Origin: an uncultured Rivularia sp.
Lineage (GTDB): Bacteria > Cyanobacteriota > Cyanobacteriia > Cyanobacteriales > Nostocaceae
NCBI GenBank assembly: GCA_963665115.1
Contig: OY762007.1
Span: forward strand, 1,696,001-1,760,000
Direction of reading: 5' to 3'
DNA: 64,000 nucleotides
Shown: one piece after another, positions 1 to 64,000 of the stretch
Position numbering within the stretch: the stretch's first letter is position 1
Layout of the letters: each line of letters opens with the position of its first letter
Notes under the pieces: model-generated
The model's input: the letters and a program-made list of their open reading frames with translations, nothing else
What the model was told of the DNA's origin: nothing
Database searches by the model: none
Translations under genes and position numbers: made by a program

Positions 1-55
1 TAATTCGCGAACTAGGTTTAAATCCCGATTTATCTTTACTAATTGTAATTGCCAT
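1..55 (-). CDS. 5' end of a gene that runs off the left edge of the window (MAITISKDKSGFKPSSRI...)
   Basis: ATG at 55 with GAGGTG Shine-Dalgarno upstream; frame open to the window edge. Confidence 0.6.
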   Translation of the reverse strand, partial: MAITISKDKSGFKPSSRI

Positions 56-61
56 ATCTCA

Positions 62-108
62 CCTCATTACTTCTTACTTTTTACTTCTTACTTTTTACTT
101 TTTACTTC
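62..108. repeat. Tandem heptamer tract (TTACTTY)n, STRR-like
   Basis: About 6 units visible; overlaps the stop of the 95..301 gene. Confidence 0.9.
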
Positions 109-301
109 CTTTCACAATCTTCGGTACAGTCCAAACCTTTGAACCTTCCTTCAATGCTTCATTACTTTTCAACGGACGAGTACCACCGAAACCTTCTTCC
201 ATCACATCATCTTGACCAATTTCTGGTAGTTTTTTTCGTAATTCTTCAACAGTTGCACCTTTGGGTAAATCGACTAATTTACCGTTAACAATTGCTCTCA
301 T
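95..301 (-). CDS. Small beta-grasp ubiquitin-like/ThiS-like protein
   Basis: 68 aa; 'IVNGKLVDLPKGATVEEL' start and 'LKEGSKVWTVPKIVKG' end resemble ThiS/MoaD/Ubl proteins. Confidence 0.6.
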   Translation of the reverse strand: MRAIVNGKLVDLPKGATVEELRKKLPEIGQDDVMEEGFGGTRPLKSNEALKEGSKVWTVPKIVKGSKK

Positions 302-473
302 TTAATTTCCTCGCTTTGTTCTAATTATTTGGTTAATGGTAATTTAAAATCTCCCTCAGACTATAAGTCTGGGGCTACAGAAACCAAGTCCACCTGCGTG
401 GACTATTATTATTTGAAAGATATTTTCTGGTTCCCAGGTTCTACCTGGGAATTAGTGTTTGAAGGCTCTGCCT

Positions 474-821
474 TCAGTCCGCAGAGAATGGTGCAATATA
501 TGAGTATACTTGTTTTGGAATCTGGCTATTGTCATCTTTTTGTTGATTATTCATACCAGAAATAGACCATACAAAAAGTAACGCAATAATGCTGCCTATC
601 TTAATAAATGATATTTGTTTTGATTGCTTTGATGTCAATTCTTCAAGAAAACCTATTCGCTGTTCGAGTTTTTGCAAATATTGTAAATTATCTTGACTGC
701 TAATGTGAGTTAATTGAGATTGTAGATACTCACAACGTCGATTGATATACTCAATATTGTGCGTTATTTCATCAAATTGATTTAGTTTTTGATTGGTTAG
801 CTTCCCGTTTACTGTTTCCAT
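474..821 (-). CDS. Hypothetical coiled-coil protein with one transmembrane segment
   Basis: 115-aa ORF, GGAG SD, hydrophobic IGSIIALLFVWSI. Confidence 0.6.
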   Translation of the reverse strand: METVNGKLTNQKLNQFDEITHNIEYINRRCEYLQSQLTHISSQDNLQYLQKLEQRIGFLEELTSKQSKQISFIKIGSIIALLFVWSISGMNNQQKDDNSQIPKQVYSYIAPFSAD

Positions 822-863
822 AAATAACTCCCTTGATTTTTTATTTATTTCAACTATGTTTAC

Positions 864-1439
864 TCATGCATCAAAAATATTTGCATGACCAATTCGATGA
901 AAATTCTCATTAGAATTATGTGGGTCAAATTCATCAAATACCTCAGTTAAATCCACCACGCTATTAGCTGAATTCTTTAACTCGCTTCCTAAAGATTGTT
1001 CGACTGAAGCAACCTCAACTCTTATTCCTCTTCTTCTTAATTTTTGTGCTAAATAAGCAAAATCCGAATCACCCGTCACCAAAACCACAATATCTGGTTT
1101 AATTTCTAAAGCTAATTCCATCGCGTCTATTGCCATCACTACATCAACATTATTTTCATAACCATCTCCTTTGGCTTTACCTTCTTTTGTAACAATTAAA
1201 AATCCATTACTCTTAGCCCAATAAATAAATTTTTCTTTGCTTTTTCGCTGCTCTTCAAATCTATCTTTAGCAGGGGGTAGACCAAAATAAATCACCATTT
1301 CGATTAGTTCTCTACCTTCTTTGGGGTCAGCTAAATAATCCCGCATTTTATGCCAGTTTATTCTACGATTAAAGCTTTGTGCTGCCATAAAAGCGTTATC
1401 ACCATCAGCTATAATCATGACTCGATGAAGATTTCTCAT
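864..1439 (-). CDS. NYN domain (LabA/DUF88, PIN-like) protein
   Basis: DGDN, VDVVMAID and VTGDSDF motifs, LRRRGIRVEV. Confidence 0.9.
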   Translation of the reverse strand: MRNLHRVMIIADGDNAFMAAQSFNRRINWHKMRDYLADPKEGRELIEMVIYFGLPPAKDRFEEQRKSKEKFIYWAKSNGFLIVTKEGKAKGDGYENNVDVVMAIDAMELALEIKPDIVVLVTGDSDFAYLAQKLRRRGIRVEVASVEQSLGSELKNSANSVVDLTEVFDEFDPHNSNENFHRIGHANIFDA

Positions 1440-1560
1440 TCGATTTTTAACCTTGTTTTGGGTTTTTGTTTTCTTGATTACAATTTAAACCGATTGGTGG
1501 AATAGGCTCTTTCCTTTATTTTTTTCAATTACTAAATAAGTGGAGCAAGTGCAAATAGAA

Positions 1561-1726
1561 AACCTCACCCTCAATCCCTCTCCTTATTAAGGAGAGGGAA
1601 GCCGGAGCTAGGATAAGGGTCAAAAACGGGTCTAAAATTTCTGAAACCTATATGGACACTCAGATATCCCTCTCCTTGATAAGGAGAGGGAAAGATTTTT
1701 ACGTAGTAAAAAGCGAGGGTGAGGTT
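1561..1726. repeat. Composite REP-like palindromic element
   Basis: AACCTCACCCTC...GAGGGTGAGGTT termini enclosing two TCCCTCTCCTT-N3-AAGGAGAGGGA hairpins. Confidence 0.8.
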
Positions 1727-1823
1727 GAGCGGTTTCTTATCAATCAATGGAAAACGTTATTTCCACTAGCTGATTAAAGTAAATACATGAAATCAAGAAA
1801 GCACAATAAATTTACTACTAATT

Positions 1824-2276
1824 ATGGATATCAATAAATCCTTACCTGTGAAGATTCAAGCTCATGAAGCAAATTTAATTCAAACTAAAAATGAAATTCA
1901 GAAGTTTATCAAAATGTCTGAGGGTTTATTGTTTGACCAAGTTGGGCTGGATGCTCTTATTGGAGCGATTCCTGGAGTCGGGGGAATGTATACGGGAATA
2001 ATGGGTATTTGGCTACTATTACAATCCTACAAAGTACGAGCCGAAAACGAGGATAAATTAATGATTGTTGCTCTTACTTTTGTTGATGTAGTGGTAGGAA
2101 TAGTCCCTATTTTTGGCGACATTATCGATACATTTTTACGAGTTCATGCTTTGAATGGTAGTCGCTTGATTACACATATCGATAAACAACTTTCATTAAT
2201 TGAAAATACTAGAGAACAGTTAAATCAAGGTTTTAATCCCGATTTAAGTTCGTTGGAAAACCTATTGCTCCGATAA
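1824..2276 (+). CDS. DUF4112-like membrane protein
   Basis: GLDALIGAIPGVG and DVVVGIVPIFGDIIDTF motifs. Confidence 0.75.
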   Translation: MDINKSLPVKIQAHEANLIQTKNEIQKFIKMSEGLLFDQVGLDALIGAIPGVGGMYTGIMGIWLLLQSYKVRAENEDKLMIVALTFVDVVVGIVPIFGDIIDTFLRVHALNGSRLITHIDKQLSLIENTREQLNQGFNPDLSSLENLLLR

Positions 2277-2297
2277 TTCTGAACTTGAAAATAACGC

Positions 2298-2984
2298 TTG
2301 CTTTATCTAACTAAAAAGGAAAATAGTCAAATGAATAAGTTAATTGCAGGTATCGCAGCATTAGGTTTATGTTTCGTTTCTCCAGGTATTGCGAATTCCC
2401 AGCAGATTACTAGATTTGAGCATCAAGACGATACATACTATCACCAAAACTTAAATTCAAAAGGTGTTGCACGCTATAAATATAAAATACCTGCGAATAC
2501 TTTTGGAGTTTTCACTCTCAAAAATCACAGCGGGAGGTCAGATTTTGATATTTCTGTGTATGATTCTAGCAATGGACAATTACTATCTGAAGCAGATGAA
2601 TTGGGAACACAAACAGAGTTAGTTATTACACCATTTTTTACCCAGAATAAAGATGTAATTATTAAAGTAGTCAACTATGGTTCCCAAACATCTCGATACA
2701 AACTTTATGCAAATCATGTAAATCCTGCGACTAAATTTTTGATTGCATTAGCTGGTTTTCCTTTCTGTAGTTCAGCACAAAATGTTGACGATAGAATATC
2801 TTCGAGAGCATTTACAACTATGTCCTCAATTATTCAAGGTAACAGTTTTGGAGGTGTAGCTAAAGATGTTTTAATTAATGAAGTAACTATGGAAATGAAG
2901 AAACAATTTGGTTACGGATGTACGGGTGAAGTTATGGTTAATTGGGGTGTTTCTATGTTTAAAGGTATTCTTCGGAATTATTAA
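2298..2984 (+). CDS. Secreted hypothetical protein with a PPC-like beta-sandwich (probable start at 2331)
   Basis: Signal peptide MNKLIAGIAALGLCFVSPGIA; DFDISVYDS motif. Confidence 0.65.
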   Translation: MLYLTKKENSQMNKLIAGIAALGLCFVSPGIANSQQITRFEHQDDTYYHQNLNSKGVARYKYKIPANTFGVFTLKNHSGRSDFDISVYDSSNGQLLSEADELGTQTELVITPFFTQNKDVIIKVVNYGSQTSRYKLYANHVNPATKFLIALAGFPFCSSAQNVDDRISSRAFTTMSSIIQGNSFGGVAKDVLINEVTMEMKKQFGYGCTGEVMVNWGVSMFKGILRNY

Positions 2985-3031
2985 TTATTTAAATTAATTA
3001 CAGATTGATTTTTATTCGATATTGATGTTAA

Positions 3032-3064
3032 AAGCTTACCAATTTAAACGGTAGGCTTTTTTTT
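3032..3064 (+). terminator. Intrinsic terminator
   Basis: AAGCTTACC/GGTAGGCTT stem followed by a T run. Confidence 0.65.
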
Positions 3065-3156
3065 ATGAGAGCATCCTAAATATTTTAAAATATACAGTCA
3101 ACTCACTGCCACGTTTGTGCTTCCATATTTATACTTACTGCCATCAACTCCTTCCA

Positions 3157-3253
3157 CTAATACAGCTGCGCGGAATTCAAAAGTAAAAAGTCTTTTAGGA
3201 TAAGGATTTTAACTATTAGGAATGGTTGCCAAATTTCTGCCGTACTGTATTAG
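3157..3253. mobile_element. 97-bp MITE-like element
   Basis: Terminal inverted repeat CTAATACAG/CTGTATTAG; internal AAAAGT heptamers; a related end lies at 16096. Confidence 0.55.
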
Positions 3254-3381
3254 GGATGCAACTTGTATTTTCTACACAACGTATTAATCAGGGTTTGAGA
3301 CAATTTTACTGCCATCAACTGCTTCCACCTTACTGTCATCTTCTCGGTAAAGTGACAATTTGTTTAGCTGTTCAGGGACTC

Positions 3382-6300
3382 GTTTCCAACTAATCCGAAT
3401 TAACCCAATCGGTGGGGAAGTAAATTCTTTCTTTAAGGCTGGATTAAAGGAGAGTTTCCAACTAATCCGAATTAACCCAATCGGTGGGGAGTTCTCCAAT
3501 AACATCTAACTGCACTGTATAGTACAGTTTCCAACTAATCCGAATTAACCCAATCGGTGGGGCATACCCAATTAACGGGAATATATTGCCTGAATAAAGT
3601 TTCCAACTAATCCGAATTAACCCAATCGGTGGGGAAACTGTCGCAAGAAATGCTGCTTTTGCTCTTATTGAAAAGTTTCCAACTAATCCGAATTAACCCA
3701 ATCGGTGGGGTTTTGATGGAGACATTGAAATCACTGAAGGATACGAGTGTTTCCAACTAATCCGAATTAACCCAATCGGTGGGGTGGCTAAGTTCAATTC
3801 TATTCGCAGCATCTTTTGTTTCCAACTAATCCGAATTAACCCAATCGGTGGGGTTTTAACATCTAACTAAAAAACAAATTTGCTCGGTTTCCAACTAATC
3901 CGAATTAACCCAATCGGTGGGGAACTTTTTTAACGACAAGAACAACGCTGTTAAGGTTTCCAACTAATCCGAATTAACCCAATCGGTGGGGTATCCCTGC
4001 AAATTTTGTGGGGTGACTACGGACAAAAGTTTCCAACTAATCCGAATTAACCCAATCGGTGGGGTCGTTTCTTAAAGAACGAAAATAATCAAAAGAGAAT
4101 AGTTTCCAACTAATCCGAATTAACCCAATCGGTGGGGATTTCTTAAAAAGAAATCACATACACGCCAATTTATGTTTCCAACTAATCCGAATTAACCCAA
4201 TCGGTGGGGAAGAGAATCATTGAAAAGTTTGAAAATAACGAAAGTTTCCAACTAATCCGAATTAACCCAATCGGTGGGGGAGAATTAATTCTTCCAGCGA
4301 CAGAAATGGAAATGGATCGTTTCCAACTAATCCGAATTAACCCAATCGGTGGGGTAAGAGACAAGAAAGATATAGCGGAAGAAATTAATAAAGTTTCCAA
4401 CTAATCCGAATTAACCCAATCGGTGGGGTGTTCCCAGCAGTTTCAAACCCTAGTCTCTCGTAAAAAGTTTCCAACTAATCCGAATTAACCCAATCGGTGG
4501 GGTAATTTCAATTTTTCTGAGAAGTTAGAATCTGTTAGTTCGTTTCCAACTAATCCGAATTAACCCAATCGGTGGGGGTCGTTCTTCTGTAGGAAGAGGT
4601 ATTCCAGAATATAAAGTTTCCAACTAATCCGAATTAACCCAATCGGTGGGGTCTTTTCAGAAGCCAATAGATGTGATGGAATTCGTAATGTTTCCAACTA
4701 ATCCGAATTAACCCAATCGGTGGGGTGGTGTTCACCGTATGTTTTTAGTAAATAAAGCTAATGTTTCCAACTAATCCGAATTAACCCAATCGGTGGGGTT
4801 TGTTAGAAAAAAGCAGCCACGTGGTTGCTTTAGAGTTTCCAACTAATCCGAATTAACCCAATCGGTGGGGAAATATAATAGCGGTAAAACAGTTCCGAAT
4901 TCTAATGTTTCCAACTAATCCGAATTAACCCAATCGGTGGGGAATATGGTGAAATTTCTTTTACAGAAATTAAAGATAGTTTCCAACTAATCCGAATTAA
5001 CCCAATCGGTGGGGAAAGACAAAAGAGGAAGTCTTAGACTTTCCACCTAACGGTTTCCAACTAATCCGAATTAACCCAATCGGTGGGGGGCTGTTTGAAA
5101 AACAGCATAAGTCGAGGTCAGTTAGAGTTTCCAACTAATCCGAATTAACCCAATCGGTGGGGGGAGTCAGCCACTGAGGCGACTCCGGCAACTATAACGT
5201 TTCCAACTAATCCGAATTAACCCAATCGGTGGGGGCAGCCAGAATCAAAAAGGCAGCAAGTCCGGAGGATAGTTTCCAACTAATCCGAATTAACCCAATC
5301 GGTGGGGTTTTTTTGTTTATCAGTTGCATAGTCTGTATTCATCAGTTTCCAACTAATCCGAATTAACCCAATCGGTGGGGTACAACATTTTGGCAGTATT
5401 TACTACTGCGGCTTTTAGTTTCCAACTAATCCGAATTAACCCAATCGGTGGGGCGAAAGGATAACACGAGTAATATTGTATTATAGGGAAAGTTTCCAAC
5501 TAATCCGAATTAACCCAATCGGTGGGGTAACATTTTCGCTTTTTCCTAACTAGCTAACTTGTTTCCAACTAATCCGAATTAACCCAATCGGTGGGGATCT
5601 GGCGCTCCTGCAAGGACAGGATTAGTCAACATGTTTCCAACTAATCCGAATTAACCCAATCGGTGGGGGCTTTGGTTTTTGCGTCTTTGTTTCTTTCTAT
5701 TTTCGTTTCCAACTAATCCGAATTAACCCAATCGGTGGGGCAGTCAAAATGCGAATTGGAATGCGAACTGGAAAGTTTCCAACTAATCCGAATTAACCCA
5801 ATCGGTGGGAAAAAAATTTGCTAAGTGAATAACGAAAAAAACGAAAACAGTTTCCAACTAATCCGAATTAACCCAATCGGTGGGGGATTGTTTGTTTCAA
5901 TTTTACGAAGGCAAGTACAAGTAAGTTTCCAACTAATCCGAATTAACCCAATCGGTGGGGCACTTATCTTTAAGGATTTGCTAAAATGTCTAACGTTTCC
6001 AACTAATCCGAATTAACCCAATCGGTGGGGAAAAATTTGACGAAGCATTAGAATTAGCAAGAAAGTTTCCAACTAATCCGAATTAACCCAATCGGTGGGG
6101 AAAAAGATTCTGAAAAAGAGGCTCTTGCCTCTTTGAAGTTTCCAACTAATCCGAATTAACCCAATCGGTGGGGCTCACATTTTTCTGTCTTCATTTGATT
6201 AGCTAACGTTTCCAACTAATCCGAATTAACCCAATCGGTGGGGCGGTTTGTATTGATGGAAATTGTGCAGGATTTTAAAGTTTCCAACTAATCCGAATTA

Positions 6301-9300
6301 ACCCAATCGGTGGGGCAGAAGGGGAAAACATTTTCTTCTCTGAAAAAGAGAAAAAGTTTCCAACTAATCCGAATTAACCCAATCGGTGGGGGATCAAAAA
6401 GATTCTGAAAAAGAGGCTCTTGCCTCTTTGAGTTTCCAACTAATCCGAATTAACCCAATCGGTGGGGTTTTTCAATATATTTGTTAAATGCTGGCGGATA
6501 TTTAGGTTTCCAACTAATCCGAATTAACCCAATCGGTGGGGAATTCGTGGAATTGAAGTTTTAAAAAGCTACCGTTTCGTTTCCAACTAATCCGAATTAA
6601 CCCAATCGGTGGGGGTTCCCCGTTGTATTTACAGGAGGATTCACCAAGTTTCCAACTAATCCGAATTAACCCAATCGGTGGGGACAGTATTGAAAAAATC
6701 TCTAAGTCAGATATAAAAGTTTCCAACTAATCCGAATTAACCCAATCGGTGGGGGATAAATGTTTTCAAGATAGGAGGGTATTTCCAACGTTTCCAACTA
6801 ATCCGAATTAACCCAATCGGTGGGGCTGAAGAAAAAAAAGAAGAATGCGAACCTAAGGCACAGTTTCCAACTAATCCGAATTAACCCAATCGGTGGGGCA
6901 ATATTCAAAACATGGGTTTTGGTATTGGACAAAGAAAAAGTTTCCAACTAATCCGAATTAACCCAATCGGTGGGGAAACTGAAGAAGAAGTTGAAACTGA
7001 AGCTGAAGAAGAGTTTCCAACTAATCCGAATTAACCCAATCGGTGGGGCAAGGGGTCGTGATGTTGGCGTGCCTCACACACCTCAAGTTTCCAACTAATC
7101 CGAATTAACCCAATCGGTGGGGATTTCATCTATTTGCTTACTTAAAAGCAATGCATAGTTTCCAACTAATCCGAATTAACCCAATCGGTGGGGATTGGGC
7201 ATGAGAGATAACTGAGAGAACCACCAAGGTTTCCAACTAATCCGAATTAACCCAATCGGTGGGGAAACTTTATCTTTATTTTGGGGAATTCTGCTTTAAA
7301 GTTTCCAACTAATCCGAATTAACCCAATCGGTGGGGTGCAAAACCAGGTCAGCGAGGCTATGAACCTCCCAGTTTCCAACTAATCCGAATTAACCCAATC
7401 GGTGGGGAAAACTAAAAGGGAAGCATATAGTTGGCAGTAAAGTTTCCAACTAATCCGAATTAACCCAATCGGTGGGGAATACGACAATCGTAGGTTTGCA
7501 AACTATGCAGTTTCCAACTAATCCGAATTAACCCAATCGGTGGGGGTGAATTAGAAGCAATGGCTTCCGGTTCATCTGATTTGGTTTCCAACTAATCCGA
7601 ATTAACCCAATCGGTGGGGTCTAATAGTGGAAATGTAAGCATTAGCGGCAATAATAGTTTCCAACTAATCCGAATTAACCCAATCGGTGGGGTAGTGGAA
7701 ACGGAATGAATGTAACGCAAATTAACGTTTCCAACTAATCCGAATTAACCCAATCGGTGGGGCGACGGCTATAGCAGTAAAGTTTCATGGGGTACTTGTG
7801 TTTCCAACTAATCCGAATTAACCCAATCGGTGGGGAAGCACTGAGAACCAGTTCAAAAAGTTTGATACTAATGTTTCCAACTAATCCGAATTAACCCAAT
7901 CGGTGGGGTCCAACAAGATTACATTAATTAACCATGTAACAAAAGTTTCCAACTAATCCGAATTAACCCAATCGGTGGGGTAGATGAAAATAATCTAGCA
8001 CATCTTGCTATAATAATGTTTCCAACTAATCCGAATTAACCCAATCGGTGGGGATGGCACCTTAAGCCTGGTAAATCTGAATATTGGGTGTTTCCAACTA
8101 ATCCGAATTAACCCAATCGGTGGGGTGTTGAACTGGGGAGGTGTGTTGCTGCCAGTAAGGTTTCCAACTAATCCGAATTAACCCAATCGGTGGGGTAGAG
8201 ACGATGTAGTTTATTTTTTAAAGGATTGTTTCCAACTAATCCGAATTAACCCAATCGGTGGGGTTTCCTTTTGGGTAGGTTCTGAAAAGATAACATTCCA
8301 GGTTTCCAACTAATCCGAATTAACCCAATCGGTGGGGATGGGTAAATTAGGACATAGGGAAACCTGTGTTCAAGGTTTCCAACTAATCCGAATTAACCCA
8401 ATCGGTGGGGTGTAAGTAACATTAACTCCTATTAGTTTATTAATGTTTCCAACTAATCCGAATTAACCCAATCGGTGGGGACATGGTTAAAGAAGCTGAC
8501 GGTCGCTGCATGAACGTTTCCAACTAATCCGAATTAACCCAATCGGTGGGGTTGCTCATCATTACGTGAAAAAGTAACGGTGTGATAAGGTTTCCAACTA
8601 ATCCGAATTAACCCAATCGGTGGGGAAAGAGCAAGAGTTACAAGTCATGGTTTATAAGATAAAGTTTCCAACTAATCCGAATTAACCCAATCGGTGGGGG
8701 ATTGAAAGATATAAAGCAAAAAATTGAGTTAGTTGAAAGTTTCCAACTAATCCGAATTAACCCAATCGGTGGGGAAACGGAGCGAAAGTTCCAAAAGTCT
8801 TAGTTACTGGAGTTTCCAACTAATCCGAATTAACCCAATCGGTGGGGGTTCAAAACAGAATTGCGCTTTTTTCTTTGTTTTCGTTTCCAACTAATCCGAA
8901 TTAACCCAATCGGTGGGGAAACAAATTTATCTGAGAGCTACAAACGCATTTGTTTCCAACTAATCCGAATTAACCCAATCGGTGGGGTGGTTTAATTAGT
9001 CTAGCAGTAGCATCCGCACGTAATAGTGTTTCCAACTAATCCGAATTAACCCAATCGGTGGGGAAACAGCCCAAGAGACCTGAAAGACGACCAATAAACG
9101 TTTCCAACTAATCCGAATTAACCCAATCGGTGGGGTTGATGAAAATAAGATGTATAACTGCCAACGGAGTAGTTTCCAACTAATCCGAATTAACCCAATC
9201 GGTGGGGTTTTTATTGCTTCTTTCGTAATTTTCAATCATCAGTTCCGTTTCCAACTAATCCGAATTAACCCAATCGGTGGGGTTATTTTACAGAAAGACG

Positions 9301-9858
9301 GAGTAATCATAATGATTAGTTTCCAACTAATCCGAATTAACCCAATCGGTGGGGGAGAAAACTCTATAATGCTTGCAAAAGCATAATAGGTTTCCAACTA
9401 ATCCGAATTAACCCAATCGGTGGGGAGAGATTATATTTTCAATGGAAAGAAGGTTGGAGAGTTTCCAACTAATCCGAATTAACCCAATCGGTGGGGTTTT
9501 TTATAATAATAAAAACAACTATGGTTGATAAGTTTCCAACTAATCCGAATTAACCCAATCGGTGGGGGGTTCACGCTTCTTCTGCTCGTGCAGAAGAGGG
9601 AAAGTTTCCAACTAATCCGAATTAACCCAATCGGTGGGGCGTCTCTACGCAAATTGGTGTGTAAAATTCTTTAAGTTTCCAACTAATCCGAATTAACCCA
9701 ATCGGTGGGGGTCGCTTCTGTTTTGACTATTGCTCAGGTGAATATTGAAGTTTCCAACTAATCCGAATTAACCCAATCGGTGGGGTGCTAAGTTTTTCTA
9801 TGAAAGCTTAGAAAGCATTAAAGTTTCCAACTAATCCGAATTAACCCAATCGGTGGGG
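3382..9858 (-). CRISPR. CRISPR array, about 90 repeats and 89 spacers (manual count); 36-nt repeat CCCCACCGATTGGGTTAATTCGGATTAGTTGGAAAC; type III-like
   Basis: Near-identical 36-nt repeats with 32-41 nt spacers; the GAAAC 3' end and the leader next to cas2 give minus-strand orientation. Confidence 0.99.
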
Positions 9859-10077
9859 AGTTCGTTCAGCAGCCCCTACCCAGTAAGAGTTTCAGCCGCC
9901 AAATCGACACACTCCTGAAAAACAGTATGTATCTCGCGCAAAACTGAACAAAACACAAGCCTCAAACCCTTGCCCTGCAAGCCATCGACACACTCCAACG
10001 AAAGAATAGGCATTTGAGCGATTTGGCGGAGTGTGTCGATTTTCATGTTACCTTTTTCTCCGTAGTGGGGCTAAAAC
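9859..10077 (-). promoter_or_regulatory. CRISPR leader
   Basis: Non-coding stretch between cas2 and the first repeat; ATCGACACACTCC at 9903 and 9984, inverted copy at 10028-10040. Confidence 0.8.
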
Positions 10078-10359
10078 CTATATGACATAATAGTTTGGTG
10101 GCTCTTGAGGATGTTCGCTACCAATAGTTAACACTCTGGAAACAGCATCTTCAGAAATCCAATAAAATCGCACGTTATCCTCAGATGGCTTGACAATTTT
10201 TTTCGATTTCTCAAAAAGTTGTCGCATTTCATCTAAATTTAAAAAGCATTCAAATACAGAAAATTGTACTCTTTGCCCGTAACCCTCTAAAAAGTTAGAT
10301 AATTTAGTGCGTCTTTTATCATTAGGAATATCATATACAACAACCACTAACATCTTCAA
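10078..10359 (-). CDS. cas2: CRISPR-associated endoribonuclease Cas2
   Basis: VVVYDIPNDKRR and GQRVQFSVFEC motifs. Confidence 0.97.
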   Translation of the reverse strand: MKMLVVVVYDIPNDKRRTKLSNFLEGYGQRVQFSVFECFLNLDEMRQLFEKSKKIVKPSEDNVRFYWISEDAVSRVLTIGSEHPQEPPNYYVI

Positions 10360-10400
10360 TACTAAGAATTAATTTGTTACTTAAGTATAAGATGCTTTAC

Positions 10401-10449
10401 AAGTAATAAGTAAGAAGTAAAAAGTAAAAAGTAAGAAGTAAAAAGTAAT
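10401..10449. repeat. (AAGTAAD)7 heptamer tract, left arm of cassette 1
   Basis: Seen directly; complementary to 10892-11036. Confidence 0.9.
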
Positions 10450-10456
10450 AAATTGG

Positions 10457-10828
10457 TTATTTTTGTTTAAGTTTATTAATCGAAGATACTAATACCTTAA
10501 TAATTTCTTCATTTTCTTGTATCATATTGTTGAATTTGGATTTCAGCACTAATTCTGATTTAATCATTATTTTTATCCAATAAAGAGTCTCATTAGCTTC
10601 TTTCAAGGCTATAGAATACTTGTTGATAAAATCTGCGTTTGATTGAGCATACTTAGCTTCCGAACAGTTTGCTCCTATTGATGTTCCACTTCTTAAAAAT
10701 TGCTTAGATAATACCTTACCCGCATCGTCAAAAGGTCTTTTATTTAGTTCGCAATAAGCTTTGATAACTCTGATAGCAAAATTTTCTGTTCTTTCTTGAA
10801 TACTAATATTACCCTTATGATTAACCAT
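10457..10828 (-). CDS. Four-helix bundle protein (23S rRNA IVP / TIGR02436 family)
   Basis: QFLRSGTSIGANCSEA and DFINKYSIALKEANETLYW motifs. Confidence 0.92.
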   Translation of the reverse strand: MVNHKGNISIQERTENFAIRVIKAYCELNKRPFDDAGKVLSKQFLRSGTSIGANCSEAKYAQSNADFINKYSIALKEANETLYWIKIMIKSELVLKSKFNNMIQENEEIIKVLVSSINKLKQK

Positions 10829-10891
10829 GAATCAAAAATAATGCGACAACTTGTTATTAATCGAAAAACAATAAATAACGTATCAAGTATA

Positions 10892-11036
10892 ACTTCTTAC
10901 TTCTTACTTCTTACTTCTTACTCATTACTTCTTACTTCTTACTTCTTACTTCTTACTTCTTACTTCTTACTCATTACTTCTTACTTCTTACTTCTTACTT
11001 CTTACTCATTACTTCTTACTTCTTACTTCTTACTTC
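10892..11036. repeat. (CTTACTT) x ~20 heptamer tract, right arm of cassette 1
   Basis: Seen directly; abuts the cas1 stop codon. Confidence 0.95.
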
Positions 11037-12159
11037 AGTCTGCTCTTAGGTAAGATTCATAGATAATATCAGATAATAAACAGCGCTTATATCTCCTAAC
11101 TTGTAATTGAATTGCATGTCGATATGTTACTTGAGAAATTAAATCTGGATGAGAAATTTCTTCATTCATGCGATTTTCAAACTGTTTCAGAAAAACTCTT
11201 CTAGCAGTTTGACTTAAATAAACTCCTCCTGTGGTTGCGACGACATCAAAGTCTTTCGGTTTAAATTCACTATTATTAATTACTTTTAAAACCAAACTAT
11301 CAACAATAGGAGAACGAAATTCTTCCATTAAATCAAAAGCTAAATATGTTTTTTGCTTATCACCATAATGAAAATGACCGATATATGGTGAAAGTCCTTC
11401 GGTAATAATAAAGCTGAGTACATTATTAAATAAAAGTGTATAGCCAAAACTCAATAATGAATTTATCTCATCGGTGGGAGGCTGCCGAAATCTCTGAGAA
11501 AAACTAAATTTAGGATTAGTAATTAAATTCCCAAAGGCTGGAAAATATCTAGCAGCAGCAATTCCTTCATAACCGCGCAAAGTATCTAAGTTATCAACAT
11601 AATTCAAAGCATCAATATCTTGATTAATTCCATAGATAGCTTCTTCTACTTTTCCTATTTTGCGTCTGCGATTAAATCGCATCAATAATTGTTTGGAATT
11701 CAATAATTTACCTAAAACAACCGCTCTTGATACGCTAAATCGAAATAAATCATCATTACGTCTTTCTACTTGAACTAATTGATTATCCAGATGAATAGAT
11801 TTTTCGCTCCATAAGTGACCATGATATGTACCAGTTTGACTGAGAAATACCACGGGAATTTGTTCTTTTAAACAAGCTTGAATTACTGGAGTTGATAATT
11901 GAATATTACCGAATACTATAATTTGCTCTACTTCCCGAATCGGAACTTCAAGCTTCGGTTTTTCTGAGACATGAATAATAAACCGCTGATAATCTTTATA
12001 GATATTTGTTCCTTGTTCAATTAAGTATATAGCCGCCATTTCTTGATTCCAAATATTTTTTTGAAAAGGACTATCATCCTCTGCTGTTTGTGGAGGTTTT
12101 TCCGTGATTGTTTCGGCAAAATATGGTTTGTGTAGATAACGTATATTTTCATAACCCAA
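11035..12159 (-). CDS. cas1: CRISPR-associated endonuclease Cas1 (core starts at Met 12039; frame open up to 12249)
   Basis: LRGYEGIAAARYF, NSLLSFGYTLL and LAFDLMEEFRSPIVD motifs. Confidence 0.97.
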   Translation of the reverse strand: MGYENIRYLHKPYFAETITEKPPQTAEDDSPFQKNIWNQEMAAIYLIEQGTNIYKDYQRFIIHVSEKPKLEVPIREVEQIIVFGNIQLSTPVIQACLKEQIPVVFLSQTGTYHGHLWSEKSIHLDNQLVQVERRNDDLFRFSVSRAVVLGKLLNSKQLLMRFNRRRKIGKVEEAIYGINQDIDALNYVDNLDTLRGYEGIAAARYFPAFGNLITNPKFSFSQRFRQPPTDEINSLLSFGYTLLFNNVLSFIITEGLSPYIGHFHYGDKQKTYLAFDLMEEFRSPIVDSLVLKVINNSEFKPKDFDVVATTGGVYLSQTARRVFLKQFENRMNEEISHPDLISQVTYRHAIQLQVRRYKRCLLSDIIYESYLRAD

Positions 12160-12203
12160 ACCAGCAAAACCGTTAGTTATTGAATTAGAAGCTTCAGCTA
12201 ATT

Positions 12204-13166
12204 CTAAACTGCTTTCTTCTTTCGATATTGGTTGCGATAGACTTTTTTTTTACTAGTTTTTCTAGTTCTCGTTTTCTCGCGATTGTTTTCAATAGCTGAC
12301 CTTAATTTAGCTTTATTTGTATCTACAGGGAAAATTGCATCTTCTAAAAAACCATGACCTAAAAAACGAAAACCGCGTTCAAAGCTAGTAATTTGGGTTT
12401 TCTCGGTATTTATTTCTAACCCCATCGAATCCAATAAATCAATCACTTGCGATTTTGCGATCGCGATTCGTTCTTGACTAGTTGATAAAACCAAAAAATC
12501 ATCAGCATAACGCACGATTTCTAAATCACTAGCGCTAATAATTCCATCAAATTCATGGAGATAAATATTTGCCAAAATTGGAGAAATAACCGCACCTTGA
12601 GGAATACCTTTTTGAGGTAAGATTAGCCCTTCTCTAGTTTCCACACCAACCGAAATCCAAGCTTTAATTAAACATAAAATACCTGGGTGGTCAATATGTA
12701 ACCTTACCTGTTGTAACAAGCGATGATGGTCAATATTATCAAAAAACTTGACGATATCAGCATCCAAAACCCAGACATAACCCATGTCTCGCCAATCGGC
12801 TATTTTCTCTACCGCATTGATATAAGATAAATTAGGACGATAAGCAAAACTTACAGGTGAAAATTTCTCTTCCATTAACGGACTAATTACATTTAATAGA
12901 GCTTGCTGAACAATTCTGTCTCGAATAGTAGGAATTTTTAACTCTCTTTGGGAGCCATTTCTTTTGGGAATAATTACCTGCTTGCAAGGAGAAGGTTGAT
13001 AGCTACCATCAGCAACAGAATTCATTAACTGATAAATGTTAACCGTTTGATTGCTAGCAAAACTACTAATAGTTTCACCATCAACACCCGCACAACCGCG
13101 TTTATCAGCAACCTTTTCCCAAGCACGCTGAAAATTATTAATATCGATAAATAGACTGGAAATCAT
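12204..13166 (-). CDS. CRISPR-associated group II intron-like reverse transcriptase
   Basis: AGVDG, RELKIPTIRDRIVQ, DADIVKFFD, GIPQGAVISP, RYADD and FLG motifs; directly upstream of cas1. Confidence 0.96.
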   Translation of the reverse strand: MISSLFIDINNFQRAWEKVADKRGCAGVDGETISSFASNQTVNIYQLMNSVADGSYQPSPCKQVIIPKRNGSQRELKIPTIRDRIVQQALLNVISPLMEEKFSPVSFAYRPNLSYINAVEKIADWRDMGYVWVLDADIVKFFDNIDHHRLLQQVRLHIDHPGILCLIKAWISVGVETREGLILPQKGIPQGAVISPILANIYLHEFDGIISASDLEIVRYADDFLVLSTSQERIAIAKSQVIDLLDSMGLEINTEKTQITSFERGFRFLGHGFLEDAIFPVDTNKAKLRSAIENNREKTRTRKTSKKKVYRNQYRKKKAV

Positions 13167-13167
13167 G

Positions 13168-13220
13168 ATAAGTAAGAAGTAAGAAGTAAAAAGTAAGAAG
13201 TCAAAAGTAAGAAGTAATAA
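13168..13220. repeat. (AAGTAAG)n heptamer tract directly upstream of the RT start codon
   Basis: Seen directly. Confidence 0.9.
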
Positions 13221-13224
13221 ACTT

Positions 13225-13295
13225 GTAGGGTGCTGTACTTACGAGATAATTGTCGATTTTGACAATGAATTGTCGTCTTACCGTCACGCACCAAT
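13225..13295. repeat. GTAG-type REP-like element, copy 1
   Basis: GTAGGGTGCTGT...CGTCTTACCGTCACGCACCAAT, shared with 16140-16213. Confidence 0.7.
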
Positions 13296-13384
13296 CAGTA
13301 TTTAGAAGTCAAAAGTAAGAGGTAAGAAGTAATTAATAATTGATAATTGTTCACTGCTTACTAATAACTGATAACTGTTCACTG

Positions 13385-13975
13385 TTAACTGTTAACTGAA
13401 AACTGCTCGACAATTCGCTTTAATTCTTGAACCATAAAAGAATCAGCATCAGCTTTCAAAAATAATTGCAATAAAGTCTGGTAGTACCATAATGTTCCTT
13501 CTTTACCACCTTTAAATTTTCCCCAAGTAGATTCACCATTGTTAGATAAATCTCTCAAAATACTGCGAGCGTTATGCAATTTGTCAGCTAGCGATACCTT
13601 ACGAATAGAAGCAGAAGCACCACGCAAATTATCAATATATTGCTGTTTGCGCTGCAACCAAGGAGGTTTTGGTATAGTATTCGTATCGCTGCAACCATCA
13701 ACTATTTCCGCAACTTTTAGTCCAAACATATCAAAAATTACTTCACGAGTTGCTTGTCCTCCTTGGTCTTCTACTGCATCATGTAATAATGCAGCGATAG
13801 CTTCATCTTCATCACCACCATCTTCTAACACCAATGCAGTAACGCTTAAAAGATGACTAATATACGGAATATTGCTTCCCTTCCTTATTTGTTCGCGATG
13901 TAATCTTGAAGCATAAACTAAAGCTTGTTCAAAACGATTTGTTAAAAAATATTTTTGTGTTGTGTTTAAATTCAT
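13385..13975 (-). CDS. HD-domain protein, MESH1/SpoT-hydrolase-like
   Basis: HREQIRKG..PYISH, AALLHDAVED and VSLADKLHN motifs. Confidence 0.88.
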   Translation of the reverse strand: MNLNTTQKYFLTNRFEQALVYASRLHREQIRKGSNIPYISHLLSVTALVLEDGGDEDEAIAALLHDAVEDQGGQATREVIFDMFGLKVAEIVDGCSDTNTIPKPPWLQRKQQYIDNLRGASASIRKVSLADKLHNARSILRDLSNNGESTWGKFKGGKEGTLWYYQTLLQLFLKADADSFMVQELKRIVEQFSVNS

Positions 13976-14062
13976 ATTATTTAAAGGTCAAAGGTCAAAG
14001 GTTAAAGGTTAAAGGTAAATTAGAAAAGGTAACAAGGAGAAAAATAACTCCTAACTGTTCTC

Positions 14063-15592
14063 TTATATATAAAGCTTATAAGTAGCTTCCATTTCTCTTC
14101 TCATTCTGTCTCTTAAATCCAAAGGAAAAATCACTTCAACATTTGGACACCAAGCTCGTAAACGCATGACAATATTATTGTCGTCAACTCGATAATCAAT
14201 TTTGCAATAAATATCGTATTCGGAACGAGATTGTACTGTAGAAATCAATTGTTTCTGTTCTAAAGATGCTTTTGGTGTGTAAGATTTAATCAGTTTTTCT
14301 ACCTGTTTACGGGTAATTTTATGAAACATATCATCTCTTTCTGTTCCTTCGATATAATTACCGTAAAAATATTGGTCAAATCTTAGTATTAATAATGCTT
14401 GGGGTTTATGAATATCAAATCCCCAAACTGCTGACATTTTATCTTTAATTTCATCTGGATTTGGTGGATATTTACCGTAACATTTATCTAAAAAGTGTTT
14501 GGGTATATCAAGGTTATCTGCATTAGAATCTAATTTATTTAATTCATCTAAATTAATAATTTTATCAAGTCGATAGTCATACCAATCTATTTTACTCCAA
14601 GGATTCTTCCTGTTTGACTGAGGAATTTGACCATAAGCAAATAAATAAGGTGCGCGTTTATAGTAATAAATACAGACTGGATAAACAATACAATCAATTG
14701 TTTCTTGATATAGTTTAGCGCTACGATAGTTTAATTTAACTAATGGTACTTTGTCCCTTTTCCAAAGACTTTTTATTTTCTGCTGCAATAGCTCTATATG
14801 TTCGTTTAAACTTGAATGAACTATATATTCTGCATGAATAAAAAATCTTTGTATACCGTTAATAGGTTGTGAAAGAGAATTATTAAAAGCTGATAATTCA
14901 TGATTTGTGAATTGTTCTGAGGTAATTTCTTTGTTCTTCAGAGAACTTAAGAAAACTTCCGGGAATCGATTTACTTTTGTATATATAACTTTGCCACTAT
15001 ATTTTTTGATATTTAACCAACCTAAATTTACTAAAGATTGAAAATCGTGGTCTTTTAAATTACGAGCAGTAACTGCAAACAAACGTCCTTCTGGTAACGA
15101 TTTGGAAAATTTTTTATTAACAGTTAACGATTTTACTTCTGATTGCATGTGTTGAGATTTATTTTTAGCTATTCCACCTTGGAGTAGATTATTTAGTTCA
15201 TCACCTTCAAAAGAATAATATTTTTTTAGCGATTGACACCAGCGGTTTTCATCAATTCTTAAACTTGATTCAAACAACCATTGCTTTAGTTTAATAGCAC
15301 ATCGACATTCTTCTTTGATAAAATCTTGGTTTAACTCATTTAGGCTATGTAAGCTTGGTATACAATCACGTTTATGATATTTCTTAGCATCAATAAAAAA
15401 TAAATCGCGCCATTCTAAAAAACTAAACTCTTCTTTCAAGTCTAATTTTACTTCATCACTTTCATCCCCATAAATAGAACGTAAGATAACCCATAACCTT
15501 ACAGCTTTTGCTAAATTTTGCTTCAGAGAACCTGCTGTTAATATCTTGAGAACTTCAACACTAGGAGGATAGTTAAAAACTTCTCTCTTCAT
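14063..15592 (-). CDS. CRISPR-associated WYL-domain protein (TIGR03985-like)
   Basis: LKQNLAKAVRLWVIL, VYPVCIYYYKRAPYL, WYDYRLDKI and MRLRAWCPNVEV motifs. Confidence 0.8.
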   Translation of the reverse strand: MKREVFNYPPSVEVLKILTAGSLKQNLAKAVRLWVILRSIYGDESDEVKLDLKEEFSFLEWRDLFFIDAKKYHKRDCIPSLHSLNELNQDFIKEECRCAIKLKQWLFESSLRIDENRWCQSLKKYYSFEGDELNNLLQGGIAKNKSQHMQSEVKSLTVNKKFSKSLPEGRLFAVTARNLKDHDFQSLVNLGWLNIKKYSGKVIYTKVNRFPEVFLSSLKNKEITSEQFTNHELSAFNNSLSQPINGIQRFFIHAEYIVHSSLNEHIELLQQKIKSLWKRDKVPLVKLNYRSAKLYQETIDCIVYPVCIYYYKRAPYLFAYGQIPQSNRKNPWSKIDWYDYRLDKIINLDELNKLDSNADNLDIPKHFLDKCYGKYPPNPDEIKDKMSAVWGFDIHKPQALLILRFDQYFYGNYIEGTERDDMFHKITRKQVEKLIKSYTPKASLEQKQLISTVQSRSEYDIYCKIDYRVDDNNIVMRLRAWCPNVEVIFPLDLRDRMRREMEATYKLYI

Positions 15593-15742
15593 TCTGCTTT
15601 GATTTGTACTTTTGGTAGATGTCTCTACTTTAACAGCAGGTGGAATACGCTATTTCCATCTTGTCGCTTAAATAATAATAGCTTTACTTTTTATATTGCT
15701 CCCGCAAGTAATTAGTTTTTTATTCATTACGGAAATATTATT

Positions 15743-16099
15743 ATGACCAAATTTCAAGAACGATTCAATGCAAAAATGAAAGAATGGTACGACAGTGAAA
15801 AGAGCAGCAGCAACCTTTTTACTACAGAATATCAAAGAATGCTTGCTTATCTATGGTCTTTTAATGAAGCTAGAAAATCTGAAGAGAATAATTCAGAAAT
15901 CAAAGAATTTGGAAGTGCAAATAGGAAAGCTATTGGAGATTCAAATTACGATAATTTGCTTCGTACAAGAGACTATTGCTGTCGTTGTGGAGAAACATAT
16001 AGATTAGAAAATCTATCTATTTGTGTAGAATGCGATAATCTTTTTTGCTATCGTTGCAGTCGTAAAAAATGCGGTTGCGGTGGGGAAGTTGTGGGCTAG
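15743..16099 (+). CDS. Hypothetical protein with a Cys-rich (putative zinc-binding) C-terminus
   Basis: CCRC, CVEC, CYRC and CGC motifs. Confidence 0.6.
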   Translation: MTKFQERFNAKMKEWYDSEKSSSNLFTTEYQRMLAYLWSFNEARKSEENNSEIKEFGSANRKAIGDSNYDNLLRTRDYCCRCGETYRLENLSICVECDNLFCYRCSRKKCGCGGEVVG

Positions 16100-16139
16100 T
16101 ACCGCTACGCGGAAGTAAGAAGTAAAAAGTAATAAACTC

Positions 16140-16213
16140 GTAGGGTGCTGTGACGGTTACAGAAATTTTCTATTATGAAAATGATAATTGCCGTCTTACC
16201 GTCACGCACCAAT
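16140..16213. repeat. GTAG-type REP-like element, copy 2
   Basis: GGTGCTGTGACGG...CCGTCACGCACC hairpin. Confidence 0.7.
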
Positions 16214-16271
16214 ATGACTTCATTCCTCGATAAAATTCCCCAATCGCAATTAACTTGATATCATATGTACT

Positions 16272-16418
16272 TGTCTGTATATAGTCGTCTATGAAATGGT
16301 TCATTTAGTACAACAAAATCACAACCGAGACTTTTGGGATAGAGTAGAGAGAATTTTACCCGATTGGGAAGAACGAAAAGAATGGTTAGCGAAAAATGGC
16401 GCGGTTTTTACGCTGTAA
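16272..16418 (+). pseudogene. C-terminal remnant of a YgjP/M48-like metallopeptidase
   Basis: Manual translation YIVVYEMVHLVQQNHNRDFWDRVERILPDWEERKEWL; HExxH degenerate; N-terminal part absent. Confidence 0.7.
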
Positions 16419-16439
16419 TTGATTTTGGAAAGTGGTTCT

Positions 16440-16703
16440 TCAACTTTTATCTCGGTAAACTTCCCGACGATGTTTTACTTTAACGACAGTCACTAATAAA
16501 ATATCATCATATATTTGGTAAATAATTCGATAATCACCGACTCTAATACGATACAAATCATCATCCTGTAACTTTTTAACCCCACTTGGGCGAGGTTCTA
16601 TTGCTAATTCTTGAATTTTTGCATCTATTCGTTCTTTAATATCTTTTGGTAGTTTTTTGAGTTGCTTTGATGCACCCTTAGTCAATTCAACTTGATAATT
16701 CAC
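16440..16703 (-). CDS. RelE/ParE family toxin
   Basis: PRPSGVKKL and YRIRVGDYRIIY motifs. Confidence 0.92.
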   Translation of the reverse strand: MNYQVELTKGASKQLKKLPKDIKERIDAKIQELAIEPRPSGVKKLQDDDLYRIRVGDYRIIYQIYDDILLVTVVKVKHRREVYRDKS

Positions 16704-16897
16704 GCAGTTTCTCTCTTATATTCTTCCCATGAGATTGTTCCGTTTCTCTTCGCATCTGCTAATTGGGCACGAGCATCTCTAATGTCTTCTTCATCTTCTA
16801 ATAGTTCTAAAACTTTTTCTAAAGTACTTTCGGGTGCTATATCCAAATGTGCGGATATTAATTGAATTAAATCTTGACGTTTTGTTTTAGTTTCCAT
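16700..16897 (-). CDS. Putative antitoxin
   Basis: Acidic 65-aa protein overlapping the toxin start; EDEEDIRDA...TISWEE. Confidence 0.75.
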   Translation of the reverse strand: METKTKRQDLIQLISAHLDIAPESTLEKVLELLEDEEDIRDARAQLADAKRNGTISWEEYKRETA

Positions 16898-16992
16898 AGC
16901 TATTTATGTTTATTTCCTAAAGGTTATTATAGACTCATTAATAGCAAGATATTGTACGTTACTTATTTTACCCAATCTAAATCTATGTTTGG

Positions 16993-17307
16993 TTGAAAAA
17001 AATTAATGCTTACAAACAAGTGTTGATTTCAACAAGCAACCATAATAATTGGGGGAAAATAATGATTCAAGCAATTGATTCAGAACAGGTATTCGTTTCA
17101 AACTTAGAACAGTTCATCAGTAAAGCTGACAAATTTATCAAAATATATTATTCGGGTGTCAGTGATGAAAATCACGTTCAAGAAATAGTACAAGAATTGA
17201 AAAATTTAATATTAGATACCGACTTGAAACAATTGGAAATTGATTACCAGAACTATTGTGAAATTAAAGACTTGATGGGGGATTGGGATGAATCGGCTTG
17301 GTTTTGA
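16993..17307 (+). CDS. Hypothetical protein (probable start near 17062)
   Basis: ORF track only. Confidence 0.45.
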   Translation: MKKINAYKQVLISTSNHNNWGKIMIQAIDSEQVFVSNLEQFISKADKFIKIYYSGVSDENHVQEIVQELKNLILDTDLKQLEIDYQNYCEIKDLMGDWDESAWF

Positions 17308-17326
17308 ATGGGTGTGAAAGGTTGAT

Positions 17327-20300
17327 TTAGTTTTCTACCGCACCTAATGCTTTGAGCGTAGAGATTTCGGCTTCGGTTAAGCCTTTGACACCTGTGATGT
17401 TCATGCGTTCGTAAGGGCGATCGCTCTTTAGTGTTTTTAGACATTCGCCAGTTTTAATGTCCCAAAGTTTTGTAGTTTCATCCATGCTATAACTACCAAG
17501 AGTTTTACCATCAGGACTAAATGTAACTGACCTTACCGAATTGGTATGCCCTTCTAGAGTATGAACACATTTTCCGTTATTAATATCCCAAAGCCTTGCG
17601 GTTAAGTCGCGGCTCCCACTAGCAAGCGTATTACCATCGGGACTAAATGCAATTGTATGTACGCGATCCAAGTGACCCCTCAAAAGTATGGACACATTTA
17701 CCAGTTGCAATATTCCATAGCTTTATAGTTTCGTCATCACTCCCACTAGCAAGCGTGCTGCCATCTGGACTAAATGCTAATGAGCATATTTCATTAATAT
17801 GTCCTTCTAAAGTTTTAATCAGTTTTCCAAGACTAACATCCCATAACTTTATAATTAGGTCATAACCTGCACAGGCAAGAATTTTACTATCTGGACTAAA
17901 AGTAACTGAATTAACCCAGTCTGTATCTCCCTGCAAGGTATGAACACATTCTCCTGTCAAAACATTCCACAGCTTTACTACTGCATCATGATCTCCACTC
18001 GCAAGAATTTTACCATCTGGACTAAATGCTAATGAATTTATCCAATTCGTGTCTGAATGCAAAGTATGCACACATTTTCCAGTACTAAGATGCCAGAGTT
18101 TTATTGTTGAATCATAATCCCCACTCGCAAGAATTTTACCATCTGCACTGAAAGCAACTGCTCTTACCACACTACTGTGCCCTTCATAAGTATGAACACA
18201 TTCTCTGTTAGCAATATTCCATAATCTTACAGTTGGCTCACCACTACCACTAACAAACTTCTTAAAATCTGGACTAAAGGCAATGGCTCTTACTAAATTA
18301 GTATGTCTTTGCAAAGTATATAGGCATTTTTTTGTAGAAACATCCCATAACTTTATAATTTGGTTATAACCAGCACTAGCAAATATCTTGCCATCTGGAC
18401 TAAAAGCAACGGCATTCACCGAACTGGTATGTCCTTCTAAAATATGTAAGCATTTTCCAGTAGTATCCCAAAACCTTACTGTTTGGTCATCACTTCCACT
18501 AGCAATTATCTTGCAATCTGGGCTAAAAGCTACTGAATCTATTCGATGAGTATGTCCTTGTAAAGTACAAACACATTCTCCGGTTGCAATATCCCACAAC
18601 TTTACAGTTTTATCAAAACTACCACTGGCAACTATCTTGTTATTAGAACTGAAAACAACTGAAGTTACTTTGTGAGTATGTCCTTTGAAAGTCTTAAGTA
18701 ATTTTTTAGTTGCAATATCCCATAATTTTACAGTTTTATCTCTACTACCACTAGCAATTATCTTGCCATCTGGGCTGAAAGTAACCGAGCATATCCTTAA
18801 CTCGTGCCCTTGCAAAGTTTGTAGACATTTTCCTGTTATGATATTGTTCCAAAATTTTAAAGTATTATCCGCACCGCAACTTGCGATTATTCTGCCATCT
18901 GGGCTAAAAGCGACGGAACTCACCCAATGAAAATGACCTTCTAAAATATAAACACATTCTCCAGTCACAATATTCCATAACCGGATAGTGCGATCTCCAC
19001 TGCAACTAGCAAGCATTTTGCCATCTGGGCTAAAAGCTAATGCATTTATCCAATGAGTATGTCCTCTACAAATTAAGATTTGTCTCCCATTGGCAGTGTC
19101 CCACAAACGAACCATATTGCTACTATCACCTGTAGCTAATAATTTACTGTCCGGACTAAATTCTACTGCTGTAACATCACCTAAATTACTAGTAAAAATG
19201 CAGTCAGCCAAATTCGCCTTTGCAAAATCAACACCGCTCAAACTCGCATCACTAAAATCCGCTCCTTTAACCACAGCAGCCGATAAATCCTTCCCTTCCA
19301 AACTTTCATTATCAAACTTCACTGCCAAAGTAGTTGCATTCCCGCCAATATAATCAACCTCCGCTTCGCTCTTACCCTTAGTCTCTTCAATTACCTTAAC
19401 CAGCGCTTCATTATCCCCCACCATTCCCAACATCAGATCCATCACCGCTAAAGTAAGTGGCGATCGCCCAAAATTTCCCCTCAATTTCTCCAAAGATTCT
19501 TTAGTAAATCCCTTTAATGGAGCAATCGCAATACAATTTCCCGAATTATCTAACTGTCGCTCAAAATAACCAGACCAAGTATAATCAACGGGTACAGCAG
19601 CCACATCCAAACAAGATTGTGAAGAAGCTAATTCCGTAAAATCATCAGCTAAAGCTCCCAACTCAGCCGCAAATTTATACGCTACAAAAAATTCCAATAA
19701 CGAACGATGAGCCGGAGTATAATCTCCATTAGCATTACGAATCAGCATCGTTTGCCCCATCATATCGTAATGCCAATGATCCAAGTCATTTTGTTCTTGC
19801 ACCATAGAACCAAATAAGCGCCGAATCCTATCGGGAAACAACTTATAGTTAATGCTCATTTGGTCGCTCGAAAGCATTTCCCAAGATAGTTCGCACAAGA
19901 AATACAGCTTATCTGCCAAGGAAGTAAATGTGCGTTCGGCTTTGATATCCCGCTCCATCTTTCGTCGCACTGCATACAAATAAACCCGCGACATATCCAC
20001 AGGTTTACCCGCTTCAATATCTGGTAATGCTTCTAAAATTAAATCGGTCATTACCGGACGACGAGCCAAGTCCAACAATTGCGGATTGCCCATCACTTGG
20101 TCAACCGTTGCGGCTTCCGCTTGATGTAACAATACTTGTCTTATTTGCTCGTCGTTGAATTTCTCCAATTCCAACACTTCAAACTGGGGTGTTTCTCCGG
20201 TTAAGTTTTTAGTAGAAGCTTGTAACTCTGCGTTCAGTAAAGCCCGTCCTTCTTGAGCTTCGGGAAAATGTTCCGTGCGACAAGTTAAAATCACCTTGGC

Positions 20301-21792
20301 ACCCGGAACCACAACCTTAGCCAGTTCCCAGAAATTATTAATCATCTGCTGACGGTCAACTTTTGCAGCCATTTCGTCAAAACCGTCAAAAATTAGCAGC
20401 AGCTTACCCATGCGGTTCAACTGGTCGAAGACATCGCTATTTATGCGGATATTATGCTGAGTAAAAAAGAACCCAGCCAAAACATTTTCTACATTCAAAG
20501 CTTTAGCAAAATCCCGCAATGTAATTACTACAGGTAAACGGGGACGCTCTAAACCTCTTTTTTGAGCATCTTTGTAGCGCTGTAATGCAGTCCAAGCATA
20601 GTGAAAAGCAAACCAGGTTTTACCAGTACCGAATTCACCCAATATAGAAATATGCTCCTTTGCGGGGGTCATCCAACCATAAATCAATATAGCCATCAAT
20701 CCAACCGTCTTCTTCTTCATAACGGCTTACACCTATGCGTCGTTTAGTAACTGGGTCAAGTTCTTCCTTAGTACAGGCTAAAGGTACATACTTAGTATCA
20801 ACCTTTCGGCGTTTAATTTCCGCTTCCAACCAATTAACATAACCGCTAAAATCAGCATCAAGGTCAATCAGTTCGTCAAAAGTATAGCAATCAAGAAAAC
20901 GGTTTTCTTCCTTCTTAACCTCATCCCGCGCTGCTCTAGAAATTCGACGAGTAGTTACCAACCAACCTTCATCAGTTTTTTGTTCCTGCACCGAAGAACG
21001 CAAAGCCATAACATCGCTAAGTCCGATTTCTCCAGCAATTCCACGTACTAAGATGCGGTCAAAACTACGTCTTACAGGAATGTTAATGATAAATTCAAAA
21101 TACTCTTCTGCCCAAACTTCATGATTTTCAAAGCTATAACCTAAAGTTTCAAACCAACCGCGCATTTGTTGAGCTAATGCTATGGCTCTGCATTGATTTT
21201 CAGACGTTACCTGTAACGTCTCTACATTCTTGTCGGGTAATGCTGGATAATTCTGTGCTGCTAATCGTGCAATTTCTGTACGAATACCTTCTAAAGTCGG
21301 CATTCTATCAAGCTGCTCTTGAATATTTTTGATACTTGTATGTAAAGAACCAATTTGCTGGCTCATCATCGTATCTGCTGGGTTGCGGGTAAGTCTAACG
21401 ACTTGCGAAAACACGATGTAAAACGCTGCAATTTCCCGCTTGATATCAACTCTCAAACTTTTGATTTCATCACCCAAAGCATAAGCATCGACAAAAGCAT
21501 CTACCTCAGACAGCAATATTGAAGGGTTATTGTGGTCAAATGCTTTGCGAAACGCTGCTTTAATTTCTTGTTGACGAAACAACTCAAGAATGGGCTGTGG
21601 CTTACCAACACCATATTCTACAAGAGTATAAGCATATACCCCGCTAAAATCTCCCGGTGGATGCTCTGGGTCAATTTTAAACTGCTTAAGTAATTTAATT
21701 ACAGTTTCATTACGCTGAACCTTTTCTTTAATCACAGGTTGAGCGATGCCACTAATTGCTTTAAACAGCAAATCCAGATTAATTAGGCTCAT
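17327..21792 (-). pseudogene. NACHT NTPase + pentapeptide + WD40-repeat protein (~1490 aa), split by two +1 frameshifts (real or assembly error)
   Basis: GEFGTGKT Walker A, LIFDGFDEM Walker B, many GH...WD repeats; extra base in homopolymer runs at 20664-20668 and 17676-17679. Confidence 0.88.
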
Positions 21793-23230
21793 GGAAAGAG
21801 ATTGCGGTAAACAAAGGGTGTTGTAACTGTCAGCAGTTATTACCATTAAAAATTATACACCGCAATATCTTGGTCTAACTTTATACTTTTTCAATGATTT
21901 ATTTAAGTGGATATAGAAATAAAACATACACCTTGAAATAATAGTACGCAATTACTAAATTGTTGACAATAATTACTTCCGAAATCGCAAAGATTTAGTA
22001 TAATATTTGCGCCATCTTCCAAAAAGCAATGTAAGCGCGCATATCAAGTTAACCCACAACAAATAAACGCTACTCCCAACTCCGAATCAATCATGGGAGT
22101 GGTTGAACGCTTGACCTATCACTCCGAAGAGTCGGGTTATACGGTAGCGCGGTTACAGCGTCCAAGGGTATCGGAATTAACTACCATTACGGGCAGCTTT
22201 GCAGGTATTCAGCCCGGACAAACGCTTCAACTTAATGGTTTCTGGCGCGAACATCCCTGCGGACGGTTTGCAATTTCAAGTTACCAACTACAAGGAAACT
22301 AAACCAGCAACAATCACGGGAATCGAAAAGTATTTAGGTAGCGGATTAATTAAAGGAGTTGGTCCGGTAACAGCAAAACGTATCGTTGCTCATTTCGGTA
22401 CAGAAACTCTCGATATTATTGACAATCAAATCGAGCGATTGCAAGAAGTGAATGGCATTGCGAAGAAACGTATTGCCATGATTCAGAAAGCTTGGAAGGA
22501 GCAACGAGCCATAAAAGAAGTGATGGTATTTCTTCAAAGTCATGGTGTCTCAACAACCTACGCGGTGAAGATTTACAAACATTACGGTGATTTGGCAATC
22601 AATAAAGTTAACGAAAATCCTTACCAGCTAGCAACCGATATTTATGGAATTGGGTTTCTCACTGCTGATAAAATTGCTCGTAATTTGGGGGTTCCTCCAG
22701 ATTCGGAATTTAGATATAAAGCTGGTATTATCCACGTTTTAAGCGAAGCAGCAGATTCAGGACATTGTTATTTACCGCAACCGGAGTTAATACAACAGCT
22801 TTGTGAAAAACTAAAAACTGACGAACATCAACCACAAGAGGATGGATTAACAAAAGTCATCAGCGATATGTCTCTCAGCGATGAATTAATTAGAGAACGT
22901 GATGCTGATAAAGTATTACTCTGCTACAAACCAACCTTCTTCCATACCGAACAAAACCTAGCGCAACTTATACTTTCTCGTTTGCATCAAACGATAAATA
23001 CAGATATACCTCGCGTTCATAATTGGTTGGAGCGTTTTAGCCAAAGCCGTAAAGTTTCATTATCAACGGAACAGCTACAAGCAGTTGAAACCGCAGCTTA
23101 CTCAAAAATCATGGTAATCACTGGTGGTCCCGGTGTCGGTAAAACGTTTTGTACCCGGACTATTGTTTCATTATGGAAAGCGATGGGTAAATCAATCGCT
23201 CTAGCTGCACCAACTGGACGAGCTGCACAG

Positions 23231-23719
23231 AATAATTCGTAATTCGTAATTCGTAATTCGTAATTAATTAAGATTACATTTAAAAACTGAATATGAGATA
23301 ATTATTAATAGTTAATTGACATTATAAAGATGATTCATAATATTAGTATAACTGACAGAACTAAAAAGTTTGCAGTTAGAATTATAAAAGCTTGTTGCTT
23401 CCTAGATGAAAAACCAGGAGTTAATCGAATAATATCAAGCCAATTACTTCGTTCTGGAACATCTATTGGTGCTAATGTTCGAGAAGCACAATCGGCACAG
23501 TCTGATAAAGATTTTCTTAGTAAACTAGAAATCGCATTGAAAGAAGCAAGGGAAACTCAGTACTGGTTGGAAATTATAATTGAATCTGAGTTAGTAGAGA
23601 AATCTAAGTTTGATTCTTTACTTCAAGAAGCTAATGAAATTGGCAAGATATTAGTTTCTTCTACTAAAAAACTTAAACAGAAATAATTACGAATTACGAA
23701 TTACGAATTACGAATTATT
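23231..23719. mobile_element. Four-helix-bundle cassette with perfect 36-bp inverted heptamer arms
   Basis: AATAATT(CGTAATT)4A at 23231-23266 and its exact reverse complement at 23684-23719. Confidence 0.8.
23330..23686 (+). CDS. Four-helix bundle protein (23S rRNA IVP family)
   Basis: QLLRSGTSIGANVREAQ and DFLSKLEIALKEARETQYW motifs. Confidence 0.93.
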   Translation: MIHNISITDRTKKFAVRIIKACCFLDEKPGVNRIISSQLLRSGTSIGANVREAQSAQSDKDFLSKLEIALKEARETQYWLEIIIESELVEKSKFDSLLQEANEIGKILVSSTKKLKQK

Positions 23720-24234
23720 TTGGTATGCTTGATTTATTTTTGGCATATTCATTATTTGAAGCGGTAGCGGATGATACGCAACTTCTCCTTGTTGGGGATA
23801 TAGATCAGCTGCCGTCAGTCGGTGCTGGTAACGTTTTGGCAGATTTAATTCATTCGGGTAAAGTTCCGGTAGTACGGCTCACCCAAGTCTTTCGTCAAGC
23901 TGCAAGTAGTAAAATTATTACCGCATCTCACCAAATAAATCGCGGACAATATCCTTTGATTGAAACAATTTCCGATACCCCCGAATCGGATTGTTTGTGG
24001 CATGGAGGAGGTTTTCAGCCGGAGCATGGGGTACAAGCAATTAGCGAGTTAATCACAGATTTAATTCCCAGACTTGGTTTTAATCCTGTGACTGATGTAC
24101 AAGTACTCGCACCAATGACGAGAGGTTTGGTTGGTACGCGCAATCTTAACAACGTACTGCAAAAACTCATTAATCCTCCTAGTCCCCAGAAGATAGAAGT
24201 AACAAGGGGTGGGATAATTTTTCGAGTTGGCGAT

Positions 24235-24262
24235 ACACCCGGAGGGTGTCGGCTTCGCCTAT
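24235..24262. mobile_element. 28-nt double-hairpin insertion into a HIP1 site (SDR5-like)
   Basis: GCGAT|ACACCCGGAGGGTGTCGGCTTCGCCTAT|CGC; removal restores GCGATCGC and the reading V-G-D-R-V-I-Q. Confidence 0.8.
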
Positions 24263-24757
24263 CGCGTTATTCAATTAACTAACGATTACCACCGGGAAGT
24301 TTTTAATGGGGATATGGGTTTTATTATTCATATTGACACTGAGGAACAGGAAGTTATCGTAAAATTTCAAGAACGTGATGTGATTTACGATTATGCCGAT
24401 TTAAACGAACTGGCCGTCTTCTTGGAGCGTTAGCATTCACAAATCCCAGGGTTCGGAATATCCGGTTGTATTTTTGCCACTATACTCGCAACATTTCGTA
24501 ATGTTGAGCAGGAATTTATTGTATACCGGCTTAACTCGTGCAAAGAAGTTAGCGATTATTATTGGTAGTAAGAAAGCGATAGGTATGTGCGTTCGTTCTA
24601 GAAAATCTCAGGAGCGATATACGCAGTTGAAGGAAAGGTTGATGAAAGTTTCTTGTATTCTAAATTAATTAACTAAAAGCTTTATTACAAAATTAAGATA
24701 ATAGGTTTTTAGACGTTAGATAATATCTACGACGGATATTTAAAGGAGATATTTAAC

Positions 24758-25551
24758 ATGGCTGCATCAACAAACTCATCTCCCGTTGATAAATTGATAA
24801 ACTATGGCGACATAAGCGAAATGGAAGCAACTCCCGATTATGTCAAAGAATTTGGCTTTAGTGCAGAACATATCCCCGAACTCATAAGTATGGCAGGTGA
24901 TAAAGAGTTAAACTTTGGGGATGTTGACAGCTTGGAAGTATGGGCACCAGTTCATGCTGTGCGCGCATTAGGTCAATTACGCGCCGAAGAAGCAATTGAA
25001 CCTTTAACTAATTTAATTCACGAACTTGATGATGATTGGATGAGTACAGAACTATCCAATTTCTTTGCTGAGATAGGACATAATGCAATTCCTGCACTCC
25101 AAAAGTATATAGGAGACTCTTCCCATGAAAGCTATGAACGTGCGGATGCTGCAATGTCTTTGACTCAAATCGTCGAGAAGCATCCAGAACTCCGCAATAA
25201 GTGTGTAACAATTTTAACAGGCGAATTAGAAATTTTGCAGATAATGACCCAGATTTAAACGCTTGTTTGGTTGGGGAACTGATTGATTTAAATGCAGTAG
25301 AGTCTGCACCCGTAATTGAACGTGCGTTTGCTGCGAATCAAGTTATACCTTATTTAGTGGGAGATTGGGGTGAAGTACAGGTATCTTTGGGGCTAAAAAC
25401 AAGAGAAGAAGTTCCAATACGTAGATTTTCGCCCCAAGAAATATTTGAGTACTACGGGTACAAAACGAAAGCACAAAAACCACTTGGCTTTGCTACTAAT
25501 TTAACAACAAAACAGAAGAAGAAAAATAAGAAAAGTAAAAAGCATAAGTAG
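24758..25551 (+). pseudogene. DUF1186/HEAT-like repeat protein with one frameshift near 25230
   Basis: WAPVHAVRALGQLRAEEAI motif; two overlapping ORFs that join if one A is added. Confidence 0.7.
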
Positions 25552-26141
25552 ATGCTTTACACATCAAATTTTTAACAATTTATTATTAATTGATAAATGC
25601 ATTGGGTACAAATTACTTTACAATCCCAATGCAAGAAAAATCATTAATACATTTATCCCATTACTCAATATAATTAATTACTCCCGGTTCGCTCATTTTT
25701 TTTCGAGTTCAGAGATATTGCCTAAAATCGAAAAATCTATACACCGCAATAGTTTTCGCGATTTACCTAAATTTATCTTGAACTAACACTCTGCTCAAAA
25801 AACCCTACTTTATATGCGATCGCCCAAAGTCAGGAAGAAAGTACATTTGAATCATAGCCTGGAACCCTGATTAAATCGTTCAGCTTTCTTCTAACTCGAT
25901 TTTAAATGGGCGAACGGTGAGTAATTAGGTATAATCCGCAGAAATATTCAAAAATATACCTGGAGCAGAGAAAAATACTTCTATCATTACAAGCAAGTTA
26001 TCGATTTGAGAAGTTTATTATACTGGTCTACAAAATCATAAAACGTAGTTAGATTTATTATAACTAGTAGATAAACAAAATATTTAATATAAATACAAAA
26101 TTAGCTGTTGCTGAGGGTGAAAAATCAATGAGAAGAAAGTA

Positions 26142-26456
26142 ATGGAAAGCAACATAGAGGTTTATCGTTCAACAACCATCAAATTATTAGATAGTACTTT
26201 CTTGAATACCTTTATTTTGTCTGGTTTCGTTGAACTTGTAATTTGTTATGCTGATAACGAAAAATTTACAATTGAATTTCATCCCAATCAGATACCTATT
26301 TTAGAAAAGTTGTTGAACAATCTTCGCAGCGTTACGGAACAACAAATAAATCAAAAAATAGAAACTTTGCAATGGGAACTAGAAGAAATGAAAAGTTGTG
26401 ATTGTCAAATCCAAGCATCAGAATTTTTGCAAAACGGTAACAGTGTAAAACAATAA
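26142..26456 (+). CDS. Hypothetical protein
   Basis: ORF track; same orientation as ardA. Confidence 0.55.
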   Translation: MESNIEVYRSTTIKLLDSTFLNTFILSGFVELVICYADNEKFTIEFHPNQIPILEKLLNNLRSVTEQQINQKIETLQWELEEMKSCDCQIQASEFLQNGNSVKQ

Positions 26457-26531
26457 ATAATAGCTGATTTTTAACACATGGGGCAAGTCTTAAAACTGCC
26501 CTTTCACTTCATTCAATAAAAATATTTTACA

Positions 26532-27272
26532 ATGAATATAATATTTGATTCAGAAATAGACGCTGTATCTGTAGCAGAACAGCTTTACAATGTTGAACGT
26601 TTGGATAATATTTTATTTATTCAAAATATTGATTTGAGAGCTTTAAATTTAGCTATTGCTTTAGCTCAGGTAAAAGTTGTTAAAAGAAATGCTAGTTTAA
26701 GATGTATGTTGCCATTTCCTAGTGAAGAAAGGGAATGTGCAGATGAAGAAACACCCAAAATTTATGTAGCTTGTCTGAGTGCTTATAATGCTGGGTATTT
26801 ACATGGCTTGTGGATTGATGGCACTCAACAACCAGAAGATATCGAAGACGATATTAAATGGATGCTTTCATGGTCTCCAGTTGCAGATACAGAATCTTGC
26901 GACGAATGGGCAATACATGATTACGAATGTTGGGAAGGAATACAGCTTAGTGAATACGAAGATATAGAAAAAGTTTCAGAATTAGCACAACTACTTGAAG
27001 AACACGGTAAAGCTTACGCAGTTTACTATCAGCACTATGGAGATAATTATGCTACAGAAGAAGATTTTAAAGACCGTTATTTAGGTGAATACGAAGACGA
27101 AAAAGATTTTGTTTACCAGATGTGGGAAGAGTGCGGAAAGATTCAACAGCTTGAAGAATTAAATATTCCCACGTTCTACATCGATTGGAAAGCAATTGCA
27201 CGAGACTGGTTTATAGATTCATATTTTTCAATTGAAGTCGGGCTTAGAAAAATCTACGTTTTTAATCGTTAA
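26532..27272 (+). CDS. ardA: Antirestriction protein ArdA
   Basis: IYVACLSAYNAGYLHGLWID, EWAIHDYE and YIDWKAIARD motifs; very acidic. Confidence 0.92.
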   Translation: MNIIFDSEIDAVSVAEQLYNVERLDNILFIQNIDLRALNLAIALAQVKVVKRNASLRCMLPFPSEERECADEETPKIYVACLSAYNAGYLHGLWIDGTQQPEDIEDDIKWMLSWSPVADTESCDEWAIHDYECWEGIQLSEYEDIEKVSELAQLLEEHGKAYAVYYQHYGDNYATEEDFKDRYLGEYEDEKDFVYQMWEECGKIQQLEELNIPTFYIDWKAIARDWFIDSYFSIEVGLRKIYVFNR

Positions 27273-27408
27273 AAAAGCGGGCTGAAGTAAGTCAAACAAC
27301 TCTACTTAAAAATTTACACATTAACTACCCACACATTTTCTCAAATTACTATAATTACTTTGTGCGAACTATCACTGATAAACAATAAGCCTTACTTCTT
27401 TCGTCAAC

Positions 27409-28224
27409 ATGAAAAAAGATTGGAGAAATGTAGAAAAAACCTTTCTTGAATTAGGAATTGACTACGAACTCAAGGATTGGCTTTACTGGTGCAAGGTAAA
27501 CGATCGGGAATTCTACTATTCTCCTCAAAAAGGAAAATGGAAACTAAAAGGAAGTAGAGCTTGGCAACAAAGTGAAAGTACGGTTGATTTCATTAATCAA
27601 GCAAAAAATTATTCACCACCAGATAGAACCAAATACCAACAAAAGAAAACATCTAAGAAGTCGAACTCTAACAATCGCAAGAAGAAACAGAGTACTCGCA
27701 CTAAGAACCAAACAGGAAATAATTATGATCTGCGTGAAAAGTTTCTCTACCGATTTGAGCAACATCTTATGATTCAAAGGGAGCGTAATTATAAAGTTGG
27801 TTGGATTTGGCGCTCTTTGATGAGCAGTTTCAAACTAACAGTAGCAGAAATTTGTTGGATGTCAGTTGTTTTCGACTATTCCCCTTGGTGGGCTTACTAC
27901 CAAATTAAGAATCTTGGTATTCATATAAGCCACGAAGAAGTTTTCAGAATCATTGATTCCAATCGAAACCATTGGCTAAGATATTTTAAAAGCCGTTGGG
28001 GTGGTTGGAATGAAGAACAATCTAATAATTCCAACAAATCGACTAACAAAACTTTACCCCATAAATATCATCTCGAAGTATTACAATTGAGCTTCCCTTT
28101 TACAAAAGAAGAACTTAAAAGCGCATACAGAATAAAATCATTAGAAACTCATCCAGATACTGGGGGCACTGCTGAAGCTTTCAGAAGAGTACATGATGCT
28201 TACCAAATTTTATCAAAAATATAA
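27409..28224 (+). CDS. Protein with a C-terminal J domain
   Basis: LKSAYR...THPDTGGTAEAFRRVHDAY. Confidence 0.85.
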   Translation: MKKDWRNVEKTFLELGIDYELKDWLYWCKVNDREFYYSPQKGKWKLKGSRAWQQSESTVDFINQAKNYSPPDRTKYQQKKTSKKSNSNNRKKKQSTRTKNQTGNNYDLREKFLYRFEQHLMIQRERNYKVGWIWRSLMSSFKLTVAEICWMSVVFDYSPWWAYYQIKNLGIHISHEEVFRIIDSNRNHWLRYFKSRWGGWNEEQSNNSNKSTNKTLPHKYHLEVLQLSFPFTKEELKSAYRIKSLETHPDTGGTAEAFRRVHDAYQILSKI

Positions 28225-28288
28225 TTTGATAGAAATTTCAAGAAGCCTAAATTAGCACTAGCCGACGGTTGTAAAAACAATCTAAGCG

Positions 28289-28651
28289 GTGCATATCATG
28301 GGTTATGTTTACCTGTTACATTTCTCCCATCCCATCGGCAACCTAAAGAATCCGAAAGGAACTGCTCAACATTATTTGGGTTATACCAGCAGAAGTCTAA
28401 AAAAGCGTTTAGAAGAACACCAAAAAGGTGTAGGTGCAAAAATAACCCGTGCTGTTGTGCAAGATTATAAGTATAAATTGCAACTGGTTCGTCACTGGTC
28501 AAAATGTAATCGCGAATTAGAAAAACAATTAAAGCAGCGTCATAATTCAGTTAGCTTATGCCCGCTTTGTAAGCCGAGAAAAACTAATTACAAAAATTTA
28601 AAAATCAATCCTAACGTCATGTGCTTCGCACTAAAAAAGGTGAATAAATAA
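28289..28651 (+). CDS. GIY-YIG-like nuclease
   Basis: GYVYLLHF...HYLGYT..LKKRLEEH. Confidence 0.75.
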   Translation: MHIMGYVYLLHFSHPIGNLKNPKGTAQHYLGYTSRSLKKRLEEHQKGVGAKITRAVVQDYKYKLQLVRHWSKCNRELEKQLKQRHNSVSLCPLCKPRKTNYKNLKINPNVMCFALKKVNK

Positions 28652-28709
28652 CTCTTTAATTGAATTATTAAAGGGTGCAGATAATCTTGAATACTATATC
28701 GCTTCAATC

Positions 28710-28961
28710 ATGCTTAACATCAAACAAAATCGCCAATTAGGTCAACAAACATCTGCTCGAAAAGAAACAATTCAATACTACTACCGCGTTGCAGCATTAT
28801 GGTATGAAACTAAATCCCAAGCTATAAATCTACTTGATTGGAAACAATTATGGTCAGAAGCTAAAGAAGATGGAGAATTGCAACAATTTCTGATTGCTCC
28901 TGGATACCGCAACGAATACCAAAATCCTTATGCTGATAATGAAGGCGATTACCTTCGGTAG
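28710..28961 (+). CDS. Hypothetical protein
   Basis: ORF track; same orientation as neighbours. Confidence 0.45.
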   Translation: MLNIKQNRQLGQQTSARKETIQYYYRVAALWYETKSQAINLLDWKQLWSEAKEDGELQQFLIAPGYRNEYQNPYADNEGDYLR

Positions 28962-29003
28962 AGCTTCGCTTAACGCCGAGGTTATACACCACCAGAGTAC
29001 GAC

Positions 29004-29201
29004 ATGAAATCCTACTACAGTTGGCAGCATCAGCGTTTAACTGAAATATTTGCATCTGGTGTTGGCGATATCTCCATGATTGACAAACAAAATCCCGACG
29101 AGAAGCAGCTTCAAAATATCCATAAGAATCTTCGGAATTATATAGTCGAGCAATTGGATATTTTGCTGTTGGAAACCAGAACACCAACATCGACTAATTG
29201 A
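29004..29201 (+). CDS. Hypothetical protein
   Basis: ORF track. Confidence 0.4.
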   Translation: MKSYYSWQHQRLTEIFASGVGDISMIDKQNPDEKQLQNIHKNLRNYIVEQLDILLLETRTPTSTN

Positions 29202-29304
29202 AATCAAATGCAACCTAACTTCTGATGAAATTGAAGAATGGATTGAACTGGATTCCGAAGATTATTTAAGTACCGAGGAACAAGAATATCGTAACGAACT
29301 TCGG

Positions 29305-29631
29305 GTGAAAATAATCTACGCTTTGACTGAATTACTAATAGTACTAAACAAGGAACGAATGAATAAGCGCAACGAGTTGAAACGACTCGAACAACAAGAA
29401 GACGTTGAACTGGTTAACCTCAAGCACGCTGAAACCTTAATGGCACGTAATACGGTATCTCAAGAACTGAGTGACGCTGATTTAAGAAAAGTAGTTAGTT
29501 CTCGTACTAGCAAACTGGAGGAAGCGAAAGCTTGGGCTGAAGAACATGGTTACGATTGGGAAGGTAAAGACAGCGATATCGAAAATGTTTCTGTTGTTGA
29601 GCAAAGCTTTTCCGAATGCTGTTCTAATTAA
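29305..29631 (+). CDS. Hypothetical protein (frame stays open upstream of the called start)
   Basis: ORF track; followed by a terminator. Confidence 0.5.
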   Translation: MKIIYALTELLIVLNKERMNKRNELKRLEQQEDVELVNLKHAETLMARNTVSQELSDADLRKVVSSRTSKLEEAKAWAEEHGYDWEGKDSDIENVSVVEQSFSECCSN

Positions 29632-29647
29632 TTAGAAAAATAATAAT

Positions 29648-29683
29648 AAGGCTGGGTTCCCTTAACTCAGCTTTATTTTTTTT
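29648..29683 (+). terminator. Intrinsic terminator
   Basis: GCTGGGTT/AACTCAGC stem followed by a T run. Confidence 0.6.
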
Positions 29684-29725
29684 CAGTAAATTGTGTTGCT
29701 TCTAATTTTATAGCTGAGGATAAGT

Positions 29726-29956
29726 ATGAAAACTCCTATTTGTGCAAACTTTATTTTACAAAGTGCAGATAGTGATGACACAGTTTTTATAGTTACTACT
29801 ATAGAATAAAATATTGCCATAGTTGAAGTTCAAGATGGAGTTGAGAATTTATTAGGAGTACTTGAACTAACAATTGAGCAAGGACGGGTGATAGCTAAAA
29901 TTATAAGAGTAGGTTATCAAGAAAAACCTATAAAAATTCAATTGTGTACTCTTTAA
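29726..29956 (+). pseudogene. Small hypothetical gene with an internal TAA at 29807
   Basis: GAGG SD; MKTPICANFILQS...TTIE*NIAIVEVQDG... continues in frame. Confidence 0.55.
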
Positions 29957-30198
29957 TGAAAGCAGTGCTAAGGATGAAAACCATTATTAAATACCATAAA
30001 ATCATGAAAGTTAATTCTGAGTTAAATCCAAATCAAATTTCTGAATGTAGTGATAAATTAGAGGAAATATTAGAAGCTCATGGAATGGATATCTTCTGCG
30101 AAGCTGTGACAGAATTATTTAATTATCATCCATTAACTAAACCTACTGCTTATAGCTCGAAAACTTGGGTAGTTATGATGTTACCGGCGGGATTTTGA
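29944..30198 (+). CDS. Hypothetical protein
   Basis: ORF track. Confidence 0.4.
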   Translation: MYSLMKAVLRMKTIIKYHKIMKVNSELNPNQISECSDKLEEILEAHGMDIFCEAVTELFNYHPLTKPTAYSSKTWVVMMLPAGF

Positions 30199-30307
30199 AC
30201 CAGATTCTATTGTAGGGATAGATAATCTTATGTTGACAGCGACCGATTTTTGAGTTTAATAAGTGTTACAATCATAGGCAATAAAAAAAAACTATAATGC
30301 CTACATT

Positions 30308-30589
30308 ATGCAACCTCAACAACCGCAATATAGTAAAGAAGAATTTGCAAGACTAGGTGATGAGATTTATTATCGCGATATTTATCCCCAACTTCAACCA
30401 GATAGTGTTAATAAAATAGTCGCTGTTGACATTGTTACAGGTGCATGGGAGGTAGATTTTGATGAGATTGCAGCTTCTAGTCGTCTCGAAAAACGTTATC
30501 CAGATGCGCAGATTTGGATTGTACGAGTTGGTTCTCGCTATGTTCGTCGATTTGGTGCAAGTCGTAGTCGAAAAGCAAAAATGGCATGA
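30308..30589 (+). CDS. Small protein coupled to the aspartic protease gene (DUF5678-like)
   Basis: KIVAVDIVTGAWEVD...RYPDAQIWIVRVG; ATGA overlap with the next gene. Confidence 0.7.
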   Translation: MQPQQPQYSKEEFARLGDEIYYRDIYPQLQPDSVNKIVAVDIVTGAWEVDFDEIAASSRLEKRYPDAQIWIVRVGSRYVRRFGASRSRKAKMA

Positions 30590-30960
30590 TTATTGGACAA
30601 GTGAATTCGGACTATGAGCCAATTATTTGTGTTGCAATTCATGATTCTAAGGGAAAGATATACGAGCGAGATGCAGTTATAGACACAGGTTTTGATGGTT
30701 GGCTTTCCTTGCCTCCAGATATTATTAATGAACTAGGGCTTAATTGGAAAAGACGCGGACGAGCATTATTGTCAGACGGTAGCGAAAGTATTTTTGATAT
30801 TTATGAAGCAACGGTACTTTGGGATGAGCAACTTTTAACAATTCCTATTGATGAAGCAGACTCAGATCCACTTGTTGGAATGTCGTTGATGGAAGGTTAC
30901 GAATTAAATATAGAGGTGATTAATGGAGGTATAGTAAGGCTGGTGAAGCTCAACTTTTGA
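30586..30960 (+). CDS. Clan AA aspartic protease (retropepsin-like)
   Basis: AVIDTGF and PLVGMSLM motifs. Confidence 0.88.
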   Translation: MIIGQVNSDYEPIICVAIHDSKGKIYERDAVIDTGFDGWLSLPPDIINELGLNWKRRGRALLSDGSESIFDIYEATVLWDEQLLTIPIDEADSDPLVGMSLMEGYELNIEVINGGIVRLVKLNF

Positions 30961-31106
30961 TATGGTAATTATTATTACTTAACAAAAACAAGGAAGAAGC
31001 AATTGTATTAATATTTATCTGCATGAGAGTTAGGTAGATAATAGAGTTTTTATAGTTGAAAAGGTAAAAAAATTAAATATAGAGCAAGCCGGGTTGAAAA
31101 ATAACG

Positions 31107-31475
31107 GTGAGAAACATGACAAATCAAACCGAGAAAAACTCAACTGCTCAAATTCGCGCTCTCAACGATAAATTTCGTCAAACATTTGATAATAAACTGG
31201 GAAAAGTAATCATTACACACGGAGTCGGTTGTTTAAATACAAATCAGCTACAAAAATTACTTCAAGCGGTAAAGCAATTTAGCGATTTTAATAAAGATAA
31301 CGACCCTTGGAAAGAACATGATATGGGTAAAATAGAGTTATTTGATGAAAAGTTTTACTTTAAGATAGATTACTTTGACCGACAAAAATATCAACAAGGT
31401 ATTGGTTCAGAGGAACCATACAACGTTGATAAAACATTTCGAGTAATGACCATTATGCTTGCAAGCGAGTACTAA
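31107..31475 (+). CDS. DUF3768 family protein
   Basis: IRALNDKFR, DNDPWKEHDMG, FKIDY and RVMTIMLASEY motifs. Confidence 0.85.
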   Translation: MRNMTNQTEKNSTAQIRALNDKFRQTFDNKLGKVIITHGVGCLNTNQLQKLLQAVKQFSDFNKDNDPWKEHDMGKIELFDEKFYFKIDYFDRQKYQQGIGSEEPYNVDKTFRVMTIMLASEY

Positions 31476-31481
31476 TTTAAG

Positions 31482-31518
31482 AAGAGACGCTTGTGGTAAT
31501 TTTCCATAAGCGTCTCTT
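31482..31518. terminator. Hairpin between convergent genes, probably a bidirectional terminator
   Basis: AAGAGACGCTTGTGG/CCATAAGCGTCTCTT. Confidence 0.7.
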
Positions 31519-31532
31519 AAAATATAAACAAA

Positions 31533-31778
31533 TCAAAATTCTATGTCTTCAGAATCTTGATTATTTCTATTTTCTTCAATCATTTGATTAAATTCTTCAG
31601 AATTAACAAGTTTCTCAGTTTCTTCGTTTTCTTTCTCTCGTTCTTCCATTTTTTTCAAATCATCGCTAGTCGGATAATATAGTTGGTCAACATCAAGCTT
31701 ACCTTCTGCCAATAATTCCCCTGATGTCTTGTCTTGATAAGGATTACGAATCGAAATGTATTCTTTCTTTTGAGTCAT
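31533..31778 (-). CDS. Small acidic hypothetical protein
   Basis: AAGGAGG SD; 81 aa. Confidence 0.6.
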   Translation of the reverse strand: MTQKKEYISIRNPYQDKTSGELLAEGKLDVDQLYYPTSDDLKKMEEREKENEETEKLVNSEEFNQMIEENRNNQDSEDIEF

Positions 31779-31827
31779 TTTTACAAATCCTCCTTTTTTT
31801 ATACTGAATTTAATTTAAGCGAAAAGA

Positions 31828-34410
31828 TTAGTAACCATTTTCCACATTATTATCTATTTTTACCGATTGATTTCCAGCAATTCTCGCATAAATAGAAGGT
31901 GCTATCTGCTGAAAGTGTTGAACGTCTGCTTCACTTAAACCATTAGCTTCAATTTCTTCAAGAGTATTACCAATTGACAATGCTTGATACTCCCCATCGG
32001 AATACTTAACTCGCATTTTCGGATTAGATGAACCGTTAGTCCATAAAGTAATTTCTTGCGTTTGTGGATTCCAGCTTACTGTATTTAACTTCCCTGCTAC
32101 CGTTGTTTTATCCTGAGTTGAAAGAAAAGCATGAATAATTGGTGCAACTTCCAATGTACGATTAGCTTGAACTTGTTGTACTAATAAAAACTTATTTTCG
32201 GAAGGCTCATTTTGTTGGATTATACTCCACTCTTGGGGATACTCTACCGTACTCGCATCAATTACAACTTTTGCTGCTGAAGGTGGAGCAGCGGTAATTT
32301 TACCTTTGACGGTGTAACCCTGTATCAGAATATTATGAGCTTTCAATACTGCTGTAAGTTTCTCAAATGATTCGGGTTTTAATTCTCCCAACTTCTTGTC
32401 TTTAATCATTGCAATTCCGATATTTGGTTTCTGAGAATTTTTACTAGGTTTAACGGAAATAGTAACAGTAGCTTGATAACTCTGTTTGTTCCAATCCACA
32501 TCAGCGAAAGCTCCTGATTTTAATTTATTTACCTCGATTGAATTGCCTTTTGTTGTAGTAATAATTACCTGCTGTGCTTTTGCTAATCCTTCGGAAACTT
32601 GTTCGGATGTAATAGTATTATTTAATTCTGACTCCTGTGCTGGAATTAAGTAATCCTGAAAAGCATTTTTTGAACTTTGATTTTCATAATTTAAACGACG
32701 ATTATATTCGCTAAAATCATTTAATAACTCTCGTAAATGTTCCGCTTCTTTGGGCAAATTATCAGAAGCACATCGAGCAAGATTAGCTGATAAATTTGCT
32801 AAAAATGTTCTTTGTTCGTTGGCAGGAATTTGACTACACTCCGATTCAATTGCAATTGCTTTCATCGCTAAGTTAGCCACAATCCCAATGTTGTCATGAG
32901 CAGCTTCCAAAGCTATCTTCTCAAAACTTCCACAGTAAGCTGCTTTTTGAGGTAAAACACTTTCTGGATAACGGTTTTCTGGTTGAGTTTTGAACTGAAT
33001 TTCCTCAGTTGTGCTGGGAAAATCTTGAGCCAATGCAGTTAAAGGTTTATCACCATCGCAGTCACTATTAAGAGCCGTTGCTGTGCGACGATTGAGTTTA
33101 ATACTACCGGGATGGATTTCTTCTCCTTCTAATAAGCGATTCGTAAGTACTGCCATTACGTTGGTATTACCAACTGGGGGACGATGATATAAAACTTTCG
33201 CACCATTGGGTTTAGTGCGATCGCAAATCTCCCAATCTTTCAAGCGGTTGCAAGTCATCAGCATTGATGACTGAAATTTGATAATTCTTCCAGTAGCACA
33301 ATCTCTATATTGTTCTTGAAGATGTTCTGAAAGAAAATTAATAACCTTTGGTGTTTCGATAATTTGCAGATGTCCTTCTAAATCAGCTTTGAGAAGTTGA
33401 TACATTAATTCAGTATCGTTATCTCCAAAAGCTTCGTTAATCACATCTCCAAAATCATCCAAATCAAAATCATGTATTAGCTTACTTCCGGTTTCTCTTT
33501 TAAAATCACCTGCGAGTCTTCTTTCCACCGTTTGAATATAATCTAGTGCAACCTTACGCGGGTCATTCGCAATACTATCTAATTGTGCTAAACGCTCTTG
33601 TACCCTGGGTAAAGCATCATTTTTTGCACCTTCAGACAATCCTACCCAATACTGAGCGCCCGTTGCAGCTTCTACGGTGCGAGCATTTTCGCGATTACCA
33701 ATACCGATTGTAAGAGTGTATTCTCCCGGTTCCACTTCTGTTTGTCGATTAATTCGTATCCCGGTTTTCTCATTGTAGAGTTTATTTTTGCGTCCCTTAC
33801 CCAATTGAGATTTAGAAAGCACCAAATCATAACCGCTTCCGATACTAGAAAGATTAACTGGTGCTAAAGTACCTTTTATTGTTTGGTTAGCGTTGATTCC
33901 CTCCTGGGACTTAATAATTCCTCTTACCTGGAACTGAGCAGAAGGAATATTACCTAACTTTTCGTGCAATTTATGGTCAATCCGTCCATCTCCATCTCCC
34001 ACAAGTAACAAAGCCTGTTCTTCTGGTAAAACCCCACCACACTTCCCAGTTTCATCATCTACAATCAACACTTTAATATCTTCGACTTCAGCAAAATACT
34101 CGCATTCGCCAAATAGTAAAGAACCATATGCAGAACCGAAATGTGGCTCGTCAAAAATTTGTAACCGTAATCCTGGTTTATCGGAGAAATATAATCGGTC
34201 TTTTTTGGAAAACTGAAGATACTTATCCTGATGTTTCGTTAAATCATCCTCAGTTGAAATTCCAGGATAAACAATGCCGATACTCCACTTAACATCATTA
34301 CCATAAAGATACTCCGCAGCAGTATTTTCCAAAGTCTCGATTAAAGGTTTACCATCAACTTCGATGGGTTTACCTGTTTTGGTACAGAAATATTCTAGAG
34401 CTATTGACAT
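31828..34410 (-). CDS. Two-barrel (RdRP/YonO-like) single-subunit RNA polymerase homolog
   Basis: GDGDGRI, FQVR, IKGTL, YHRPP, NSDCDGD and IGIVAN motifs in the order seen in cellular RdRP-like enzymes. Confidence 0.7.
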   Translation of the reverse strand: MSIALEYFCTKTGKPIEVDGKPLIETLENTAAEYLYGNDVKWSIGIVYPGISTEDDLTKHQDKYLQFSKKDRLYFSDKPGLRLQIFDEPHFGSAYGSLLFGECEYFAEVEDIKVLIVDDETGKCGGVLPEEQALLLVGDGDGRIDHKLHEKLGNIPSAQFQVRGIIKSQEGINANQTIKGTLAPVNLSSIGSGYDLVLSKSQLGKGRKNKLYNEKTGIRINRQTEVEPGEYTLTIGIGNRENARTVEAATGAQYWVGLSEGAKNDALPRVQERLAQLDSIANDPRKVALDYIQTVERRLAGDFKRETGSKLIHDFDLDDFGDVINEAFGDNDTELMYQLLKADLEGHLQIIETPKVINFLSEHLQEQYRDCATGRIIKFQSSMLMTCNRLKDWEICDRTKPNGAKVLYHRPPVGNTNVMAVLTNRLLEGEEIHPGSIKLNRRTATALNSDCDGDKPLTALAQDFPSTTEEIQFKTQPENRYPESVLPQKAAYCGSFEKIALEAAHDNIGIVANLAMKAIAIESECSQIPANEQRTFLANLSANLARCASDNLPKEAEHLRELLNDFSEYNRRLNYENQSSKNAFQDYLIPAQESELNNTITSEQVSEGLAKAQQVIITTTKGNSIEVNKLKSGAFADVDWNKQSYQATVTISVKPSKNSQKPNIGIAMIKDKKLGELKPESFEKLTAVLKAHNILIQGYTVKGKITAAPPSAAKVVIDASTVEYPQEWSIIQQNEPSENKFLLVQQVQANRTLEVAPIIHAFLSTQDKTTVAGKLNTVSWNPQTQEITLWTNGSSNPKMRVKYSDGEYQALSIGNTLEEIEANGLSEADVQHFQQIAPSIYARIAGNQSVKIDNNVENGY

Positions 34411-34469
34411 TAACTAAACCTCTGCTGGCTGCTCCCTACCCCCTGCCTCATATTACGGTTCTTGTAAGC

Positions 34470-34795
34470 AAACAATAAAGTTGTAAACTGGCAGGCATCC
34501 TAAAGCCTTGATATTACGTTGACATTTACAATTTTACTCAAAATAAAGTTGTAAACTGTTTGGGTGTAAAACTGTTGGTTAATAAGAAACCGTAAACAAT
34601 AAAGTTTATTACTGTCACATTAATTATTAGCTCAAAACCAGAAGAGTTTTTACTAAAAAACGGTTAACAAGTCTCAAAAGTTATAGTTCAAGATTCTTTC
34701 TCCAAATCAAATCCCGATTCCTATATGTGACAGTTAGTTTATGACTTTACGACCTAGTTTACGAGTTTACGTCTTAGTAATAAACTTTATTGTTT
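34470..34795. promoter_or_regulatory. Cluster of direct and inverted repeats (candidate origin or operator)
   Basis: AATAAAGTTGTAAACTG twice; perfect 20-bp inverted repeat 34594-34613/34776-34795. Confidence 0.5.
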
Positions 34796-34799
34796 GGGT

Positions 34800-35525
34800 T
34801 CAATCTACGAACTTACGCTTTGTCGGTGGAGTAGCCCAAATAACACAATGTCCAGACTTTGCTTTACGTCCGTACTGGGATAAAATCACACCCAATCTTT
34901 GAGCATCTTTGACGCATTCCCCGTTGTCCAAATAACCTCTGTTCCAATCAATCAAATTTCTAGCAAATTTTCCTTCCTTAGAAATCGCCCATTTCATTGC
35001 TTCCAACTCATCCCAGGTCAAAGTACTTGATTGCACCTTTGTATATCCACCACTTATCATCCCAGCAATCCAGGGAGGCGTTAAAATTCCCATGATTGCA
35101 CCGACTCCCAGGGTGAAAAATAATAATAAACTTGCCGGAAGTACAGAAGTTAAAAGTTTTCGGCTTTCTGTAAACTGTGCTTTGCGAATCAGAGCGTGAG
35201 CGGCTCTATCAATAGCAACTTTCTGACGTAATACCGTAACTTTTTCCACTTCTTGCAAGTTGCGAGCCAAATCTTGATTCCAGGTTTCAAACAACAGTTG
35301 CAAAACGGACGGCGCATTTGTCAACATTGCTTCTAATTGTCCGGTAGCTACCAAAATTAGAAACAAAGGGTCATCTTGAGATAAACCACAGCTTACAGCA
35401 AAACTCAATACCTGCTTTTTAAACTCTTCGCTTTTACCATTTAGAGCTTCAGCCAAAAACTTATTAACTTGGTCATTTTCTTCCCGATTTGAGTTTTTAT
35501 CGCTGGGAGCAACTTCCTGTGTCAT
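34800..35525 (-). CDS. DUF6753-like membrane protein partnered with the MobD-like ATPase
   Basis: GLSQDDPLFLILVATGQL and WAISKEGKFARNL motifs. Confidence 0.65.
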   Translation of the reverse strand: MTQEVAPSDKNSNREENDQVNKFLAEALNGKSEEFKKQVLSFAVSCGLSQDDPLFLILVATGQLEAMLTNAPSVLQLLFETWNQDLARNLQEVEKVTVLRQKVAIDRAAHALIRKAQFTESRKLLTSVLPASLLLFFTLGVGAIMGILTPPWIAGMISGGYTKVQSSTLTWDELEAMKWAISKEGKFARNLIDWNRGYLDNGECVKDAQRLGVILSQYGRKAKSGHCVIWATPPTKRKFVD

Positions 35526-36553
35526 TTAACCAATCCCGTTTCGGCGAACGCTGTATGAACTTCTGCAAGAAAATTCTTGACTCGCTGTCTCGATATCACC
35601 TTTATTTCAGGATGAGAGAGCGCACTATTAAAAGTAATCCCTAATCGATCAATCACATTTCGTTCCCAGAATGGAAACTTGGGGAAATTCATCTCTTTAA
35701 ATTTATGATTCTCTTTAGCAGTGAGAAAATCTGGCATTTCATCTACATAATCCCACTCCGAGCATAATCCCAAATTTTTCACAAATACATGAGTTACTCT
35801 ATCTCCCAAATCATTCAGAGATTTGATAAAGAAATCAACAGAATCTACACCTCCCGTACATACAAACCATTTCACAAAAGTAATTTGATATTCCTTACCT
35901 ATCTCATCCAAATCATTTGTTTTTATCCAGTCAGTCACCTTTGAATAAACTTGAGCGGGTAAATTGACAATCACTGATTTTTCAAATGCTAAATCAAAAA
36001 TGTGGTCGGCTTGATTGGCTTTTTTATCATCATCGCTAAAGAAAGCAGAATGTACGTTATCATAAATCTGAGAAATATCTTCGTTGCTTTTATCTGCATC
36101 AACAATTGCTACTTTATGCTTTATTGAAGCGCAATATTCTATTAATGCTCTACTAACAAATGACTTGCCCGCGCCTCCTTTTTCACCGTCTATGATATGA
36201 ATAGTTGTGGGAATTTTGACTAATTTTTCTTGATTGCTAGCAGTATTATTTGTGTTAGTAGGTATTGGAGCGGTAGTTACAGGTTTATCTTCATCTGTAT
36301 TTGATTGTAATAATTCTGTATGGGGTAAACTTGAATCACCCTCTAATTCTTTTGCCCAATCTTGAGCAGAAGTTTCACTAGATGAATTCATCCCATTTTT
36401 AGTATTTGAATTTTCAGGAGCAGAATATTTTTCTTGCATGGTTATAGATGTACCTTGTGAGTTATTATTTGAAGCACTAGAAAAATTAGTGTTTTTCTTT
36501 GGTCTACCTCTCTTTCTTTTTTCTGGTTGTTGATTTTCTGCTGTATCGCTCAT
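35522..36553 (-). CDS. MobD-like / ParA-MinD superfamily ATPase
   Basis: Deviant Walker A IDGEKGGAGKS; IVNLPAQ. Confidence 0.8.
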   Translation of the reverse strand: MSDTAENQQPEKRKRGRPKKNTNFSSASNNNSQGTSITMQEKYSAPENSNTKNGMNSSSETSAQDWAKELEGDSSLPHTELLQSNTDEDKPVTTAPIPTNTNNTASNQEKLVKIPTTIHIIDGEKGGAGKSFVSRALIEYCASIKHKVAIVDADKSNEDISQIYDNVHSAFFSDDDKKANQADHIFDLAFEKSVIVNLPAQVYSKVTDWIKTNDLDEIGKEYQITFVKWFVCTGGVDSVDFFIKSLNDLGDRVTHVFVKNLGLCSEWDYVDEMPDFLTAKENHKFKEMNFPKFPFWERNVIDRLGITFNSALSHPEIKVISRQRVKNFLAEVHTAFAETGLVK

Positions 36554-36583
36554 TTGATAAACCTCTGCTTAAGTAACAACAAT

Positions 36584-37024
36584 TTATTCAGAAAACGAAC
36601 CCAGACTTCCCCATTCCCCATTCCCTACTTCCACTTCTAACTGTCCGACAAGCTTTGTTTCATTTTTATAAGAAATATTAGAACTGTTTTCAGCTTTAAC
36701 TTCATTTGATTTATTAGTTTGAGCTAAATTCCCATCACTCATAAGTAAGTTATAGAACCGCTCTAATCCTAAAGATGAGCAAATATAATCAGCGTGAAGC
36801 AATAACTCCCTAACCGCATCTCTACCTAATTGTTGTTTAATATTCAAAGGAGTTACATCATCTTCAAGTAACACTAAAGGCAACCAGTAAGGACGAATTG
36901 CCTGCATTATCAAAGCATTAGCAGAATTCAATTGGTAATGTCTCAGATAATTTAAAACTTTTTCTTCTGGAGTTCCGACAAAAGGTTGAAATCTGATGCT
37001 GTAGTCAACTCTTCGTTTCTTCAA
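36584..37024 (-). CDS. Hypothetical protein, possible ParR-type partner
   Basis: Directly downstream of parM. Confidence 0.5.
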   Translation of the reverse strand: MKKRRVDYSIRFQPFVGTPEEKVLNYLRHYQLNSANALIMQAIRPYWLPLVLLEDDVTPLNIKQQLGRDAVRELLLHADYICSSLGLERFYNLLMSDGNLAQTNKSNEVKAENSSNISYKNETKLVGQLEVEVGNGEWGSLGSFSE

Positions 37025-37025
37025 C

Positions 37026-38160
37026 TTATGCTACCTCAGCAACCGAATTTGAACCAGACATGAAATACAAAAACATTCCATAAGCATCTGTAAGTCTCGT
37101 TCCTAATTTGTACGTATCTACAGCATCGGGAACCACAACCCCACCGTGCCAAATGCAAGGTGTAGCAGAATAACGAGAATTGAGTTCTTTCTTCAAATAA
37201 TCTGCTGTACCTCCACAAAATACTATTTCGTCAATATCGCGAGGAACTACATTGCTTAACCAGGATATTAGCGTTGCGATATAAAGATTTCTCGCTTCTT
37301 TTATTGCCGTTACCAGTGCTGCTACTTCCTCATTGCGAGCTGCAACCGTAGTGCTACGAGTTAACTTATACAAAGGGACTAGGGCTGATATCGTACCCGC
37401 TCGCAACTATAGCTCTACATAAATCAGATTCAGATAATCCACTGGTTTTAGTCATAACGGTTTCTATCATCCGCACCATACCTAAATCCGAAGTTTTACC
37501 GCTGTCTAATGCTCCCCGATAGCTTACCAAAACTGAAGCATTGCGATATCCAATCATGATTATTGCGCTTTTGCGTTGCCCAATCTCTACCCCTACTCGT
37601 TTTGAATGAAGTAGAAATACTCCCGCACCTTCTGGATAACAATTAAATCGTCCCAACTCCAGTGACATATCTCCTGAAGGGGTTTCAAAGTTTTTGAGAA
37701 GGGAGCGCAGAATATTTTCAAATTTCTTTCTGGATTCATATTCATTAGCTGGAAGCAATACACACAAATCGAATTTGAAACAATTGCTCAACTTCAGCTT
37801 TTGCGCTAAAACCCAAACACTTGCCAAAGCTTTGTATAAACCTCGTTCGTACTTAAGCTCTTTCAATCCAGCATTTGCATAAAAGCGCGATGCAGCTAAG
37901 TATCCAACCGCTGCATACTTTCCTCCAAATCCCACCCAAGCAGCATTTGTAGGTTCGCATACTCCTAAATTATTTTGTAATAAGTCATCAATAGCAGCTT
38001 TGGGTACTGCAATTACTTCCGGTTCCATAAATAAACTCCCAATTTTACCGTCAGTGCTTGTATAAATTGCTTTCAAACCGCTACCACCAATATCAGCCGC
38101 GAGAGTTAATTGAACCGGAGTACTATTTTTTTGTTCTGTTTTTCGATTATTTTTACCCAT
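37026..38160 (-). pseudogene. parM: ParM/StbA actin-like segregation ATPase with one +1 frameshift near 37375
   Basis: DIGGSGLK, PEGAG, MIGYRN and FCGGTA motifs. Confidence 0.85.
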
Positions 38161-39102
38161 GTTTTATGAAAAATAAATTGCAAGTAAATTTCGAGGATGA
38201 ATTGAGTAAGTTGTAAGGAATAAATGAGGGATTCATAATTTTATCTAATACCCTTTTTCGGATAAATTACCTCCTATATTCCTCACCAAATCCTCATTAC
38301 ATAGTTTTTGTTAATCACTTCCTTACAACATCGTTATAGCAATACTTTGAGTTTTTAATTAGCCACATTTTGAGGGCTGAATTCAGCGTAATTCGGCTGC
38401 AATTAAATAACCAAATTACCCACCTGTGTTTACTGCGCTCCGAAAATATTCCAGCCTGTTGATAAGTTCATTTGTAAACACACTACACATTTTTTTATTT
38501 GCGGCTTGAATAATTATTGCGTTGAAATTAAACCCCAGTTTTCGTTCAATAAATTTCTTTCAAGCGTCTTACTAGAATGGGTATTAACAATGCTTATCAC
38601 TCTAAATAACAAATCAAGTGAGATTGATTCGTAGTTAGCAATTTTAATTTTCAACATTTTTAATTCTTGATAACTTTAACAATCTTTCTATTTAGTAACG
38701 AATGAGGGGTAGAAGCGGCAATCTAGCAATAGGAAGATTCTTTTTTCTCGAATTTACAGCAAAATTCTATCGTATTAAAATTTATTTTTGATTTAAATAG
38801 AAGAAATATTTAATAAAATACTGTAGCTATTGCTATGAATAAATCTCAAGCATATAAAGGAGGAAAATATGGCTGTGTATAATTACATTAATTTAAAACA
38901 GTGAATGCTAAAAATAGTACATAAGCGTTACTTTTAAATGAGCCAAACCAAGAGTAAATACATAGAGTATATGTAATTTATAAATGTAGTTTTCAATTCA
39001 TACGTAAGGTGAAAATCTTGTTTTAAGGGTAAAATTTAGTGGCATCTACTGCGTAAATTCAAAAACTTTGCTTCCGAATAACGTATTATTTTATGAGGTG
39101 AC

Positions 39103-39738
39103 ATGATGTTTGCTGTTGTCACGCCCAAAGAAATTCATTTACCCCCTGGAACGGTTTTAAAATTACCTGGTAGTTGGGATGAGTATCAATCCCTATCCGC
39201 ACAACTAGGGGACCGTTCTTCTCCTCGCATCAAATATCGACCTGGAGAAATTCTGTTGATGGCACCGCTACCAGAACACGGACGCAAAGCTAGCTTAATT
39301 GCTGATGTGGTTAAAGTTTTGCTCGATTATTTAGAGCAGGAATACGAGTCATTTACCCCAATTACAATGCAATTATCTTCCATAAGTGGTATCGAGCGGG
39401 ATTACTGCTTTTATATTGATAATTGGATGGCGATCGCCGGAAAAGATAGAATTGATTGGAGTGTTGAACCACCTCCGGATTTAGCAATCGAAGTAGACGT
39501 AACAAGTTACACGGATATAAACGATTATCTACCTTACCGCGTTCCGGAAGTTTGCTTGTTTAAAAAGAACCAGCTAAAAATTTACGGTTTGGAAGATGAT
39601 GAATATGTCAAAAAAACTAACAGTCGTTATTTCCCAGATATCAATATTTTAGAAATTGTCAATGAATGTTTCCGAATAGCTTACGAGCGAAATACTAGCG
39701 CTGCAATTCGAGATTTGAGACGCAAATTAAATTCATAA
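39103..39738 (+). CDS. Uma2/DUF820 family endonuclease-like protein
   Basis: MAPLPEH, PPDLAIEVD and VPEV motifs. Confidence 0.9.
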   Translation: MMFAVVTPKEIHLPPGTVLKLPGSWDEYQSLSAQLGDRSSPRIKYRPGEILLMAPLPEHGRKASLIADVVKVLLDYLEQEYESFTPITMQLSSISGIERDYCFYIDNWMAIAGKDRIDWSVEPPPDLAIEVDVTSYTDINDYLPYRVPEVCLFKKNQLKIYGLEDDEYVKKTNSRYFPDINILEIVNECFRIAYERNTSAAIRDLRRKLNS

Positions 39739-39762
39739 GAAGATAAAAACTAACGAAAAGCG

Positions 39763-41382
39763 ATGATACCGCTAGCCGTCTGTAAAATCCAGAAAATCAA
39801 AAGCTGGGGAATGCTCAAGGGTAATGAAGCTCATACCGCACGAGAAAGAGATACCCCCAATGCAAACCCAGAAGTAACCAATATACGAATTATTGGTGAT
39901 TCTTCCAATTTAGATTTAGCAACTTTAGTAAGACATGCAATCGGTTCGCAGAAAATCCGCTCAAATGCTGTTCTTGCAGTAGAAATGTTGCTCAGTGCAA
40001 GTGCTTCCTATTTCCGTCCCAATGCACCTCAAGAAGCAGGAGCTTATGACAAACAGCGTTTAGATAATTTTGTAGAAGCAACAGTTAATTGGTTACATTC
40101 TTCTTGGGAAGAACGAGTAGTTAGAGCAGAGTTACATCTTGACGAAATTACACCTCATATTCACGCTTACATTGTGCCGTTAGACGAGAGAGGTAAACTC
40201 AACTGTCGGGCATTGTTTGGTGGAAAAATTAAACTATCAGAATTGCAAGATAGTTTCGGAAGGGCTGTTGAACATCTAGGTATCTCTCGCGGGATTAAAG
40301 GCAGCAAAGCGACTTACACCACGCTCAAAAAATACTATGCTGCCGTTAATCAAGATTCCCAACTTATAAATTTAGAACGCTTTCTTCCTAAAGTTAAGAT
40401 GTCTGAATCTAGTGAGGAATACCGACAGCGAATAATTCAAATTTTGAATCCTGAGTTTGAAATAATTAATTACCAACTCAATCAACGCTCGCATTTGCTC
40501 AATAAATTTAATGAGTTAAAGCGAACTGCAACACACAGCGAAAAACTTCGCCAAGAATTAGAGTCAGAATTACAAATCCTTAAAACAACTATTAAACGTG
40601 AAGAATTGCCTTTAGGCTTGGTTGCTTACGAATTAGGGATGAATCTAGATAATCAATGGTTATCAAAAACTAACGCTATTGACTTAGTGATGCGAGTCAA
40701 TCAGTGCAAATTTGATGATGCACTTATCTGGTTGCGAGATAAATTTGGAAAGGAACAAATGCTAGCTGCGGTAACTAATCAAGTAGCTAGTAGAGCCTTG
40801 AACATTGCATATCAACATCCTACAAAAGTTTTCGTACCACCAGTACCCGATAAAAGTCTTTGGAAAGAAGTTGAGAAATATTTCCAAAACCATTATTGTA
40901 TTCCCCACAAATTGACACAAACGCTCAATCAGCGAACTTTGCTATATGCAGATAGCAATAATAATGCAGTATTCCTAGCACGAAATCTTTCTTTTGAAAT
41001 TACCGGAGCTTACCTACACTCATTAAAAACCACCGCGAATACTTTCAGTTTATATCCTGGAAGTCAACGTTCTGGTGGTTGGTTTCATCTGAGCATGGGA
41101 AGAACCTCAAATAATCCTATAACAGCAGCAATCTTAACTGCTTCACCAATTGAATCATTGTCTCTAGCAATATTAAACGCTCCTCATACAAATAGAACTC
41201 TTTATTTGTCCATTGACAAGATTCATTCAAATAGTCTTCCAGAGCAGCACATTCCTATACCTGTGCAATTTTTGAAGACTGTACCAAATGTAGCTATTGC
41301 TATCCCCGATAAAAATGTAGCAGCCATTCAAAAGCTTTTACCTCATTCAACCAAATTACAGCCAAGAAACTACTTGGAATAA
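39763..41382 (+). CDS. MobV (Pre/Mob) family relaxase
   Basis: HTARERDTPNA, RSNAVLAVE and HLDEITPHIH motifs. Confidence 0.9.
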   Translation: MIPLAVCKIQKIKSWGMLKGNEAHTARERDTPNANPEVTNIRIIGDSSNLDLATLVRHAIGSQKIRSNAVLAVEMLLSASASYFRPNAPQEAGAYDKQRLDNFVEATVNWLHSSWEERVVRAELHLDEITPHIHAYIVPLDERGKLNCRALFGGKIKLSELQDSFGRAVEHLGISRGIKGSKATYTTLKKYYAAVNQDSQLINLERFLPKVKMSESSEEYRQRIIQILNPEFEIINYQLNQRSHLLNKFNELKRTATHSEKLRQELESELQILKTTIKREELPLGLVAYELGMNLDNQWLSKTNAIDLVMRVNQCKFDDALIWLRDKFGKEQMLAAVTNQVASRALNIAYQHPTKVFVPPVPDKSLWKEVEKYFQNHYCIPHKLTQTLNQRTLLYADSNNNAVFLARNLSFEITGAYLHSLKTTANTFSLYPGSQRSGGWFHLSMGRTSNNPITAAILTASPIESLSLAILNAPHTNRTLYLSIDKIHSNSLPEQHIPIPVQFLKTVPNVAIAIPDKNVAAIQKLLPHSTKLQPRNYLE

Positions 41383-41414
41383 AGAGCTACAACAACGTCA
41401 AGGAGTTAAAAACT

Positions 41415-41894
41415 ATGCCACGTTGGAATAGAGAACGTAATGAAATGACAATATTGTCATTCTTGATGAGCAATAATCCCTTATCCTACATATTAGGATT
41501 TGCTTTGTTAGGAGTGATAATAGGTGTTGACCTTTGGTTCAAATCGGTAACGGAGAATTTTCAAAAACCCGAGAATAAGAAGCAACCTGAAACAGCACAA
41601 GAATATGTTGAACGGGGTTATGAACTGATGAATGAAATATCACCATTTCAACAAAATAAAAATGCACAGCATCTAGCTAATTGCAAGAACGCACAAAAAT
41701 CGTTTAAAAAAGCAATTTCTCTTGATTCTGACATCGCTTTAGGCTACCAAGGGCAAGGTATGAGTCTAATTTGCCAGAAAAATATCGCAGAAGGCAAAAA
41801 ATCTATTCGCCATGCTAAAACACTTTATTTACAGCAAGGTAAAAAGCAAGAAGCTAAAAATATAGATTTAATTTTGAAATACACTAATAATTGA
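41415..41894 (+). CDS. Membrane-anchored TPR-like protein
   Basis: N-terminal transmembrane segment; AQEYVERG...FKKAISLD. Confidence 0.65.
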   Translation: MPRWNRERNEMTILSFLMSNNPLSYILGFALLGVIIGVDLWFKSVTENFQKPENKKQPETAQEYVERGYELMNEISPFQQNKNAQHLANCKNAQKSFKKAISLDSDIALGYQGQGMSLICQKNIAEGKKSIRHAKTLYLQQGKKQEAKNIDLILKYTNN

Positions 41895-42240
41895 GGTTTT
41901 ACTATATTAACGGTCGATAGCTATTGAAGGGATTAATAGTTATTGACCGTTGTTTTGTCTTTTATCACATCAAATGTGTGTCAAAATAGGTCAAAAAATA
42001 TTTATTTTGAAAGTAAAAATATAAATAATAAATCGAAGTGTAATATTTAAACATTTATGTAGTATTGGTTTATTCATATTAACTTAAGCTACAGTTAAGT
42101 CAGTGTTTAATAGCATATCAAAAGCTAATTTTTTCTGATTCGTGTTGCTGACAACGACAAATATAAAATCAACAAAATTTGAAATAATATAAACGGGTGT
42201 ATCTACTAAGAAACAGTAAGAGAGGATAACAATCTAGTTA

Positions 42241-43152
42241 TTGTACGAGATTGTAAAACGATTAGATGGAAGAACGCTAAAAGCATTTTTTCTAAATTCA
42301 TTGTCACAAATTATGAATCTATCTAATACTCTGAAACCAGTAGAAAGTAACCGTTCAAAAAGGATTGTTTATCCAAATCGTAATTTAAAAATACCAAACA
42401 CGACTTTATCTAGGTGGCGATGGAGACATCATTATTGGACAACTTATCGACTTCCAGACGGTACGAAAGTAATGAGCGCTCGTCAAACCGCACGATTAGT
42501 AGGACAATTGAAAGCGGATGTTATAGATTTTGTGCAATCCAATAATTTAGAAACAATCGATGTCAAAATTCCTTCTCAAGTTGTTATTAATGCAATTACT
42601 TTACCCGCAATCGCAACTTATTTACAGCATCTTCTCGAAGGAGGTAAATTAAAGCATCATCGATTATCTCTATGTCGTGAAGAATGGAAAGATTTTATAG
42701 ACGGATTAAATTTTAGATCGCAGAAAGACTTTGTTTTACCAAATCCCTGCTTTTTTAAAAGTAGTTCTTTAGTAAAAAGAGCAAATCCAATTAAAATTCA
42801 ACTTAACGATGAGATTAATTTGGAAGTTTTGGTGTTAGCAACTGGAGAATATCGGATTTCATATGCACAGGGATTGCAGTGTATTGAAATGAATTATGAT
42901 TGGTTGATGGACAATTCACCTAAAAAAGCTAGAATGCTTTCTAAAATGGGGATATCTCACCAAGCTATCGAATGTCGATTTATTACTGAACTTGGAGTAG
43001 TACAAGTGCATACTTTTAGTTGTAATGATTGGCTCAGAATATGGGAGCATTTCGCGAAGAAGAGCAATAAAACTGCTATCAAGGTTTTGAAAGCTTGTGC
43101 GGAAGAGAATATTTCGACGAGGGTTGAGAAGGTTCTGTCTATTGATTTATAA
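42241..43152 (+). CDS. Hypothetical protein (two related, possibly DNA-binding domains)
   Basis: YRLPDGTKVMS and VLATGEYRIS segments. Confidence 0.55.
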   Translation: MYEIVKRLDGRTLKAFFLNSLSQIMNLSNTLKPVESNRSKRIVYPNRNLKIPNTTLSRWRWRHHYWTTYRLPDGTKVMSARQTARLVGQLKADVIDFVQSNNLETIDVKIPSQVVINAITLPAIATYLQHLLEGGKLKHHRLSLCREEWKDFIDGLNFRSQKDFVLPNPCFFKSSSLVKRANPIKIQLNDEINLEVLVLATGEYRISYAQGLQCIEMNYDWLMDNSPKKARMLSKMGISHQAIECRFITELGVVQVHTFSCNDWLRIWEHFAKKSNKTAIKVLKACAEENISTRVEKVLSIDL

Positions 43153-43240
43153 GTTATTGATAGAAAAGTAGTATGGTATTTTTGAAGAGCTTAAAGATTA
43201 AAAATGACGTGCTTGAGGTAGCTATTGTTAGTTAATAGTG

Positions 43241-43785
43241 TTATTCAACATTTTTCAAAGTTATATTAGATGGATTTTTTAAAATAAAAGCATCATTCTC
43301 TTTAATCAAATCGCCTTGACAAGTGATTGTTAAGCGTTCTTGATAAGCCTTAATTGCTAAAATATAATCGTGTTTTTTAAATTCAGCTTTTATTTTTCTT
43401 AGCTTATCAACTACTACACCCATCAAGGTTACTTCACCATCCAAATGTTTCGACAATGGTTCGTCAATTTGTATCACAACACCTTGAACGGTAACGTTAT
43501 GAATAATAGTAATAAGTTCGCTGGTGGATATCAAGCTGAGAACGATTCTCTACTTTTTCTAAAATTTCCATAACTTCATACATACGGCGCGGGTAGTCAT
43601 CAAAAGTAGGGTCTAATGGTAAATAAATTTTCAATTTGTCGTCGGAGAAAGTATCTCTAGTCCATCCCGATACTTCATTGGGTACGCGAGTCCTTTCATG
43701 CCAACCTTTAGACTTTAGATAACTTGCAACTTGACATGGTTCGTGCATAGTTAAGTATTTCAACATCATTAACGATTGCTTTCAT
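43241..43785 (-). pseudogene. Hypothetical gene split by frameshifts near 43745 and 43526
   Basis: The overlapping ORFs join into MKAIVNDVEIL...EPCQVASYL...RSQLDITSELI. Confidence 0.55.
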
Positions 43786-43887
43786 AACTGACCTTAAATA
43801 CATAAAATAACTATCGAACAGAATATAATTTTAATTGGAGTATTTTGTTTAATTTGTATTAATAAAAACTAAAATTAATATATGTTT

Positions 43888-44388
43888 TTACTGTAATAAC
43901 TTTAAAATCTCCTTCACCGGTGCTTTACTTTCTTCCAATTGCTGGACTTGGGGTAGTAATCGCTTGGGAATATAAGTACTTTTGGAAATTACTTTTTCGC
44001 CACTTTTTAGCTGCCAATCATACCAAGCCTGTTGGTACTGTTTACCATTCTTCTTGGTAAGTATTCGCATCTGAATTCTGCCAGTACCGTCACCTTTACA
44101 CCGACGTATGTTTAAAGATGGCTGATAAGACCTGATTGATTGACTTTCTAACTCTGTAAGGATAGAAATATCTGAGACTTGAAACCAGGCAATCTTAACA
44201 TTACCTGTATTCGCTAATTCTCTACACCGCTCATGCCGAAACCATCTGCTATTGAGATTTACTGTTGAGCCAATATAGAGAATTTGTTTATTTTCACTGA
44301 TTACAAAGTAAATAGCTGCACATTTAGGTAAAGCCCTATTCCAAGTTAACGGCAATGACGGAAGCTTGAATGGGTCTATAATATTCAT
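43888..44388 (-). CDS. GIY-YIG nuclease with a basic C-terminal domain
   Basis: AIYFV...LYIGSTVNLNSRW...H...E...PSLN. Confidence 0.85.
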   Translation of the reverse strand: MNIIDPFKLPSLPLTWNRALPKCAAIYFVISENKQILYIGSTVNLNSRWFRHERCRELANTGNVKIAWFQVSDISILTELESQSIRSYQPSLNIRRCKGDGTGRIQMRILTKKNGKQYQQAWYDWQLKSGEKVISKSTYIPKRLLPQVQQLEESKAPVKEILKLLQ

Positions 44389-44703
44389 TTTGAAAAGGAT
44401 TTTAAATACAGTTTTTTAAATAGTTATCGAGAATTAAAAAATCGATAAAACTATATATTAATTTTACTATAAATAACCTGAAAATAAATATTAGCAGTTG
44501 AAATACATCTAAGTTTATGGCAACTTAAATCGATCTATTTTTAGGATATTTATTAACAGTGATAGTGGTCTAAGATGCACGCTAATTTTGGGTAATAAAC
44601 CAGCAATTATAATATTTATTTCACTGGAGCCTTCGCCTAATTTAATTTAATTATTCGCTCTCAAAGTAAGCAGCGAAAGCAAAATAATTTAATATTTTAA
44701 TAA

Positions 44704-47028
44704 CTACAGGTTTATTCCCAACAACTGTAATATTCCCCTTATTGGTTCTTTTTGTGCCTCCAACATCTGCACCTGGGATAATAACCTTTTTGGAATATAA
44801 GTACTTTTAGAAATTGTTTTTTCACCACTTTTTAGCTGCCAGTCGTACCACGGTTGCTGGTACTGTTTACCATTTTTCTTAGTAATAGTCCTCCAGTGTA
44901 TTCTACCTGTGCCTTCGCCGTAACTTCTTCGAGTAGTACTACCGGTTCGCTCAACAGGTAGCACTGGTGATGAGTTTTTCTCCAACTGAGTACTACCGGT
45001 TCGCTCAACAGGTAGTACCGATGATGAGTGTTGCTCCGACTGAGTACTACCGGTTCGCTCAACAGGTAGTACCGATGGTGAGTATTCCTCTAACTGAGTA
45101 CTACCTGTTCCAACAGGTAGTACTGATGGTGAGTTTTCCTCTAACTGAGTACTACCGGTTCCAACAGGTAGTACTGGTGGTGAGTGTTCCTCCGACTGAG
45201 TACTACCGGTTCGCTCAACAGGTAGTACCAATGGTGAGCGTTCCTTTAACTGAGTACTACCGGTTCGCTCAACAGGTAGTACCAATGGTGAGCGTTCCTT
45301 TAACTGAGTACTACCGGTTCGCTCAACAGGTAGTACCAATGGTGAGCGTTCCTCCAACTGAGTACTACCGGTTCGCTCAACAGGTAGTACCGATGATGAG
45401 TTTTCCTCCGAGTGAGTACTACCGGTTCGCTCAACAGGTAGTACTGATGATGAGTTTTCCTCCGAGTGAGTACTACCGGTTCCAACAGGTAGTACTGGTG
45501 GTGAGTGTTCCTCTGAGTGAGTACTACCGGTTCCAACAGGTAGTACTGGTGGTGAGTGTTCCTCTGAGTGAGTACTACCGGTTCCAACAGGTAGTACTGT
45601 ATCCTGGGTAGAAACATTTTTGTTAACCCACATAGATGCTGGTGGATAAACCACACCATAAGGGTCAAACACTTCCTTAAACCTTTCCCAATTTTCACCC
45701 CAGTAAACCAGACAGTGCGATTGCCGAGCTGATAATTTTGGCTTGTAACTCGTATCAAGAAATTTAATCCGACCAGTCCAAAAACAAACGGGTTGAGATT
45801 TCAGTAGTGGAGATAGCCACTTAGTATCCGTAGCAGCAGGAACTAGTGCGATAGCTTCCGTTACCCTTCCCGATTCAAATTCAGCTTGCAACTTTTTTAT
45901 CCACACACTTGGCGCAGAGTAGGGAGGATTCATAAATATACGTCCGTTCCACTCTTGAATTAAACCGTCATCAAGAACTGTGTAGTGCTGCGCTGCTCTT
46001 ATGTGCTTACCTTCATCCGCGCAAGGGTCAAGAGTAATTTGTCCAAGCACCTGAGTAACAAGATCAGACATATGAGGTGGAGTGTACCATTCGTCTGATG
46101 ATAATGATTTATTGCTAAGAGATCCCTGTCCCCTACTCCCTGCATTAGATTTTAAATAATCTTCTGATGGAATAGGAGTAGTTGTTTCCTGAGTCTTTAT
46201 TAATTCTGCTATTTCAGGATTAGATGGGAGAGTATCAACAGAAATATTGAATAGTCCTTGCTTACCCTTAACAGCAAACGGTTCTGTTATTGGTTGAATA
46301 TTTTCCAACTTCCATGCATAACGTCCAACTTCCCAATCACCACTCTTTATTTCTGTTTCTGATTGCTGGGTAATAAGCGAGGGTGTTATAGGGATGCAAT
46401 CTACTAAATCGCAAACGGCGATCGCCTTCCCACATGGAAAATTAATTTCGTTCCAATCTGGTAATTCGACGCTACTGCAAATCTTCCAATACTGTTGATA
46501 TTGCTTTTTAGTAAGTTTGGCTGTGGAGCAAATTAATAGCTTACCTCTATAATTGGTTTTCCAGCTTCTAGTCTCATACTGTTTTATACCCAAAGCAATC
46601 AATGAGCAATAAGGCTGCCATAAACTGATTGCTTTCAAGGAATGATTAAATAATCTAAGGCCAGATTCTTGCTCCCGTTGAATCGAGCTTCGAGGAGTTG
46701 GGGTTAATTCTTCTGTATCTGCTGATTTGACCGTTATAGATTCAGAAAATTTTGAATCAGATTGCTCAAATAAACTTTTGTTTTGAGGAGCTACAGTTTC
46801 GTCTTCCTCTCCCAAAACTTTGTTTTGCTCGATTTTGGGAAGACTGTGACCGTCTGGTTCATCCCAAGCAGGGTCATAAAAAACTTTATCCCAGTCGCGT
46901 TGAGTGCCTTGTTTTTCAAAGTCCTGATATAATTCAATGTCAAAAAGAGTTGTCATTTTGATATCTTCCTTACGGATGAATCCTCTACCAACTAGGAGCA
47001 AACACACTTGATTCTTAAATAGAAGCAA
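44704..47028 (-). CDS. ASCH domain + N6-adenine DNA methyltransferase (phage Dam-like) + repeat linker + C-terminal domain
   Basis: ISLWQPY..GIKQYETRSW (ASCH); DEWYTP, LDPCA and FMNPPYS (MTase). Confidence 0.88.
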   Translation of the reverse strand: MLLFKNQVCLLLVGRGFIRKEDIKMTTLFDIELYQDFEKQGTQRDWDKVFYDPAWDEPDGHSLPKIEQNKVLGEEDETVAPQNKSLFEQSDSKFSESITVKSADTEELTPTPRSSIQREQESGLRLFNHSLKAISLWQPYCSLIALGIKQYETRSWKTNYRGKLLICSTAKLTKKQYQQYWKICSSVELPDWNEINFPCGKAIAVCDLVDCIPITPSLITQQSETEIKSGDWEVGRYAWKLENIQPITEPFAVKGKQGLFNISVDTLPSNPEIAELIKTQETTTPIPSEDYLKSNAGSRGQGSLSNKSLSSDEWYTPPHMSDLVTQVLGQITLDPCADEGKHIRAAQHYTVLDDGLIQEWNGRIFMNPPYSAPSVWIKKLQAEFESGRVTEAIALVPAATDTKWLSPLLKSQPVCFWTGRIKFLDTSYKPKLSARQSHCLVYWGENWERFKEVFDPYGVVYPPASMWVNKNVSTQDTVLPVGTGSTHSEEHSPPVLPVGTGSTHSEEHSPPVLPVGTGSTHSEENSSSVLPVERTGSTHSEENSSSVLPVERTGSTQLEERSPLVLPVERTGSTQLKERSPLVLPVERTGSTQLKERSPLVLPVERTGSTQSEEHSPPVLPVGTGSTQLEENSPSVLPVGTGSTQLEEYSPSVLPVERTGSTQSEQHSSSVLPVERTGSTQLEKNSSPVLPVERTGSTTRRSYGEGTGRIHWRTITKKNGKQYQQPWYDWQLKSGEKTISKSTYIPKRLLSQVQMLEAQKEPIRGILQLLGINL
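44934..45598. repeat. 13 tandem 51/54-bp coding repeats, each with a hairpin
   Basis: GTACTACC-GGTT(CGCT/C)CAACA-GGTAGTAC core encoding VLPV(G/ER)TGST. Confidence 0.95.
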
Positions 47029-47242
47029 AAATAAGAGCTATTGCTATATAGCCGTCAACTATTTAACTTGATATTTTTTAGTTCGGGAGAATATGCTTTC
47101 TTTATTGCGCTTAGTCGCAATACGAAGTCGCAACCTGCTTAATCTGGTAGCATTAAATTATTCGCCGAGAATCTCTATTGTGAGTTAGCTACTTATAGAA
47201 TTATATAATTAAACGGTTAAAAATTATATTTATTATATAAAG

Positions 47243-47590
47243 ATGGATTACAGAAAAGCTTTTATTCAAACACTGAAAAAATTTGGTATACCTGCAAAAT
47301 CTTTGGCACTTAGTAGTGGAGTACAAGAATGTCAGATTAGCCAATTTAGGAAAGGTAAAGATTTGATGGCTGAAACTCTTTTCAACTTGATAGCTGCACT
47401 ACCAAGTGATGCAAAGATTTATTACTTTTCTCTTTTAAATGGGGAGTCAATGTTAGACACGGTTGATTTGCGATCGCTAATTGGTTCGATGTCGATAGAG
47501 CGCAAGTCTGAGGTATTGAATTTAATTGCTAATTCCTTAGTAGAAAATCAAGCGAAAACTGAATCTGCTTCACTAATACAAGCGGTATAG
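47243..47590 (+). CDS. XRE-type HTH regulator
   Basis: AKSLALSSGVQECQISQFRKGK; divergent from the MTase gene. Confidence 0.75.
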   Translation: MDYRKAFIQTLKKFGIPAKSLALSSGVQECQISQFRKGKDLMAETLFNLIAALPSDAKIYYFSLLNGESMLDTVDLRSLIGSMSIERKSEVLNLIANSLVENQAKTESASLIQAV

Positions 47591-47625
47591 GTTATTAGAG
47601 CTAGCTATTGTTTATAGTTATAATC

Positions 47626-49228
47626 TTATACCGCATCGCCCCAAAAGGAAGTAATAGCAGGGGCAAACACCGACGTATCTTCACTACTAGCAGGTTGTGA
47701 AAAATACTTAGCACGGTTGGCAATAGCCAAAATTCTATCAGTATCCCTGACATACAACGGCACCATCGAGTCCCGTTGTTCCAATAATTCATTCAAACTA
47801 ATATTCATTTTAAGCCCCTGGTGAAACAATTTGCGAGCAGCTTTCTCCACCATCCGAGCTAATTCCGCACCAGTACAGTTAACAGTATTATTCAGAATAA
47901 TCCGCCATTCCTTCTGTGTAAGCACATCACTATCCTTATAGCGCTTATCAAATCTTGCCAAATGCATCATCAAAATTTCCTTACGCTCGTAAGCTTGAGG
48001 GAATCCCACATAAAATATTTCATCAAATCTTCCCATCCTGGTTAACTCAGGTGGTAACACATCAATTCTATTGAGAGTCGCAACCACAAACACCGCAGTT
48101 TTTTTATCCTGCAACCAAGTAAGTAGAGTTCCTAAAATCTGTGTAGAATTAGTATCTTCCCCACCTGTATCTGAGGTAGAAAACAATTTATCCAACTCAT
48201 CAAAATAAAGCACTACAGGAGCGCAAGCTTCTACCCGTTTTAAAGTACGCTTCAAATACGTAGCACCACCGCTTACAAAGGCTGCGGTATCTATACTGAC
48301 AAGAGGAAAACCCAGAACAGAAGCACAGACATTTGCAGCAAGAGTTTTACCAGTTCCAGGTGGTCCCTACTAACAAACATCCCTTGGGAAGAGGAATATT
48401 CGCTTTCCTAGCTTCCGTCGAAAAATCTAGCTTCGCTTGGAGGGTGAACTTCTTGAATAAATCTAAACCGCCGAAATCAGGTACGCTTGGCTTTGAAACA
48501 AAATTCAAATTCAAAGAACGAAAACGATAAATCTTGTAAGCTAAAAGTTGTTTTAATAAGTCATGAATATTTGTTGTCTCTTCAGGACGAATAGCAATTT
48601 TTAATCCCAAGCGAATTTCTTCAATAGTCAGACCAGAAGCAGCATTTACTAGGCTCGATATATTAGTTTTGTCCGTCAAACATGGTAACTCTTTTTTGAG
48701 GTAATCAGCGATATCCTTCTCAGAAGGTAATGGATTGTATAAAGTTGGAATTAAACTAGCAAGAGTTGAGGGTATTTCAACATTATCTGTGGTCAAAATG
48801 ATTAGTTTTTTGAAGAAACTATTATTTTCAAGTTCATAGTAGATATTAATGATTTTTGATATGAGTTTATGAGAAAAAAAATTATCTTCTTTTGACGCAT
48901 CATTTCCTAAAGAGAATAGATTTTCAAAGACAAATATTCCTTCTCTTTCAGAATCCATTAAAAACTCAAAAACATCAAAAACATCTAGGTCGTGCTTGCA
49001 TAAACAACTAGAATGTATAGCTTCAAAATCTACTTTATCTTCCGAATTACAATTTACTTGTTCCATGCATCCCCAGCCAGAATTCCATAAATATACAGGA
49101 ACATTTTTTAGAGAAGCACTGTTTCTTATAATCGACCCTAAAACAGTTGCACGTTCTCTGGTTGAAGCAGTTACGTTAATTACAGGAACACCTGAATCAA
49201 TCAATACGTTTAAATAAGATAATTCCAT
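47626..49228 (-). pseudogene. AAA+ ATPase (Ycf46-like) with one +1 frameshift in Walker A near 48366
   Basis: Removing one G restores VGPPGTGKT; LYFDELDK and PPELTRMGRFD motifs. Confidence 0.85.
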
Positions 49229-49232
49229 GTTA

Positions 49233-49401
49233 GAAGGCAGGAGGTAAAGGGCAGAGGGCAGGAGGTAAGAAGATAAATAAATATCTTAAAACTTCCTACA
49301 GAAAATATGCACGAAGAATACTTGTATAATTAGCTGACCATTATTAATAGTTATTCCATCATTAATTCCCTCCTGCCTTCTGCCACCTGCCTACTGCCTT
49401 C
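49233..49401. repeat. Inverted pair of 5x heptamer arms (GGAGGCA/TGCCTCC)
   Basis: Arms at 49233-49267 and 49367-49401. Confidence 0.85.
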
Positions 49402-50754
49402 GACCTGTGACGGTTGCAGCTTTGGTAAGATTTGTTCAAAATACGTTAAATCTTTCTGACTCATATTACTTTTGAGCTTTCCCCCATCCTTTTCTAACAA
49501 CACACCACGTCCATCTTTAGCTTCAATATGCACGTTTCCTTCCGGACTAGCTCGCCATTTATAGGAAAAAACACCATCTATTTCAACTTCTTTTTGTTGA
49601 GCTATAGCATATTGCACCAGAGCATTAGTCACTCTTTCTACGCTCTTAAAATACTCAGCTTCTTGTTTACCTATAGGAGTAAAGGTTGTAGGTAGAGGTT
49701 CATTTTTCTTAAGAGAATGTTGTAAAGTACTAATGTCTTGAATTTCTGTACTATCCAAATTTCCTTTCTCAACTTTCAAGCCTAAAGGAGTTGAACGGAA
49801 CTGCATTAATAGTTTCCCTGTTGAAGAGTTGGATACTTCATACTTTGTACCTTGACGGGAAATTTGGTATTCTCCAGCAGTATATTGATTTACTCCGGGT
49901 TGCGTTTGGAGATGAAATAAAGTTTTTAGGGATGCAGCACCCTTATGTTGTACGGAATTTTCTTTGAATTCTCGTATCCCTAGTTTAATAGCAGAAGTCA
50001 CGCCTTGAACGACAGTTGAAACATTGTTAACAGCTTGTTGCCACCATGAAGTATTTTTGGGTTGCCGTAACCTTTGTTCAATTAGTTCTTGATAAAAATG
50101 ACGTTCTTGTTCTAATGCTTTTAACTCAGTTTTTAACTGTTCAACTTCAGCCAGTAAGATATTTTTTAAAGGACTATCTTCTAAAAATTGAAGTGACTCT
50201 TTAACTCGTGTTGAGCCATTAGTAAGTGGTAAATTTGCATCCTCTTTAACTGAAGATGGATGATTATTTGATTCAGCGTTTATAAAATCACCTTCATGAA
50301 TTTGGTTTAAGTCTTGACGCTCTTTAACATAATTATTTTCTTTGACAACTTCTGGTTTATTTTGACTTAGATTTGTCTCAGCACCGATTAAATTATTTAC
50401 AAGTACTTTACCACTTTCATCACTCTGTAAAATAACTTGTCCGTTTAATTCAACTCTTTTATTATTTACTCCTTCTAGGACATCACCAACAGGTGTAGAG
50501 CGTAATTGTTGAAGTTCGCTAATTAATTGAGGATTTAAAAGCTGTCCCGATATCCCAGAAATTTCGTCTCTAAATTGATTATTATCTCGTCCGTAAACTA
50601 ACCTATCACCATCAAATATTTTTAAGTCTTGTCGCTGATTATCTCCCAAATTTTTAACATCTAGTAACGTTCGTAATAAAGTTTCAATTATCTGCTCGTA
50701 ATGCTGTTGAATAGCAGTTGCATCTCCGGAGTTTAATGTAAATATATCACTCAT
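49351..50754 (-). CDS. Hypothetical protein in the transfer region
   Basis: 467-aa ORF in the operon. Confidence 0.75.
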   Translation of the reverse strand: MSDIFTLNSGDATAIQQHYEQIIETLLRTLLDVKNLGDNQRQDLKIFDGDRLVYGRDNNQFRDEISGISGQLLNPQLISELQQLRSTPVGDVLEGVNNKRVELNGQVILQSDESGKVLVNNLIGAETNLSQNKPEVVKENNYVKERQDLNQIHEGDFINAESNNHPSSVKEDANLPLTNGSTRVKESLQFLEDSPLKNILLAEVEQLKTELKALEQERHFYQELIEQRLRQPKNTSWWQQAVNNVSTVVQGVTSAIKLGIREFKENSVQHKGAASLKTLFHLQTQPGVNQYTAGEYQISRQGTKYEVSNSSTGKLLMQFRSTPLGLKVEKGNLDSTEIQDISTLQHSLKKNEPLPTTFTPIGKQEAEYFKSVERVTNALVQYAIAQQKEVEIDGVFSYKWRASPEGNVHIEAKDGRGVLLEKDGGKLKSNMSQKDLTYFEQILPKLQPSQVEGSRQVAEGRRELMME

Positions 50755-51122
50755 TGTGTTAACTCCTCATGCATTGGCATACGATTCAGAAGAATCTTTT
50801 CATCCAAATAAAAAATTGCTAATTCTCCATCGAACATCCAAGCTATAAACTGACTCTCCTGATTACTATTTCTCACACATTCATAGCATCCAAATTTATT
50901 AATCCTGCCAGCTAATAAGCCATACTGGTCAAATATTTCTATAACAAAAGGACAGTAACCTGTTTCAAACAATGGTTTTTTTATAGCTTCAATTAACGTT
51001 TTATGCCATGAAGGATAATTCATTAAAATAGATGAAATATCTGGACTAAAATTTGTAGAAGAGGCAGGAGGCAGAGGGCAGGAGGCAGAAGGTATAGTAC
51101 TTGTTTTATTAGATATATTCAT
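50751..51122 (-). CDS. Hypothetical protein
   Basis: ORF overlapping the next start codon (ATGA). Confidence 0.6.
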   Translation of the reverse strand: MNISNKTSTIPSASCPLPPASSTNFSPDISSILMNYPSWHKTLIEAIKKPLFETGYCPFVIEIFDQYGLLAGRINKFGCYECVRNSNQESQFIAWMFDGELAIFYLDEKILLNRMPMHEELTQ

Positions 51123-51307
51123 TTATTTAACCTTAAGTAAAAGACATAGTTGATAATTTTTAGTTCTTGTAAAGTGAGGTTATTTAAGTCCCGTTACTAC
51201 ATTGGATTTACAGTTTGGATTTAAGGTATTAACATTTGGTTTAAAACTTCTTTTCCTCCATCCCTCCTTCTTTCCCTCCTGCCCTCTGCCACCTGCCTCC
51301 TGCCTTC
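51060..51307. repeat. Inverted pair of 5x heptamer arms
   Basis: Arms at 51060-51094 and 51273-51307. Confidence 0.85.
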
Positions 51308-51309
51308 AT

Positions 51310-52428
51310 TTAAAACACACTCGCAAGTTCTTGAGGAGAAGGTATAGTTCCGGGTTTTTCGGGTAATGGAAATAATTTTTCTGCCAATTGAACTCTTTCT
51401 AAAAACTGATTAGAACGTTCCGAATCACTTACCTTTACAGAATTATTCTGAATCAATCTTTCTCGCAGTAAGTTCCATTTACCCTCAGACCAATTCATCT
51501 GCTGAATATCAGATAAAGGAACCTTTATTTTTTGCAACAACGGAACATAAGCCTCTGTACCCCTCTGGTAAGCTGGGTTAATAATTACCGCTTTACCAGT
51601 ACCCATTTTGGCAAACTGGGCTGGTTCTAATAAATGCCTTTTCTGATGATGCTCGTTAGTACTGCGAGAACCCCCACCTTTACCCATACTGCGAGATTTG
51701 GAATTAAACTGAATTTCCATTTCTCCTAGATAATCGCTGAACAACTTGGCTGATTCCGTATCTTGGGGGTTAAATATAAACTTAGTTGCAGTTCCCCCAA
51801 AAATAGCTCTTGTTAATTCCTTACCGTAAACTTTCTCCAACTGAGCAATATTCTGATATCCTAAAATCCCTACAAACCCATCTTCCCTATTTTCATTCAG
51901 CCAATTTACTAACGCTGGCAAGTACAAAGTTGGTAATTCGTCCAAAGCCACAATCAAAGGGTCAGAACGCGGTACGGTACGCGATACATTACGAGTCACA
52001 ATCATATGTAAGATAGCCGCAATCCCTCTTTGAGCATCAGGTACATATAAGGTTCTGTTTGGTTCTTTCAACATATGTAGTTGTCTTCTGAACGTGGCTT
52101 TAGTTTTGATTAAACCAGCATCACGCCATTGTTTTTCAAGCTTAGAAGTAATGAAAGTTGGAGTACCCACATAAAGCGCTACTGAGTTTCGGATTGGCTT
52201 GGCAATCTGAAAAGTAGCTTTATGTTTAGCCTTGTTTTTCTCGCGTTTACCTCCCCAGTAACTGGTTGCTACTTTACCTTTATGATTGCGACCGGACAGG
52301 AAGTTGAAAATGGCGATCGCCAAAAAACAGCCCATAAGAATTAACCCAGATTCTGACTTCATCAAATCCGCTAATCTTTCAATCTGTAAAGTTGGTGGTG
52401 TCGTCGTTGTCTGTCGTATTGCTGTCAT
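51310..52428 (-). pseudogene. virD4: VirD4-like coupling protein, apparently with an internal deletion (no Walker A)
   Basis: VALDELPTL, NENREDG, LGYQNIAQL and KFIFNP present; no GxxGxGKT after PDAQRGIA. Confidence 0.75.
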
Positions 52429-52985
52429 GGTTTAATTTTTTGTTCGATAGTTGTCCAACTCTCGTGGAAGTGCGTATACCTGCCAAGGTCAAAACAATAT
52501 TGGTTTTCAGATACCATTTTTTTCATCGTTGTATGTTGACTAAAAACCAGACAAGGAAAAGGTTTAAAAAAACTATCATCAACTTTTATTAACTGTTGAG
52601 GTGGTGGTAAATTTGGATTAGCAATTATTTGTAAAAGACGTTCTCCCTCCGAGCGATAAACTTCATATAAACAGCCACCGACACCACATAACTCAGGTGA
52701 ACGATAATCAAATACAAATAATTCACCACCGCTATCTAATGATATTTTCAGAACTTTGATTGATTTTTTGTCTAACTTAGTTTCTGGGAGAGAAGATTTT
52801 ACTTGTGCAAGTAGAGGTTGAGGAACAACATCAACAGCATTTTGCCAATTATATTCAAAATCTTTTACTTTTTTATTAGATGATGGTGTTTTCAGCATCC
52901 ATAATAAAATAGGAGCCGAAATAAAAAACAAAACTATACATGATATTTGAAAACAAATAATCTTTTTGCGGAGTTGTTTTTTCAT
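52425..52985 (-). CDS. Membrane-anchored hypothetical transfer-region protein
   Basis: N-terminal transmembrane segment; LCGVGGCLY. Confidence 0.7.
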   Translation of the reverse strand: MKKQLRKKIICFQISCIVLFFISAPILLWMLKTPSSNKKVKDFEYNWQNAVDVVPQPLLAQVKSSLPETKLDKKSIKVLKISLDSGGELFVFDYRSPELCGVGGCLYEVYRSEGERLLQIIANPNLPPPQQLIKVDDSFFKPFPCLVFSQHTTMKKMVSENQYCFDLGRYTHFHESWTTIEQKIKP

Positions 52986-53008
52986 ATTAAAGATAATAGT
53001 TAAATTTT

Positions 53009-54856
53009 TTATTTATTATCGATACAATCCATTGCTTCTACCGCTTTTCTATATCCATCTACAACTGCAATCCCATGTTTCTTAACAGAATCACTCTCGT
53101 TAGCATTACTAATTTCTGAATCAATTGGAATACTTGCACCGCCAAAATGTATTTGACCGACACGTTCAATTAATCTTTCACCTGTAAATGTTTTTGATGT
53201 AGTTGGGTCAATTTGTTTTGATGCTGTATCCAATAATCGATTAGTATTGGATGCAATTAAATTCTGTTGTTCTGTAGGTGAAAAATATTGCACCATTTCT
53301 TCACCTGTAACTTCTTCACCTTTATCTAATCGAGTAAGAAATTTTGTCCCACCAGATTTACTCTGAATAATTTTTCTCACATTAGGACGGTATGACATAA
53401 ATTGCATAGCACCAAGCGAGCGACCGCAATTACCCTTACCATCACAAAGATAATTCCCTACCGAATCGTAATTATCTTGAATATCAGAAAGAGCAGTACT
53501 CAAAGCATCGATATTAGTACCTGATAAATGTCGTTTGCTGCAACTACCTTTATTGGGTGGCAATAAACTAGATGACTTACTACTTGAAGTTATGGGAGAA
53601 TTATTGAAAGTGAATCCACTACTTTTTAATCCAGTCGGAGTAGAAGTAGAATTTTCTCCACCCCCATTTATCAAACCTAAAAATATAGCGTCTTTTTCTT
53701 GATAACTCATAAACGGAATCGGACCGATAAAATAAGGTGTACATCCCAAATCAACAAAATTATTCCGCATACAAACTCTAAAGAATAAAGCTTGGGACAT
53801 CATTCCATCGACTTCCGATACATCCCAAACCGCTACTTTAAAAGCATCACCAAACAAATGTCTTCCTGTAGGTTCTTTTCCACCATTTATTGAACCAAGA
53901 ATTCCTCTACCACCTTTGACCAACTGATACTTACCGCTAACCCAAGCTTTACCCTTAACAGATTTAGAACCAGATAGCTCTACATGAGCGCAGTCTTGTT
54001 TACAGGGTACCGCGAAACCTTCTTTCTTACTTCCAGAAATTGTTCGTTGTCGCAACTGCTCATCAGTTCCAAAAGCAACATCAACTATTCCGACTTCTCC
54101 ACCTATAGCGTTTATAGGATTGGGGAATTGGGAGAAAGGAACCGAATCTAATCCTCGAACAGAATCAATGTAAGCTCCTTGCCAATTGGAAAATACTTCA
54201 ATTGGGGTAACAGATAGTTCAGGAATGGAATCAATATTGTAAGAAGTTAAATCAACTTCAGAAAAACTAAGCTTACCCAGGTGAGGGGATTTTTTTAGTA
54301 AATTACCAATCCTTTGGCTTCCATCAATTGAGCTAGATAAATTTTGAGAAAGTAAATACTCTACAGGCTTTACCTCACCAATAGGAGTATTCTTTAACCC
54401 AGGAATTGCAGAGACTAAACTACCTAAAGTTTGTAATTTCATAACACCAAATTCTTCTAAATTAATATCTTTTGAATCAGTATTTGTAATTTGAGAAATA
54501 TCAGCCAGCGAAAACTTTTGTAATTCAAAAGAGTCCTGAAAGTCACCTAACATCATAAATTCTGAAACGTTTTGTCCTTTTCCCCAACTGCGATTGGGGT
54601 TATAACCTAACTTTTCTTGAACACCTAGAGGTGCTTGGAATGAACCATCTGTATTAATAGAAGGCATTGTAGAAAAAGTAATTTGATTCCAGTCTGGTAT
54701 ACGAGTATTCTGCCAATTAACTGTTTGGATTCGATTTTGATTATTGGATATATCTTGAGCTTGTGATGAAACAATGATTGCACCAGAAATTATTATTGAT
54801 AAACCGATACCAGAGAATAAACTAATTTTTTTATCTATACGTTTCATAACTTTCAT
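53009..54856 (-). CDS. Secreted transfer-region protein, possibly with a C-terminal lysozyme-like domain
   Basis: Signal peptide; GRSLGAMQFM motif; operon context. Confidence 0.6.
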   Translation of the reverse strand: MKVMKRIDKKISLFSGIGLSIIISGAIIVSSQAQDISNNQNRIQTVNWQNTRIPDWNQITFSTMPSINTDGSFQAPLGVQEKLGYNPNRSWGKGQNVSEFMMLGDFQDSFELQKFSLADISQITNTDSKDINLEEFGVMKLQTLGSLVSAIPGLKNTPIGEVKPVEYLLSQNLSSSIDGSQRIGNLLKKSPHLGKLSFSEVDLTSYNIDSIPELSVTPIEVFSNWQGAYIDSVRGLDSVPFSQFPNPINAIGGEVGIVDVAFGTDEQLRQRTISGSKKEGFAVPCKQDCAHVELSGSKSVKGKAWVSGKYQLVKGGRGILGSINGGKEPTGRHLFGDAFKVAVWDVSEVDGMMSQALFFRVCMRNNFVDLGCTPYFIGPIPFMSYQEKDAIFLGLINGGGENSTSTPTGLKSSGFTFNNSPITSSSKSSSLLPPNKGSCSKRHLSGTNIDALSTALSDIQDNYDSVGNYLCDGKGNCGRSLGAMQFMSYRPNVRKIIQSKSGGTKFLTRLDKGEEVTGEEMVQYFSPTEQQNLIASNTNRLLDTASKQIDPTTSKTFTGERLIERVGQIHFGGASIPIDSEISNANESDSVKKHGIAVVDGYRKAVEAMDCIDNK

Positions 54857-55583
54857 TTCCTAATTGCATTAATCTGTTAACCAACTGTAACGAAATCCCA
54901 TTTTTGCGAGCAGCTATATTTATTTGTTCTCCTGCTCGAACTAAAACTAAAAAGTTTTTAACTCTCGGAATTAAAGGAGATTTTAAAGAAATTAAACGCT
55001 GCTGTCGTGCAACAATAAATCCCCGGCTTATTAACTGTAAATTATTGATATCTGTAGTGTTTCCGAATCTATTAGTATTAAACTCTTCTTTATCATTTGT
55101 AATCTCAATTGTGTGAAATTTGGGTGTTGCATCTCCAGGAGCTACCCTAAACATATAAACCCGTCGCTTGCTACCACCTTTGGTTACTACTGTTAATAAA
55201 CTGCTATTAGATGAAGGTAATTGTTTAAAATCTAAAGGTTTAATTCTTCGCAAATGCAATACAGTTGCACCATTATCTTCTTCACATTCTTTCCCCAATC
55301 CAGATAAACAACCGTCAACATCTAAAGAAGCAATACCAGGGTTATCTAACCATACTTTCTCTATTGTTTCACCAGTAGAAATAAATGAAATATTGACTCC
55401 ATATCCAGGAGATAATTTAATCAACGGTATTGCGCTTTTACTATTTCCAGTTGCAACTGTACTGCTTATTCGCTTGACACTAAAATTTATTTCACCAGCG
55501 ATTACTTTCATTGAAATATTAGTAGAGATAATTAAGGTGAATATAGAAATTACCGCAGCTTTATTTATGATATTTTTCATCAC
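54831..55583 (-). CDS. VirB9-like T4SS protein
   Basis: Signal peptide; LSPGYGVNISF and IEKVWLDNP; position after virB10. Confidence 0.55.
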   Translation of the reverse strand: MMKNIINKAAVISIFTLIISTNISMKVIAGEINFSVKRISSTVATGNSKSAIPLIKLSPGYGVNISFISTGETIEKVWLDNPGIASLDVDGCLSGLGKECEEDNGATVLHLRRIKPLDFKQLPSSNSSLLTVVTKGGSKRRVYMFRVAPGDATPKFHTIEITNDKEEFNTNRFGNTTDINNLQLISRGFIVARQQRLISLKSPLIPRVKNFLVLVRAGEQINIAARKNGISLQLVNRLMQLGNESYETYR

Positions 55584-57529
55584 TCACTAAATTGAAAAGA
55601 TTGATTTACAAATATCTGCACCTGCGTATTGACAGGAACATACCAAACCTTTTGCTGCTGTTTAATTTCCGAAATTTTTCGTTTATTGCGCTCTACTATT
55701 TGTTCGGTAAGTGGTTCAAATCCACCTTCTAAAACAGCACCTAAAATATTAGAATTACTTCGTCTAATAGAAGAAAAACTACTGTTACCACCAAAGCCAC
55801 TTGAAGTAGAAAATTGTTCGGATTTGGGTTGATTAAGTACTTTACCAACTTTTGCAAGAGAACCAACGACAAATGTTTCTGCATCCCGTGTGGCAATACC
55901 TTTACCTTTTGAACCTCGTTTTGATGCTATTAAAGGATTGCCCTTATTTCCACGAATACTGATTGCTTGTTTGGGAAGAATGTATTGCTTACCATTAATA
56001 ATAATTTGTTGCGCTTGAAGTTGTACTAACCCTGACTCTTGAATGTTTTTAATAGTCGTAACAATTTGAGTATTTTTGGGAATAGTAATAAAACCATTTT
56101 TATCTTTAAGTGGTTCGGTAGTTTGAATAATAAAGTTTTCTGGTTTATTAAAATTTTGTTGTTTATGGGTAGTATCTTCAGTTAAGCTTTTATCCCACAT
56201 CAAGGGTGTAGTTATTCTTCCAGCTACAGTAGAACCGATTCTGAAGGCAGGAGGCAGGGGGCAGGAGGCAGAAGGGTAGGAAGAAGATTTATTAATACAA
56301 GAAAATTCTGAACTATCTACTTGTCCAATTGATATATTTCTCCTTTCATTTAATATTCGAGCTTCTTCTGTATAAAGTGGTTCAGGATATACATTGCAAG
56401 ATATGGATGAGTAGCATATCCCTTTTCCTTTATTCCTCCTCCTGCCTTCTGCCATCTGCCTCCTGCCTTCTCCAACCATTAGAGGTGTAGCTGATGGTAT
56501 CGTCGTAGGTAAAACTGGCTTTTCATCTACTGTAGGCTTAACTTCCTTTTGACTTATCTGTTCGTTCTTATCTTCAGTAACAGATGTAATTTGTGCAGTA
56601 CCATAGCTTCCTAATTGATTAACAGCTAACCATTGCTGTGTCGGGTCAATTTCGGATGCTTTTTCAAGTATAGCTGGTGGAGGTGGTGGTGGTATTCTTC
56701 TTACGGGAGAAGTTATTAGTGGTGGGTTTGGTTTGATTGTAGCTTTGGGAGGAGCAGTAGGTAACGCTTTATTATTACTGTTGTACGAGCGAGCAGGATA
56801 ATTATTTTGCACTGTTCGACGAGGAATCGTTCTATAAACTGGTGTTCGACTTACAACTGGTGGTCTTTCAACTGAAGCTGTGCTTTTCCTATTCGTATTA
56901 ATGTTCGCTTCGTTCAATTTTTGTGGAGTTTGAGAATTCGTTTTCGGAATAGGTGTTTTAGTATTTTCTGATTCTGAGGAGACAGATTTAATTTTCTCTC
57001 TTTGAGTTGATAATGCTAATTCGGCTTTTAATTTCCCGTTTTCGTTTTCTATTGGTTTAGTATTTTCTTCAAAAAGTACTCTCGGTTTTTCAGCTTTTTT
57101 ATCTGAAATCAGGGGTGTAGTTCTTGGTTTACCAGAAATAATAGTATTAAGGAAAGTGGCTCCTGTACCAAAAACAATTAGTAATATAAAGCCTACTGCA
57201 CCAAACTTAGCAAAGGGATTAGTTGCAAAAGTTGGTTGAGTTTTACCATTATGTGGGTCATCAAATAATTCATGAGTATCAACTACATTATTATTTGAAT
57301 CATTAGCATCTGTATCGTTTACTTCTTGTTCGTTATTGCTTGTTGGCTCCTCTTCATCAATCGTTTCTATCTCAGTTTTAGAGACAGTATTATCTTTATT
57401 CTCAGAATCATCATAACCAAGCAATTTAGCTAAACTTTCTTCATCCCAATTAGTTGAAGATTCTTGACTTTCTTGTTGATTGTTTTCTTTGACAACATTT
57501 TCACTCGAATTTAGATTATCATTCATCAT
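55580..57529 (-). CDS. virB10: TrbI/VirB10-like T4SS protein
   Basis: Transmembrane segment, Pro-rich linker, C-terminal IRGNKGNPLIA...VQIFVNQSF. Confidence 0.75.
   Translation of the reverse strand: MMNDNLNSSENVVKENNQQESQESSTNWDEESLAKLLGYDDSENKDNTVSKTEIETIDEEEPTSNNEQEVNDTDANDSNNNVVDTHELFDDPHNGKTQPTFATNPFAKFGAVGFILLIVFGTGATFLNTIISGKPRTTPLISDKKAEKPRVLFEENTKPIENENGKLKAELALSTQREKIKSVSSESENTKTPIPKTNSQTPQKLNEANINTNRKSTASVERPPVVSRTPVYRTIPRRTVQNNYPARSYNSNNKALPTAPPKATIKPNPPLITSPVRRIPPPPPPAILEKASEIDPTQQWLAVNQLGSYGTAQITSVTEDKNEQISQKEVKPTVDEKPVLPTTIPSATPLMVGEGRRQMAEGRRRNKGKGICYSSISCNVYPEPLYTEEARILNERRNISIGQVDSSEFSCINKSSSYPSASCPLPPAFRIGSTVAGRITTPLMWDKSLTEDTTHKQQNFNKPENFIIQTTEPLKDKNGFITIPKNTQIVTTIKNIQESGLVQLQAQQIIINGKQYILPKQAISIRGNKGNPLIASKRGSKGKGIATRDAETFVVGSLAKVGKVLNQPKSEQFSTSSGFGGNSSFSSIRRSNSNILGAVLEGGFEPLTEQIVERNKRKISEIKQQQKVWYVPVNTQVQIFVNQSFQFSE
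56243..56470. repeat. Inverted pair of heptamer arms inside virB10, in frame
   Basis: Arms at 56243-56277 and 56436-56470; span 228 bp. Confidence 0.85.
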
Positions 57530-58353
57530 AGATTCTCCTGTGGTAAATCTCGTATTGCATAAATTTCTAAACCGCTAGAACGTACTTGATAAACTACTGC
57601 TGCAAGTCCATCATTTTTCGATGGAGATGAAGGAGCTTCTACCGCTTGGACAAATATTTATTTATTGAAAGGAATTACTTCTCCTAACTTATTACTTTGT
57701 TCAAACATGGTAAGGTTAGCAATCATTCTTACTTTCCATTTACCTTCAGCTATTTTTACTGGTTGTTGAAAATATTGTGGAACAAAAACTACTTGGGTTT
57801 TTCCTTTAAACACTCTTGAAGGTGTTATATCGGCTAATAATTCTAAAAACTCTTTCCGGAAATCTGACGATAAAGCGTAGGATGCTTGCCATGCTCCATG
57901 AGTTACTTTACCTCTACTATTACTGATTGAACTAATATCTACACCACTGTCGAGTTTTGGTTCCACTGCATCTTCGACTGTCGTAGCGGGTAAATTCCCC
58001 GACCAATTCATCATTAAGCTCATTGTGTCGGAAACAAAGCGTAATACTACTTGGGGAGTGCGTTCTAAGCTTCCTAATTGAGCAACTTTAATTGATTTCC
58101 CACTTTCTAATTGAACTAAACTTGGAGGTGCCTTTTTACTTAATTGAGAATAGGAACCGTACAACAAAAATAGGATTACAAAAGCTAGAAGATGTAATAA
58201 GAAAGTACCGACAGTGAATAATGCTAAAGTATCACTTCTAGAAAAACGAGTTGTAGTGCGATTTAAAAATTTTAAACGTCTGTCTTCTGTTTGAGAATTT
58301 AAGTTTTTATTAATTGCCATAAACTGACCTATTACTGCTCTATTTTTTGACAA
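57526..58353 (-). pseudogene. VirB8-like T4SS protein with an in-frame TAA at 57658-57660
   Basis: PSLVQLESGK motif; reading continues FNK*IFVQAVEAP...GLEIYAIRDL to 57526. Confidence 0.65.
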
Positions 58354-59488
58354 ACCCAGTCACAATAGAAGATAATCCCAAACTCGCAATACTTGAAAAA
58401 CTCCTTAAAACTGCCATACCTCCACCTACAGCTAATACAACAGATAAAATCGGAGCAAGAATACCAATTGCAAATGCAAAAATCATCGGGTCATTATTAT
58501 CGGCATTCATAACTAACGTCGCAACTAAACCAGAAATGATATTGAAACTAAGTTTTACCATTCCTACCGAGAAGAAGCCCGTTAACCAAGCGAAAATAGC
58601 TTTATTTCCTACAGGTAATAATGAGCCTCCGACAGCAAGAGGTCCTAGTAATGCACTCAGTAACATAGAAACTTCTATAATCCATTGGAAGGCAATACTA
58701 AAAGCTAATAACAATCCTCTTACTGTTAATTGAAAAATATTAGTGTTGAAAAAATCATTGATACCTTCAAGAAAATTGGAATCGTTATTATCAATTTGAG
58801 ATTCGATTTGTTGCGCTTGTTTCTGGGCATTTTCCAAGCATTCCGTTTGTTGAGTCGGGTCAGCGATGGCGTTACATTGAGTAATTAATGTTCTTATTGC
58901 TTCTGATTTACCATTTTTGAGCATGACTCTTTGATAGGCTTCTTGCAACTGAATGGAAGCAGATGTAGTCGAGAGTAATGTTTGATTTGTTTGATTGATG
59001 ATAGCTCTAAGTCCAAGAGTCGCTTCGGATAAAAGTTTGGCGTTATTAGTCAGCAAAACTATTACAACTAACGGCCAGATGATTTCTGAGAAAGCTTTGC
59101 TGTTGTCACCATCTACCATCTCTCTCGTCCACTGCACCATGAAAATCAACAAAGTTCCGACAGCAAAGAAAATTCCAAGATTGGCGATCGCACTATACAA
59201 TCCCCCACCAAGTACGTCATCCCACAGCTTGTCCACTGACTGAGCAACAGCTTCACTCGCGGCAATTCCATCTTCTGTAATGGTAGAAGCTGCTTGCCCA
59301 GGATTTGGATTGTTAGCGAAGGCAGGAGGCAGGAGGCAGAGGGCAGGAGGTAGAAATAGGAAGGAAGAAGGTAGTAAAATCAATGAATCCTTCAAACTTC
59401 TGCCTTCAAACTCATGAGTTATAGAGAACAATTTATTTGGAAACGCGGTATTCAGTTGGCAATTAACTGTTATCGGTTGACTGAACAT
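58340..59488 (-). CDS. VirB6-like polytopic membrane protein (start uncertain; TTG at 59383 plausible)
   Basis: Several transmembrane segments; LLGPLAVGGSLLP and FAWLTGF motifs. Confidence 0.7.
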   Translation of the reverse strand: MFSQPITVNCQLNTAFPNKLFSITHEFEGRSLKDSLILLPSSFLFLPPALCLLPPAFANNPNPGQAASTITEDGIAASEAVAQSVDKLWDDVLGGGLYSAIANLGIFFAVGTLLIFMVQWTREMVDGDNSKAFSEIIWPLVVIVLLTNNAKLLSEATLGLRAIINQTNQTLLSTTSASIQLQEAYQRVMLKNGKSEAIRTLITQCNAIADPTQQTECLENAQKQAQQIESQIDNNDSNFLEGINDFFNTNIFQLTVRGLLLAFSIAFQWIIEVSMLLSALLGPLAVGGSLLPVGNKAIFAWLTGFFSVGMVKLSFNIISGLVATLVMNADNNDPMIFAFAIGILAPILSVVLAVGGGMAVLRSFSSIASLGLSSIVTGFVKK

Positions 59489-59834
59489 TTTCCCAAATCT
59501 GAACTTTATGGTTTAACAAGTCAAATTAGACGTTCCGCTGTTTCGGTTCCTTCAAATATTGCAGAAGGATATGGTAGGAGAACAACGAAAGAATATATTC
59601 AATTTCTTCATATAGCGTTAGGCTCTCTTAGAGAACTAGATACCCAGTTAATTATTGCTAAAGAAGTTAATTTGGCTGAGACTGAATTTTTTACTTCTTT
59701 GTTGAAAGAAGTTGACCAACTTCAAGGAATCATGGTGTCTACAATCCAAAAGATAAAAACTTGATTTATTAGTTTCTTCTTCTTCCTCCTTCCTTCTCTT
59801 ACCTCCTGCCTTCTGCCTACTGCCTCCTGCCTTC
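59318..59834. mobile_element. Four-helix-bundle cassette with 35-bp inverted heptamer arms
   Basis: 59318-59352 and 59800-59834 are reverse complements with 2 mismatches. Confidence 0.78.
59414..59764 (+). CDS. Four-helix bundle protein (23S rRNA IVP family), antisense to the transfer operon
   Basis: FPKSELYGLTSQIRRSAVSVPSNIAEG and FLHIALGSLRELDTQL motifs. Confidence 0.94.
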   Translation: MSYREQFIWKRGIQLAINCYRLTEHFPKSELYGLTSQIRRSAVSVPSNIAEGYGRRTTKEYIQFLHIALGSLRELDTQLIIAKEVNLAETEFFTSLLKEVDQLQGIMVSTIQKIKT

Positions 59835-60544
59835 TAAAACAAACGTGCTTGTGACGCTGTACGTAGATTGCTAAAACCCTGTCCTACAATTTCTTTCTGA
59901 CGTGCTTGGTTTTGACCATCTAACGACCTTGAAATATTGGTCAAATTTAGATTTGCTAAATCTTGTGATTGCTTAGATTTCAAGCCGTCCGCACGCATTG
60001 CTCCTAAAATCGCTGCGGTTGATGTATTCTGTTGGGCAATTCGCTTCATCACATTTTGCGTGACTACCTCGTCTTGAGCAGCGGCTGAGTAAATTTGAAC
60101 TCTTTCAATAGAATTTTGGGTTTTCTCAACTTCTTTATTAGTAAGCTTTTGACCATTTTTACTCAATGTACTATCCACAACAGCACGAGTAATTTGACGG
60201 TCTACTTCATTTGTGGCTTGCTCTACGGTATTAATGGCAGTATCTGAAGTTGCTGCGATATTTTCAACTTCCGTGCGAGCTTCAATAGCGTCCGGTAAAC
60301 CTAATACACCAAGCGTTTCATTAATAGCCGCTTCTATATCTTTCCCCAAAGATAAAGTAATCGGTTCTAGTTTACTTTCGAGTACGGATTCAACATAGTT
60401 GTCTATTGATTGCAACTCCTGTTTTAATTGGTTAATAGTATTGAAAATAAATGGTATTGATGAAGCTTGAGCGTGGCTTATTCCTAAAATAGAAATAACT
60501 ATAGCTCCCCCTAATCCAAAAAATACCAATTTTCTTTTCTTCAT
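59834..60544 (-). CDS. Secreted T4SS protein (VirB5-like position)
   Basis: Signal peptide ending AQA; VTQNVMK and NLTNIS; operon context. Confidence 0.6.
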   Translation of the reverse strand: MKKRKLVFFGLGGAIVISILGISHAQASSIPFIFNTINQLKQELQSIDNYVESVLESKLEPITLSLGKDIEAAINETLGVLGLPDAIEARTEVENIAATSDTAINTVEQATNEVDRQITRAVVDSTLSKNGQKLTNKEVEKTQNSIERVQIYSAAAQDEVVTQNVMKRIAQQNTSTAAILGAMRADGLKSKQSQDLANLNLTNISRSLDGQNQARQKEIVGQGFSNLRTASQARLF

Positions 60545-60566
60545 AATAATTATTCCTATTATTGAT

Positions 60567-63293
60567 TTACAGTGCAGTTACCAATTGCTTAGAAAACTCA
60601 GTCACAGCTACAAATTTATCTGAATATTTCTTCATAGCAGCAGTTCTATACTCTTGCTCTATGGGATTATTGGCTACTATTGCTAATAAATTAAATGGTG
60701 GATAATAACGAGTACCTGTAAAAATCCCGTTATCATCTAATAACCATTGAGAATAAAATCCTTCCTTTTTTGGAAAAAAGCTTTCTGTTGCATTACAAGC
60801 AATTATCGATTGCGGATATTTCAATATCGAAATGAAACTATCTACAGCGTTGGGTTGAATACGTCCTATAAGTCGTGTAGTTAAATTCTGAAATATCTTT
60901 GCTCCTGATGGAGACTGAGCAATACTTTCTGGGTCTTGGGCTGATAATATTACTCTTATTCCTGCTTTTGCTCCATTTGCACAAAGTCTTCCAACTAAAG
61001 CTGCAATTGAGTCATATTCAAATAAGATGGGACTTTCATCAATAAAGAACACGCTTGCTTTCTCTGACAATGCTCGCCGCAATGCAGCACTGTAAGCACT
61101 CAAACTTAAGATTGCAGCATCGTCATCGTTGGAAAGGTTACGCAATGCGAAAATCAGCAGTCGCGCATCGCTACGAAAGGTGGAAGGTTGAGCTAGGGAT
61201 TGTCCAACTTTTGAGGAAAGCCAGAATCGCAAACGCAATAAAATTGTTTCTAATGCGGCTTTAGTATCACCACTCATCGAATCTAATCGCAGTCTTTCGT
61301 GGGAGCAATAACTTAAAAAGTCATGCAGGGTAGGCATTGTAGACCATTCAGGGGAACCAAAGCCGTTCACGTATGCAGCAGCATATCTATCGCGTATCAA
61401 ATCATCTTCAAAGAAAGCTTTGAGTCCTAATGCCAAGATAGAACGCACGGTATCGGTTAATGTTTGCGACTCTGCACTACTAGAACCCCGACGGCTACCT
61501 ACAATCATTGTTAGTAAAGCAGTTGCAAGGAAATCTTTGTAATCGGAAAACCTTTCTTGCTGCAATTTGGGTGGAAGGGAACGTAAGTTGGGTAGTTCAA
61601 ATAAATTACTTGATTCCTTACCGATATCGAAGTAAGCTCCATCGTCACCCATAAATTTAGTGTAATCTGTGAAAGTGCTTGTCCCATCAGGTTTTGGGTA
61701 GTCCATCGCTACCACGGGCATTCCATGAGCTAAAGCTTGGGTTATAATACCTGATGCCAATACGCTTTTTCCGGCGCGGGTGGTAGCAAATAATCCTAAA
61801 TTCTTATGTTGAGTGTACAAGTTTAGAAATACTGGCGTTCCCCCCGCAGAAGCAATCAATTCAAAACCGTCATCATCACCTTTTCTTGTCCTGACTAAAG
61901 GCAAAAGTCCCGGCACTTCTCCACTCAGGTAAACCAGTCTTCGATTAAAGGGAACTGTCATTAAACGTTCCCAGGTGATAGGTAGAGTTTGCAACCAAAT
62001 TCGCCAGGGATATTCGGTTTCTCTTACTACCCATGCGGGACGAAGAAAACTTGATTGTAAGTAACGACAAGCCTCATCTAATTGTTCGCGGGTATCTCGA
62101 TAAACCAAAAATACTACCGCAGTATGAATGGGGACGGCTCCTTCGTAAAGTTCTGACTGCGCGTCGATTGATTTTTTGATATTAAGTAGAGATTTTACGT
62201 CAACCGAATTCTTTTGTTGAGCAATCGCAGCACTTGTATTTGACTGTTTCGTAAGACGCTGCATATTGGTTTTCACCAATGTTTCATTCGCACGCATCAA
62301 TTGACAGTAAATTTCGGTGTCGTAAATTCTTTCCTTCGATAACACGGACCATAGATACTGCATTTGTCGTTCTTTATCAGTCCAACCACCGGGTTTTTCT
62401 ACAAAGGTAAGCGCCCCTATATATTTTCCTTTTAGATGCACCCAGCGTTTGTCTGCCACAGGAATAGAAGAATCGGATTCCATTAACAGAGATTTGGGGG
62501 CAATATCTGAGTAAATTTCTTCATGTAATCCGTCAGAGTTGAGAACTAAAAGTTGGGGGATTGGGCGCGGTGGTGTGTCATTAAAACGTTGCCATAAAAT
62601 TGTCCAAAGTTCTTCTGCACTCAGTGGACGAATATTCAAACCCATTTTATTGGAAAGCAACTGCTCCCAAAGTTGGTAGCCATCGGTAAAAGATGAATAT
62701 AGTAAGCGCTCAATCCGAACAAATTGTAATTCGTTAATTTCCCCAGTGAATGACTTCCATAAACGCTCTAACTTTGAAAGCCCTTTTTCTATCGCATCGC
62801 TTGCACCGTTAGTATCTTGTTCGATTGTGTAGGTGCAATACAAACGTAGAATTTTGGGTTTACGGATGCCCTTTTGTGTTAATTGTTTGATGCGAGCGCG
62901 TTCGCCCATCAAAAGGTATTGTAATTCTAGGTTTGGGGCGTTATTGCTTAAGTTTTTTAGTTGTTGCTGTCGATTCGTATCGTTGGTAAATGAACTTAAA
63001 TGAATTGTCAGACGTTCCCCGGATGGTAAATCTTTCAACCCCGATTCAATTGCATCAAATACTGGAGATATTTGTTCGCTACGTAATGTTGAATGAATCC
63101 CCCCGCACTCGAAGCCGAAGTGAATCATAAAATTGTTGGCACCTTTTCTCAAAACGTAGGCTCCAACAGAGCGTCCTTGCAGGTTTATCTGCAACATTGA
63201 TACTAAGGATAAAGCATCTTCTAACGGTGTTAAACGAATTTTATCTGTACCGTTATCAACTATCCGTTTACCTACTTTTGATTGAACGCTCAT
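60567..63293 (-). CDS. virB4: VirB4-like conjugative ATPase
   Basis: 908 aa; ATTRAGKS Walker A, FFIDESP Walker B, ILSAQD. Confidence 0.85.
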   Translation of the reverse strand: MSVQSKVGKRIVDNGTDKIRLTPLEDALSLVSMLQINLQGRSVGAYVLRKGANNFMIHFGFECGGIHSTLRSEQISPVFDAIESGLKDLPSGERLTIHLSSFTNDTNRQQQLKNLSNNAPNLELQYLLMGERARIKQLTQKGIRKPKILRLYCTYTIEQDTNGASDAIEKGLSKLERLWKSFTGEINELQFVRIERLLYSSFTDGYQLWEQLLSNKMGLNIRPLSAEELWTILWQRFNDTPPRPIPQLLVLNSDGLHEEIYSDIAPKSLLMESDSSIPVADKRWVHLKGKYIGALTFVEKPGGWTDKERQMQYLWSVLSKERIYDTEIYCQLMRANETLVKTNMQRLTKQSNTSAAIAQQKNSVDVKSLLNIKKSIDAQSELYEGAVPIHTAVVFLVYRDTREQLDEACRYLQSSFLRPAWVVRETEYPWRIWLQTLPITWERLMTVPFNRRLVYLSGEVPGLLPLVRTRKGDDDGFELIASAGGTPVFLNLYTQHKNLGLFATTRAGKSVLASGIITQALAHGMPVVAMDYPKPDGTSTFTDYTKFMGDDGAYFDIGKESSNLFELPNLRSLPPKLQQERFSDYKDFLATALLTMIVGSRRGSSSAESQTLTDTVRSILALGLKAFFEDDLIRDRYAAAYVNGFGSPEWSTMPTLHDFLSYCSHERLRLDSMSGDTKAALETILLRLRFWLSSKVGQSLAQPSTFRSDARLLIFALRNLSNDDDAAILSLSAYSAALRRALSEKASVFFIDESPILFEYDSIAALVGRLCANGAKAGIRVILSAQDPESIAQSPSGAKIFQNLTTRLIGRIQPNAVDSFISILKYPQSIIACNATESFFPKKEGFYSQWLLDDNGIFTGTRYYPPFNLLAIVANNPIEQEYRTAAMKKYSDKFVAVTEFSKQLVTAL

Positions 63294-63628
63294 TTTCTAT
63301 ATATTTTCTTTGAGTGTGCTTCTCTTGTTCTTGTATTCATCAGCTGCTGATAAGGTATACCGACTCTAGTCCAGTTAGGAGTAGCTACAAATTTAGATAA
63401 AATTCTCCAAGCACCATTGGCAGTTAACACCCACCAAGTGGAAATTCCCCAAGTTGCGATCGCAATTGTCCAAACCCAATTCAACCGCAATAAACCATGA
63501 GCGATATAATAAGAACCTCCACAAATTATTACCCAGGGTACTAATTGGTCAGCCGGAAAGGGTCCGATTGATGGTTGTTTACCTAAAGTACCGTTAACTT
63601 TTCGATATTTTGATTTTTCTAAGTCCAT
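63290..63628 (-). CDS. VirB3-like membrane protein
   Basis: LGKQPSIGPFPADQ; two transmembrane segments; upstream of virB4. Confidence 0.6.
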   Translation of the reverse strand: MDLEKSKYRKVNGTLGKQPSIGPFPADQLVPWVIICGGSYYIAHGLLRLNWVWTIAIATWGISTWWVLTANGAWRILSKFVATPNWTRVGIPYQQLMNTRTREAHSKKIYRK

Positions 63629-63684
63629 ATTCAGTCATTACTATCTACAAGTCTTCATATTATTCCCCGCTTGCTCCCTGCCTC

Positions 63685-64000
63685 TTACCCTCCTGGTGCT
63701 GCACCACCACCTCCACCACCAATAATCAAATTCGCCAAAATATCGCCCACTGTCACCGCAATCAAAATAATCATTGGTGTACGGGCTAAATTTTGCCAAT
63801 CTTCATCCTGCCGAGAAGCTTGAATCACCTTCACTAGCGATATTCCTAAGTAAATTAGAAACAATCCTCGCAACACATTAAATACCAATGGAATTGCTTC
63901 TCCTGCACCTGTAAATTGTCCTGTCATCCAGGTTTCTGCGTTCTGAAAAAACTGTGCTTGTGCTGGTATTGATAGGGCATCTAGCAAGAAAAACGTACCC
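63685..64000 (-). CDS. VirB2/pilin-like protein, 5' end probably outside the window
   Basis: PAQAQFF processing-like site followed by two hydrophobic helices. Confidence 0.6.
   Translation of the reverse strand, partial: GTFFLLDALSIPAQAQFFQNAETWMTGQFTGAGEAIPLVFNVLRGLFLIYLGISLVKVIQASRQDEDWQNLARTPMIILIAVTVGDILANLIIGGGGGGAAPGG

Follow-up and report, generated by a model that had tools for sequence, protein, structure and literature searches.

Inverted tandem-heptamer arms flank PF05635 four-helix-bundle genes at protein-gene junctions in cyanobacteria and other bacteria

The closest described system is the intervening sequence (IVS) of the Coxiella burnetii 23S rRNA, which carries the S23p ORF and is described as having a terminal stem and tandem GACAGAT heptamers in variable copy number (PMC4990558). 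According to the same account, the IVS is 428–444 nt long, is excised by RNase III and shows decay of its ORF; S23p is argued not to be produced in vivo, and the idea that the ORF formerly served mobility is cited (PMC4990558). Heptamer repeats have also been described in other settings. Period-7 tracts beside start and stop codons, and convergent pairs of them in Xanthomonas, are reported in PMC4679880 and PMC4692102, in the passages concerned without a four-helix gene, and the term "four helix" has no matches in either paper. MacGregor (2015; PMC4679880) saw no evident transfer mechanism for the heptamer repeats and proposed that the TAACTGA repeats are bound by a translational regulator; slippage by 7 nt had been proposed earlier, as cited there. 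The P6b element of the tRNA-Leu intron has stems built from heptamers, with swapped repeat class (PMC4476775). Finally, all five protomers of Avd are reported to bind an RNA stem-loop (10.1101/2023.10.23.563531).

The window analysed here is a stretch of 64,000 nucleotides from an uncultured Rivularia sp., whose genome (G000) is one contig of 8.69 Mb. In an HMM search, its ORFs at 10457, 23330 and 59414 all exceed the curated cut-off for PF05635/TIGR02436, and each is flanked by tandem heptamer tracts that are reverse complements of each other, as the initial annotation had claimed for the units AAGTAAG, CGTAATT and GGAGGCA. Its statement that the host contexts are unrelated (cas operon, recD2, T4SS) is also borne out. 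Cassette 1 lies between cas1 and cas2. Its AAGTAA(G/A) arm (×6.9; 10401..10451) is C-rich on the host (−) strand and ends about 50 nt before the cas2 ATG, the ORF (123 aa) occupies 10457..10828 on the (−) strand, and the CTTACTT arm (×20.7; 10892..11036), G-rich on the host strand, starts at the cas1 stop codon. Cassette 2 splits recD2 (22199..24282, + strand); the outer tip of its left arm (CGTAATT ×4.7; 23230..23269) abuts nt 1199 of the recD2 coding sequence, that of its right arm (AATTACG ×4.7; 23681..23722) abuts nt 1334, and the ORF (118 aa) is at 23330..23686 (+). Cassette 3 is in a conjugation operon (VirB4/TrbI/VirD4), with its ORF (116 aa; 59414..59764, +) antisense to the host genes. 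The right arm (TGCCTCC; 59782..59833) adjoins the host stop codon at 59834–59836 (−), and at the left arm (GGAGGCA; 59320..59370) the spacer and about the first 10–12 codons of the next operon gene, on the (−) strand, have been replaced. The PF05635 gene is the sole ORF in these cassettes, and their complementary, heptamer-built termini form a long stem; the RNA fold of the recD2 cassette has z = −6.7, with none of 100 shuffles equally stable. An Rfam scan of the window gave no match at the gathering score, and the cassette hosts are protein genes, not rRNA.

The operon of cassette 3 also holds three gene-less GGAGGCA hairpins that had been overlooked. The first (49233..49401) has taken the place of the final codons and the stop of the gene upstream and extends to within a few nucleotides of the next ATG. 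The second (51061..51305) follows the stop codon of the VirD4-like gene and has the start of the next gene in its loop. The third (56243..56470) lies in frame within the TrbI/VirB10-like gene, and its loop is host coding sequence, so simple decay of a cassette leaves this hairpin unexplained. Of 24 GGAGGCA-type motifs in the 8.69-Mb genome, 17 are within 10.6 kb of cassette 3, making four hairpins; the clustering could alternatively mean that the conjugative region was acquired from a host rich in this repeat. Elsewhere in the window, AAGTAAG and TAACTGA tracts, unpaired or nested, occupy 13170..13405 between an HD gene and a reverse transcriptase (RT) gene, and the AAGTAAG tract stops just short of the RT start codon. 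The RT beside cas1 was considered as a partner of cassette 1 and rejected, because it is part of the cas1 locus and also occurs at sites that lack the cassette.

There are 11 PF05635 loci in G000, 3 of them broken. An inverted flank match score of at least 30 was found at 10 of the 11, compared with 40 of 1486 other ORFs of 90–160 codons, the latter being simple in-house ORF calls; with a periodicity cut of 0.6 added, the counts are 8 of 11 and 22 of 1486. Outside the lineage of G000, we took the 186 best-scoring loci listed (80 GTDB, 80 metagenome, 26 viral) and dropped 22 that had short flanks or lacked a usable match. Stems are present at 124 of the 164 best-scoring loci that were analysed (GTDB 56/76, metagenome 49/62, viral 19/26); as controls, none of 124 windows displaced by about 750 nt had a stem, and pairing the arms of different loci yielded stems in 4–7%. 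By their record titles, the outside loci include members of Bacteroidota, Alphaproteobacteria, Planctomycetota, Acidobacteriota, Chloroflexota, CPR and Clostridia. Cyanobacterial loci have stems in 101 of 116 cases. The architecture is thus confirmed as real and widespread. A period of 7, taken at first to be constant, holds for most arms and is the commonest among the outside loci, where periods 8 and 9 are minorities; one G000 locus has period-9 arms, and one protein clade in a quick tree has arms mostly of period 8–9. GxxExxY (PF13366) was tried as a second cargo with period 8–9 arms and rejected, its single G000 copy being broken and without arms.

The outside loci are mainly in housekeeping operons, such as dnaK-dnaJ, nuoC-nuoD, sdhA-sdhB, guaB-guaA and dprA-topA. 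The distance from the host stop codon to the arm has a median of 1.5 nt and is at most 12 nt in 68 of 106 cases. Of 100 neighbouring ORFs, 78, from 39 loci, were scanned; at E ≤ 1e-15, they include no transposase and no RT, and two are phage integrases. The initial annotation, too, had seen no transposase, and no obvious target duplication.

Empty orthologous sites were found at recD2, the conjugation junction, obgE and cas1-cas2. An intact recD2 without a cassette is present at 11 distinct loci in 10 genomes. Against these, cassette 2 stands in for 134 bp (nt 1200–1333) of the gene, and three other genomes have this same cassette, at 95–96% identity in G004 and G011, in place of nt 1160–1333 (G019), about nt 333–1920 (G004) or about nt 71–1605 (G011). 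In all four genomes of the series, every junction is within about 4 nt of the arm tip, and the four-helix ORF is untouched. The series may record a single insertion followed by end-anchored deletions, or else repeated targeting. Deletions in recD2 also occur without any cassette. At the site of cassette 3, 16 of the 21 non-self loci with both anchors are empty; 2 of the 5 filled ones have another four-helix clade with other arms, and 3 have gene-less hairpins. Every filled form begins at the host stop codon and replaces the first 10–12 or so codons of the next gene. Neither the recD2 nor the conjugation sites, filled against empty, show a target-site duplication, host DNA being replaced instead; a duplication could once have been present and later been erased by erosion.

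At the cas1-cas2 junction, none of the relatives listed has the cassette, and in one of them the anchors are separated by 13 nt. The obgE junction shows the most forms. Of 25 loci with both anchors, 3 have full-length cassettes, 7 retain the arms around an internally deleted ORF, and 12 have a hairpin with different heptamers; the remaining 3 belong to other families, and their spacers are short. Thus, the ORF can decay while the arms are retained. In one genome without a PF05635 family match (G031), the stop-to-start gap at obgE is 3 nt, and a distant cyanobacterium (L177) has a further four-helix clade at this junction. Cassettes are also nested in other elements, namely a MITE-like unit with 8–9-bp target duplications (G112) and a tnpB-like gene (G044). 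A comparison of G007 with G000 over 400 kb, at about 90% identity, gave 22 junctions with a tract in one genome only, the primary events being masked by turnover of other palindromic elements.

In the quick tree of 116 cyanobacterial proteins, which has few columns and many open forks, the repeat unit tracks the protein clade across host families, and the G000 members are spread over several clades. The initial view of an element defined by architecture rather than sequence was therefore half right: the build is shared, but the arm sequence is inherited with the protein clade. The median dN/dS of the ORF is 0.11, and all 130 pairs, which are non-independent, are below 0.5; judged by these ratios, the ORF is under purifying selection. 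Among 50 cassette pairs with at least about 85% DNA identity, 44 have both flanks in common. The others comprise 3 pairs from the recD2 series, 2 in which the loop is inverted between the arms at the same locus (G138/G045 and G042/G003), and 1 at unrelated loci (G008/G012, about 93% identical). Since both flanks are shared in 44 of 50 close pairs and only 1 is at unrelated loci, the block must be mostly inherited, and its movement slow or rare. The 109 cyanobacterial loci fall at 79 distinct sites. The strong enrichment of arms and the empty sites both run counter to the outcomes that the initial annotation had named as refuting. These comparisons support the part of the earlier proposal in which gene and arms come and go together without a transposase, and this discrete gene-plus-arms unit is much firmer than any mechanism; how it moves, and what its protein contributes, belong to the interpretation offered below.

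G000 contains about 3000 period-7 tracts, compared with tens to a few hundred for other periods. Tracts cluster right behind stop codons (1181) and right ahead of start codons (590), and each repeat family has a fixed polarity, with one strand after stops and the opposite strand before starts. We attribute this polarity to the symmetry of the element. Stop-to-start coupling as the purpose was rejected: the genes are co-directional at 62 of 99 sites, yet all four gene arrangements are found. Among 2130 tracts of at least 28 bp, the unit of 1214 recurs exactly in the arms of cassettes from other genomes, against a baseline of 6.4% of random 7-mers. About 22% of tracts have an inverted partner within 450 nt, with the G-rich arm first by 5 to 1, and about 78% are unpaired. 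A BLAST search for four-helix remnants in G000 gave 27 intervals, of which 11 are the known loci, 2 others are convincing, and the rest are short arm-like matches. Among 24 genomes of other families, at least 7 motif matches occur in 3 of 3 with the cassette-3 clade and in 1 of 21 without it. Within the family, this link between gene and repeat fails, as G018 and G022 carry the gene without a single motif match, and G023 has 47 matches with the gene not found. A link between the element and the cyanobacterial STRR repeats is supported, but since most tracts are solo and gene remnants are rare, that the element explains their spread, as initially suggested, can only be inferred.

The AlphaFold model of the four-helix protein (pLDDT 96.9) is an all-helical bundle, in which no nuclease domain was found. 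The best fold matches are Xcc0516 (Z 18.8, rmsd 0.9, 104 aligned) and BT_0352 (Z 17.2, rmsd 1.3, 102 aligned), and the entries of the two solved family members each contain five chains. A fold shared with Avd, as stated in the initial annotation, is supported by the structural match (Z 13.8, rmsd 1.8, 103 aligned), at 12% identity; the Avd HMM gives 21.3 bits with the cassette protein, against a cut-off of 80, and unrelated helical bundles reach Z 12.3. Residues Q30, S37, N41 and E67 are invariant in 12 diverse sequences, and R33 and E44 nearly so. As the Avd pentamer binds an RNA stem-loop, we infer, by analogy, that the cassette pentamer binds the repeats of its own arms.

We suggest that the cassettes are a selfish hairpin element of about 0.5 kb; enzymes of the host would join its arm tips to host DNA, probably with help from its own pentamer, and we give this reading a probability of about 50%. 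At gene junctions, the element is acquired, inverted or lost as one piece, and its protein probably assists its spread by binding its own repeats. The DNA next to the arm tips would be deleted until the loss runs into a codon that the host needs. This would explain why the arms hug stop and start codons, where the loss would halt, and why recD2, which is dispensable, has lost up to 1.6 kb. What makes the element tolerable to the host may be its RNA stem, which would loop it out, or cleavage by RNase III, as occurs in the Coxiella 23S copy. The gene-less hairpins and solo STRR tracts would be the debris and local offspring of the element. At a Microcystis cassette (L178), no joint skipping the element was seen in the contigs of four RNA runs from four studies, contigs being prone to drop rare forms. 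At the same cassette, two RNA contigs end at the right arm and one run loses depth there; repeats break contigs anyway.

Alternatively, the hairpins may be passive, with tracts growing by polymerase slippage and inverted partners arising by template switching during replication. The four-helix gene would then be a passenger, carried by ordinary recombination from one hairpin to another with similar arms and maintained because it benefits the host in some unrelated way. Loop inversion makes recombination between arms evident, the TrbI loop is host-derived, most tracts are solo, recD2 suffers deletions without a cassette, and cassettes travel within other elements (the G112 MITE-like unit and the G044 tnpB-like gene); 7-nt slippage, too, has precedent among the proposals cited in PMC4679880. 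However, passive growth leaves unexplained why nearly every family gene in many phyla has arms, why the unit matches the protein clade, and why several deletions halt no more than about 4 nt from an arm tip. We therefore consider it unlikely.

It is improbable, in our judgment, that the cassette is a retroelement acting in trans, in which the Avd-like pentamer binds the hairpin RNA and recruits an RT encoded elsewhere, so that cDNA replaces target DNA. Avd is the closest fold outside the family, with a weak HMM match (21.3 bits, cut-off 80), its five protomers bind an RNA stem-loop (10.1101/2023.10.23.563531), replacement without duplication resembles retrohoming, and G000 has several RT genes. 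However, there is no RT among the 78 neighbours scanned, the identity to Avd is 12%, and its Z of 13.8 is near that of unrelated helical bundles (12.3). Even more doubtful is a domesticated regulator, a ring that binds RNA in the manner of TRAP at heptamer tracts by start and stop codons throughout the genome, adjusts translation or mRNA processing there and is autoregulated through the arms of its own gene: the clustering of tracts after stops (1181) and before starts (590) with fixed strand polarity, the strong purifying selection on the ORF and the MacGregor 2015 proposal for TAACTGA (PMC4679880) would suit it, but patchy occupancy, disruption of recD2 and the broken copies in G000 (3/11) fit a selfish element better, and the antisense orientation at some sites and the swapping of unrelated clades at one junction also speak against it.

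More tentatively, and with the odds somewhat against it, the element may represent a new class of selfish DNA across bacterial phyla. The pentamer would recognise its own clade-specific repeat and drive arm-tip joining and replacement of host DNA, although the element encodes no transposase, integrase or RT. The 23S IVS would be those copies that had come to lie in rRNA, and the thousands of STRR and heptamer tracts of cyanobacteria, Beggiatoaceae and Xanthomonas its non-autonomous offspring. The element connects two long-standing puzzles, namely what the very large PF05635/S23p family does and where the heptamer repeats of bacteria come from. If the protein drives the process, this would be DNA mobility without a known mobility enzyme, rewriting the ends of genes in operons, and a driving role of the protein in the junctions, if borne out, would make the element a new category. 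The clade-to-repeat code offers a direct binding test with built-in swap controls, and the recD2 junction series and the loop inversions offer activity assays.

How do the cassettes compare with known systems? The RAYT–REPIN system consists of an HUH/Y1 transposase (RAYT) and short palindromes (REPs); its gene is low-copy and mostly inherited, and the repeats that flank the gene also form gene-less intergenic hairpins genome-wide. Gene-less hairpins that use the flanking repeat of the gene are likewise found here, but the protein is a PF05635 four-helix bundle instead of an HUH/Y1 enzyme, and the arms are tandem arrays. Adjacent deletions caused by insertion sequences (IS) have junctions that end at the element tip, which the tip-ending junctions resemble, and terminal inverted repeats are a further likeness to IS and MITEs; unlike these, the cassettes have no transposase, target duplication or multi-copy identical family in the genome. 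Avd of the diversity-generating retroelements (PDB 4DWL, 8UB7) has the same fold and is a pentamer like the solved family members, but there is no RT, template repeat or variable repeat beside the cassette gene, and the Avd HMM cut-off is not reached. The STRR and other bacterial heptamer repeats share the period of 7 with the cassette arms and likewise adjoin start and stop codons. No account of the general gene-plus-arms architecture was found in the literature covered, which was mainly open-access, so that a prior one may exist. The Coxiella 23S IVS has the same build, so the design is already published for the rRNA copy (PMC4990558), and this copy bears out the occurrence of the family in stem-looped 23S intervening sequences, as the initial annotation has it: the same protein family lies in the loop of a stem, with heptamers, ORF decay and a similar size. 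In contrast to the 23S IVS, the cassettes are found within protein genes or in the gaps between them, host DNA gives way to them, and their repeat units differ from clade to clade; cutting by RNase III has been shown for the rRNA copy only. The elements are best classed with the ORF-bearing intervening sequences, as a variant found outside rRNA.

Beside cassette 1, the RT and cas1 genes lie on the window's minus strand, at 12204-13166 and 11035-12159, respectively, and a long CRISPR array with a repeat of about 37 bp (3453-9858) is located downstream of the RT-cas1-cas2 module. A conserved run of nine A residues is found near the 3' end of the RT gene, at 12243-12251. When the loci L114-L133 were compared, a -1 shift at this run placed RT in the cas1 frame in 17 of the 20, and the last upstream stop in the cas1 frame is the TAA that opens the run. 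The A9 run is likely a site of programmed frameshifting or slippage, which would yield an RT-Cas1 fusion. Among the papers listed by one literature search, none contained the term RT-Cas1.

Some copies of recD2 have a 3' end that is frameshifted where 26 bp are inserted at a GCGATCGC-like site, as seen at nt 1846-1871 of the coding sequence in G007 (L096) and also near position 24250 of the window.

Among other repeats in the source genome, a 54-bp coding repeat (12.6 copies; window 44935-45597) lies within a Dam/ASCH-domain ORF. Four further paralogous conjugation operons are found in this genome (G000:C1) at about 4.24, 5.89, 6.03, and 7.65 Mb, and the one at about 5.89 Mb is studded with GGCAGTC hairpins. 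A gene-less GGAGGCA hairpin occurs in G059 (L426:2270-2470, contig C57), about 7 kb from the cassette of that genome, where all seven motif matches listed fall on contig C57 within 8 kb. At L073 (G144:C64), the four-helix ORF is partly replaced by a second, gene-less hairpin nested inside.

Cassettes were also seen within other units. Two near-identical cassettes in G112:C2 (L138 and L139) lie within a MITE-like unit, which has terminal repeats of its own and shows target duplications of 8-9 bp. At two loci in G044 (L142 and L143), a cassette has apparently replaced the middle of a gene that its motifs mark as tnpB-like.

Follow-up and report, generated by a model that had tools for sequence, protein, structure and literature searches.

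RT-Cas1 fusions, in which a reverse transcriptase (RT) is joined to Cas1, take up spacers from RNA. At the CRISPR locus of an uncultured Rivularia sp. considered here, an RT gene and cas1 lie side by side in different reading frames, and the question that this locus raises is whether these are two genes or a single gene whose halves are joined during expression. The locus lies within a stretch of 64,000 nucleotides (positions 1,696,001 to 1,760,000 of contig OY762007.1), which we call the window and whose numbering is used throughout.

In the accessible text of Silas et al. 2017 (PMC5513706), cases of split RT and cas1 are regarded as secondary fissions. The locus resembles RT-CRISPR clade 5 as described in the accessible parts of Toro et al. 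2017 (PMC5541045), namely a cyanobacterial group II-like RT adjoining cas1, cas2 and an array. The window has an intact YADD RT next to cas1, cas2 and an array, and its gene order, gene sizes and repeat agree with the listed Rivularia member, for which the accessible supplement gives WYL, a 591-nt gene, a 963-nt RT, a 1005-nt cas1, cas2 and the repeat of the window. In the same accessible tables three of the eight clade-5 records, including one with the gene sizes and repeat of the present locus, appear as RT alone, whereas the window presents a candidate recoded RT-Cas1.

In the mechanism that we propose, RT and cas1 would be one recoded gene spanning a conserved run of nine adenines (A9), on which RNA polymerase would slip and add an A in a fraction of transcripts. 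The output would be a 320-aa free RT and a 710-aa RT-Cas1 fusion, with stand-alone Cas1 made additionally from an invariant internal ATG; RT-bearing subunits would stay a minority in the Cas1-Cas2 integrase, so that uptake of RNA-derived spacers would be limited while DNA uptake continues. The production of the fusion, a transcriptional rather than a ribosomal slip, the stand-alone Cas1 and the low dose of RT in the integrase are the parts of this scheme that we infer.

The RT/cas1 junction and the frame break

Read on the minus strand, the RT frame crosses the A9 run (12251-12243) as ACT AGT AAA AAA AAA GTC, continues for 12 sense codons and ends with TAG (12206-12204) as the 13th; the product of this 0 frame has a basic tail at its end. 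The cas1 frame is -1 relative to RT, and in it a TAG (12255) and a TAA (12252) overlap the start of A9, after which the frame is open for 210 nt (70 codons) up to the ATG at 12039 and onward to 11035. The original prediction had described exactly this geometry, with an RT frame that crosses A9 and stops 13 codons on and a cas1 frame that opens inside the run and stays open for 70 codons before the Cas1 Met, and had held that one extra A would give an RT-Cas1 of about 710 aa. The sequence bears out each of these points: A9 plus one A yields 2130 nt, or 710 codons, which equals the length of the naturally fused ORF in the orthologous loci L133 and L134. Among all runs of at least nine A or T in the 8.7-Mb genome, only at the one between RT and cas1 does a long upstream frame lead into a shifted frame that is likewise long. 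The features of the locus are collected in Table 1.

Table 1. Features of the RT-cas1 locus, in window coordinates
Feature	Position	Strand	Remarks
A9 slip site (predicted)	12243..12251	-	context GT-AAAAAAAAA-G; AAA AAA AAA in RT frame; kept in orthologues
TAG TAA stops of -1 frame	12250..12255	-	5' bound of shift window
RT-frame stop TAG	12204..12206	-	3' bound of shift window
CRISPR RT, group II-intron-like, 320 aa, YADD	12204..13166	-	TIGR04416 E 3e-88 (just under cut-off), RVT_1
RT-Cas1 linker, 70 codons	12040..12249	-	coding in -1 (cas1) frame only
Linker motif LH[QK]P[FY]xAE, conserved	12112..12135	-	purifying selection in -1 frame
Cas1 core, 334 aa, from ATG	11035..12039	-	PF01867 E 3e-88
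Four-helix-bundle (23S rRNA IVP family) gene, between cas1 and cas2	10457..10828	-	
cas2	10078..10359	-	
CRISPR array	3382..9858	.	89 exact 36-nt repeats and one variant copy; spacers 32-41 nt
HD-domain gene, upstream of RT	13385..13975	-	
TIGR03985 CRISPR-associated protein gene	14063..15592	-	

Directly past the array, outside the window, lie Cmr2/Cmr4/Cmr6-like type III genes (below model cut-offs), and this module has a DUF499 anti-phage-like gene and a ThiF/E1-like gene on either side (L151:1501-4752 and 16211-17404, respectively), flanks that suggest a defence island. A heptamer tandem repeat of the ACTTCTT type (10892-11036), similar copies of which occur all over related genomes, stands immediately past the cas1 stop. 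Elsewhere in the window a recD2-like helicase gene (22199-24282) is interrupted at 23330-23686 by a four-helix-bundle (IVP-like) gene, apparently of the same kind as that intervening between cas1 and cas2. Spacers compared with the host genome gave matches of 16-24 nt only, which is chance level; in a promoter/terminator scan, promoter-like sites did not rise above the level of shuffles, and between RT and cas1 no terminator was found on the minus strand.

An assembly error in place of a true A10, a caveat that accompanied the original prediction, is scarcely credible at this site. Contigs from the sequencing runs X1, X2 and X3, which share organism label and study and are possibly the source of this assembly itself, cross the site free of substitutions and gaps at depths of 220, 67 and 211; a contig from X4 differs by 76 substitutions and likewise has no gap, and the bridging contigs of X5-X8, from four other studies, carry substitutions and no indel at the site. 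The evidence from all eight runs consists of contigs, in which rare variants are dropped; wherever A9 was to be checked against A10 these give A9, never A10. The same break is found in dozens of independent assemblies, and the A9 frame break is confirmed as real rather than an assembly error. What would favour an error is that other frame breaks in or near the window, as judged from the sequence alone, sit at short C5 or T4 runs.

Among the genes so broken, one of the NACHT-WD40 type that carries an NNH5/iREase domain at its N-terminus is divided into three ORFs (17327-21846), one of the breaks lying at a C5 run, and a HEAT-repeat gene forms two overlapping ORFs near a short T4/A run (24758-25551). 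In the adjacent type III module the cas10/cmr2-like gene is likewise broken, into two ORFs (L151:12872-14576); the break lies at a C5 run and could reflect either an assembly error or a genuine lesion.

Conservation of the run and of the linker

Orthologous loci were drawn from sets of 61, 401 and 401 genomes, one genome-contig scan and one metagenome-contig scan, and 108 distinct loci were left once duplicates and loci without RT or Cas1 had been dropped. In the first set 13 loci without RT or Cas1 and 17 duplicates were dropped, and in the later set 5 loci without cas1 and 10 duplicates; the loci dropped include L018-L030 (short repeat matches), L085-L109 (distant RTs) and L096. Among the five without cas1, L162 and L175 have an in-frame A9 and L190, near a contig end, has only A7. 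The tree comprises 105 loci, with three partial loci placed by similarity, and was rooted by midpoint and with the more distant fused loci.

A single branch (support 100) holds 82 of the 108 loci, namely 59 split at -1, 1 split at +1 and 22 fused, while the 26 outgroup loci are all fused and have no run of A7 or longer in the linker. It had been proposed that split cyanobacterial orthologues should share the run at the same point and in the same relative frame; they do so in 57 of the 59 -1 splits, which have A9 (49 loci) or A10 (8) within the overlap, down to 57% RT identity and across Nostocales, Coleofasciculaceae and Crocosphaera. The exceptions are L042, with a stop ahead of the run, and L077, with a truncated RT. 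Since these loci are kin, such counts overstate their independence. YADD is present in 49 of 50 split loci, the remaining one being partial. Of the first 48 split loci, 44 have G at -2, 46 have T at -1 and 46 have G or C after the run, and these positions are thus conserved while the flanks vary. The sole +1 split, L163, has A8 in a near-complete genome and would need minus one A or plus two.

Retention of the run goes beyond what the protein needs; a homopolymer of at least nine A/T is kept at the frame transition in those 57 of 59 loci. If the three codons turned over as AAA codons ordinarily do, 8.5 of 54 split loci would be expected to share all of them with the window, and the conserved Lys columns of RT and Cas1 are invariantly AAA in only 3 of 16. 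The genome avoids such runs: AAA AAA AAA accounts for 10 of 276 KKK tripeptides, though AAA makes up 76% of Lys codons, and coding A9 runs occur at 0.15, 0.27 and 0.19 of the expectation from synonymous shuffles in the three phases. The heptamers A_AAA_AAA and A_AAA_AAG in shorter runs are only mildly depleted (0.69 and 0.67 of expected), and the step from length 8 to length 9 brings a sharper drop in coding DNA (0.105) than in non-coding DNA (0.27). This genome-wide avoidance suggests that the cyanobacterial RNA polymerase slips at 9 A. The longest A/T runs in the 8.7-Mb genome have length 10, with 21 of that length and 202 of length 9.

The linker bears its own signs of translation. All 48 split loci tested keep the -1 frame open from the run to the Met, over 45-127 codons, where shuffles lead one to expect 0.37 such loci, and this frame contains KK[ST] and, about 32 codons ahead of the Met, LH[QK]P[FY]xAE. 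In 41 split loci the pN/pS of this motif block is 0.23 in the -1 frame against 1.05 and 2.03 in the other frames; by these measures the -1 frame from the run onward is open and under purifying selection. No conserved start codon was found upstream of the linker motif among the orthologues, and a frame shift is therefore the simplest route to it. Translational coupling, in which the second ORF would start about 20 nt from the stop of the first, does not suit the spacing, the core ATG lying 165 nt past the RT stop. A TTG at 12159 of the window was considered as a reason for a coding linker and rejected, as it is missing in close orthologues such as L003 and L007. In an AlphaFold model of the fused orthologue L133 (pTM 0.48) the RT and Cas1 parts are well folded and the linker, residues 284-377, has pLDDT below 50 and is predicted to be disordered.

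The history of the site may be read from the tree, on which the run maps to the single branch named above, the fused members are dispersed within the 82-locus clade and well-supported branches force at least 10 changes. Such a pattern agrees with a site gained once, in an ancestor that was fused, and with repeated re-fusion afterwards. Four fused loci (L038, L047, L074 and L080) carry the +1A form in their DNA as an in-frame A10, and the closest relatives of L074, L072 and L149, have A9 with identical flanks; in 15 other fused loci the frame is restored by an indel outside an unchanged A9. The close relatives L133 and L134 are fused via different compensating indels downstream of an intact A9, and the fusion in L134 reads about 12 codons of the former RT-frame tail. 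A9 or A10 is retained by 21 of the 22 fused clade members, where a rough turnover model expects 12.9-16.9; the fusions being undated and some of the loci sisters, this retention is only suggestive, and it hints at a need for two products regardless of which frame serves as the default.

Polymerase, ribosome or a switch in the DNA

The original prediction of a programmed RT-Cas1 fusion is strongly supported by the A9 of the contigs and by the run that split orthologues share in the same relative frame, and we consider it very likely, on comparative grounds, that the gene is recoded at the level of expression by one route or the other, polymerase or ribosome. RNA-polymerase slippage at A9, yielding free RT and RT-Cas1, is probably the route taken, since the run stays at nine or more while its codon phase varies and since no conserved ribosomal stimulator accompanies it. 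Every intact -1 split has at least 9 A, though 7 would suffice for the heptamer; the 57 sites are distributed 50/2/5 over phases 0/1/2, and in L182 the A9 contains just two AAA codons. Because phase is for the most part inherited, the few phase-shifted loci alone discriminate between the routes. According to the accessible part of a review of recoding (PMC5009743), a run of 9 As or Ts allows the bacterial polymerase to slip efficiently in vivo, and T. thermophilus dnaX exploits this.

The same products could be made by the ribosome, either by tandem -1 slippage of two tRNA-Lys on A_AAA_AAA or by sliding on three AAA codons aided by the basic nascent peptide. We hold this to be unlikely, though it deserves serious weight, for the heptamer is in frame at all 57 sites, three AAA codons are present at 54, the 15 codons upstream are 26% K/R, the genome encodes tRNA-Lys(UUU) as its sole tRNA-Lys, and E. 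coli ribosomes are known to slide on iterated AAA (accessible text of PMC4363877). The direction of the split, -1 in 59 of 60 loci and +1 only in the one with A8, points the same way, a single direction of shift being, in the accessible text of Antonov et al. (PMC3711429), a sign of ribosomal and not polymerase shifting. Set against this are the lengths of the runs themselves, as no intact split has A7 or A8, either of which would be sufficient for the heptamer; the heptamer A_AAA_AAG, seen in just 2 of 57 sites; and the genome-wide avoidance, which is independent of phase and steps down at 9. A conserved 3' hairpin was not found in 48 split loci (median folding z 0.13, 5 of 48 below -2), nor was a shared SD-like stimulator motif in a screen of 48 split loci run without a shuffled control.

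Polymerase slippage must also be weighed against a switch in the DNA itself, in which slipped-strand mispairing would alternate A9 (RT off Cas1) with A10 (fused) in populations, with no recoding at all. The original prediction had allowed for either a programmed or a phase-variable switch, and it is the former, expression-level recoding, that is favoured, phase variation being the less likely of the two. The run does mutate by one base, given the in-frame A10 in four loci and the A8 in one, and its length is polymorphic between species. Within the contigs of the eight sequencing runs no such polymorphism was seen, including no A10 contig in the three runs of depth 67-220 (contigs drop rare variants). 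Most lineages, moreover, have A9, the 15 fused loci with an outside indel left A9 unchanged, and the steady purifying selection on the linker better fits regular translation, all of which makes phase variation highly improbable.

Products, parallels and significance

The ATG of the Cas1 core (12039-12037) is present in 81 of 81 loci tested, in-frame outgroup fusions included, and it is less structured and shows stronger SD-like pairing than internal ATGs (median -3.3 against +0.4 kcal/mol). A dead RT accompanies an intact Cas1 in six of the first 64 clade loci; one locus of the extended set, L153, has a stop within Cas1. The invariance and SD-like bias of the ATG, together with those six loci, make it plausible that the ATG is an internal start for stand-alone Cas1. 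Cas1 can probably be made without the shift, and the presence of the array is therefore no proof of the fusion.

The properties of the ATG and the six dead RTs, along with published tables that annotate RT and cas1 as separate, would equally be expected of a true fission, with Cas1 translated from its own ATG and the linker and run surviving as relics. We give this account very little credence, as it leaves unexplained an open -1 linker under purifying selection with no conserved start, an invariant A9 otherwise avoided in the genome, and repeated re-fusion at the same spot.

For a recoded gene, the architecture of the integrase would be of consequence. The integrase consists of four Cas1 and two Cas2 subunits, and given this composition recoding would leave RT-bearing subunits in the minority. 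We suggest, tentatively, that a single transcript gives free RT, RT-Cas1 and stand-alone Cas1 in set ratios, that the two-product output is itself selected, since 21 of 22 re-fused members retain the run, and that a mixed integrase results whose RT content sets the entry of RNA into immune memory.

Known systems offer parallels. In T. thermophilus dnaX and in two-ORF dnaX genes with A9 or A10, as here, 9-10 A give a short and a long product, and single- and two-ORF orthologues exist (PMC5009743 and PMC3711429, accessible parts); in T. thermophilus, as those parts describe it, slippage is experimentally shown and sets replicase subunit ratios, whereas in RT-cas1 it is predicted and would join an RT to the CRISPR integrase. 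The OrfA/OrfAB genes of IS1, IS3 and IS630 (same sources, likewise in part) resemble RT-cas1 in making an upstream domain alone or fused to a downstream recombinase domain, thereby limiting risky DNA insertion; unlike them RT-cas1 is a host immune gene, in which neither an SD nor a hairpin was found conserved as a stimulator. Among solved structures, a profile built from the fused orthologues best matches Cas6-RT-Cas1 (PDB 7kft/7kfu; E 4e-102), which, unlike the RT-cas1 split, is constitutively fused in frame and has an additional Cas6 domain. Judged by comparison with these systems and among the orthologues, the frame switch of this RT-Cas1 adaptation gene is real, deeply conserved and probably programmed, and it combines two kinds already known.

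No published report of an RT-cas1 recoding site was found in the full-text literature covered, to which most subscription papers do not belong. The words 'frameshift' and 'slippage' are absent from the accessible main texts of PMC5541045, PMC5513706, PMC8632793 and PMC6013744, and 'CRISPR' is absent from the first 300,000 characters of the recoding review PMC5009743 and from the accessible text of PMC3711429. Mentions of frameshifts in PMC6753606 and 10.1101/2024.03.12.584598 concern broken or engineered genes, and the frameshift passages in the accessible part of a Synechocystis ribosome-profiling preprint concern prfB.

If the reading given here is true, this would be programmed recoding in a CRISPR adaptation gene, for which we found no published precedent, and the cyanobacterial 'RT-alone' and 'fission' records would be cryptic fusions, the separate pairs of the published tables being one recoded gene. 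Such a reading bears on the debate over a single or multiple origin of RT-Cas1. The loci would, furthermore, constitute a natural allelic series, comprising A9 split, A10 fused and downstream-compensated fused forms, which could be used to test the need for the RT-Cas1 fusion and the effect of RT dose on the uptake of spacers from RNA versus DNA.

Follow-up and report, generated by a model that had tools for sequence, protein, structure and literature searches.

The window analysed here, a 64,000-nucleotide stretch of genome G000, is an integrated conjugative element of a filamentous cyanobacterium and encodes ArdA, a Mob_Pre relaxase and TraG/VirD4-type and TrbI-type proteins. Its recD2 gene is split by a small cassette, and the features at this locus, all on the forward strand, are the following.

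22029..23229, +, recD2 5′ remnant, a pseudogene with codons 1-399, ending APTGRAAQ (TIGR01448, Pfam HHH_RecD2/AAA_30, alignment and reads)
23230..23722, +, whole cassette, 493 bp, in place of 134 bp of recD2
23231..23266, +, left arm, a TAATTCG heptamer array
23330..23686, +, gene for a 118-aa four-helix-bundle protein (PF05635 23S_rRNA_IVP, TIGR02436), under purifying selection
23684..23719, +, right arm, a CGAATTA array, the exact reverse complement of the left arm
23723..24668, +, recD2 3′ remnant from the second base of codon 443, with an ATG at 23725 (MLDLFLAY)

An initial annotation, made from the window alone, had held that the cassette replaces coding sequence and had proposed alignment to intact recD2 from relatives. 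That alignment defined the junctions and confirmed the replacement: the last matched base is 23229 and homology is found again at 23723, and therefore 493 bp stand for 134 bp, with no target duplication. The missing stretch is CDS nt 1197-1330, codons R400-S443; these 44 codons, which include TIHRLL and the Walker B DE motif, agree with the 40-50 residues previously estimated to be absent. The identical span was given by all 10 intact reference alleles aligned, and in 7 of the 7 alleles displayed the gap segment reads RLGEMTGLEAKTIHRLLEFDPK...IIVDEAS with small variants. In a profile search the recD2 halves cover TIGR01448 positions 55-373 and 419-586. GC content is 28% in the cassette and 42% in recD2. 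The arms, 417 nt apart, are the perfect 36-bp inverted repeat that had been described. The earlier placement of APTGRAAQ up to the left arm and of the MLDLFLAY ATG 5 nt after the right arm also stands, but the true edges lie 3 and 5 nt beyond the heptamers: the cassette extends past the outermost full heptamers by GAA and TTTTG, and homology therefore restarts 2 nt upstream of the ATG. A proposed search for the cassette and the missing segment elsewhere in the genome found neither in G000; the lost 134 bp had no match elsewhere in its 8.69 Mb (best blastn E 0.82, tblastn E 0.38), no recD2 sequence of at least 22 nt turned up outside the gene, CRISPR array included, and hence no sign of CRISPR targeting of recD2, and the recD2-site cassette occurs once.

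Both remnants carry further damage. The 5′ remnant has small lesions near 22036 and 22255, confirmed by reads, and the 3′ remnant has frameshifts and a 28-bp insertion. This hairpin-rich insertion (24235-24262) interrupts a GCGATCGC (HIP1) site within recD2, where it has duplicated AT, is single-copy in the genome, and presumably resembles the small dispersed repeats of cyanobacteria.

Joints were examined at read level in 4 of 20 listed runs. Contigs from X1, which may be the source sample itself, have 0 differences from the window across both junctions, at a single-copy depth of ~230. We reject the possibility that the split gene is an assembly chimera or that the segment is naturally absent, for which we see practically no chance. 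Short-read contigs do break at the arms and none spans the whole cassette, yet the same layout occurs in four other assemblies, including the independent complete genome G019; moreover, one separate run (X8) reproduces a recD2-cassette joint, shifted by 40 bp, and another (X10) contains a cassette interior as well as the intact 134 bp. Empty alleles and the cassette occur together in biofilm samples such as X4 and X10. Natural absence is contradicted by the intact orthologs, all of which carry the segment.

The cassette gene and its arms

The sole ORF of the cassette is a member of PF05635/TIGR02436. Its predicted model (pLDDT 93.6) best matches the fold of BT_0352 (2RLD), followed by Xcc0516 (2GSC), and profile, sequence and structure searches returned no nuclease match. 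There is a weak fold match to the diversity-generating retroelement (DGR) protein Avd (4DWL; TM 0.74-0.81, 15% identity, E 0.17), and sequence search returned no match to Avd. All 10 pairwise comparisons among the copies described below show 5-20 synonymous versus 1-2 non-synonymous differences, and the gene is under purifying selection; L093, which has an internal stop, was excluded from the protein alignment. PF05635 proteins are widespread and, to our knowledge, have been assigned no function since their discovery in rRNA intervening sequences; we likewise know of no established route by which rRNA intervening sequences enter a gene.

The arms are predicted to pair as single-stranded DNA (z -6.7; 0 of 100 shuffles fold as well), in a stem that reaches a few pairs past the perfect 36-bp repeat. 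Paired inverted heptamer arms flank 91 of the 110 cyanobacterial-type PF05635 loci with sufficient flank (114 examined, some genomes counted twice) and 41 of 71 other PF05635 loci (82 examined), against a background of 13 of 1177 G000 ORFs of 100-140 aa, 6 of those 13 being family members by sequence. The cassette ORF has a 10-13 nt word in common with the deleted segment, D-R-T being encoded there in each; the word lies at no joint, and we discarded it as chance by a rough estimate.

Two more cassettes lie in the window. The second four-helix-bundle cassette (about 10370-11035, AAGTAAG arms) lies between cas1 and cas2 and replaces most of a 91-98 bp spacer; relatives have at this site the spacer, another cassette or gene-less heptamer remnants. 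The third (about 59310-59835, GGCAGGA-type arms) is antisense in the transfer operon. There it has displaced ~65 bp, among them what looks like the start of the next gene downstream, and the reading frame of that gene is now open through the arm; at the corresponding site G017 has a heptamer hairpin that contains no gene. The window also holds a CRISPR array with cas2 and cas1 (about 3000-13200; 90 copies of a 24-mer counted), a reverse transcriptase (RT) gene just upstream of cas1 (12207-13166), a NACHT/WD40 gene (NNH5, inactive restriction endonuclease domain; 17643-21846, two overlapping frames near 20640-20720), and a gene that joins an ASCH domain to a Dam-type methyltransferase domain (44707-46956).

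Cassettes in other recD2 alleles and at other sites

Plasmid/ICE-type recD2 of this kind is common on cyanobacterial plasmids. Of 389 family genomes, 208 gave a match, mostly at full length among the top matches listed, and several genomes have two copies. Its alleles are mosaic patchworks, and in the genus the gene is often broken by other means. In L021, L022, L025 and L026 it is split by 4-7 kb elements with trios of integrase-like (tyrosine-recombinase) genes, inserted at CDS nt about 335, 1415 and 2079 with overlaps of 5-9 bp; the left cassette joint of G004 coincides with the site at nt ~335. There are cassette-free deletion alleles as well (G000:C1:4266324-4267074, here G000b, and L014 and L015). 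The deletions of G024 and of G018/G000b differ at their left ends (514 and 1061) and have right ends within ~3 nt (1730-1732), possibly a hotspot or the footprint of a lost cassette. As a control, both of the two pairs of cassette-free deletion alleles that share joints lie in near-identical surroundings (98% and 96%); these pairs (n = 2) reflect plain descent.

Cassettes 95-96% identical to that of the window are found in 4 of 27 genomes of the genus, G000 itself being one and G019, G004 and G011 the others, and in the metagenome contig L154. The latter was found by a protein scan and one of its arms differs by one base; an exact 29-nt pattern scan of the metagenome contigs gave 0 matches. 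In a draw of 201 family genomes there was no copy above 79% besides G000. All five near-identical cassettes lie inside recD2, a gene of 2.2 kb, and none lies elsewhere in the 27 genomes. In G000, G019, G004, G011 and L154, respectively, the left joints are at CDS nt 1196, 1156, 334, 70 and 734 and the right joints at 1331, 1331, about 1890, about 1606 and 1633. The five copies thus have five different left and four different right junctions, the exact right junction of G000 being shared by G019, and the losses range from 134 bp to about 1.55 kb. Every joint lies 3-6 nt outside the outermost heptamer with microhomology of 0-3 nt, and TTTTG is kept at the right end in all five copies. The stretch at CDS about 1197-1265 is missing wherever recD2 has lost sequence to a cassette; the sole other large loss in these remnants is the 5′ end of G019 recD2. 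The left joints of G000 and L154 have ACA in common, and those of G004 and G011 contain a few unexplained bases.

A second cassette lineage, of genus g40, has 82% protein and 75% DNA identity to the first and CAATTCG arms, and it lies inverted in recD2. In L048 it stands between about codons 78 and 499, and in L056 between codons about 268 and 422, codon ~422 being read by eye; the joints are 3-5 nt from the arms, and the right joint of L056 is placed by a 15-nt match, beyond which lies a large unrelated ORF. A single clade for the two recD2 cassette lineages was neither supported nor rejected (p 0.055). If the 15-nt match is real, G000 is ruled out as the universal smallest ancestor.

The remnants of G000 and G019 have 107 synonymous and 18 non-synonymous codon differences over 643 codons, and the intact pair G007b/G017 has 155 and 26, the same ratio; the cassette genes of G000 and G019 differ by 10 synonymous codon differences. 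At equal neutral rates, remnants that had been dead since the cassettes split would be expected to show ~197 amino-acid changes (111 + 87). In the 30 codons to the right of the shared joint 0 changes were seen where 9 were expected, and at +28 bp from that joint G000 and G019 each match different intact alleles. By these counts, the broken halves diverged as working genes and were functional until recently. A single clade of occupied alleles was rejected on the left side (AU p 3.7e-05; 3 of 14 rows occupied) and on the right side (AU p 0.00105; 4 of 15 rows occupied), in trees that omitted rows of <150 nt and retained G004b as a long outgroup; since recD2 alleles are mosaic, these tree tests are weakened, and ordinary recombination could move the cassette without drive. 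The cassettes of G004 and L154 sit in recD2 alleles of the G008/G012/G020/G023 type. An I636-H637 patch, present in G000, G019 and L154 and missing from the 10 intact reference alleles, hints at some shared flank ancestry of the occupied alleles, although it also occurs in the cassette-free broken allele of G018 and in the second G000 remnant.

A second site with empty alleles for comparison (three were used) lies on Nostoc plasmids, where an ASCH gene is followed by a cytosine methyltransferase gene; plasmid NC_003276.1 of Nostoc/Anabaena PCC 7120 also carries this gene pair, with no cassette listed. In 10 alleles, 328 bp of the methyltransferase gene have given way to a related cassette, the left joint being displaced outward by 6 bp in two of them and by 13 bp in one. 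L100, L094 and L273 have identical 400-bp cassette interiors and left flanks that are alike at 494-518 of 574 positions (86-90%). In its left flank L100 differs from the empty allele L274 at one position (573 of 574 identical), and the two agree at a diagnostic site 52 bp from the joint at which all other occupied alleles differ. Right flanks at this site are closer (92-97%) than left flanks, and in other alleles the joints are unchanged and the cassette gene has 34-39 synonymous differences. In 4 further alleles, which have no methyltransferase after ASCH, related cassettes replace 230 bp of the ASCH gene. These cassettes nest within the methyltransferase-site clade (node 95/98), that is, within the clade of a site further downstream, and their shift therefore did not come from outward deletion alone; the cassette acquired new joints within the gene that the two kinds of allele share.

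Across the collection, cassette lineage tracks site, with 14 changes for 14 groups against a minimum of 13 and a shuffled mean of 45, a signal inflated by kinship. Joints that vary while anchored at the arms were seen in two further groups (L102/L108 and L088/L090), and comparison of L098 with L099 gave no clean empty site. In L099, additional heptamer arrays (4136-4628) lie 1.7 kb from a cassette, where L098 carries its own. One lineage lies antisense beside the start of dndE in the phosphorothioation operon of ~10 genomes (L035, L037, L041, L051, L076-L084, L114), and group B cassettes nest in this dndE clade. Cassettes antisense to the host gene or operon are found in L048 and L056, in the dndE group and at 59.4 kb of the window. 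Pfam identified few flank fragments around cassettes.

How the cassette may spread

Replacement without duplication, joints 3-6 nt outside the arrays and the fidelity of each lineage to one gene or neighbourhood define the behaviour of the cassette, and to within a few tens of bases of the joint its flanks belong to recipient alleles that were intact until recently. That the cassette moves, as the initial annotation had concluded, is borne out. The same annotation had called the event a recent integration with target deletion, unlike DDE transposition. The target is indeed lost, nothing is duplicated and there is no transposase, and the loss and the recent inactivation of recD2 hold; free-standing integration at a random site does not, because G000 has one copy, all five near-identical copies are in recD2 and G019 shares the right junction. 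More likely, the window allele got its cassette by copying from an occupied recD2 allele; the 134-bp loss may have been made at cassette entry or inherited from the donor allele.

The reading of these patterns that we favour, though we consider it about equally apt to be right or wrong, is a homing-like process in which related conjugative elements carry the same gene, an occupied allele is copied into an empty one, and new joints form at the base of the hairpin. As a sequence pattern, the alleles look as they would after allele-to-allele spread with a short co-conversion tract. Two related plasmids or ICEs would meet in one cell, and a break or gap in the empty allele, of conjectural origin, would be repaired on the occupied one. 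Where true homology was used, the donor junction would be retained with a short tract. Where conjugation or repair exposes single-stranded DNA, the arms could pair, and 0-3 nt of microhomology might let the growing strand enter or leave at the foot of the stem, creating a new junction and a different loss. Conceivably, a nascent strand that had copied both arms could fold back and re-prime at the stem base, and the four-helix-bundle protein might bind the arms and promote copying. Several points weigh against homing-like copying: it is read from sequence patterns, no break source was identified and the protein has no nuclease match, the I636-H637 patch hints at common flank ancestry, the alleles are mosaic, recD2 is often disrupted in other ways in the genus, the two recD2 cassette lineages are neither supported nor rejected as one clade, the right flanks at the methyltransferase site are more alike than the left, and the control comprises two pairs.

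A stronger form, which we hold only tentatively and lean against, is that of a selfish element without transposase, nuclease or RT, whose protein and heptamer hairpin home by overwriting alleles and re-cut the boundaries at the stem base. Were this true, dispensable plasmid genes would be killed and eroded, and in operons selection would keep only joints that spare stop and start codons.

We regard it as rather unlikely, though a serious contender, that the cassette is a passive marker, its rare, old insertions having their flanks refreshed by ordinary recombination and extended by deletions from the hairpin ends, with no drive and a protein that benefits the host or the element. The patchwork recD2 alleles, the core in which all losses overlap, the I636-H637 patch and the left joints of G000 and L154, which could be related by a 3-nt microhomology deletion at ACA, would all suit this account. 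Deletions only grow, however, yet L056 resumes inside the stretch missing from G000 (by the 15-nt match only), and the ASCH-site cassettes derive from a site further downstream. Nor is there decay in the junction-proximal codons (0 changes in 30 codons, 9 expected), and the cassette-free deletions (two pairs) do not spread in the same manner.

Independent non-homologous capture, in which breaks are patched with a free cassette and recD2 recurs as a break-prone gene or one whose loss is favoured, strikes us as improbable. In its favour, tyrosine-recombinase trios have entered the gene at three sites and plain deletions also affect it, the left joints of G004 and G011 contain unexplained bases, and lineages do jump to unrelated sites, as group B did within the dndE clade. 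Against capture, five of five copies lie in one 2.2-kb gene with none elsewhere in 27 genomes, and diverged alleles have identical junctions (G000/G019, and the methyltransferase right joint) with at most 1-3 nt of microhomology.

Copying could also run through RNA: a read-through transcript would be reverse-transcribed by a host RT helped by the Avd-like protein, and the cDNA would replace the target through short homologies, as in a DGR. Such a route is compatible with the replacement, the short tracts and the gene fidelity; the predicted fold is similar to that of Avd (E 0.17), and the window has an RT gene (12207-13166). We nevertheless consider retrohoming improbable, as the cassette has no RT of its own, four-helix bundles match loosely, several cassettes are antisense to the host gene or operon, and the RT gene of the window adjoins cas1.

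Likeness to known elements

In behaviour the cassette is like a homing element and in build like an rRNA intervening sequence with an ORF, and it fits none of the compared families fully. The literature searched, whose coverage leaves out most subscription papers and bioRxiv supplements, yielded no description of this cassette outside rRNA. According to PMC4990558, rRNA intervening sequences have a terminal stem and an S23p ORF without assigned function, are excised by RNase III and replace the small tetraloop of a helix, and those in the 23S genes of Coxiella and Leptospira are 428-444 nt long with a 28-bp stem and low GC, sporadic and horizontally moved. By that account the likeness extends to the PF05635 ORF inside a terminal stem (36 bp here, 28 bp there), the similar size and the low GC (PMC4990558). 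The Coxiella ORF is described there as decaying (PMC4990558), whereas the cassette ORF is under purifying selection. Unlike an rRNA intervening sequence, the cassette sits in protein-coding host genes, removes 134 bp to about 1.55 kb and kills the gene, as with the lost Walker B of recD2; its joints shift, and its arms are built of heptamers.

Homing endonuclease elements, inteins and group I introns invade empty alleles of a gene from occupied ones with short co-conversion, and helicase genes of mobile DNA are frequent hosts. The cassette differs from all of them in having no nuclease domain, splicing or fixed site, and in destroying its host gene with the loss of part of the host sequence. 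In homology-facilitated illegitimate recombination, a RecA-dependent homology anchor on one side is combined with a microhomology joint on the other and recipient DNA is lost. The joint pattern of G000 and G019 would fit an anchor plus microhomology; there, however, the joint falls anywhere in the foreign DNA, whereas the cassette joint is always 3-6 nt outside an arm. DDE insertion sequences have terminal inverted repeats, and the adjacent deletions they mediate begin at the element end. The cassette resembles them in both its terminal repeats and its deletions starting at the ends, but it has no transposase or target duplication, its ends vary by a few bases, and there are no copies at unrelated sites of the same genome (one copy in G000). 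No Y1 HUH transposase ORF of the IS200/IS605 or REP/RAYT kind lies within the cassette.

In DGRs the RT is partnered by Avd, a positively charged pentamer, and copying replaces target sequence (PMC6182149). The copying proposed for the cassette would likewise replace its target, and the weak Avd match may point to a related four-helix fold. Unlike a DGR, the 493-bp cassette has no RT, template or variable repeats or adenine mutagenesis; it moves itself and rewrites no variable repeat. The tandem heptamer repeats of cyanobacteria are termed STRR. PMC4679880 describes tandem 7-mers, often just before start codons, that are horizontally spread with 'no mechanism evident'; the arms of the cassette are likewise tandem 7-mers, and that paper does not mention the four-helix-bundle gene.

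Intergenic cassettes leave poor footprints, and cassettes in conserved coding genes show the exact loss, the ends and the flank carried along. If the selfish-homing reading is right, the process would also have given rise, as by-products, to rRNA intervening sequences and to the surplus of 7-base repeats in bacteria. If the protein does drive copying, the cassette would represent a new route by which selfish DNA homes and by which backbone genes of plasmids, such as those for helicases and methyltransferases, are knocked out.

What the first reader, a model, noticed from the sequence alone, without database searches (positions are those of the whole stretch)
31828..34410. Plasmid-encoded single-subunit two-barrel RNA polymerase homolog
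Seen: GDGDGRI...FQVR...IKG, then YHRPP...NSDCDGD (33049-33063) and IGIVAN. Known: DG.G.I, FQ.R, KG, R.P and D.DGD in this order typify eukaryotic RNAi RdRPs and phage YonO, and D.DGD binds the catalytic Mg. Such homologs on cyanobacterial elements have, to my knowledge, only been predicted computationally. Inference: a dedicated polymerase or primase for the element, lying downstream of parM and the MobD-like gene. I cannot find the later D..K motif, so an in-frame deletion near 32570 (KAQQ|VIIT) is possible.
Basis: partly seen in the sequence, partly recalled or inferred. Interest (0 to 1): 0.75.

Follow-up and report, generated by a model that had tools for sequence, protein, structure and literature searches.

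The report
Truncated RNA polymerase on integrated element
This cyanobacterial gene belongs to a long-predicted but untested family of single-chain RNA polymerases on conjugative elements, but this copy has lost 399 residues, including a lysine kept by all its relatives, so it is likely a dead copy of an enzyme whose intact forms would make RNA on the element's own DNA.

Summary
The motifs are real. The 860-aa ORF keeps both double-psi barrels and all eight invariant two-barrel residues, and its model matches QDE-1/RDR2 (Foldseek E about 1e-11). The suspected deletion is also real: 88-93% identical orthologs are 1259 aa, and this copy lacks exactly 1197 bp at KAQQ|VIIT, also in contigs of three sequencing runs. 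The lost block holds the family's V-D-x-x-K motif (K in 109 of 109 rows), which likely matches QDE-1's NTP-binding trigger-loop subdomain, and the head domain. So this copy is probably inactive; neighbouring genes are broken too, and two intact paralogs lie elsewhere in the genome. It is not on a free plasmid here: it sits in a roughly 126-kb conjugative element integrated at tRNA-Cys of an 8.69-Mb contig, although the same module occurs on plasmids. The family was predicted in 2010-2012, and this scan has noted it in at least 9 other genomes. Intact members most likely make RNA primers on transferred single-stranded DNA (45%) or transcribe element genes (35%). Side finding: a TnsD-type Tn7-like transposon inserts just upstream of this gene (16 of 16 matches in the genus).

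The parts
31828..34410 (-). Two-barrel (RdRP/YonO-like) RNA polymerase gene, 860 aa, internally deleted allele of a 1259-aa protein
33979..33999 (-). GDGDGRI, holds D139 (inferred counterpart of QDE-1 D709)
33793..33933 (-). First barrel basic motifs: Q161/R163, K179 (33871-33879), K205 (33793-33804); inferred counterparts of QDE-1 Q736/R738, K743, K767
33175..33189 (-). YHRPP, R410 and P412 (inferred QDE-1 R962/P964)
33049..33063 (-). DCDGD metal-binding loop, D450/D452/D454
32872..32889 (-). IGIVAN at the start of helix 508-527, inferred bridge-helix equivalent; retained
32568..32569 (-). Junction of the 1197-bp in-frame deletion (ortholog residues 615-1013); 1 base fits either side
31831..32568 (-). 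Retained last beta-rich domain and clade-specific tail (residues 615-860); no family assigned
34463..34803 (.). 341-bp non-autonomous Tn7-like element between DUF6753 and the polymerase start; absent from 5 of 8 ortholog loci compared
34800..35525 (-). DUF6753 gene; its last codons are the Tn7-like insertion site
35522..36553 (-). ParA/CbiA-type P-loop protein (MobD-like)
36584..37024 (-). 146-aa conserved protein of the operon, no family hit
37026..38160 (-). ParM-like partition gene, in two frames here (264 + 126 aa) against 377 aa in orthologs
39763..41382 (+). Mob_Pre (MobV-type) relaxase, divergent from the polymerase operon
47626..63999 (-). Conjugation gene block (TraG/VirD4-type coupling protein 51310-52428, TrbI/VirB10 55580-57529, AAA ATPase)

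Best explanation
This gene is an internally deleted, likely inactive copy of a single-chain two-barrel RNA polymerase that is a backbone gene of a conjugative element integrated at tRNA-Cys. Shown: fold match, conserved catalytic residues, the 399-aa deletion, the att repeat, integrase, relaxase and transfer genes. Inferred for intact members: the two barrels hold two Mg ions through D139 and D450/D452/D454, the basic residues bind the NTP and RNA end, and the V-D-x-x-K helix closes on the incoming NTP as QDE-1's trigger-loop subdomain does. My preferred role for the intact enzyme is making RNA primers on the single strand that the neighbouring relaxase and transfer genes move to a recipient (about 45%; element-specific transcription about 35%). 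Inferred for this copy: it keeps the metal site but has lost that lysine, the following helices and the head/clamp part, so it would not polymerise normally; two intact paralogs could act in trans.
For: Fold: intact ortholog model pLDDT 88.8, pTM 0.85; Foldseek best hits maize RDR2 E 8.3e-11, QDE-1 E 1.6e-10; VIA Z 19.1 (rmsd 4.9, 509 aligned) to Thermus phage gp64-type RNAP, Z 18.2 (6.3, 595) to RDR2, Z 16.1 (5.2, 608) to QDE-1, model 1-934 on QDE-1 489-1338. The window protein's own model also hits QDE-1 first, E 9.3e-12. Deletion: 6 of 6 close homologs carry the block; 1197 nt in 4 of 5 loci measured, 1221 in the fifth; joint present in contigs of runs X1, X2, X3 (one study), while X4 spans the block and X10 shows it as loose ends. 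Importance of the block: K635 in 109 of 109 rows, S636 108 of 109, D632 97 of 109; QDE-1 V1115/D1116/K1119 contact the NTP and mutants confirm it (PMC9508822 passages); the Pol II alignment ends at model 633 = Rpb1 1081; dN/dS 0.09-0.22 in the block among orthologs; aligned length falls from 516 to 374 against P74 gp62 and from 602 to 447 against QDE-1. Decay nearby: parM split, helicase-methylase gene reduced. Element: tRNA-Cys with an identical 47-bp copy of its 3' part 126 kb away, integrase beside the tRNA, DnaB. Primase idea in print: PMC3417536 passages.
Against: The kept part shows no relaxed selection (dN/dS 0.07-0.12; 11 synonymous, 3 non-synonymous private changes) and the deletion is in frame, so recent loss and retained function cannot be told apart by sequence. 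The K635 = K1119 match rests on motif spacing and range ends, not on a residue-level structural alignment; the deleted model's range on QDE-1 still ends at 1136. In this subclade the D of the motif is already Q (11 of 109 rows). Against the primer role: sister elements carry a separate primase-like gene (weak PHROG hit E 9e-4; linked), and the tested bacterial-virus relatives, YonO and P23-45 gp64, are transcription enzymes. No empty tRNA-Cys site was found in 5 relatives, so the left end rests on the repeat alone.
Confidence: 0.78

Rival explanations
1. Intact family members are dedicated DNA-dependent transcription enzymes, as YonO and P23-45 gp64 are, that express transfer or early genes of the element independently of host RNA polymerase; this copy is still a dead allele.
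For: Top VIA matches are the phage non-virion RNAPs gp64/gp62 (Z 19.1 and 18.8), shown to transcribe phage genes (PMC10770324 passages); YonO transcribes late genes (PMC5467207 passages); some sister elements have another primase-like gene.
Against: RDR2 is within 1 Z of the phage enzymes and Foldseek ranks RDR2/QDE-1 first. RNase H, helicase and SLOG fusions in long homologs fit RNA-DNA hybrid handling. I did not search for an element-specific promoter motif.
Confidence: 0.35
2. The 860-aa product is a working minimal or regulatory form: it keeps both barrels, all eight invariant residues and the likely bridge helix, and either polymerises slowly or binds template or partner as a dominant-negative.
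For: In-frame deletion; model residues 1-610 stay confident; no relaxed selection in the kept part; a clamp-less two-barrel RNAP exists (gp96, PMC10770324 passages).
Against: No other homolog with this internal loss: the 2 of 110 rows lacking the block simply end early; the trigger-loop start is conserved in all RNAPs compared in PMC10770324; pTM drops from 0.85 to 0.68 and the junction has pLDDT under 50; seen in one study's runs only; neighbouring genes are broken.
Confidence: 0.1
3. Intact members are RNA-dependent RNA polymerases that amplify or copy RNAs of the element, like eukaryotic RDRs.
For: Closest Foldseek hits are RDR2 and QDE-1; ESM Atlas lists an RdRP-labelled cluster at 0.91 (PF05183 on 30% of members); PMC2919709 section 8 raises an RNA-mediated role.
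Against: QDE-1 itself uses DNA and RNA templates (abstract); no Dicer- or Argonaute-like gene among the 53 window proteins scanned; the constant neighbours are DNA-transfer genes.
Confidence: 0.08
4. The deletion or the chromosomal position is an assembly artefact.
For: Runs X1-X3 belong to one study and may be the source of the assembly; X3 holds a low-depth (2.2) contig with the missing block.
Against: Independent contigs of X1 and X2 cross the joint with 255 bases on the shorter side at full depth, with zero depth over the missing block; the low-depth X3 contigs differ at about 6-10% of positions from the sequences laid, so they come from another strain; orthologous elements lie beside the same chromosomal flank in the multi-megabase contigs of G003, G007 and G019.
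Confidence: 0.03

Closest known systems
Cyanobacterial YonO-like / RdRP-like proteins (Ruprich-Robert & Thuriaux 2010, PMC2919709; Aravind et al. 2012, PMC3417536, citing Iyer & Aravind)
   Same: Single chain with both barrels, the eight invariant residues, cyanobacterial selfish elements; long homologs found here carry RNase H as described (P0011).
   Different: This copy lacks 399 aa; it has no RNase H or SLOG domain; I did not align it with the papers' listed members (supplement not read; the Iyer & Aravind paper is not held).
QDE-1 (Neurospora) and RDR2 (maize, Arabidopsis), Pfam PF05183
   Same: Whole-core structural match of the intact ortholog, about 600 residues; same order of motifs, including V-D-x-x-K spacing of QDE-1 V1115/D1116/K1119.
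   Different: 10-12% identity, no Pfam RdRP hit for P0001 or P0053; extra beta-rich C-terminal domains; no RNA-silencing partners seen; motif and head deleted in this copy.
Thermus phage P23-45/P74-26 non-virion RNAP gp64/gp62 (PDB 8F72, 8F5M)
   Same: Highest VIA Z (19.1, 18.8), nearly the whole 595-aa chain aligned; single-subunit, DNA-dependent.
   Different: Phage transcription enzyme, half the size; the deleted copy matches only residues 3-432 of gp62.
YonO of Bacillus phage SPbeta (PMC5467207)
   Same: Single-chain two-barrel polymerase on a mobile element with the aspartate triad.
   Different: Prophage late-gene RNAP; the ortholog found no match among 50,697 phage records; no YonO structure appeared in the fold searches.
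Tn7 with TnsD (for the upstream insertion)
   Same: TnsA, TnsB, TnsC and TniQ+TnsD genes in the full element, repeated end motifs, 5-bp target duplication, one site, one orientation.
   Different: The site is the 3' end of DUF6753 on conjugative elements, not glmS or a tRNA gene; TnsD-guided targeting is inferred, not tested.

Membership tests
Two-barrel polymerase superfamily, single-chain RdRP/YonO-like | Two double-psi beta-barrels in one chain | tested here: met
   Window protein's model matches QDE-1/RDR2 (E about 1e-11); isolated DPBB folds align to residues 378-461 (Z 9.0, rmsd 2.0, 77 aligned)
Two-barrel polymerase superfamily, single-chain RdRP/YonO-like | Eight invariant residues (QDE-1 D709, R738, K743, R962, P964, D1007, D1009, D1011) | tested here: met
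   D139, R163, K179, R410, P412, D450, D452, D454 present and conserved; correspondence by motif order, and for the second barrel by HMM alignment to RNAP large subunits (sub-threshold, 14 of 17 hits)
Two-barrel polymerase superfamily, single-chain RdRP/YonO-like | Trigger-loop subdomain V-D-x-x-K after the second barrel | tested here: not met
   Deleted in this copy; K present in 109 of 109 homolog rows and in the three paralogs
Two-barrel polymerase superfamily, single-chain RdRP/YonO-like | C-terminal head/clamp region | tested here: not met
   Intact model aligns to QDE-1 up to residue 1338 through model residue 934; ortholog residues 615-1013 are missing here
Two-barrel polymerase superfamily, single-chain RdRP/YonO-like | Template-dependent NTP polymerisation | not testable with these tools
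   Needs biochemistry
Cyanobacterial YonO-like group of PMC2919709 / PMC3417536 | Sequence kinship with the members listed by those authors | not tested
   Supplementary Data S2 not read; PMC3769190 not held
Cyanobacterial YonO-like group of PMC2919709 / PMC3417536 | Cyanobacterial mobile-element location; RNase H fusion in some members | tested here: met
   85 plasmid records with a match, the 40 listed all cyanobacterial; homolog P0011 has RNase H
Eukaryotic RdRP, Pfam PF05183 | Match to the curated Pfam profile | tested here: not met
   No Pfam family for P0001 or the intact P0053
Integrative conjugative element | Tyrosine integrase beside a tRNA 3' end | tested here: met
   Integrase (phrog_1, E 7e-11) at G000 1,766,247-1,767,380 next to tRNA-Cys c[1767633,1767704]
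Integrative conjugative element | Direct att repeats at both ends | tested here: met
   Identical 47 bp at 1,641,554-1,641,600 and 1,767,631-1,767,677; a third, inverted copy at 1,620,132-1,620,179 complicates the left end
Integrative conjugative element | Relaxase, coupling protein, type IV secretion genes | tested here: met
   Mob_Pre, TraG-D_C/TrwB, TrbI
Integrative conjugative element | Empty site in a relative; excision and transfer | tested here: inconclusive
   All 5 relatives checked have element-like DNA at this tRNA; excision not testable
Free plasmid | Separate replicon | tested here: not met
   Window lies in the single 8,693,925-base contig
Tn7-like transposon (upstream insertion) | TnsA/B/C/TniQ-TnsD genes, end repeats, 5-bp target duplication | tested here: met
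   Full gene set at the same site in L061; exact duplications in L075, L077, L093, L094, L098; the window copy has ends only and unequal flanks

The most novel reading that the evidence does not exclude
The intact members are a conjugation-coupled primase of a new structural type: a eukaryotic-RdRP-like two-barrel enzyme that is a fixed part of the relaxase module of cyanobacterial ICEs and plasmids and primes the transferred strand. The module is constant enough that a TnsD-type Tn7 family has adopted the gene just upstream (DUF6753) as its attachment site, a protein-guided site on a mobile backbone rather than in a host housekeeping gene.
Probability: 0.4. Interest if true: 0.72.

Novelty: new member of a known kind. 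Interest (0 to 1): 0.38.

Why it matters
The family sits close to the origin of the eukaryotic RNA-silencing polymerases and, as far as my searches show, has never been assayed. This locus is the wrong copy to assay, which is useful to know: the 1259-aa orthologs, the two intact paralogs, or the homolog on pCC7120alpha of Nostoc PCC 7120 (WP_010999746.1) are the ones to use, and the natural deletion is a ready negative control for the trigger-loop and head parts. The work also shows the family on tRNA-integrated elements with several copies per chromosome, and points to a Tn7 attachment site that I did not find in print.

Tried and rejected
Pfam and PHROG give no family for P0001 or the intact ortholog. 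Sequence-profile search of the PDB gives only sub-threshold hits, E 0.38 or worse. No match in 50,697 phage records. The C-terminal beta-rich domains and tail got no usable hit in the ESM Atlas, Pfam or the whole-model fold searches; they were not folded alone, so their fold stays open; my guess of HIRAN-like domains (recalled) found no support. No RNA holder was listed among sequencing runs, which says nothing on expression. The sigma-70 scan was at chance level, 10 sites against 10.4. No long direct repeat explains the deletion; 1 base fits both sides. A DUF3854 replication primase was not found inside this element (only G000 2.90 Mb). A search for an empty tRNA-Cys site failed in 5 of 5 relatives. 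The viral structure library could not be searched. A genome scan with the TnsD protein found only 4 loci; the 3 other than the query locus show no DUF6753 or polymerase in the DNA held. Paper searches: RdRP-like/cyanobacteria/YonO/double-psi gave 4 papers; two-barrel/cyanobacteria/plasmid/single-subunit from 2017 gave 2; YonO/structure/bridge helix/trigger loop gave 0; DUF6753 gave 0; none of the listings or passages read reports an assay of a cyanobacterial member. Subscription papers and supplements are outside these searches.
Full report
Observation. It has no Pfam or PHROG family. In an alignment of an intact ortholog with 109 homologs (A2; I chose these from about 190 proteins returned, leaving out most fragments and the longest fusions), R410, P412, D450, D452, G453 and D454 are invariant in 110 of 110 rows, Q161 and R163 in 106 of 106, K179 and K205 in 107 of 107, and D139 in 105 of 106 rows with a residue. 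By order and spacing these are the eight residues that Ruprich-Robert and Thuriaux list as invariant in all two-barrel polymerases (PMC2919709, sections 8 and 9 read), plus the counterparts of QDE-1 Q736 and K767 (PMC1750930, passages).

Fold. An AlphaFold model of residues 1-1140 of the intact ortholog L016 has pLDDT 88.8 and pTM 0.85. Foldseek ranks maize RDR2 (E 8.3e-11) and QDE-1 (E 1.6e-10) first. VIA-align gives Z 19.1 (rmsd 4.9, 509 aligned) for a Thermus phage gp64-type polymerase, 18.2 (6.3, 595) for RDR2 and 16.1 (5.2, 608) for QDE-1, with model 1-934 spanning QDE-1 489-1338; the wide search agrees. The model of the window protein itself (pLDDT 80.6, pTM 0.68) also hits QDE-1 first (E 9.3e-12). 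The ESM Atlas gives an RdRP-labelled cluster at 0.91, a lead only.

The deletion. Six homologs at 88-93% identity all carry a block between Q614 and V615. At the DNA level it is 1197 nt in 4 of the 5 loci where both edges were located and 1221 nt in the fifth. Contigs of three runs of one study cross the joint, X1 and X2 with no depth over the block, whereas run X4 spans the block and X10 shows it as loose ends. So the deletion is a real allele of this strain. The block begins in the middle of helix 602-631 and contains the family consensus Q-I-A-V-D-x-x-K-S, with K635 in 109 of 109 rows. In QDE-1, V1115, D1116 and K1119 of the trigger-loop subdomain contact the NTP base, 3'-OH and gamma-phosphate, and mutants confirmed their importance (PMC9508822, passages). 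The spacing is the same, and the Pol II alignment ends with model 633 on Rpb1 1081, the residue that paper pairs with V1115. I infer the equivalence; I could not inspect it residue by residue, and the deleted model's range on QDE-1 still ends at 1136. The block also covers the part that aligns to the QDE-1 head: aligned length falls from 602 to 447 against QDE-1 and from 516 to 374 against gp62. Among six orthologs the block is under purifying selection (dN/dS 0.09-0.22). The kept part of the window copy is not relaxed (0.07-0.12; 11 synonymous and 3 non-synonymous private changes), which fits a recent loss but does not exclude a retained role. Only 2 of 110 rows lack the block, and both simply end early. 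In this subclade the D of the motif is Q.

Setting. The window is part of a single 8,693,925-base contig. To the right lie DnaB and a tyrosine integrase beside tRNA-Cys. An identical 47-bp copy of the tRNA's 3' part lies 126 kb to the left. A third, inverted copy and duplicated DnaB and integrase pieces make the left end uncertain, and none of 5 relatives offered an empty site. Within the window are a MobV-type relaxase, a coupling protein and VirB10. The module relaxase / parM-like / 146-aa gene / MobD-like / DUF6753 / polymerase recurs in the orthologous and paralogous loci fetched (partly deleted in L049, rearranged in L011, L053, L054) and on a true plasmid of Fischerella NIES-4106. On pCC7120alpha the homolog lies about 8 kb from mobV; on a Gloeothece plasmid no relaxase is annotated within 10 kb. 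The genome holds four copies: this one, two intact ones of 1264 and 1277 aa with the D-x-x-K motif, and one frameshifted after about 1029 aa; the copy at 5.9 Mb has its integrase beside tRNA-Phe. The family matched 35 of 61 genomes searched, 22 of 26 others of the genus, 85 plasmid records, and 256 cluster representatives at E up to 0.001. The window's element shows other damage: parM is in two frames against 377 aa in orthologs, and a 1638-aa helicase-methylase gene that sits at the matching place in G019 is absent.

Mechanism. The intact protein most likely polymerises NTPs by the two-metal mechanism of its superfamily (established for QDE-1 and YonO; inferred here). For the role I favour priming of the transferred single strand (about 45%). 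The gene is tied to the relaxase module, long homologs are fused to RNase H, helicase and SLOG domains, and Aravind and colleagues proposed a primase role for these elements (PMC3417536, passages; the primary paper PMC3769190 is not held). Element-specific transcription is close behind (about 35%), since YonO and gp64 do that (PMC5467207 and PMC10770324, passages) and sister elements carry a separate primase-like gene. The window copy probably does neither.

What is known. The cyanobacterial group was described from sequence in 2010 (PMC2919709) and as part of selfish elements in 2012 (PMC3417536). I found no assay of a member. Earlier notes of this scan report the family in at least 9 genomes; a look-up with this sequence gave nothing. 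The finding is thus a new, damaged member of a known but untested kind.

Side finding. Between the DUF6753 stop and the polymerase start lies a 341-bp element with Tn7-type end repeats (the likeness to TnsB sites is recalled), absent from 5 of 8 ortholog loci. In G020 a complete TnsA-TnsB-TnsC-TnsD transposon occupies the same site. All 16 matches in 11 of 27 genomes of the genus lie at this junction, as do all 11 matches in 5 of 151 genomes of the family, 5 of which overlap the genus set. The orientation is constant, the insertion point lies 9-11 bases after a conserved motif in the last codons of DUF6753, and exact 5-bp duplications are seen in five loci. A 98% identical copy sits in an element whose DUF6753 is only 61% identical to the reference used, which points to recent movement between element clades. 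The query was the element itself and kin share insertions, so the counts are not independent events. Passages of PMC9881144, PMC10293859 and PMC8649781 did not mention this site; their supplements were not read.

Verdict. Observation confirmed; interpretation partly supported; new member of a known kind; interest 0.38.

Noticed in passing
window 34463-34803; L061:1188-8350; G000 4,259,934-4,260,274 and 5,914,725-5,914,933: Tn7-like transposon (full TnsABCD in G020, mini forms elsewhere) always inserted in the last codons of DUF6753, just upstream of the polymerase; likely a TnsD attachment site on a mobile backbone. No tnsABCD genes were found in G000.
   Followed up: yes
window about 3450-9860, 11035-13166, 14063-15592; L059:9402-16575: Long CRISPR array (about 36-bp repeat), Cas1 with a separate reverse transcriptase gene, a weak WYL protein, and type III Cmr/RAMP genes left of the window; all inside the inferred element, and RT/Cas1 also linked in G019.
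   Followed up: partly
window 22199-24668: RecD2-like helicase interrupted by a 23S_rRNA_IVP (four-helix bundle) gene flanked by 7-bp tandem repeats; the same interruption is in G019, while G007 has a 647-aa frame.
   Followed up: no
window 17327-21846: NACHT-associated NNH5 / inactive restriction-endonuclease domain plus WD40 repeats, in pieces here; a 1489-aa related frame occurs in L050.
   Followed up: no
window 44704-47028: Dam-type methylase with an ASCH domain and a 54-bp tandem repeat (12.6 copies, 44935-45597); related methylase genes follow the polymerase in two paralogous elements.
   Followed up: no
L009:10623-14417, L010:10625-14458, L011:7641-12087: Three paralogous polymerases in the same genome, each with DUF6753 and MobD-like neighbours; two intact, one frameshifted after the head domain.
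   Followed up: partly
ortholog residue 632 (L016): This subclade has Q where 97 of 109 homologs have the D of the D-x-x-K motif; Pol II has N at the matching place according to PMC9508822.
   Followed up: partly
L064:1110-3338, L062:884-3133: 742-749-aa zinc-finger protein with a weak primase PHROG hit, linked to the sister elements but not found in the window's element, which has DnaB instead.
   Followed up: partly
G000 1,620,132-1,641,600: Second, inverted copy of the tRNA-Cys att core and duplicated DnaB and integrase fragments: remnants of tandem integrations at the same tRNA.
   Followed up: partly
P0011, P0067, P0075, P0098, P0155, P0194: Long homologs (2269-3681 aa) fused to RNase H, SF1 helicase, SLOG, DUF4326 or NADAR domains.
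   Followed up: no
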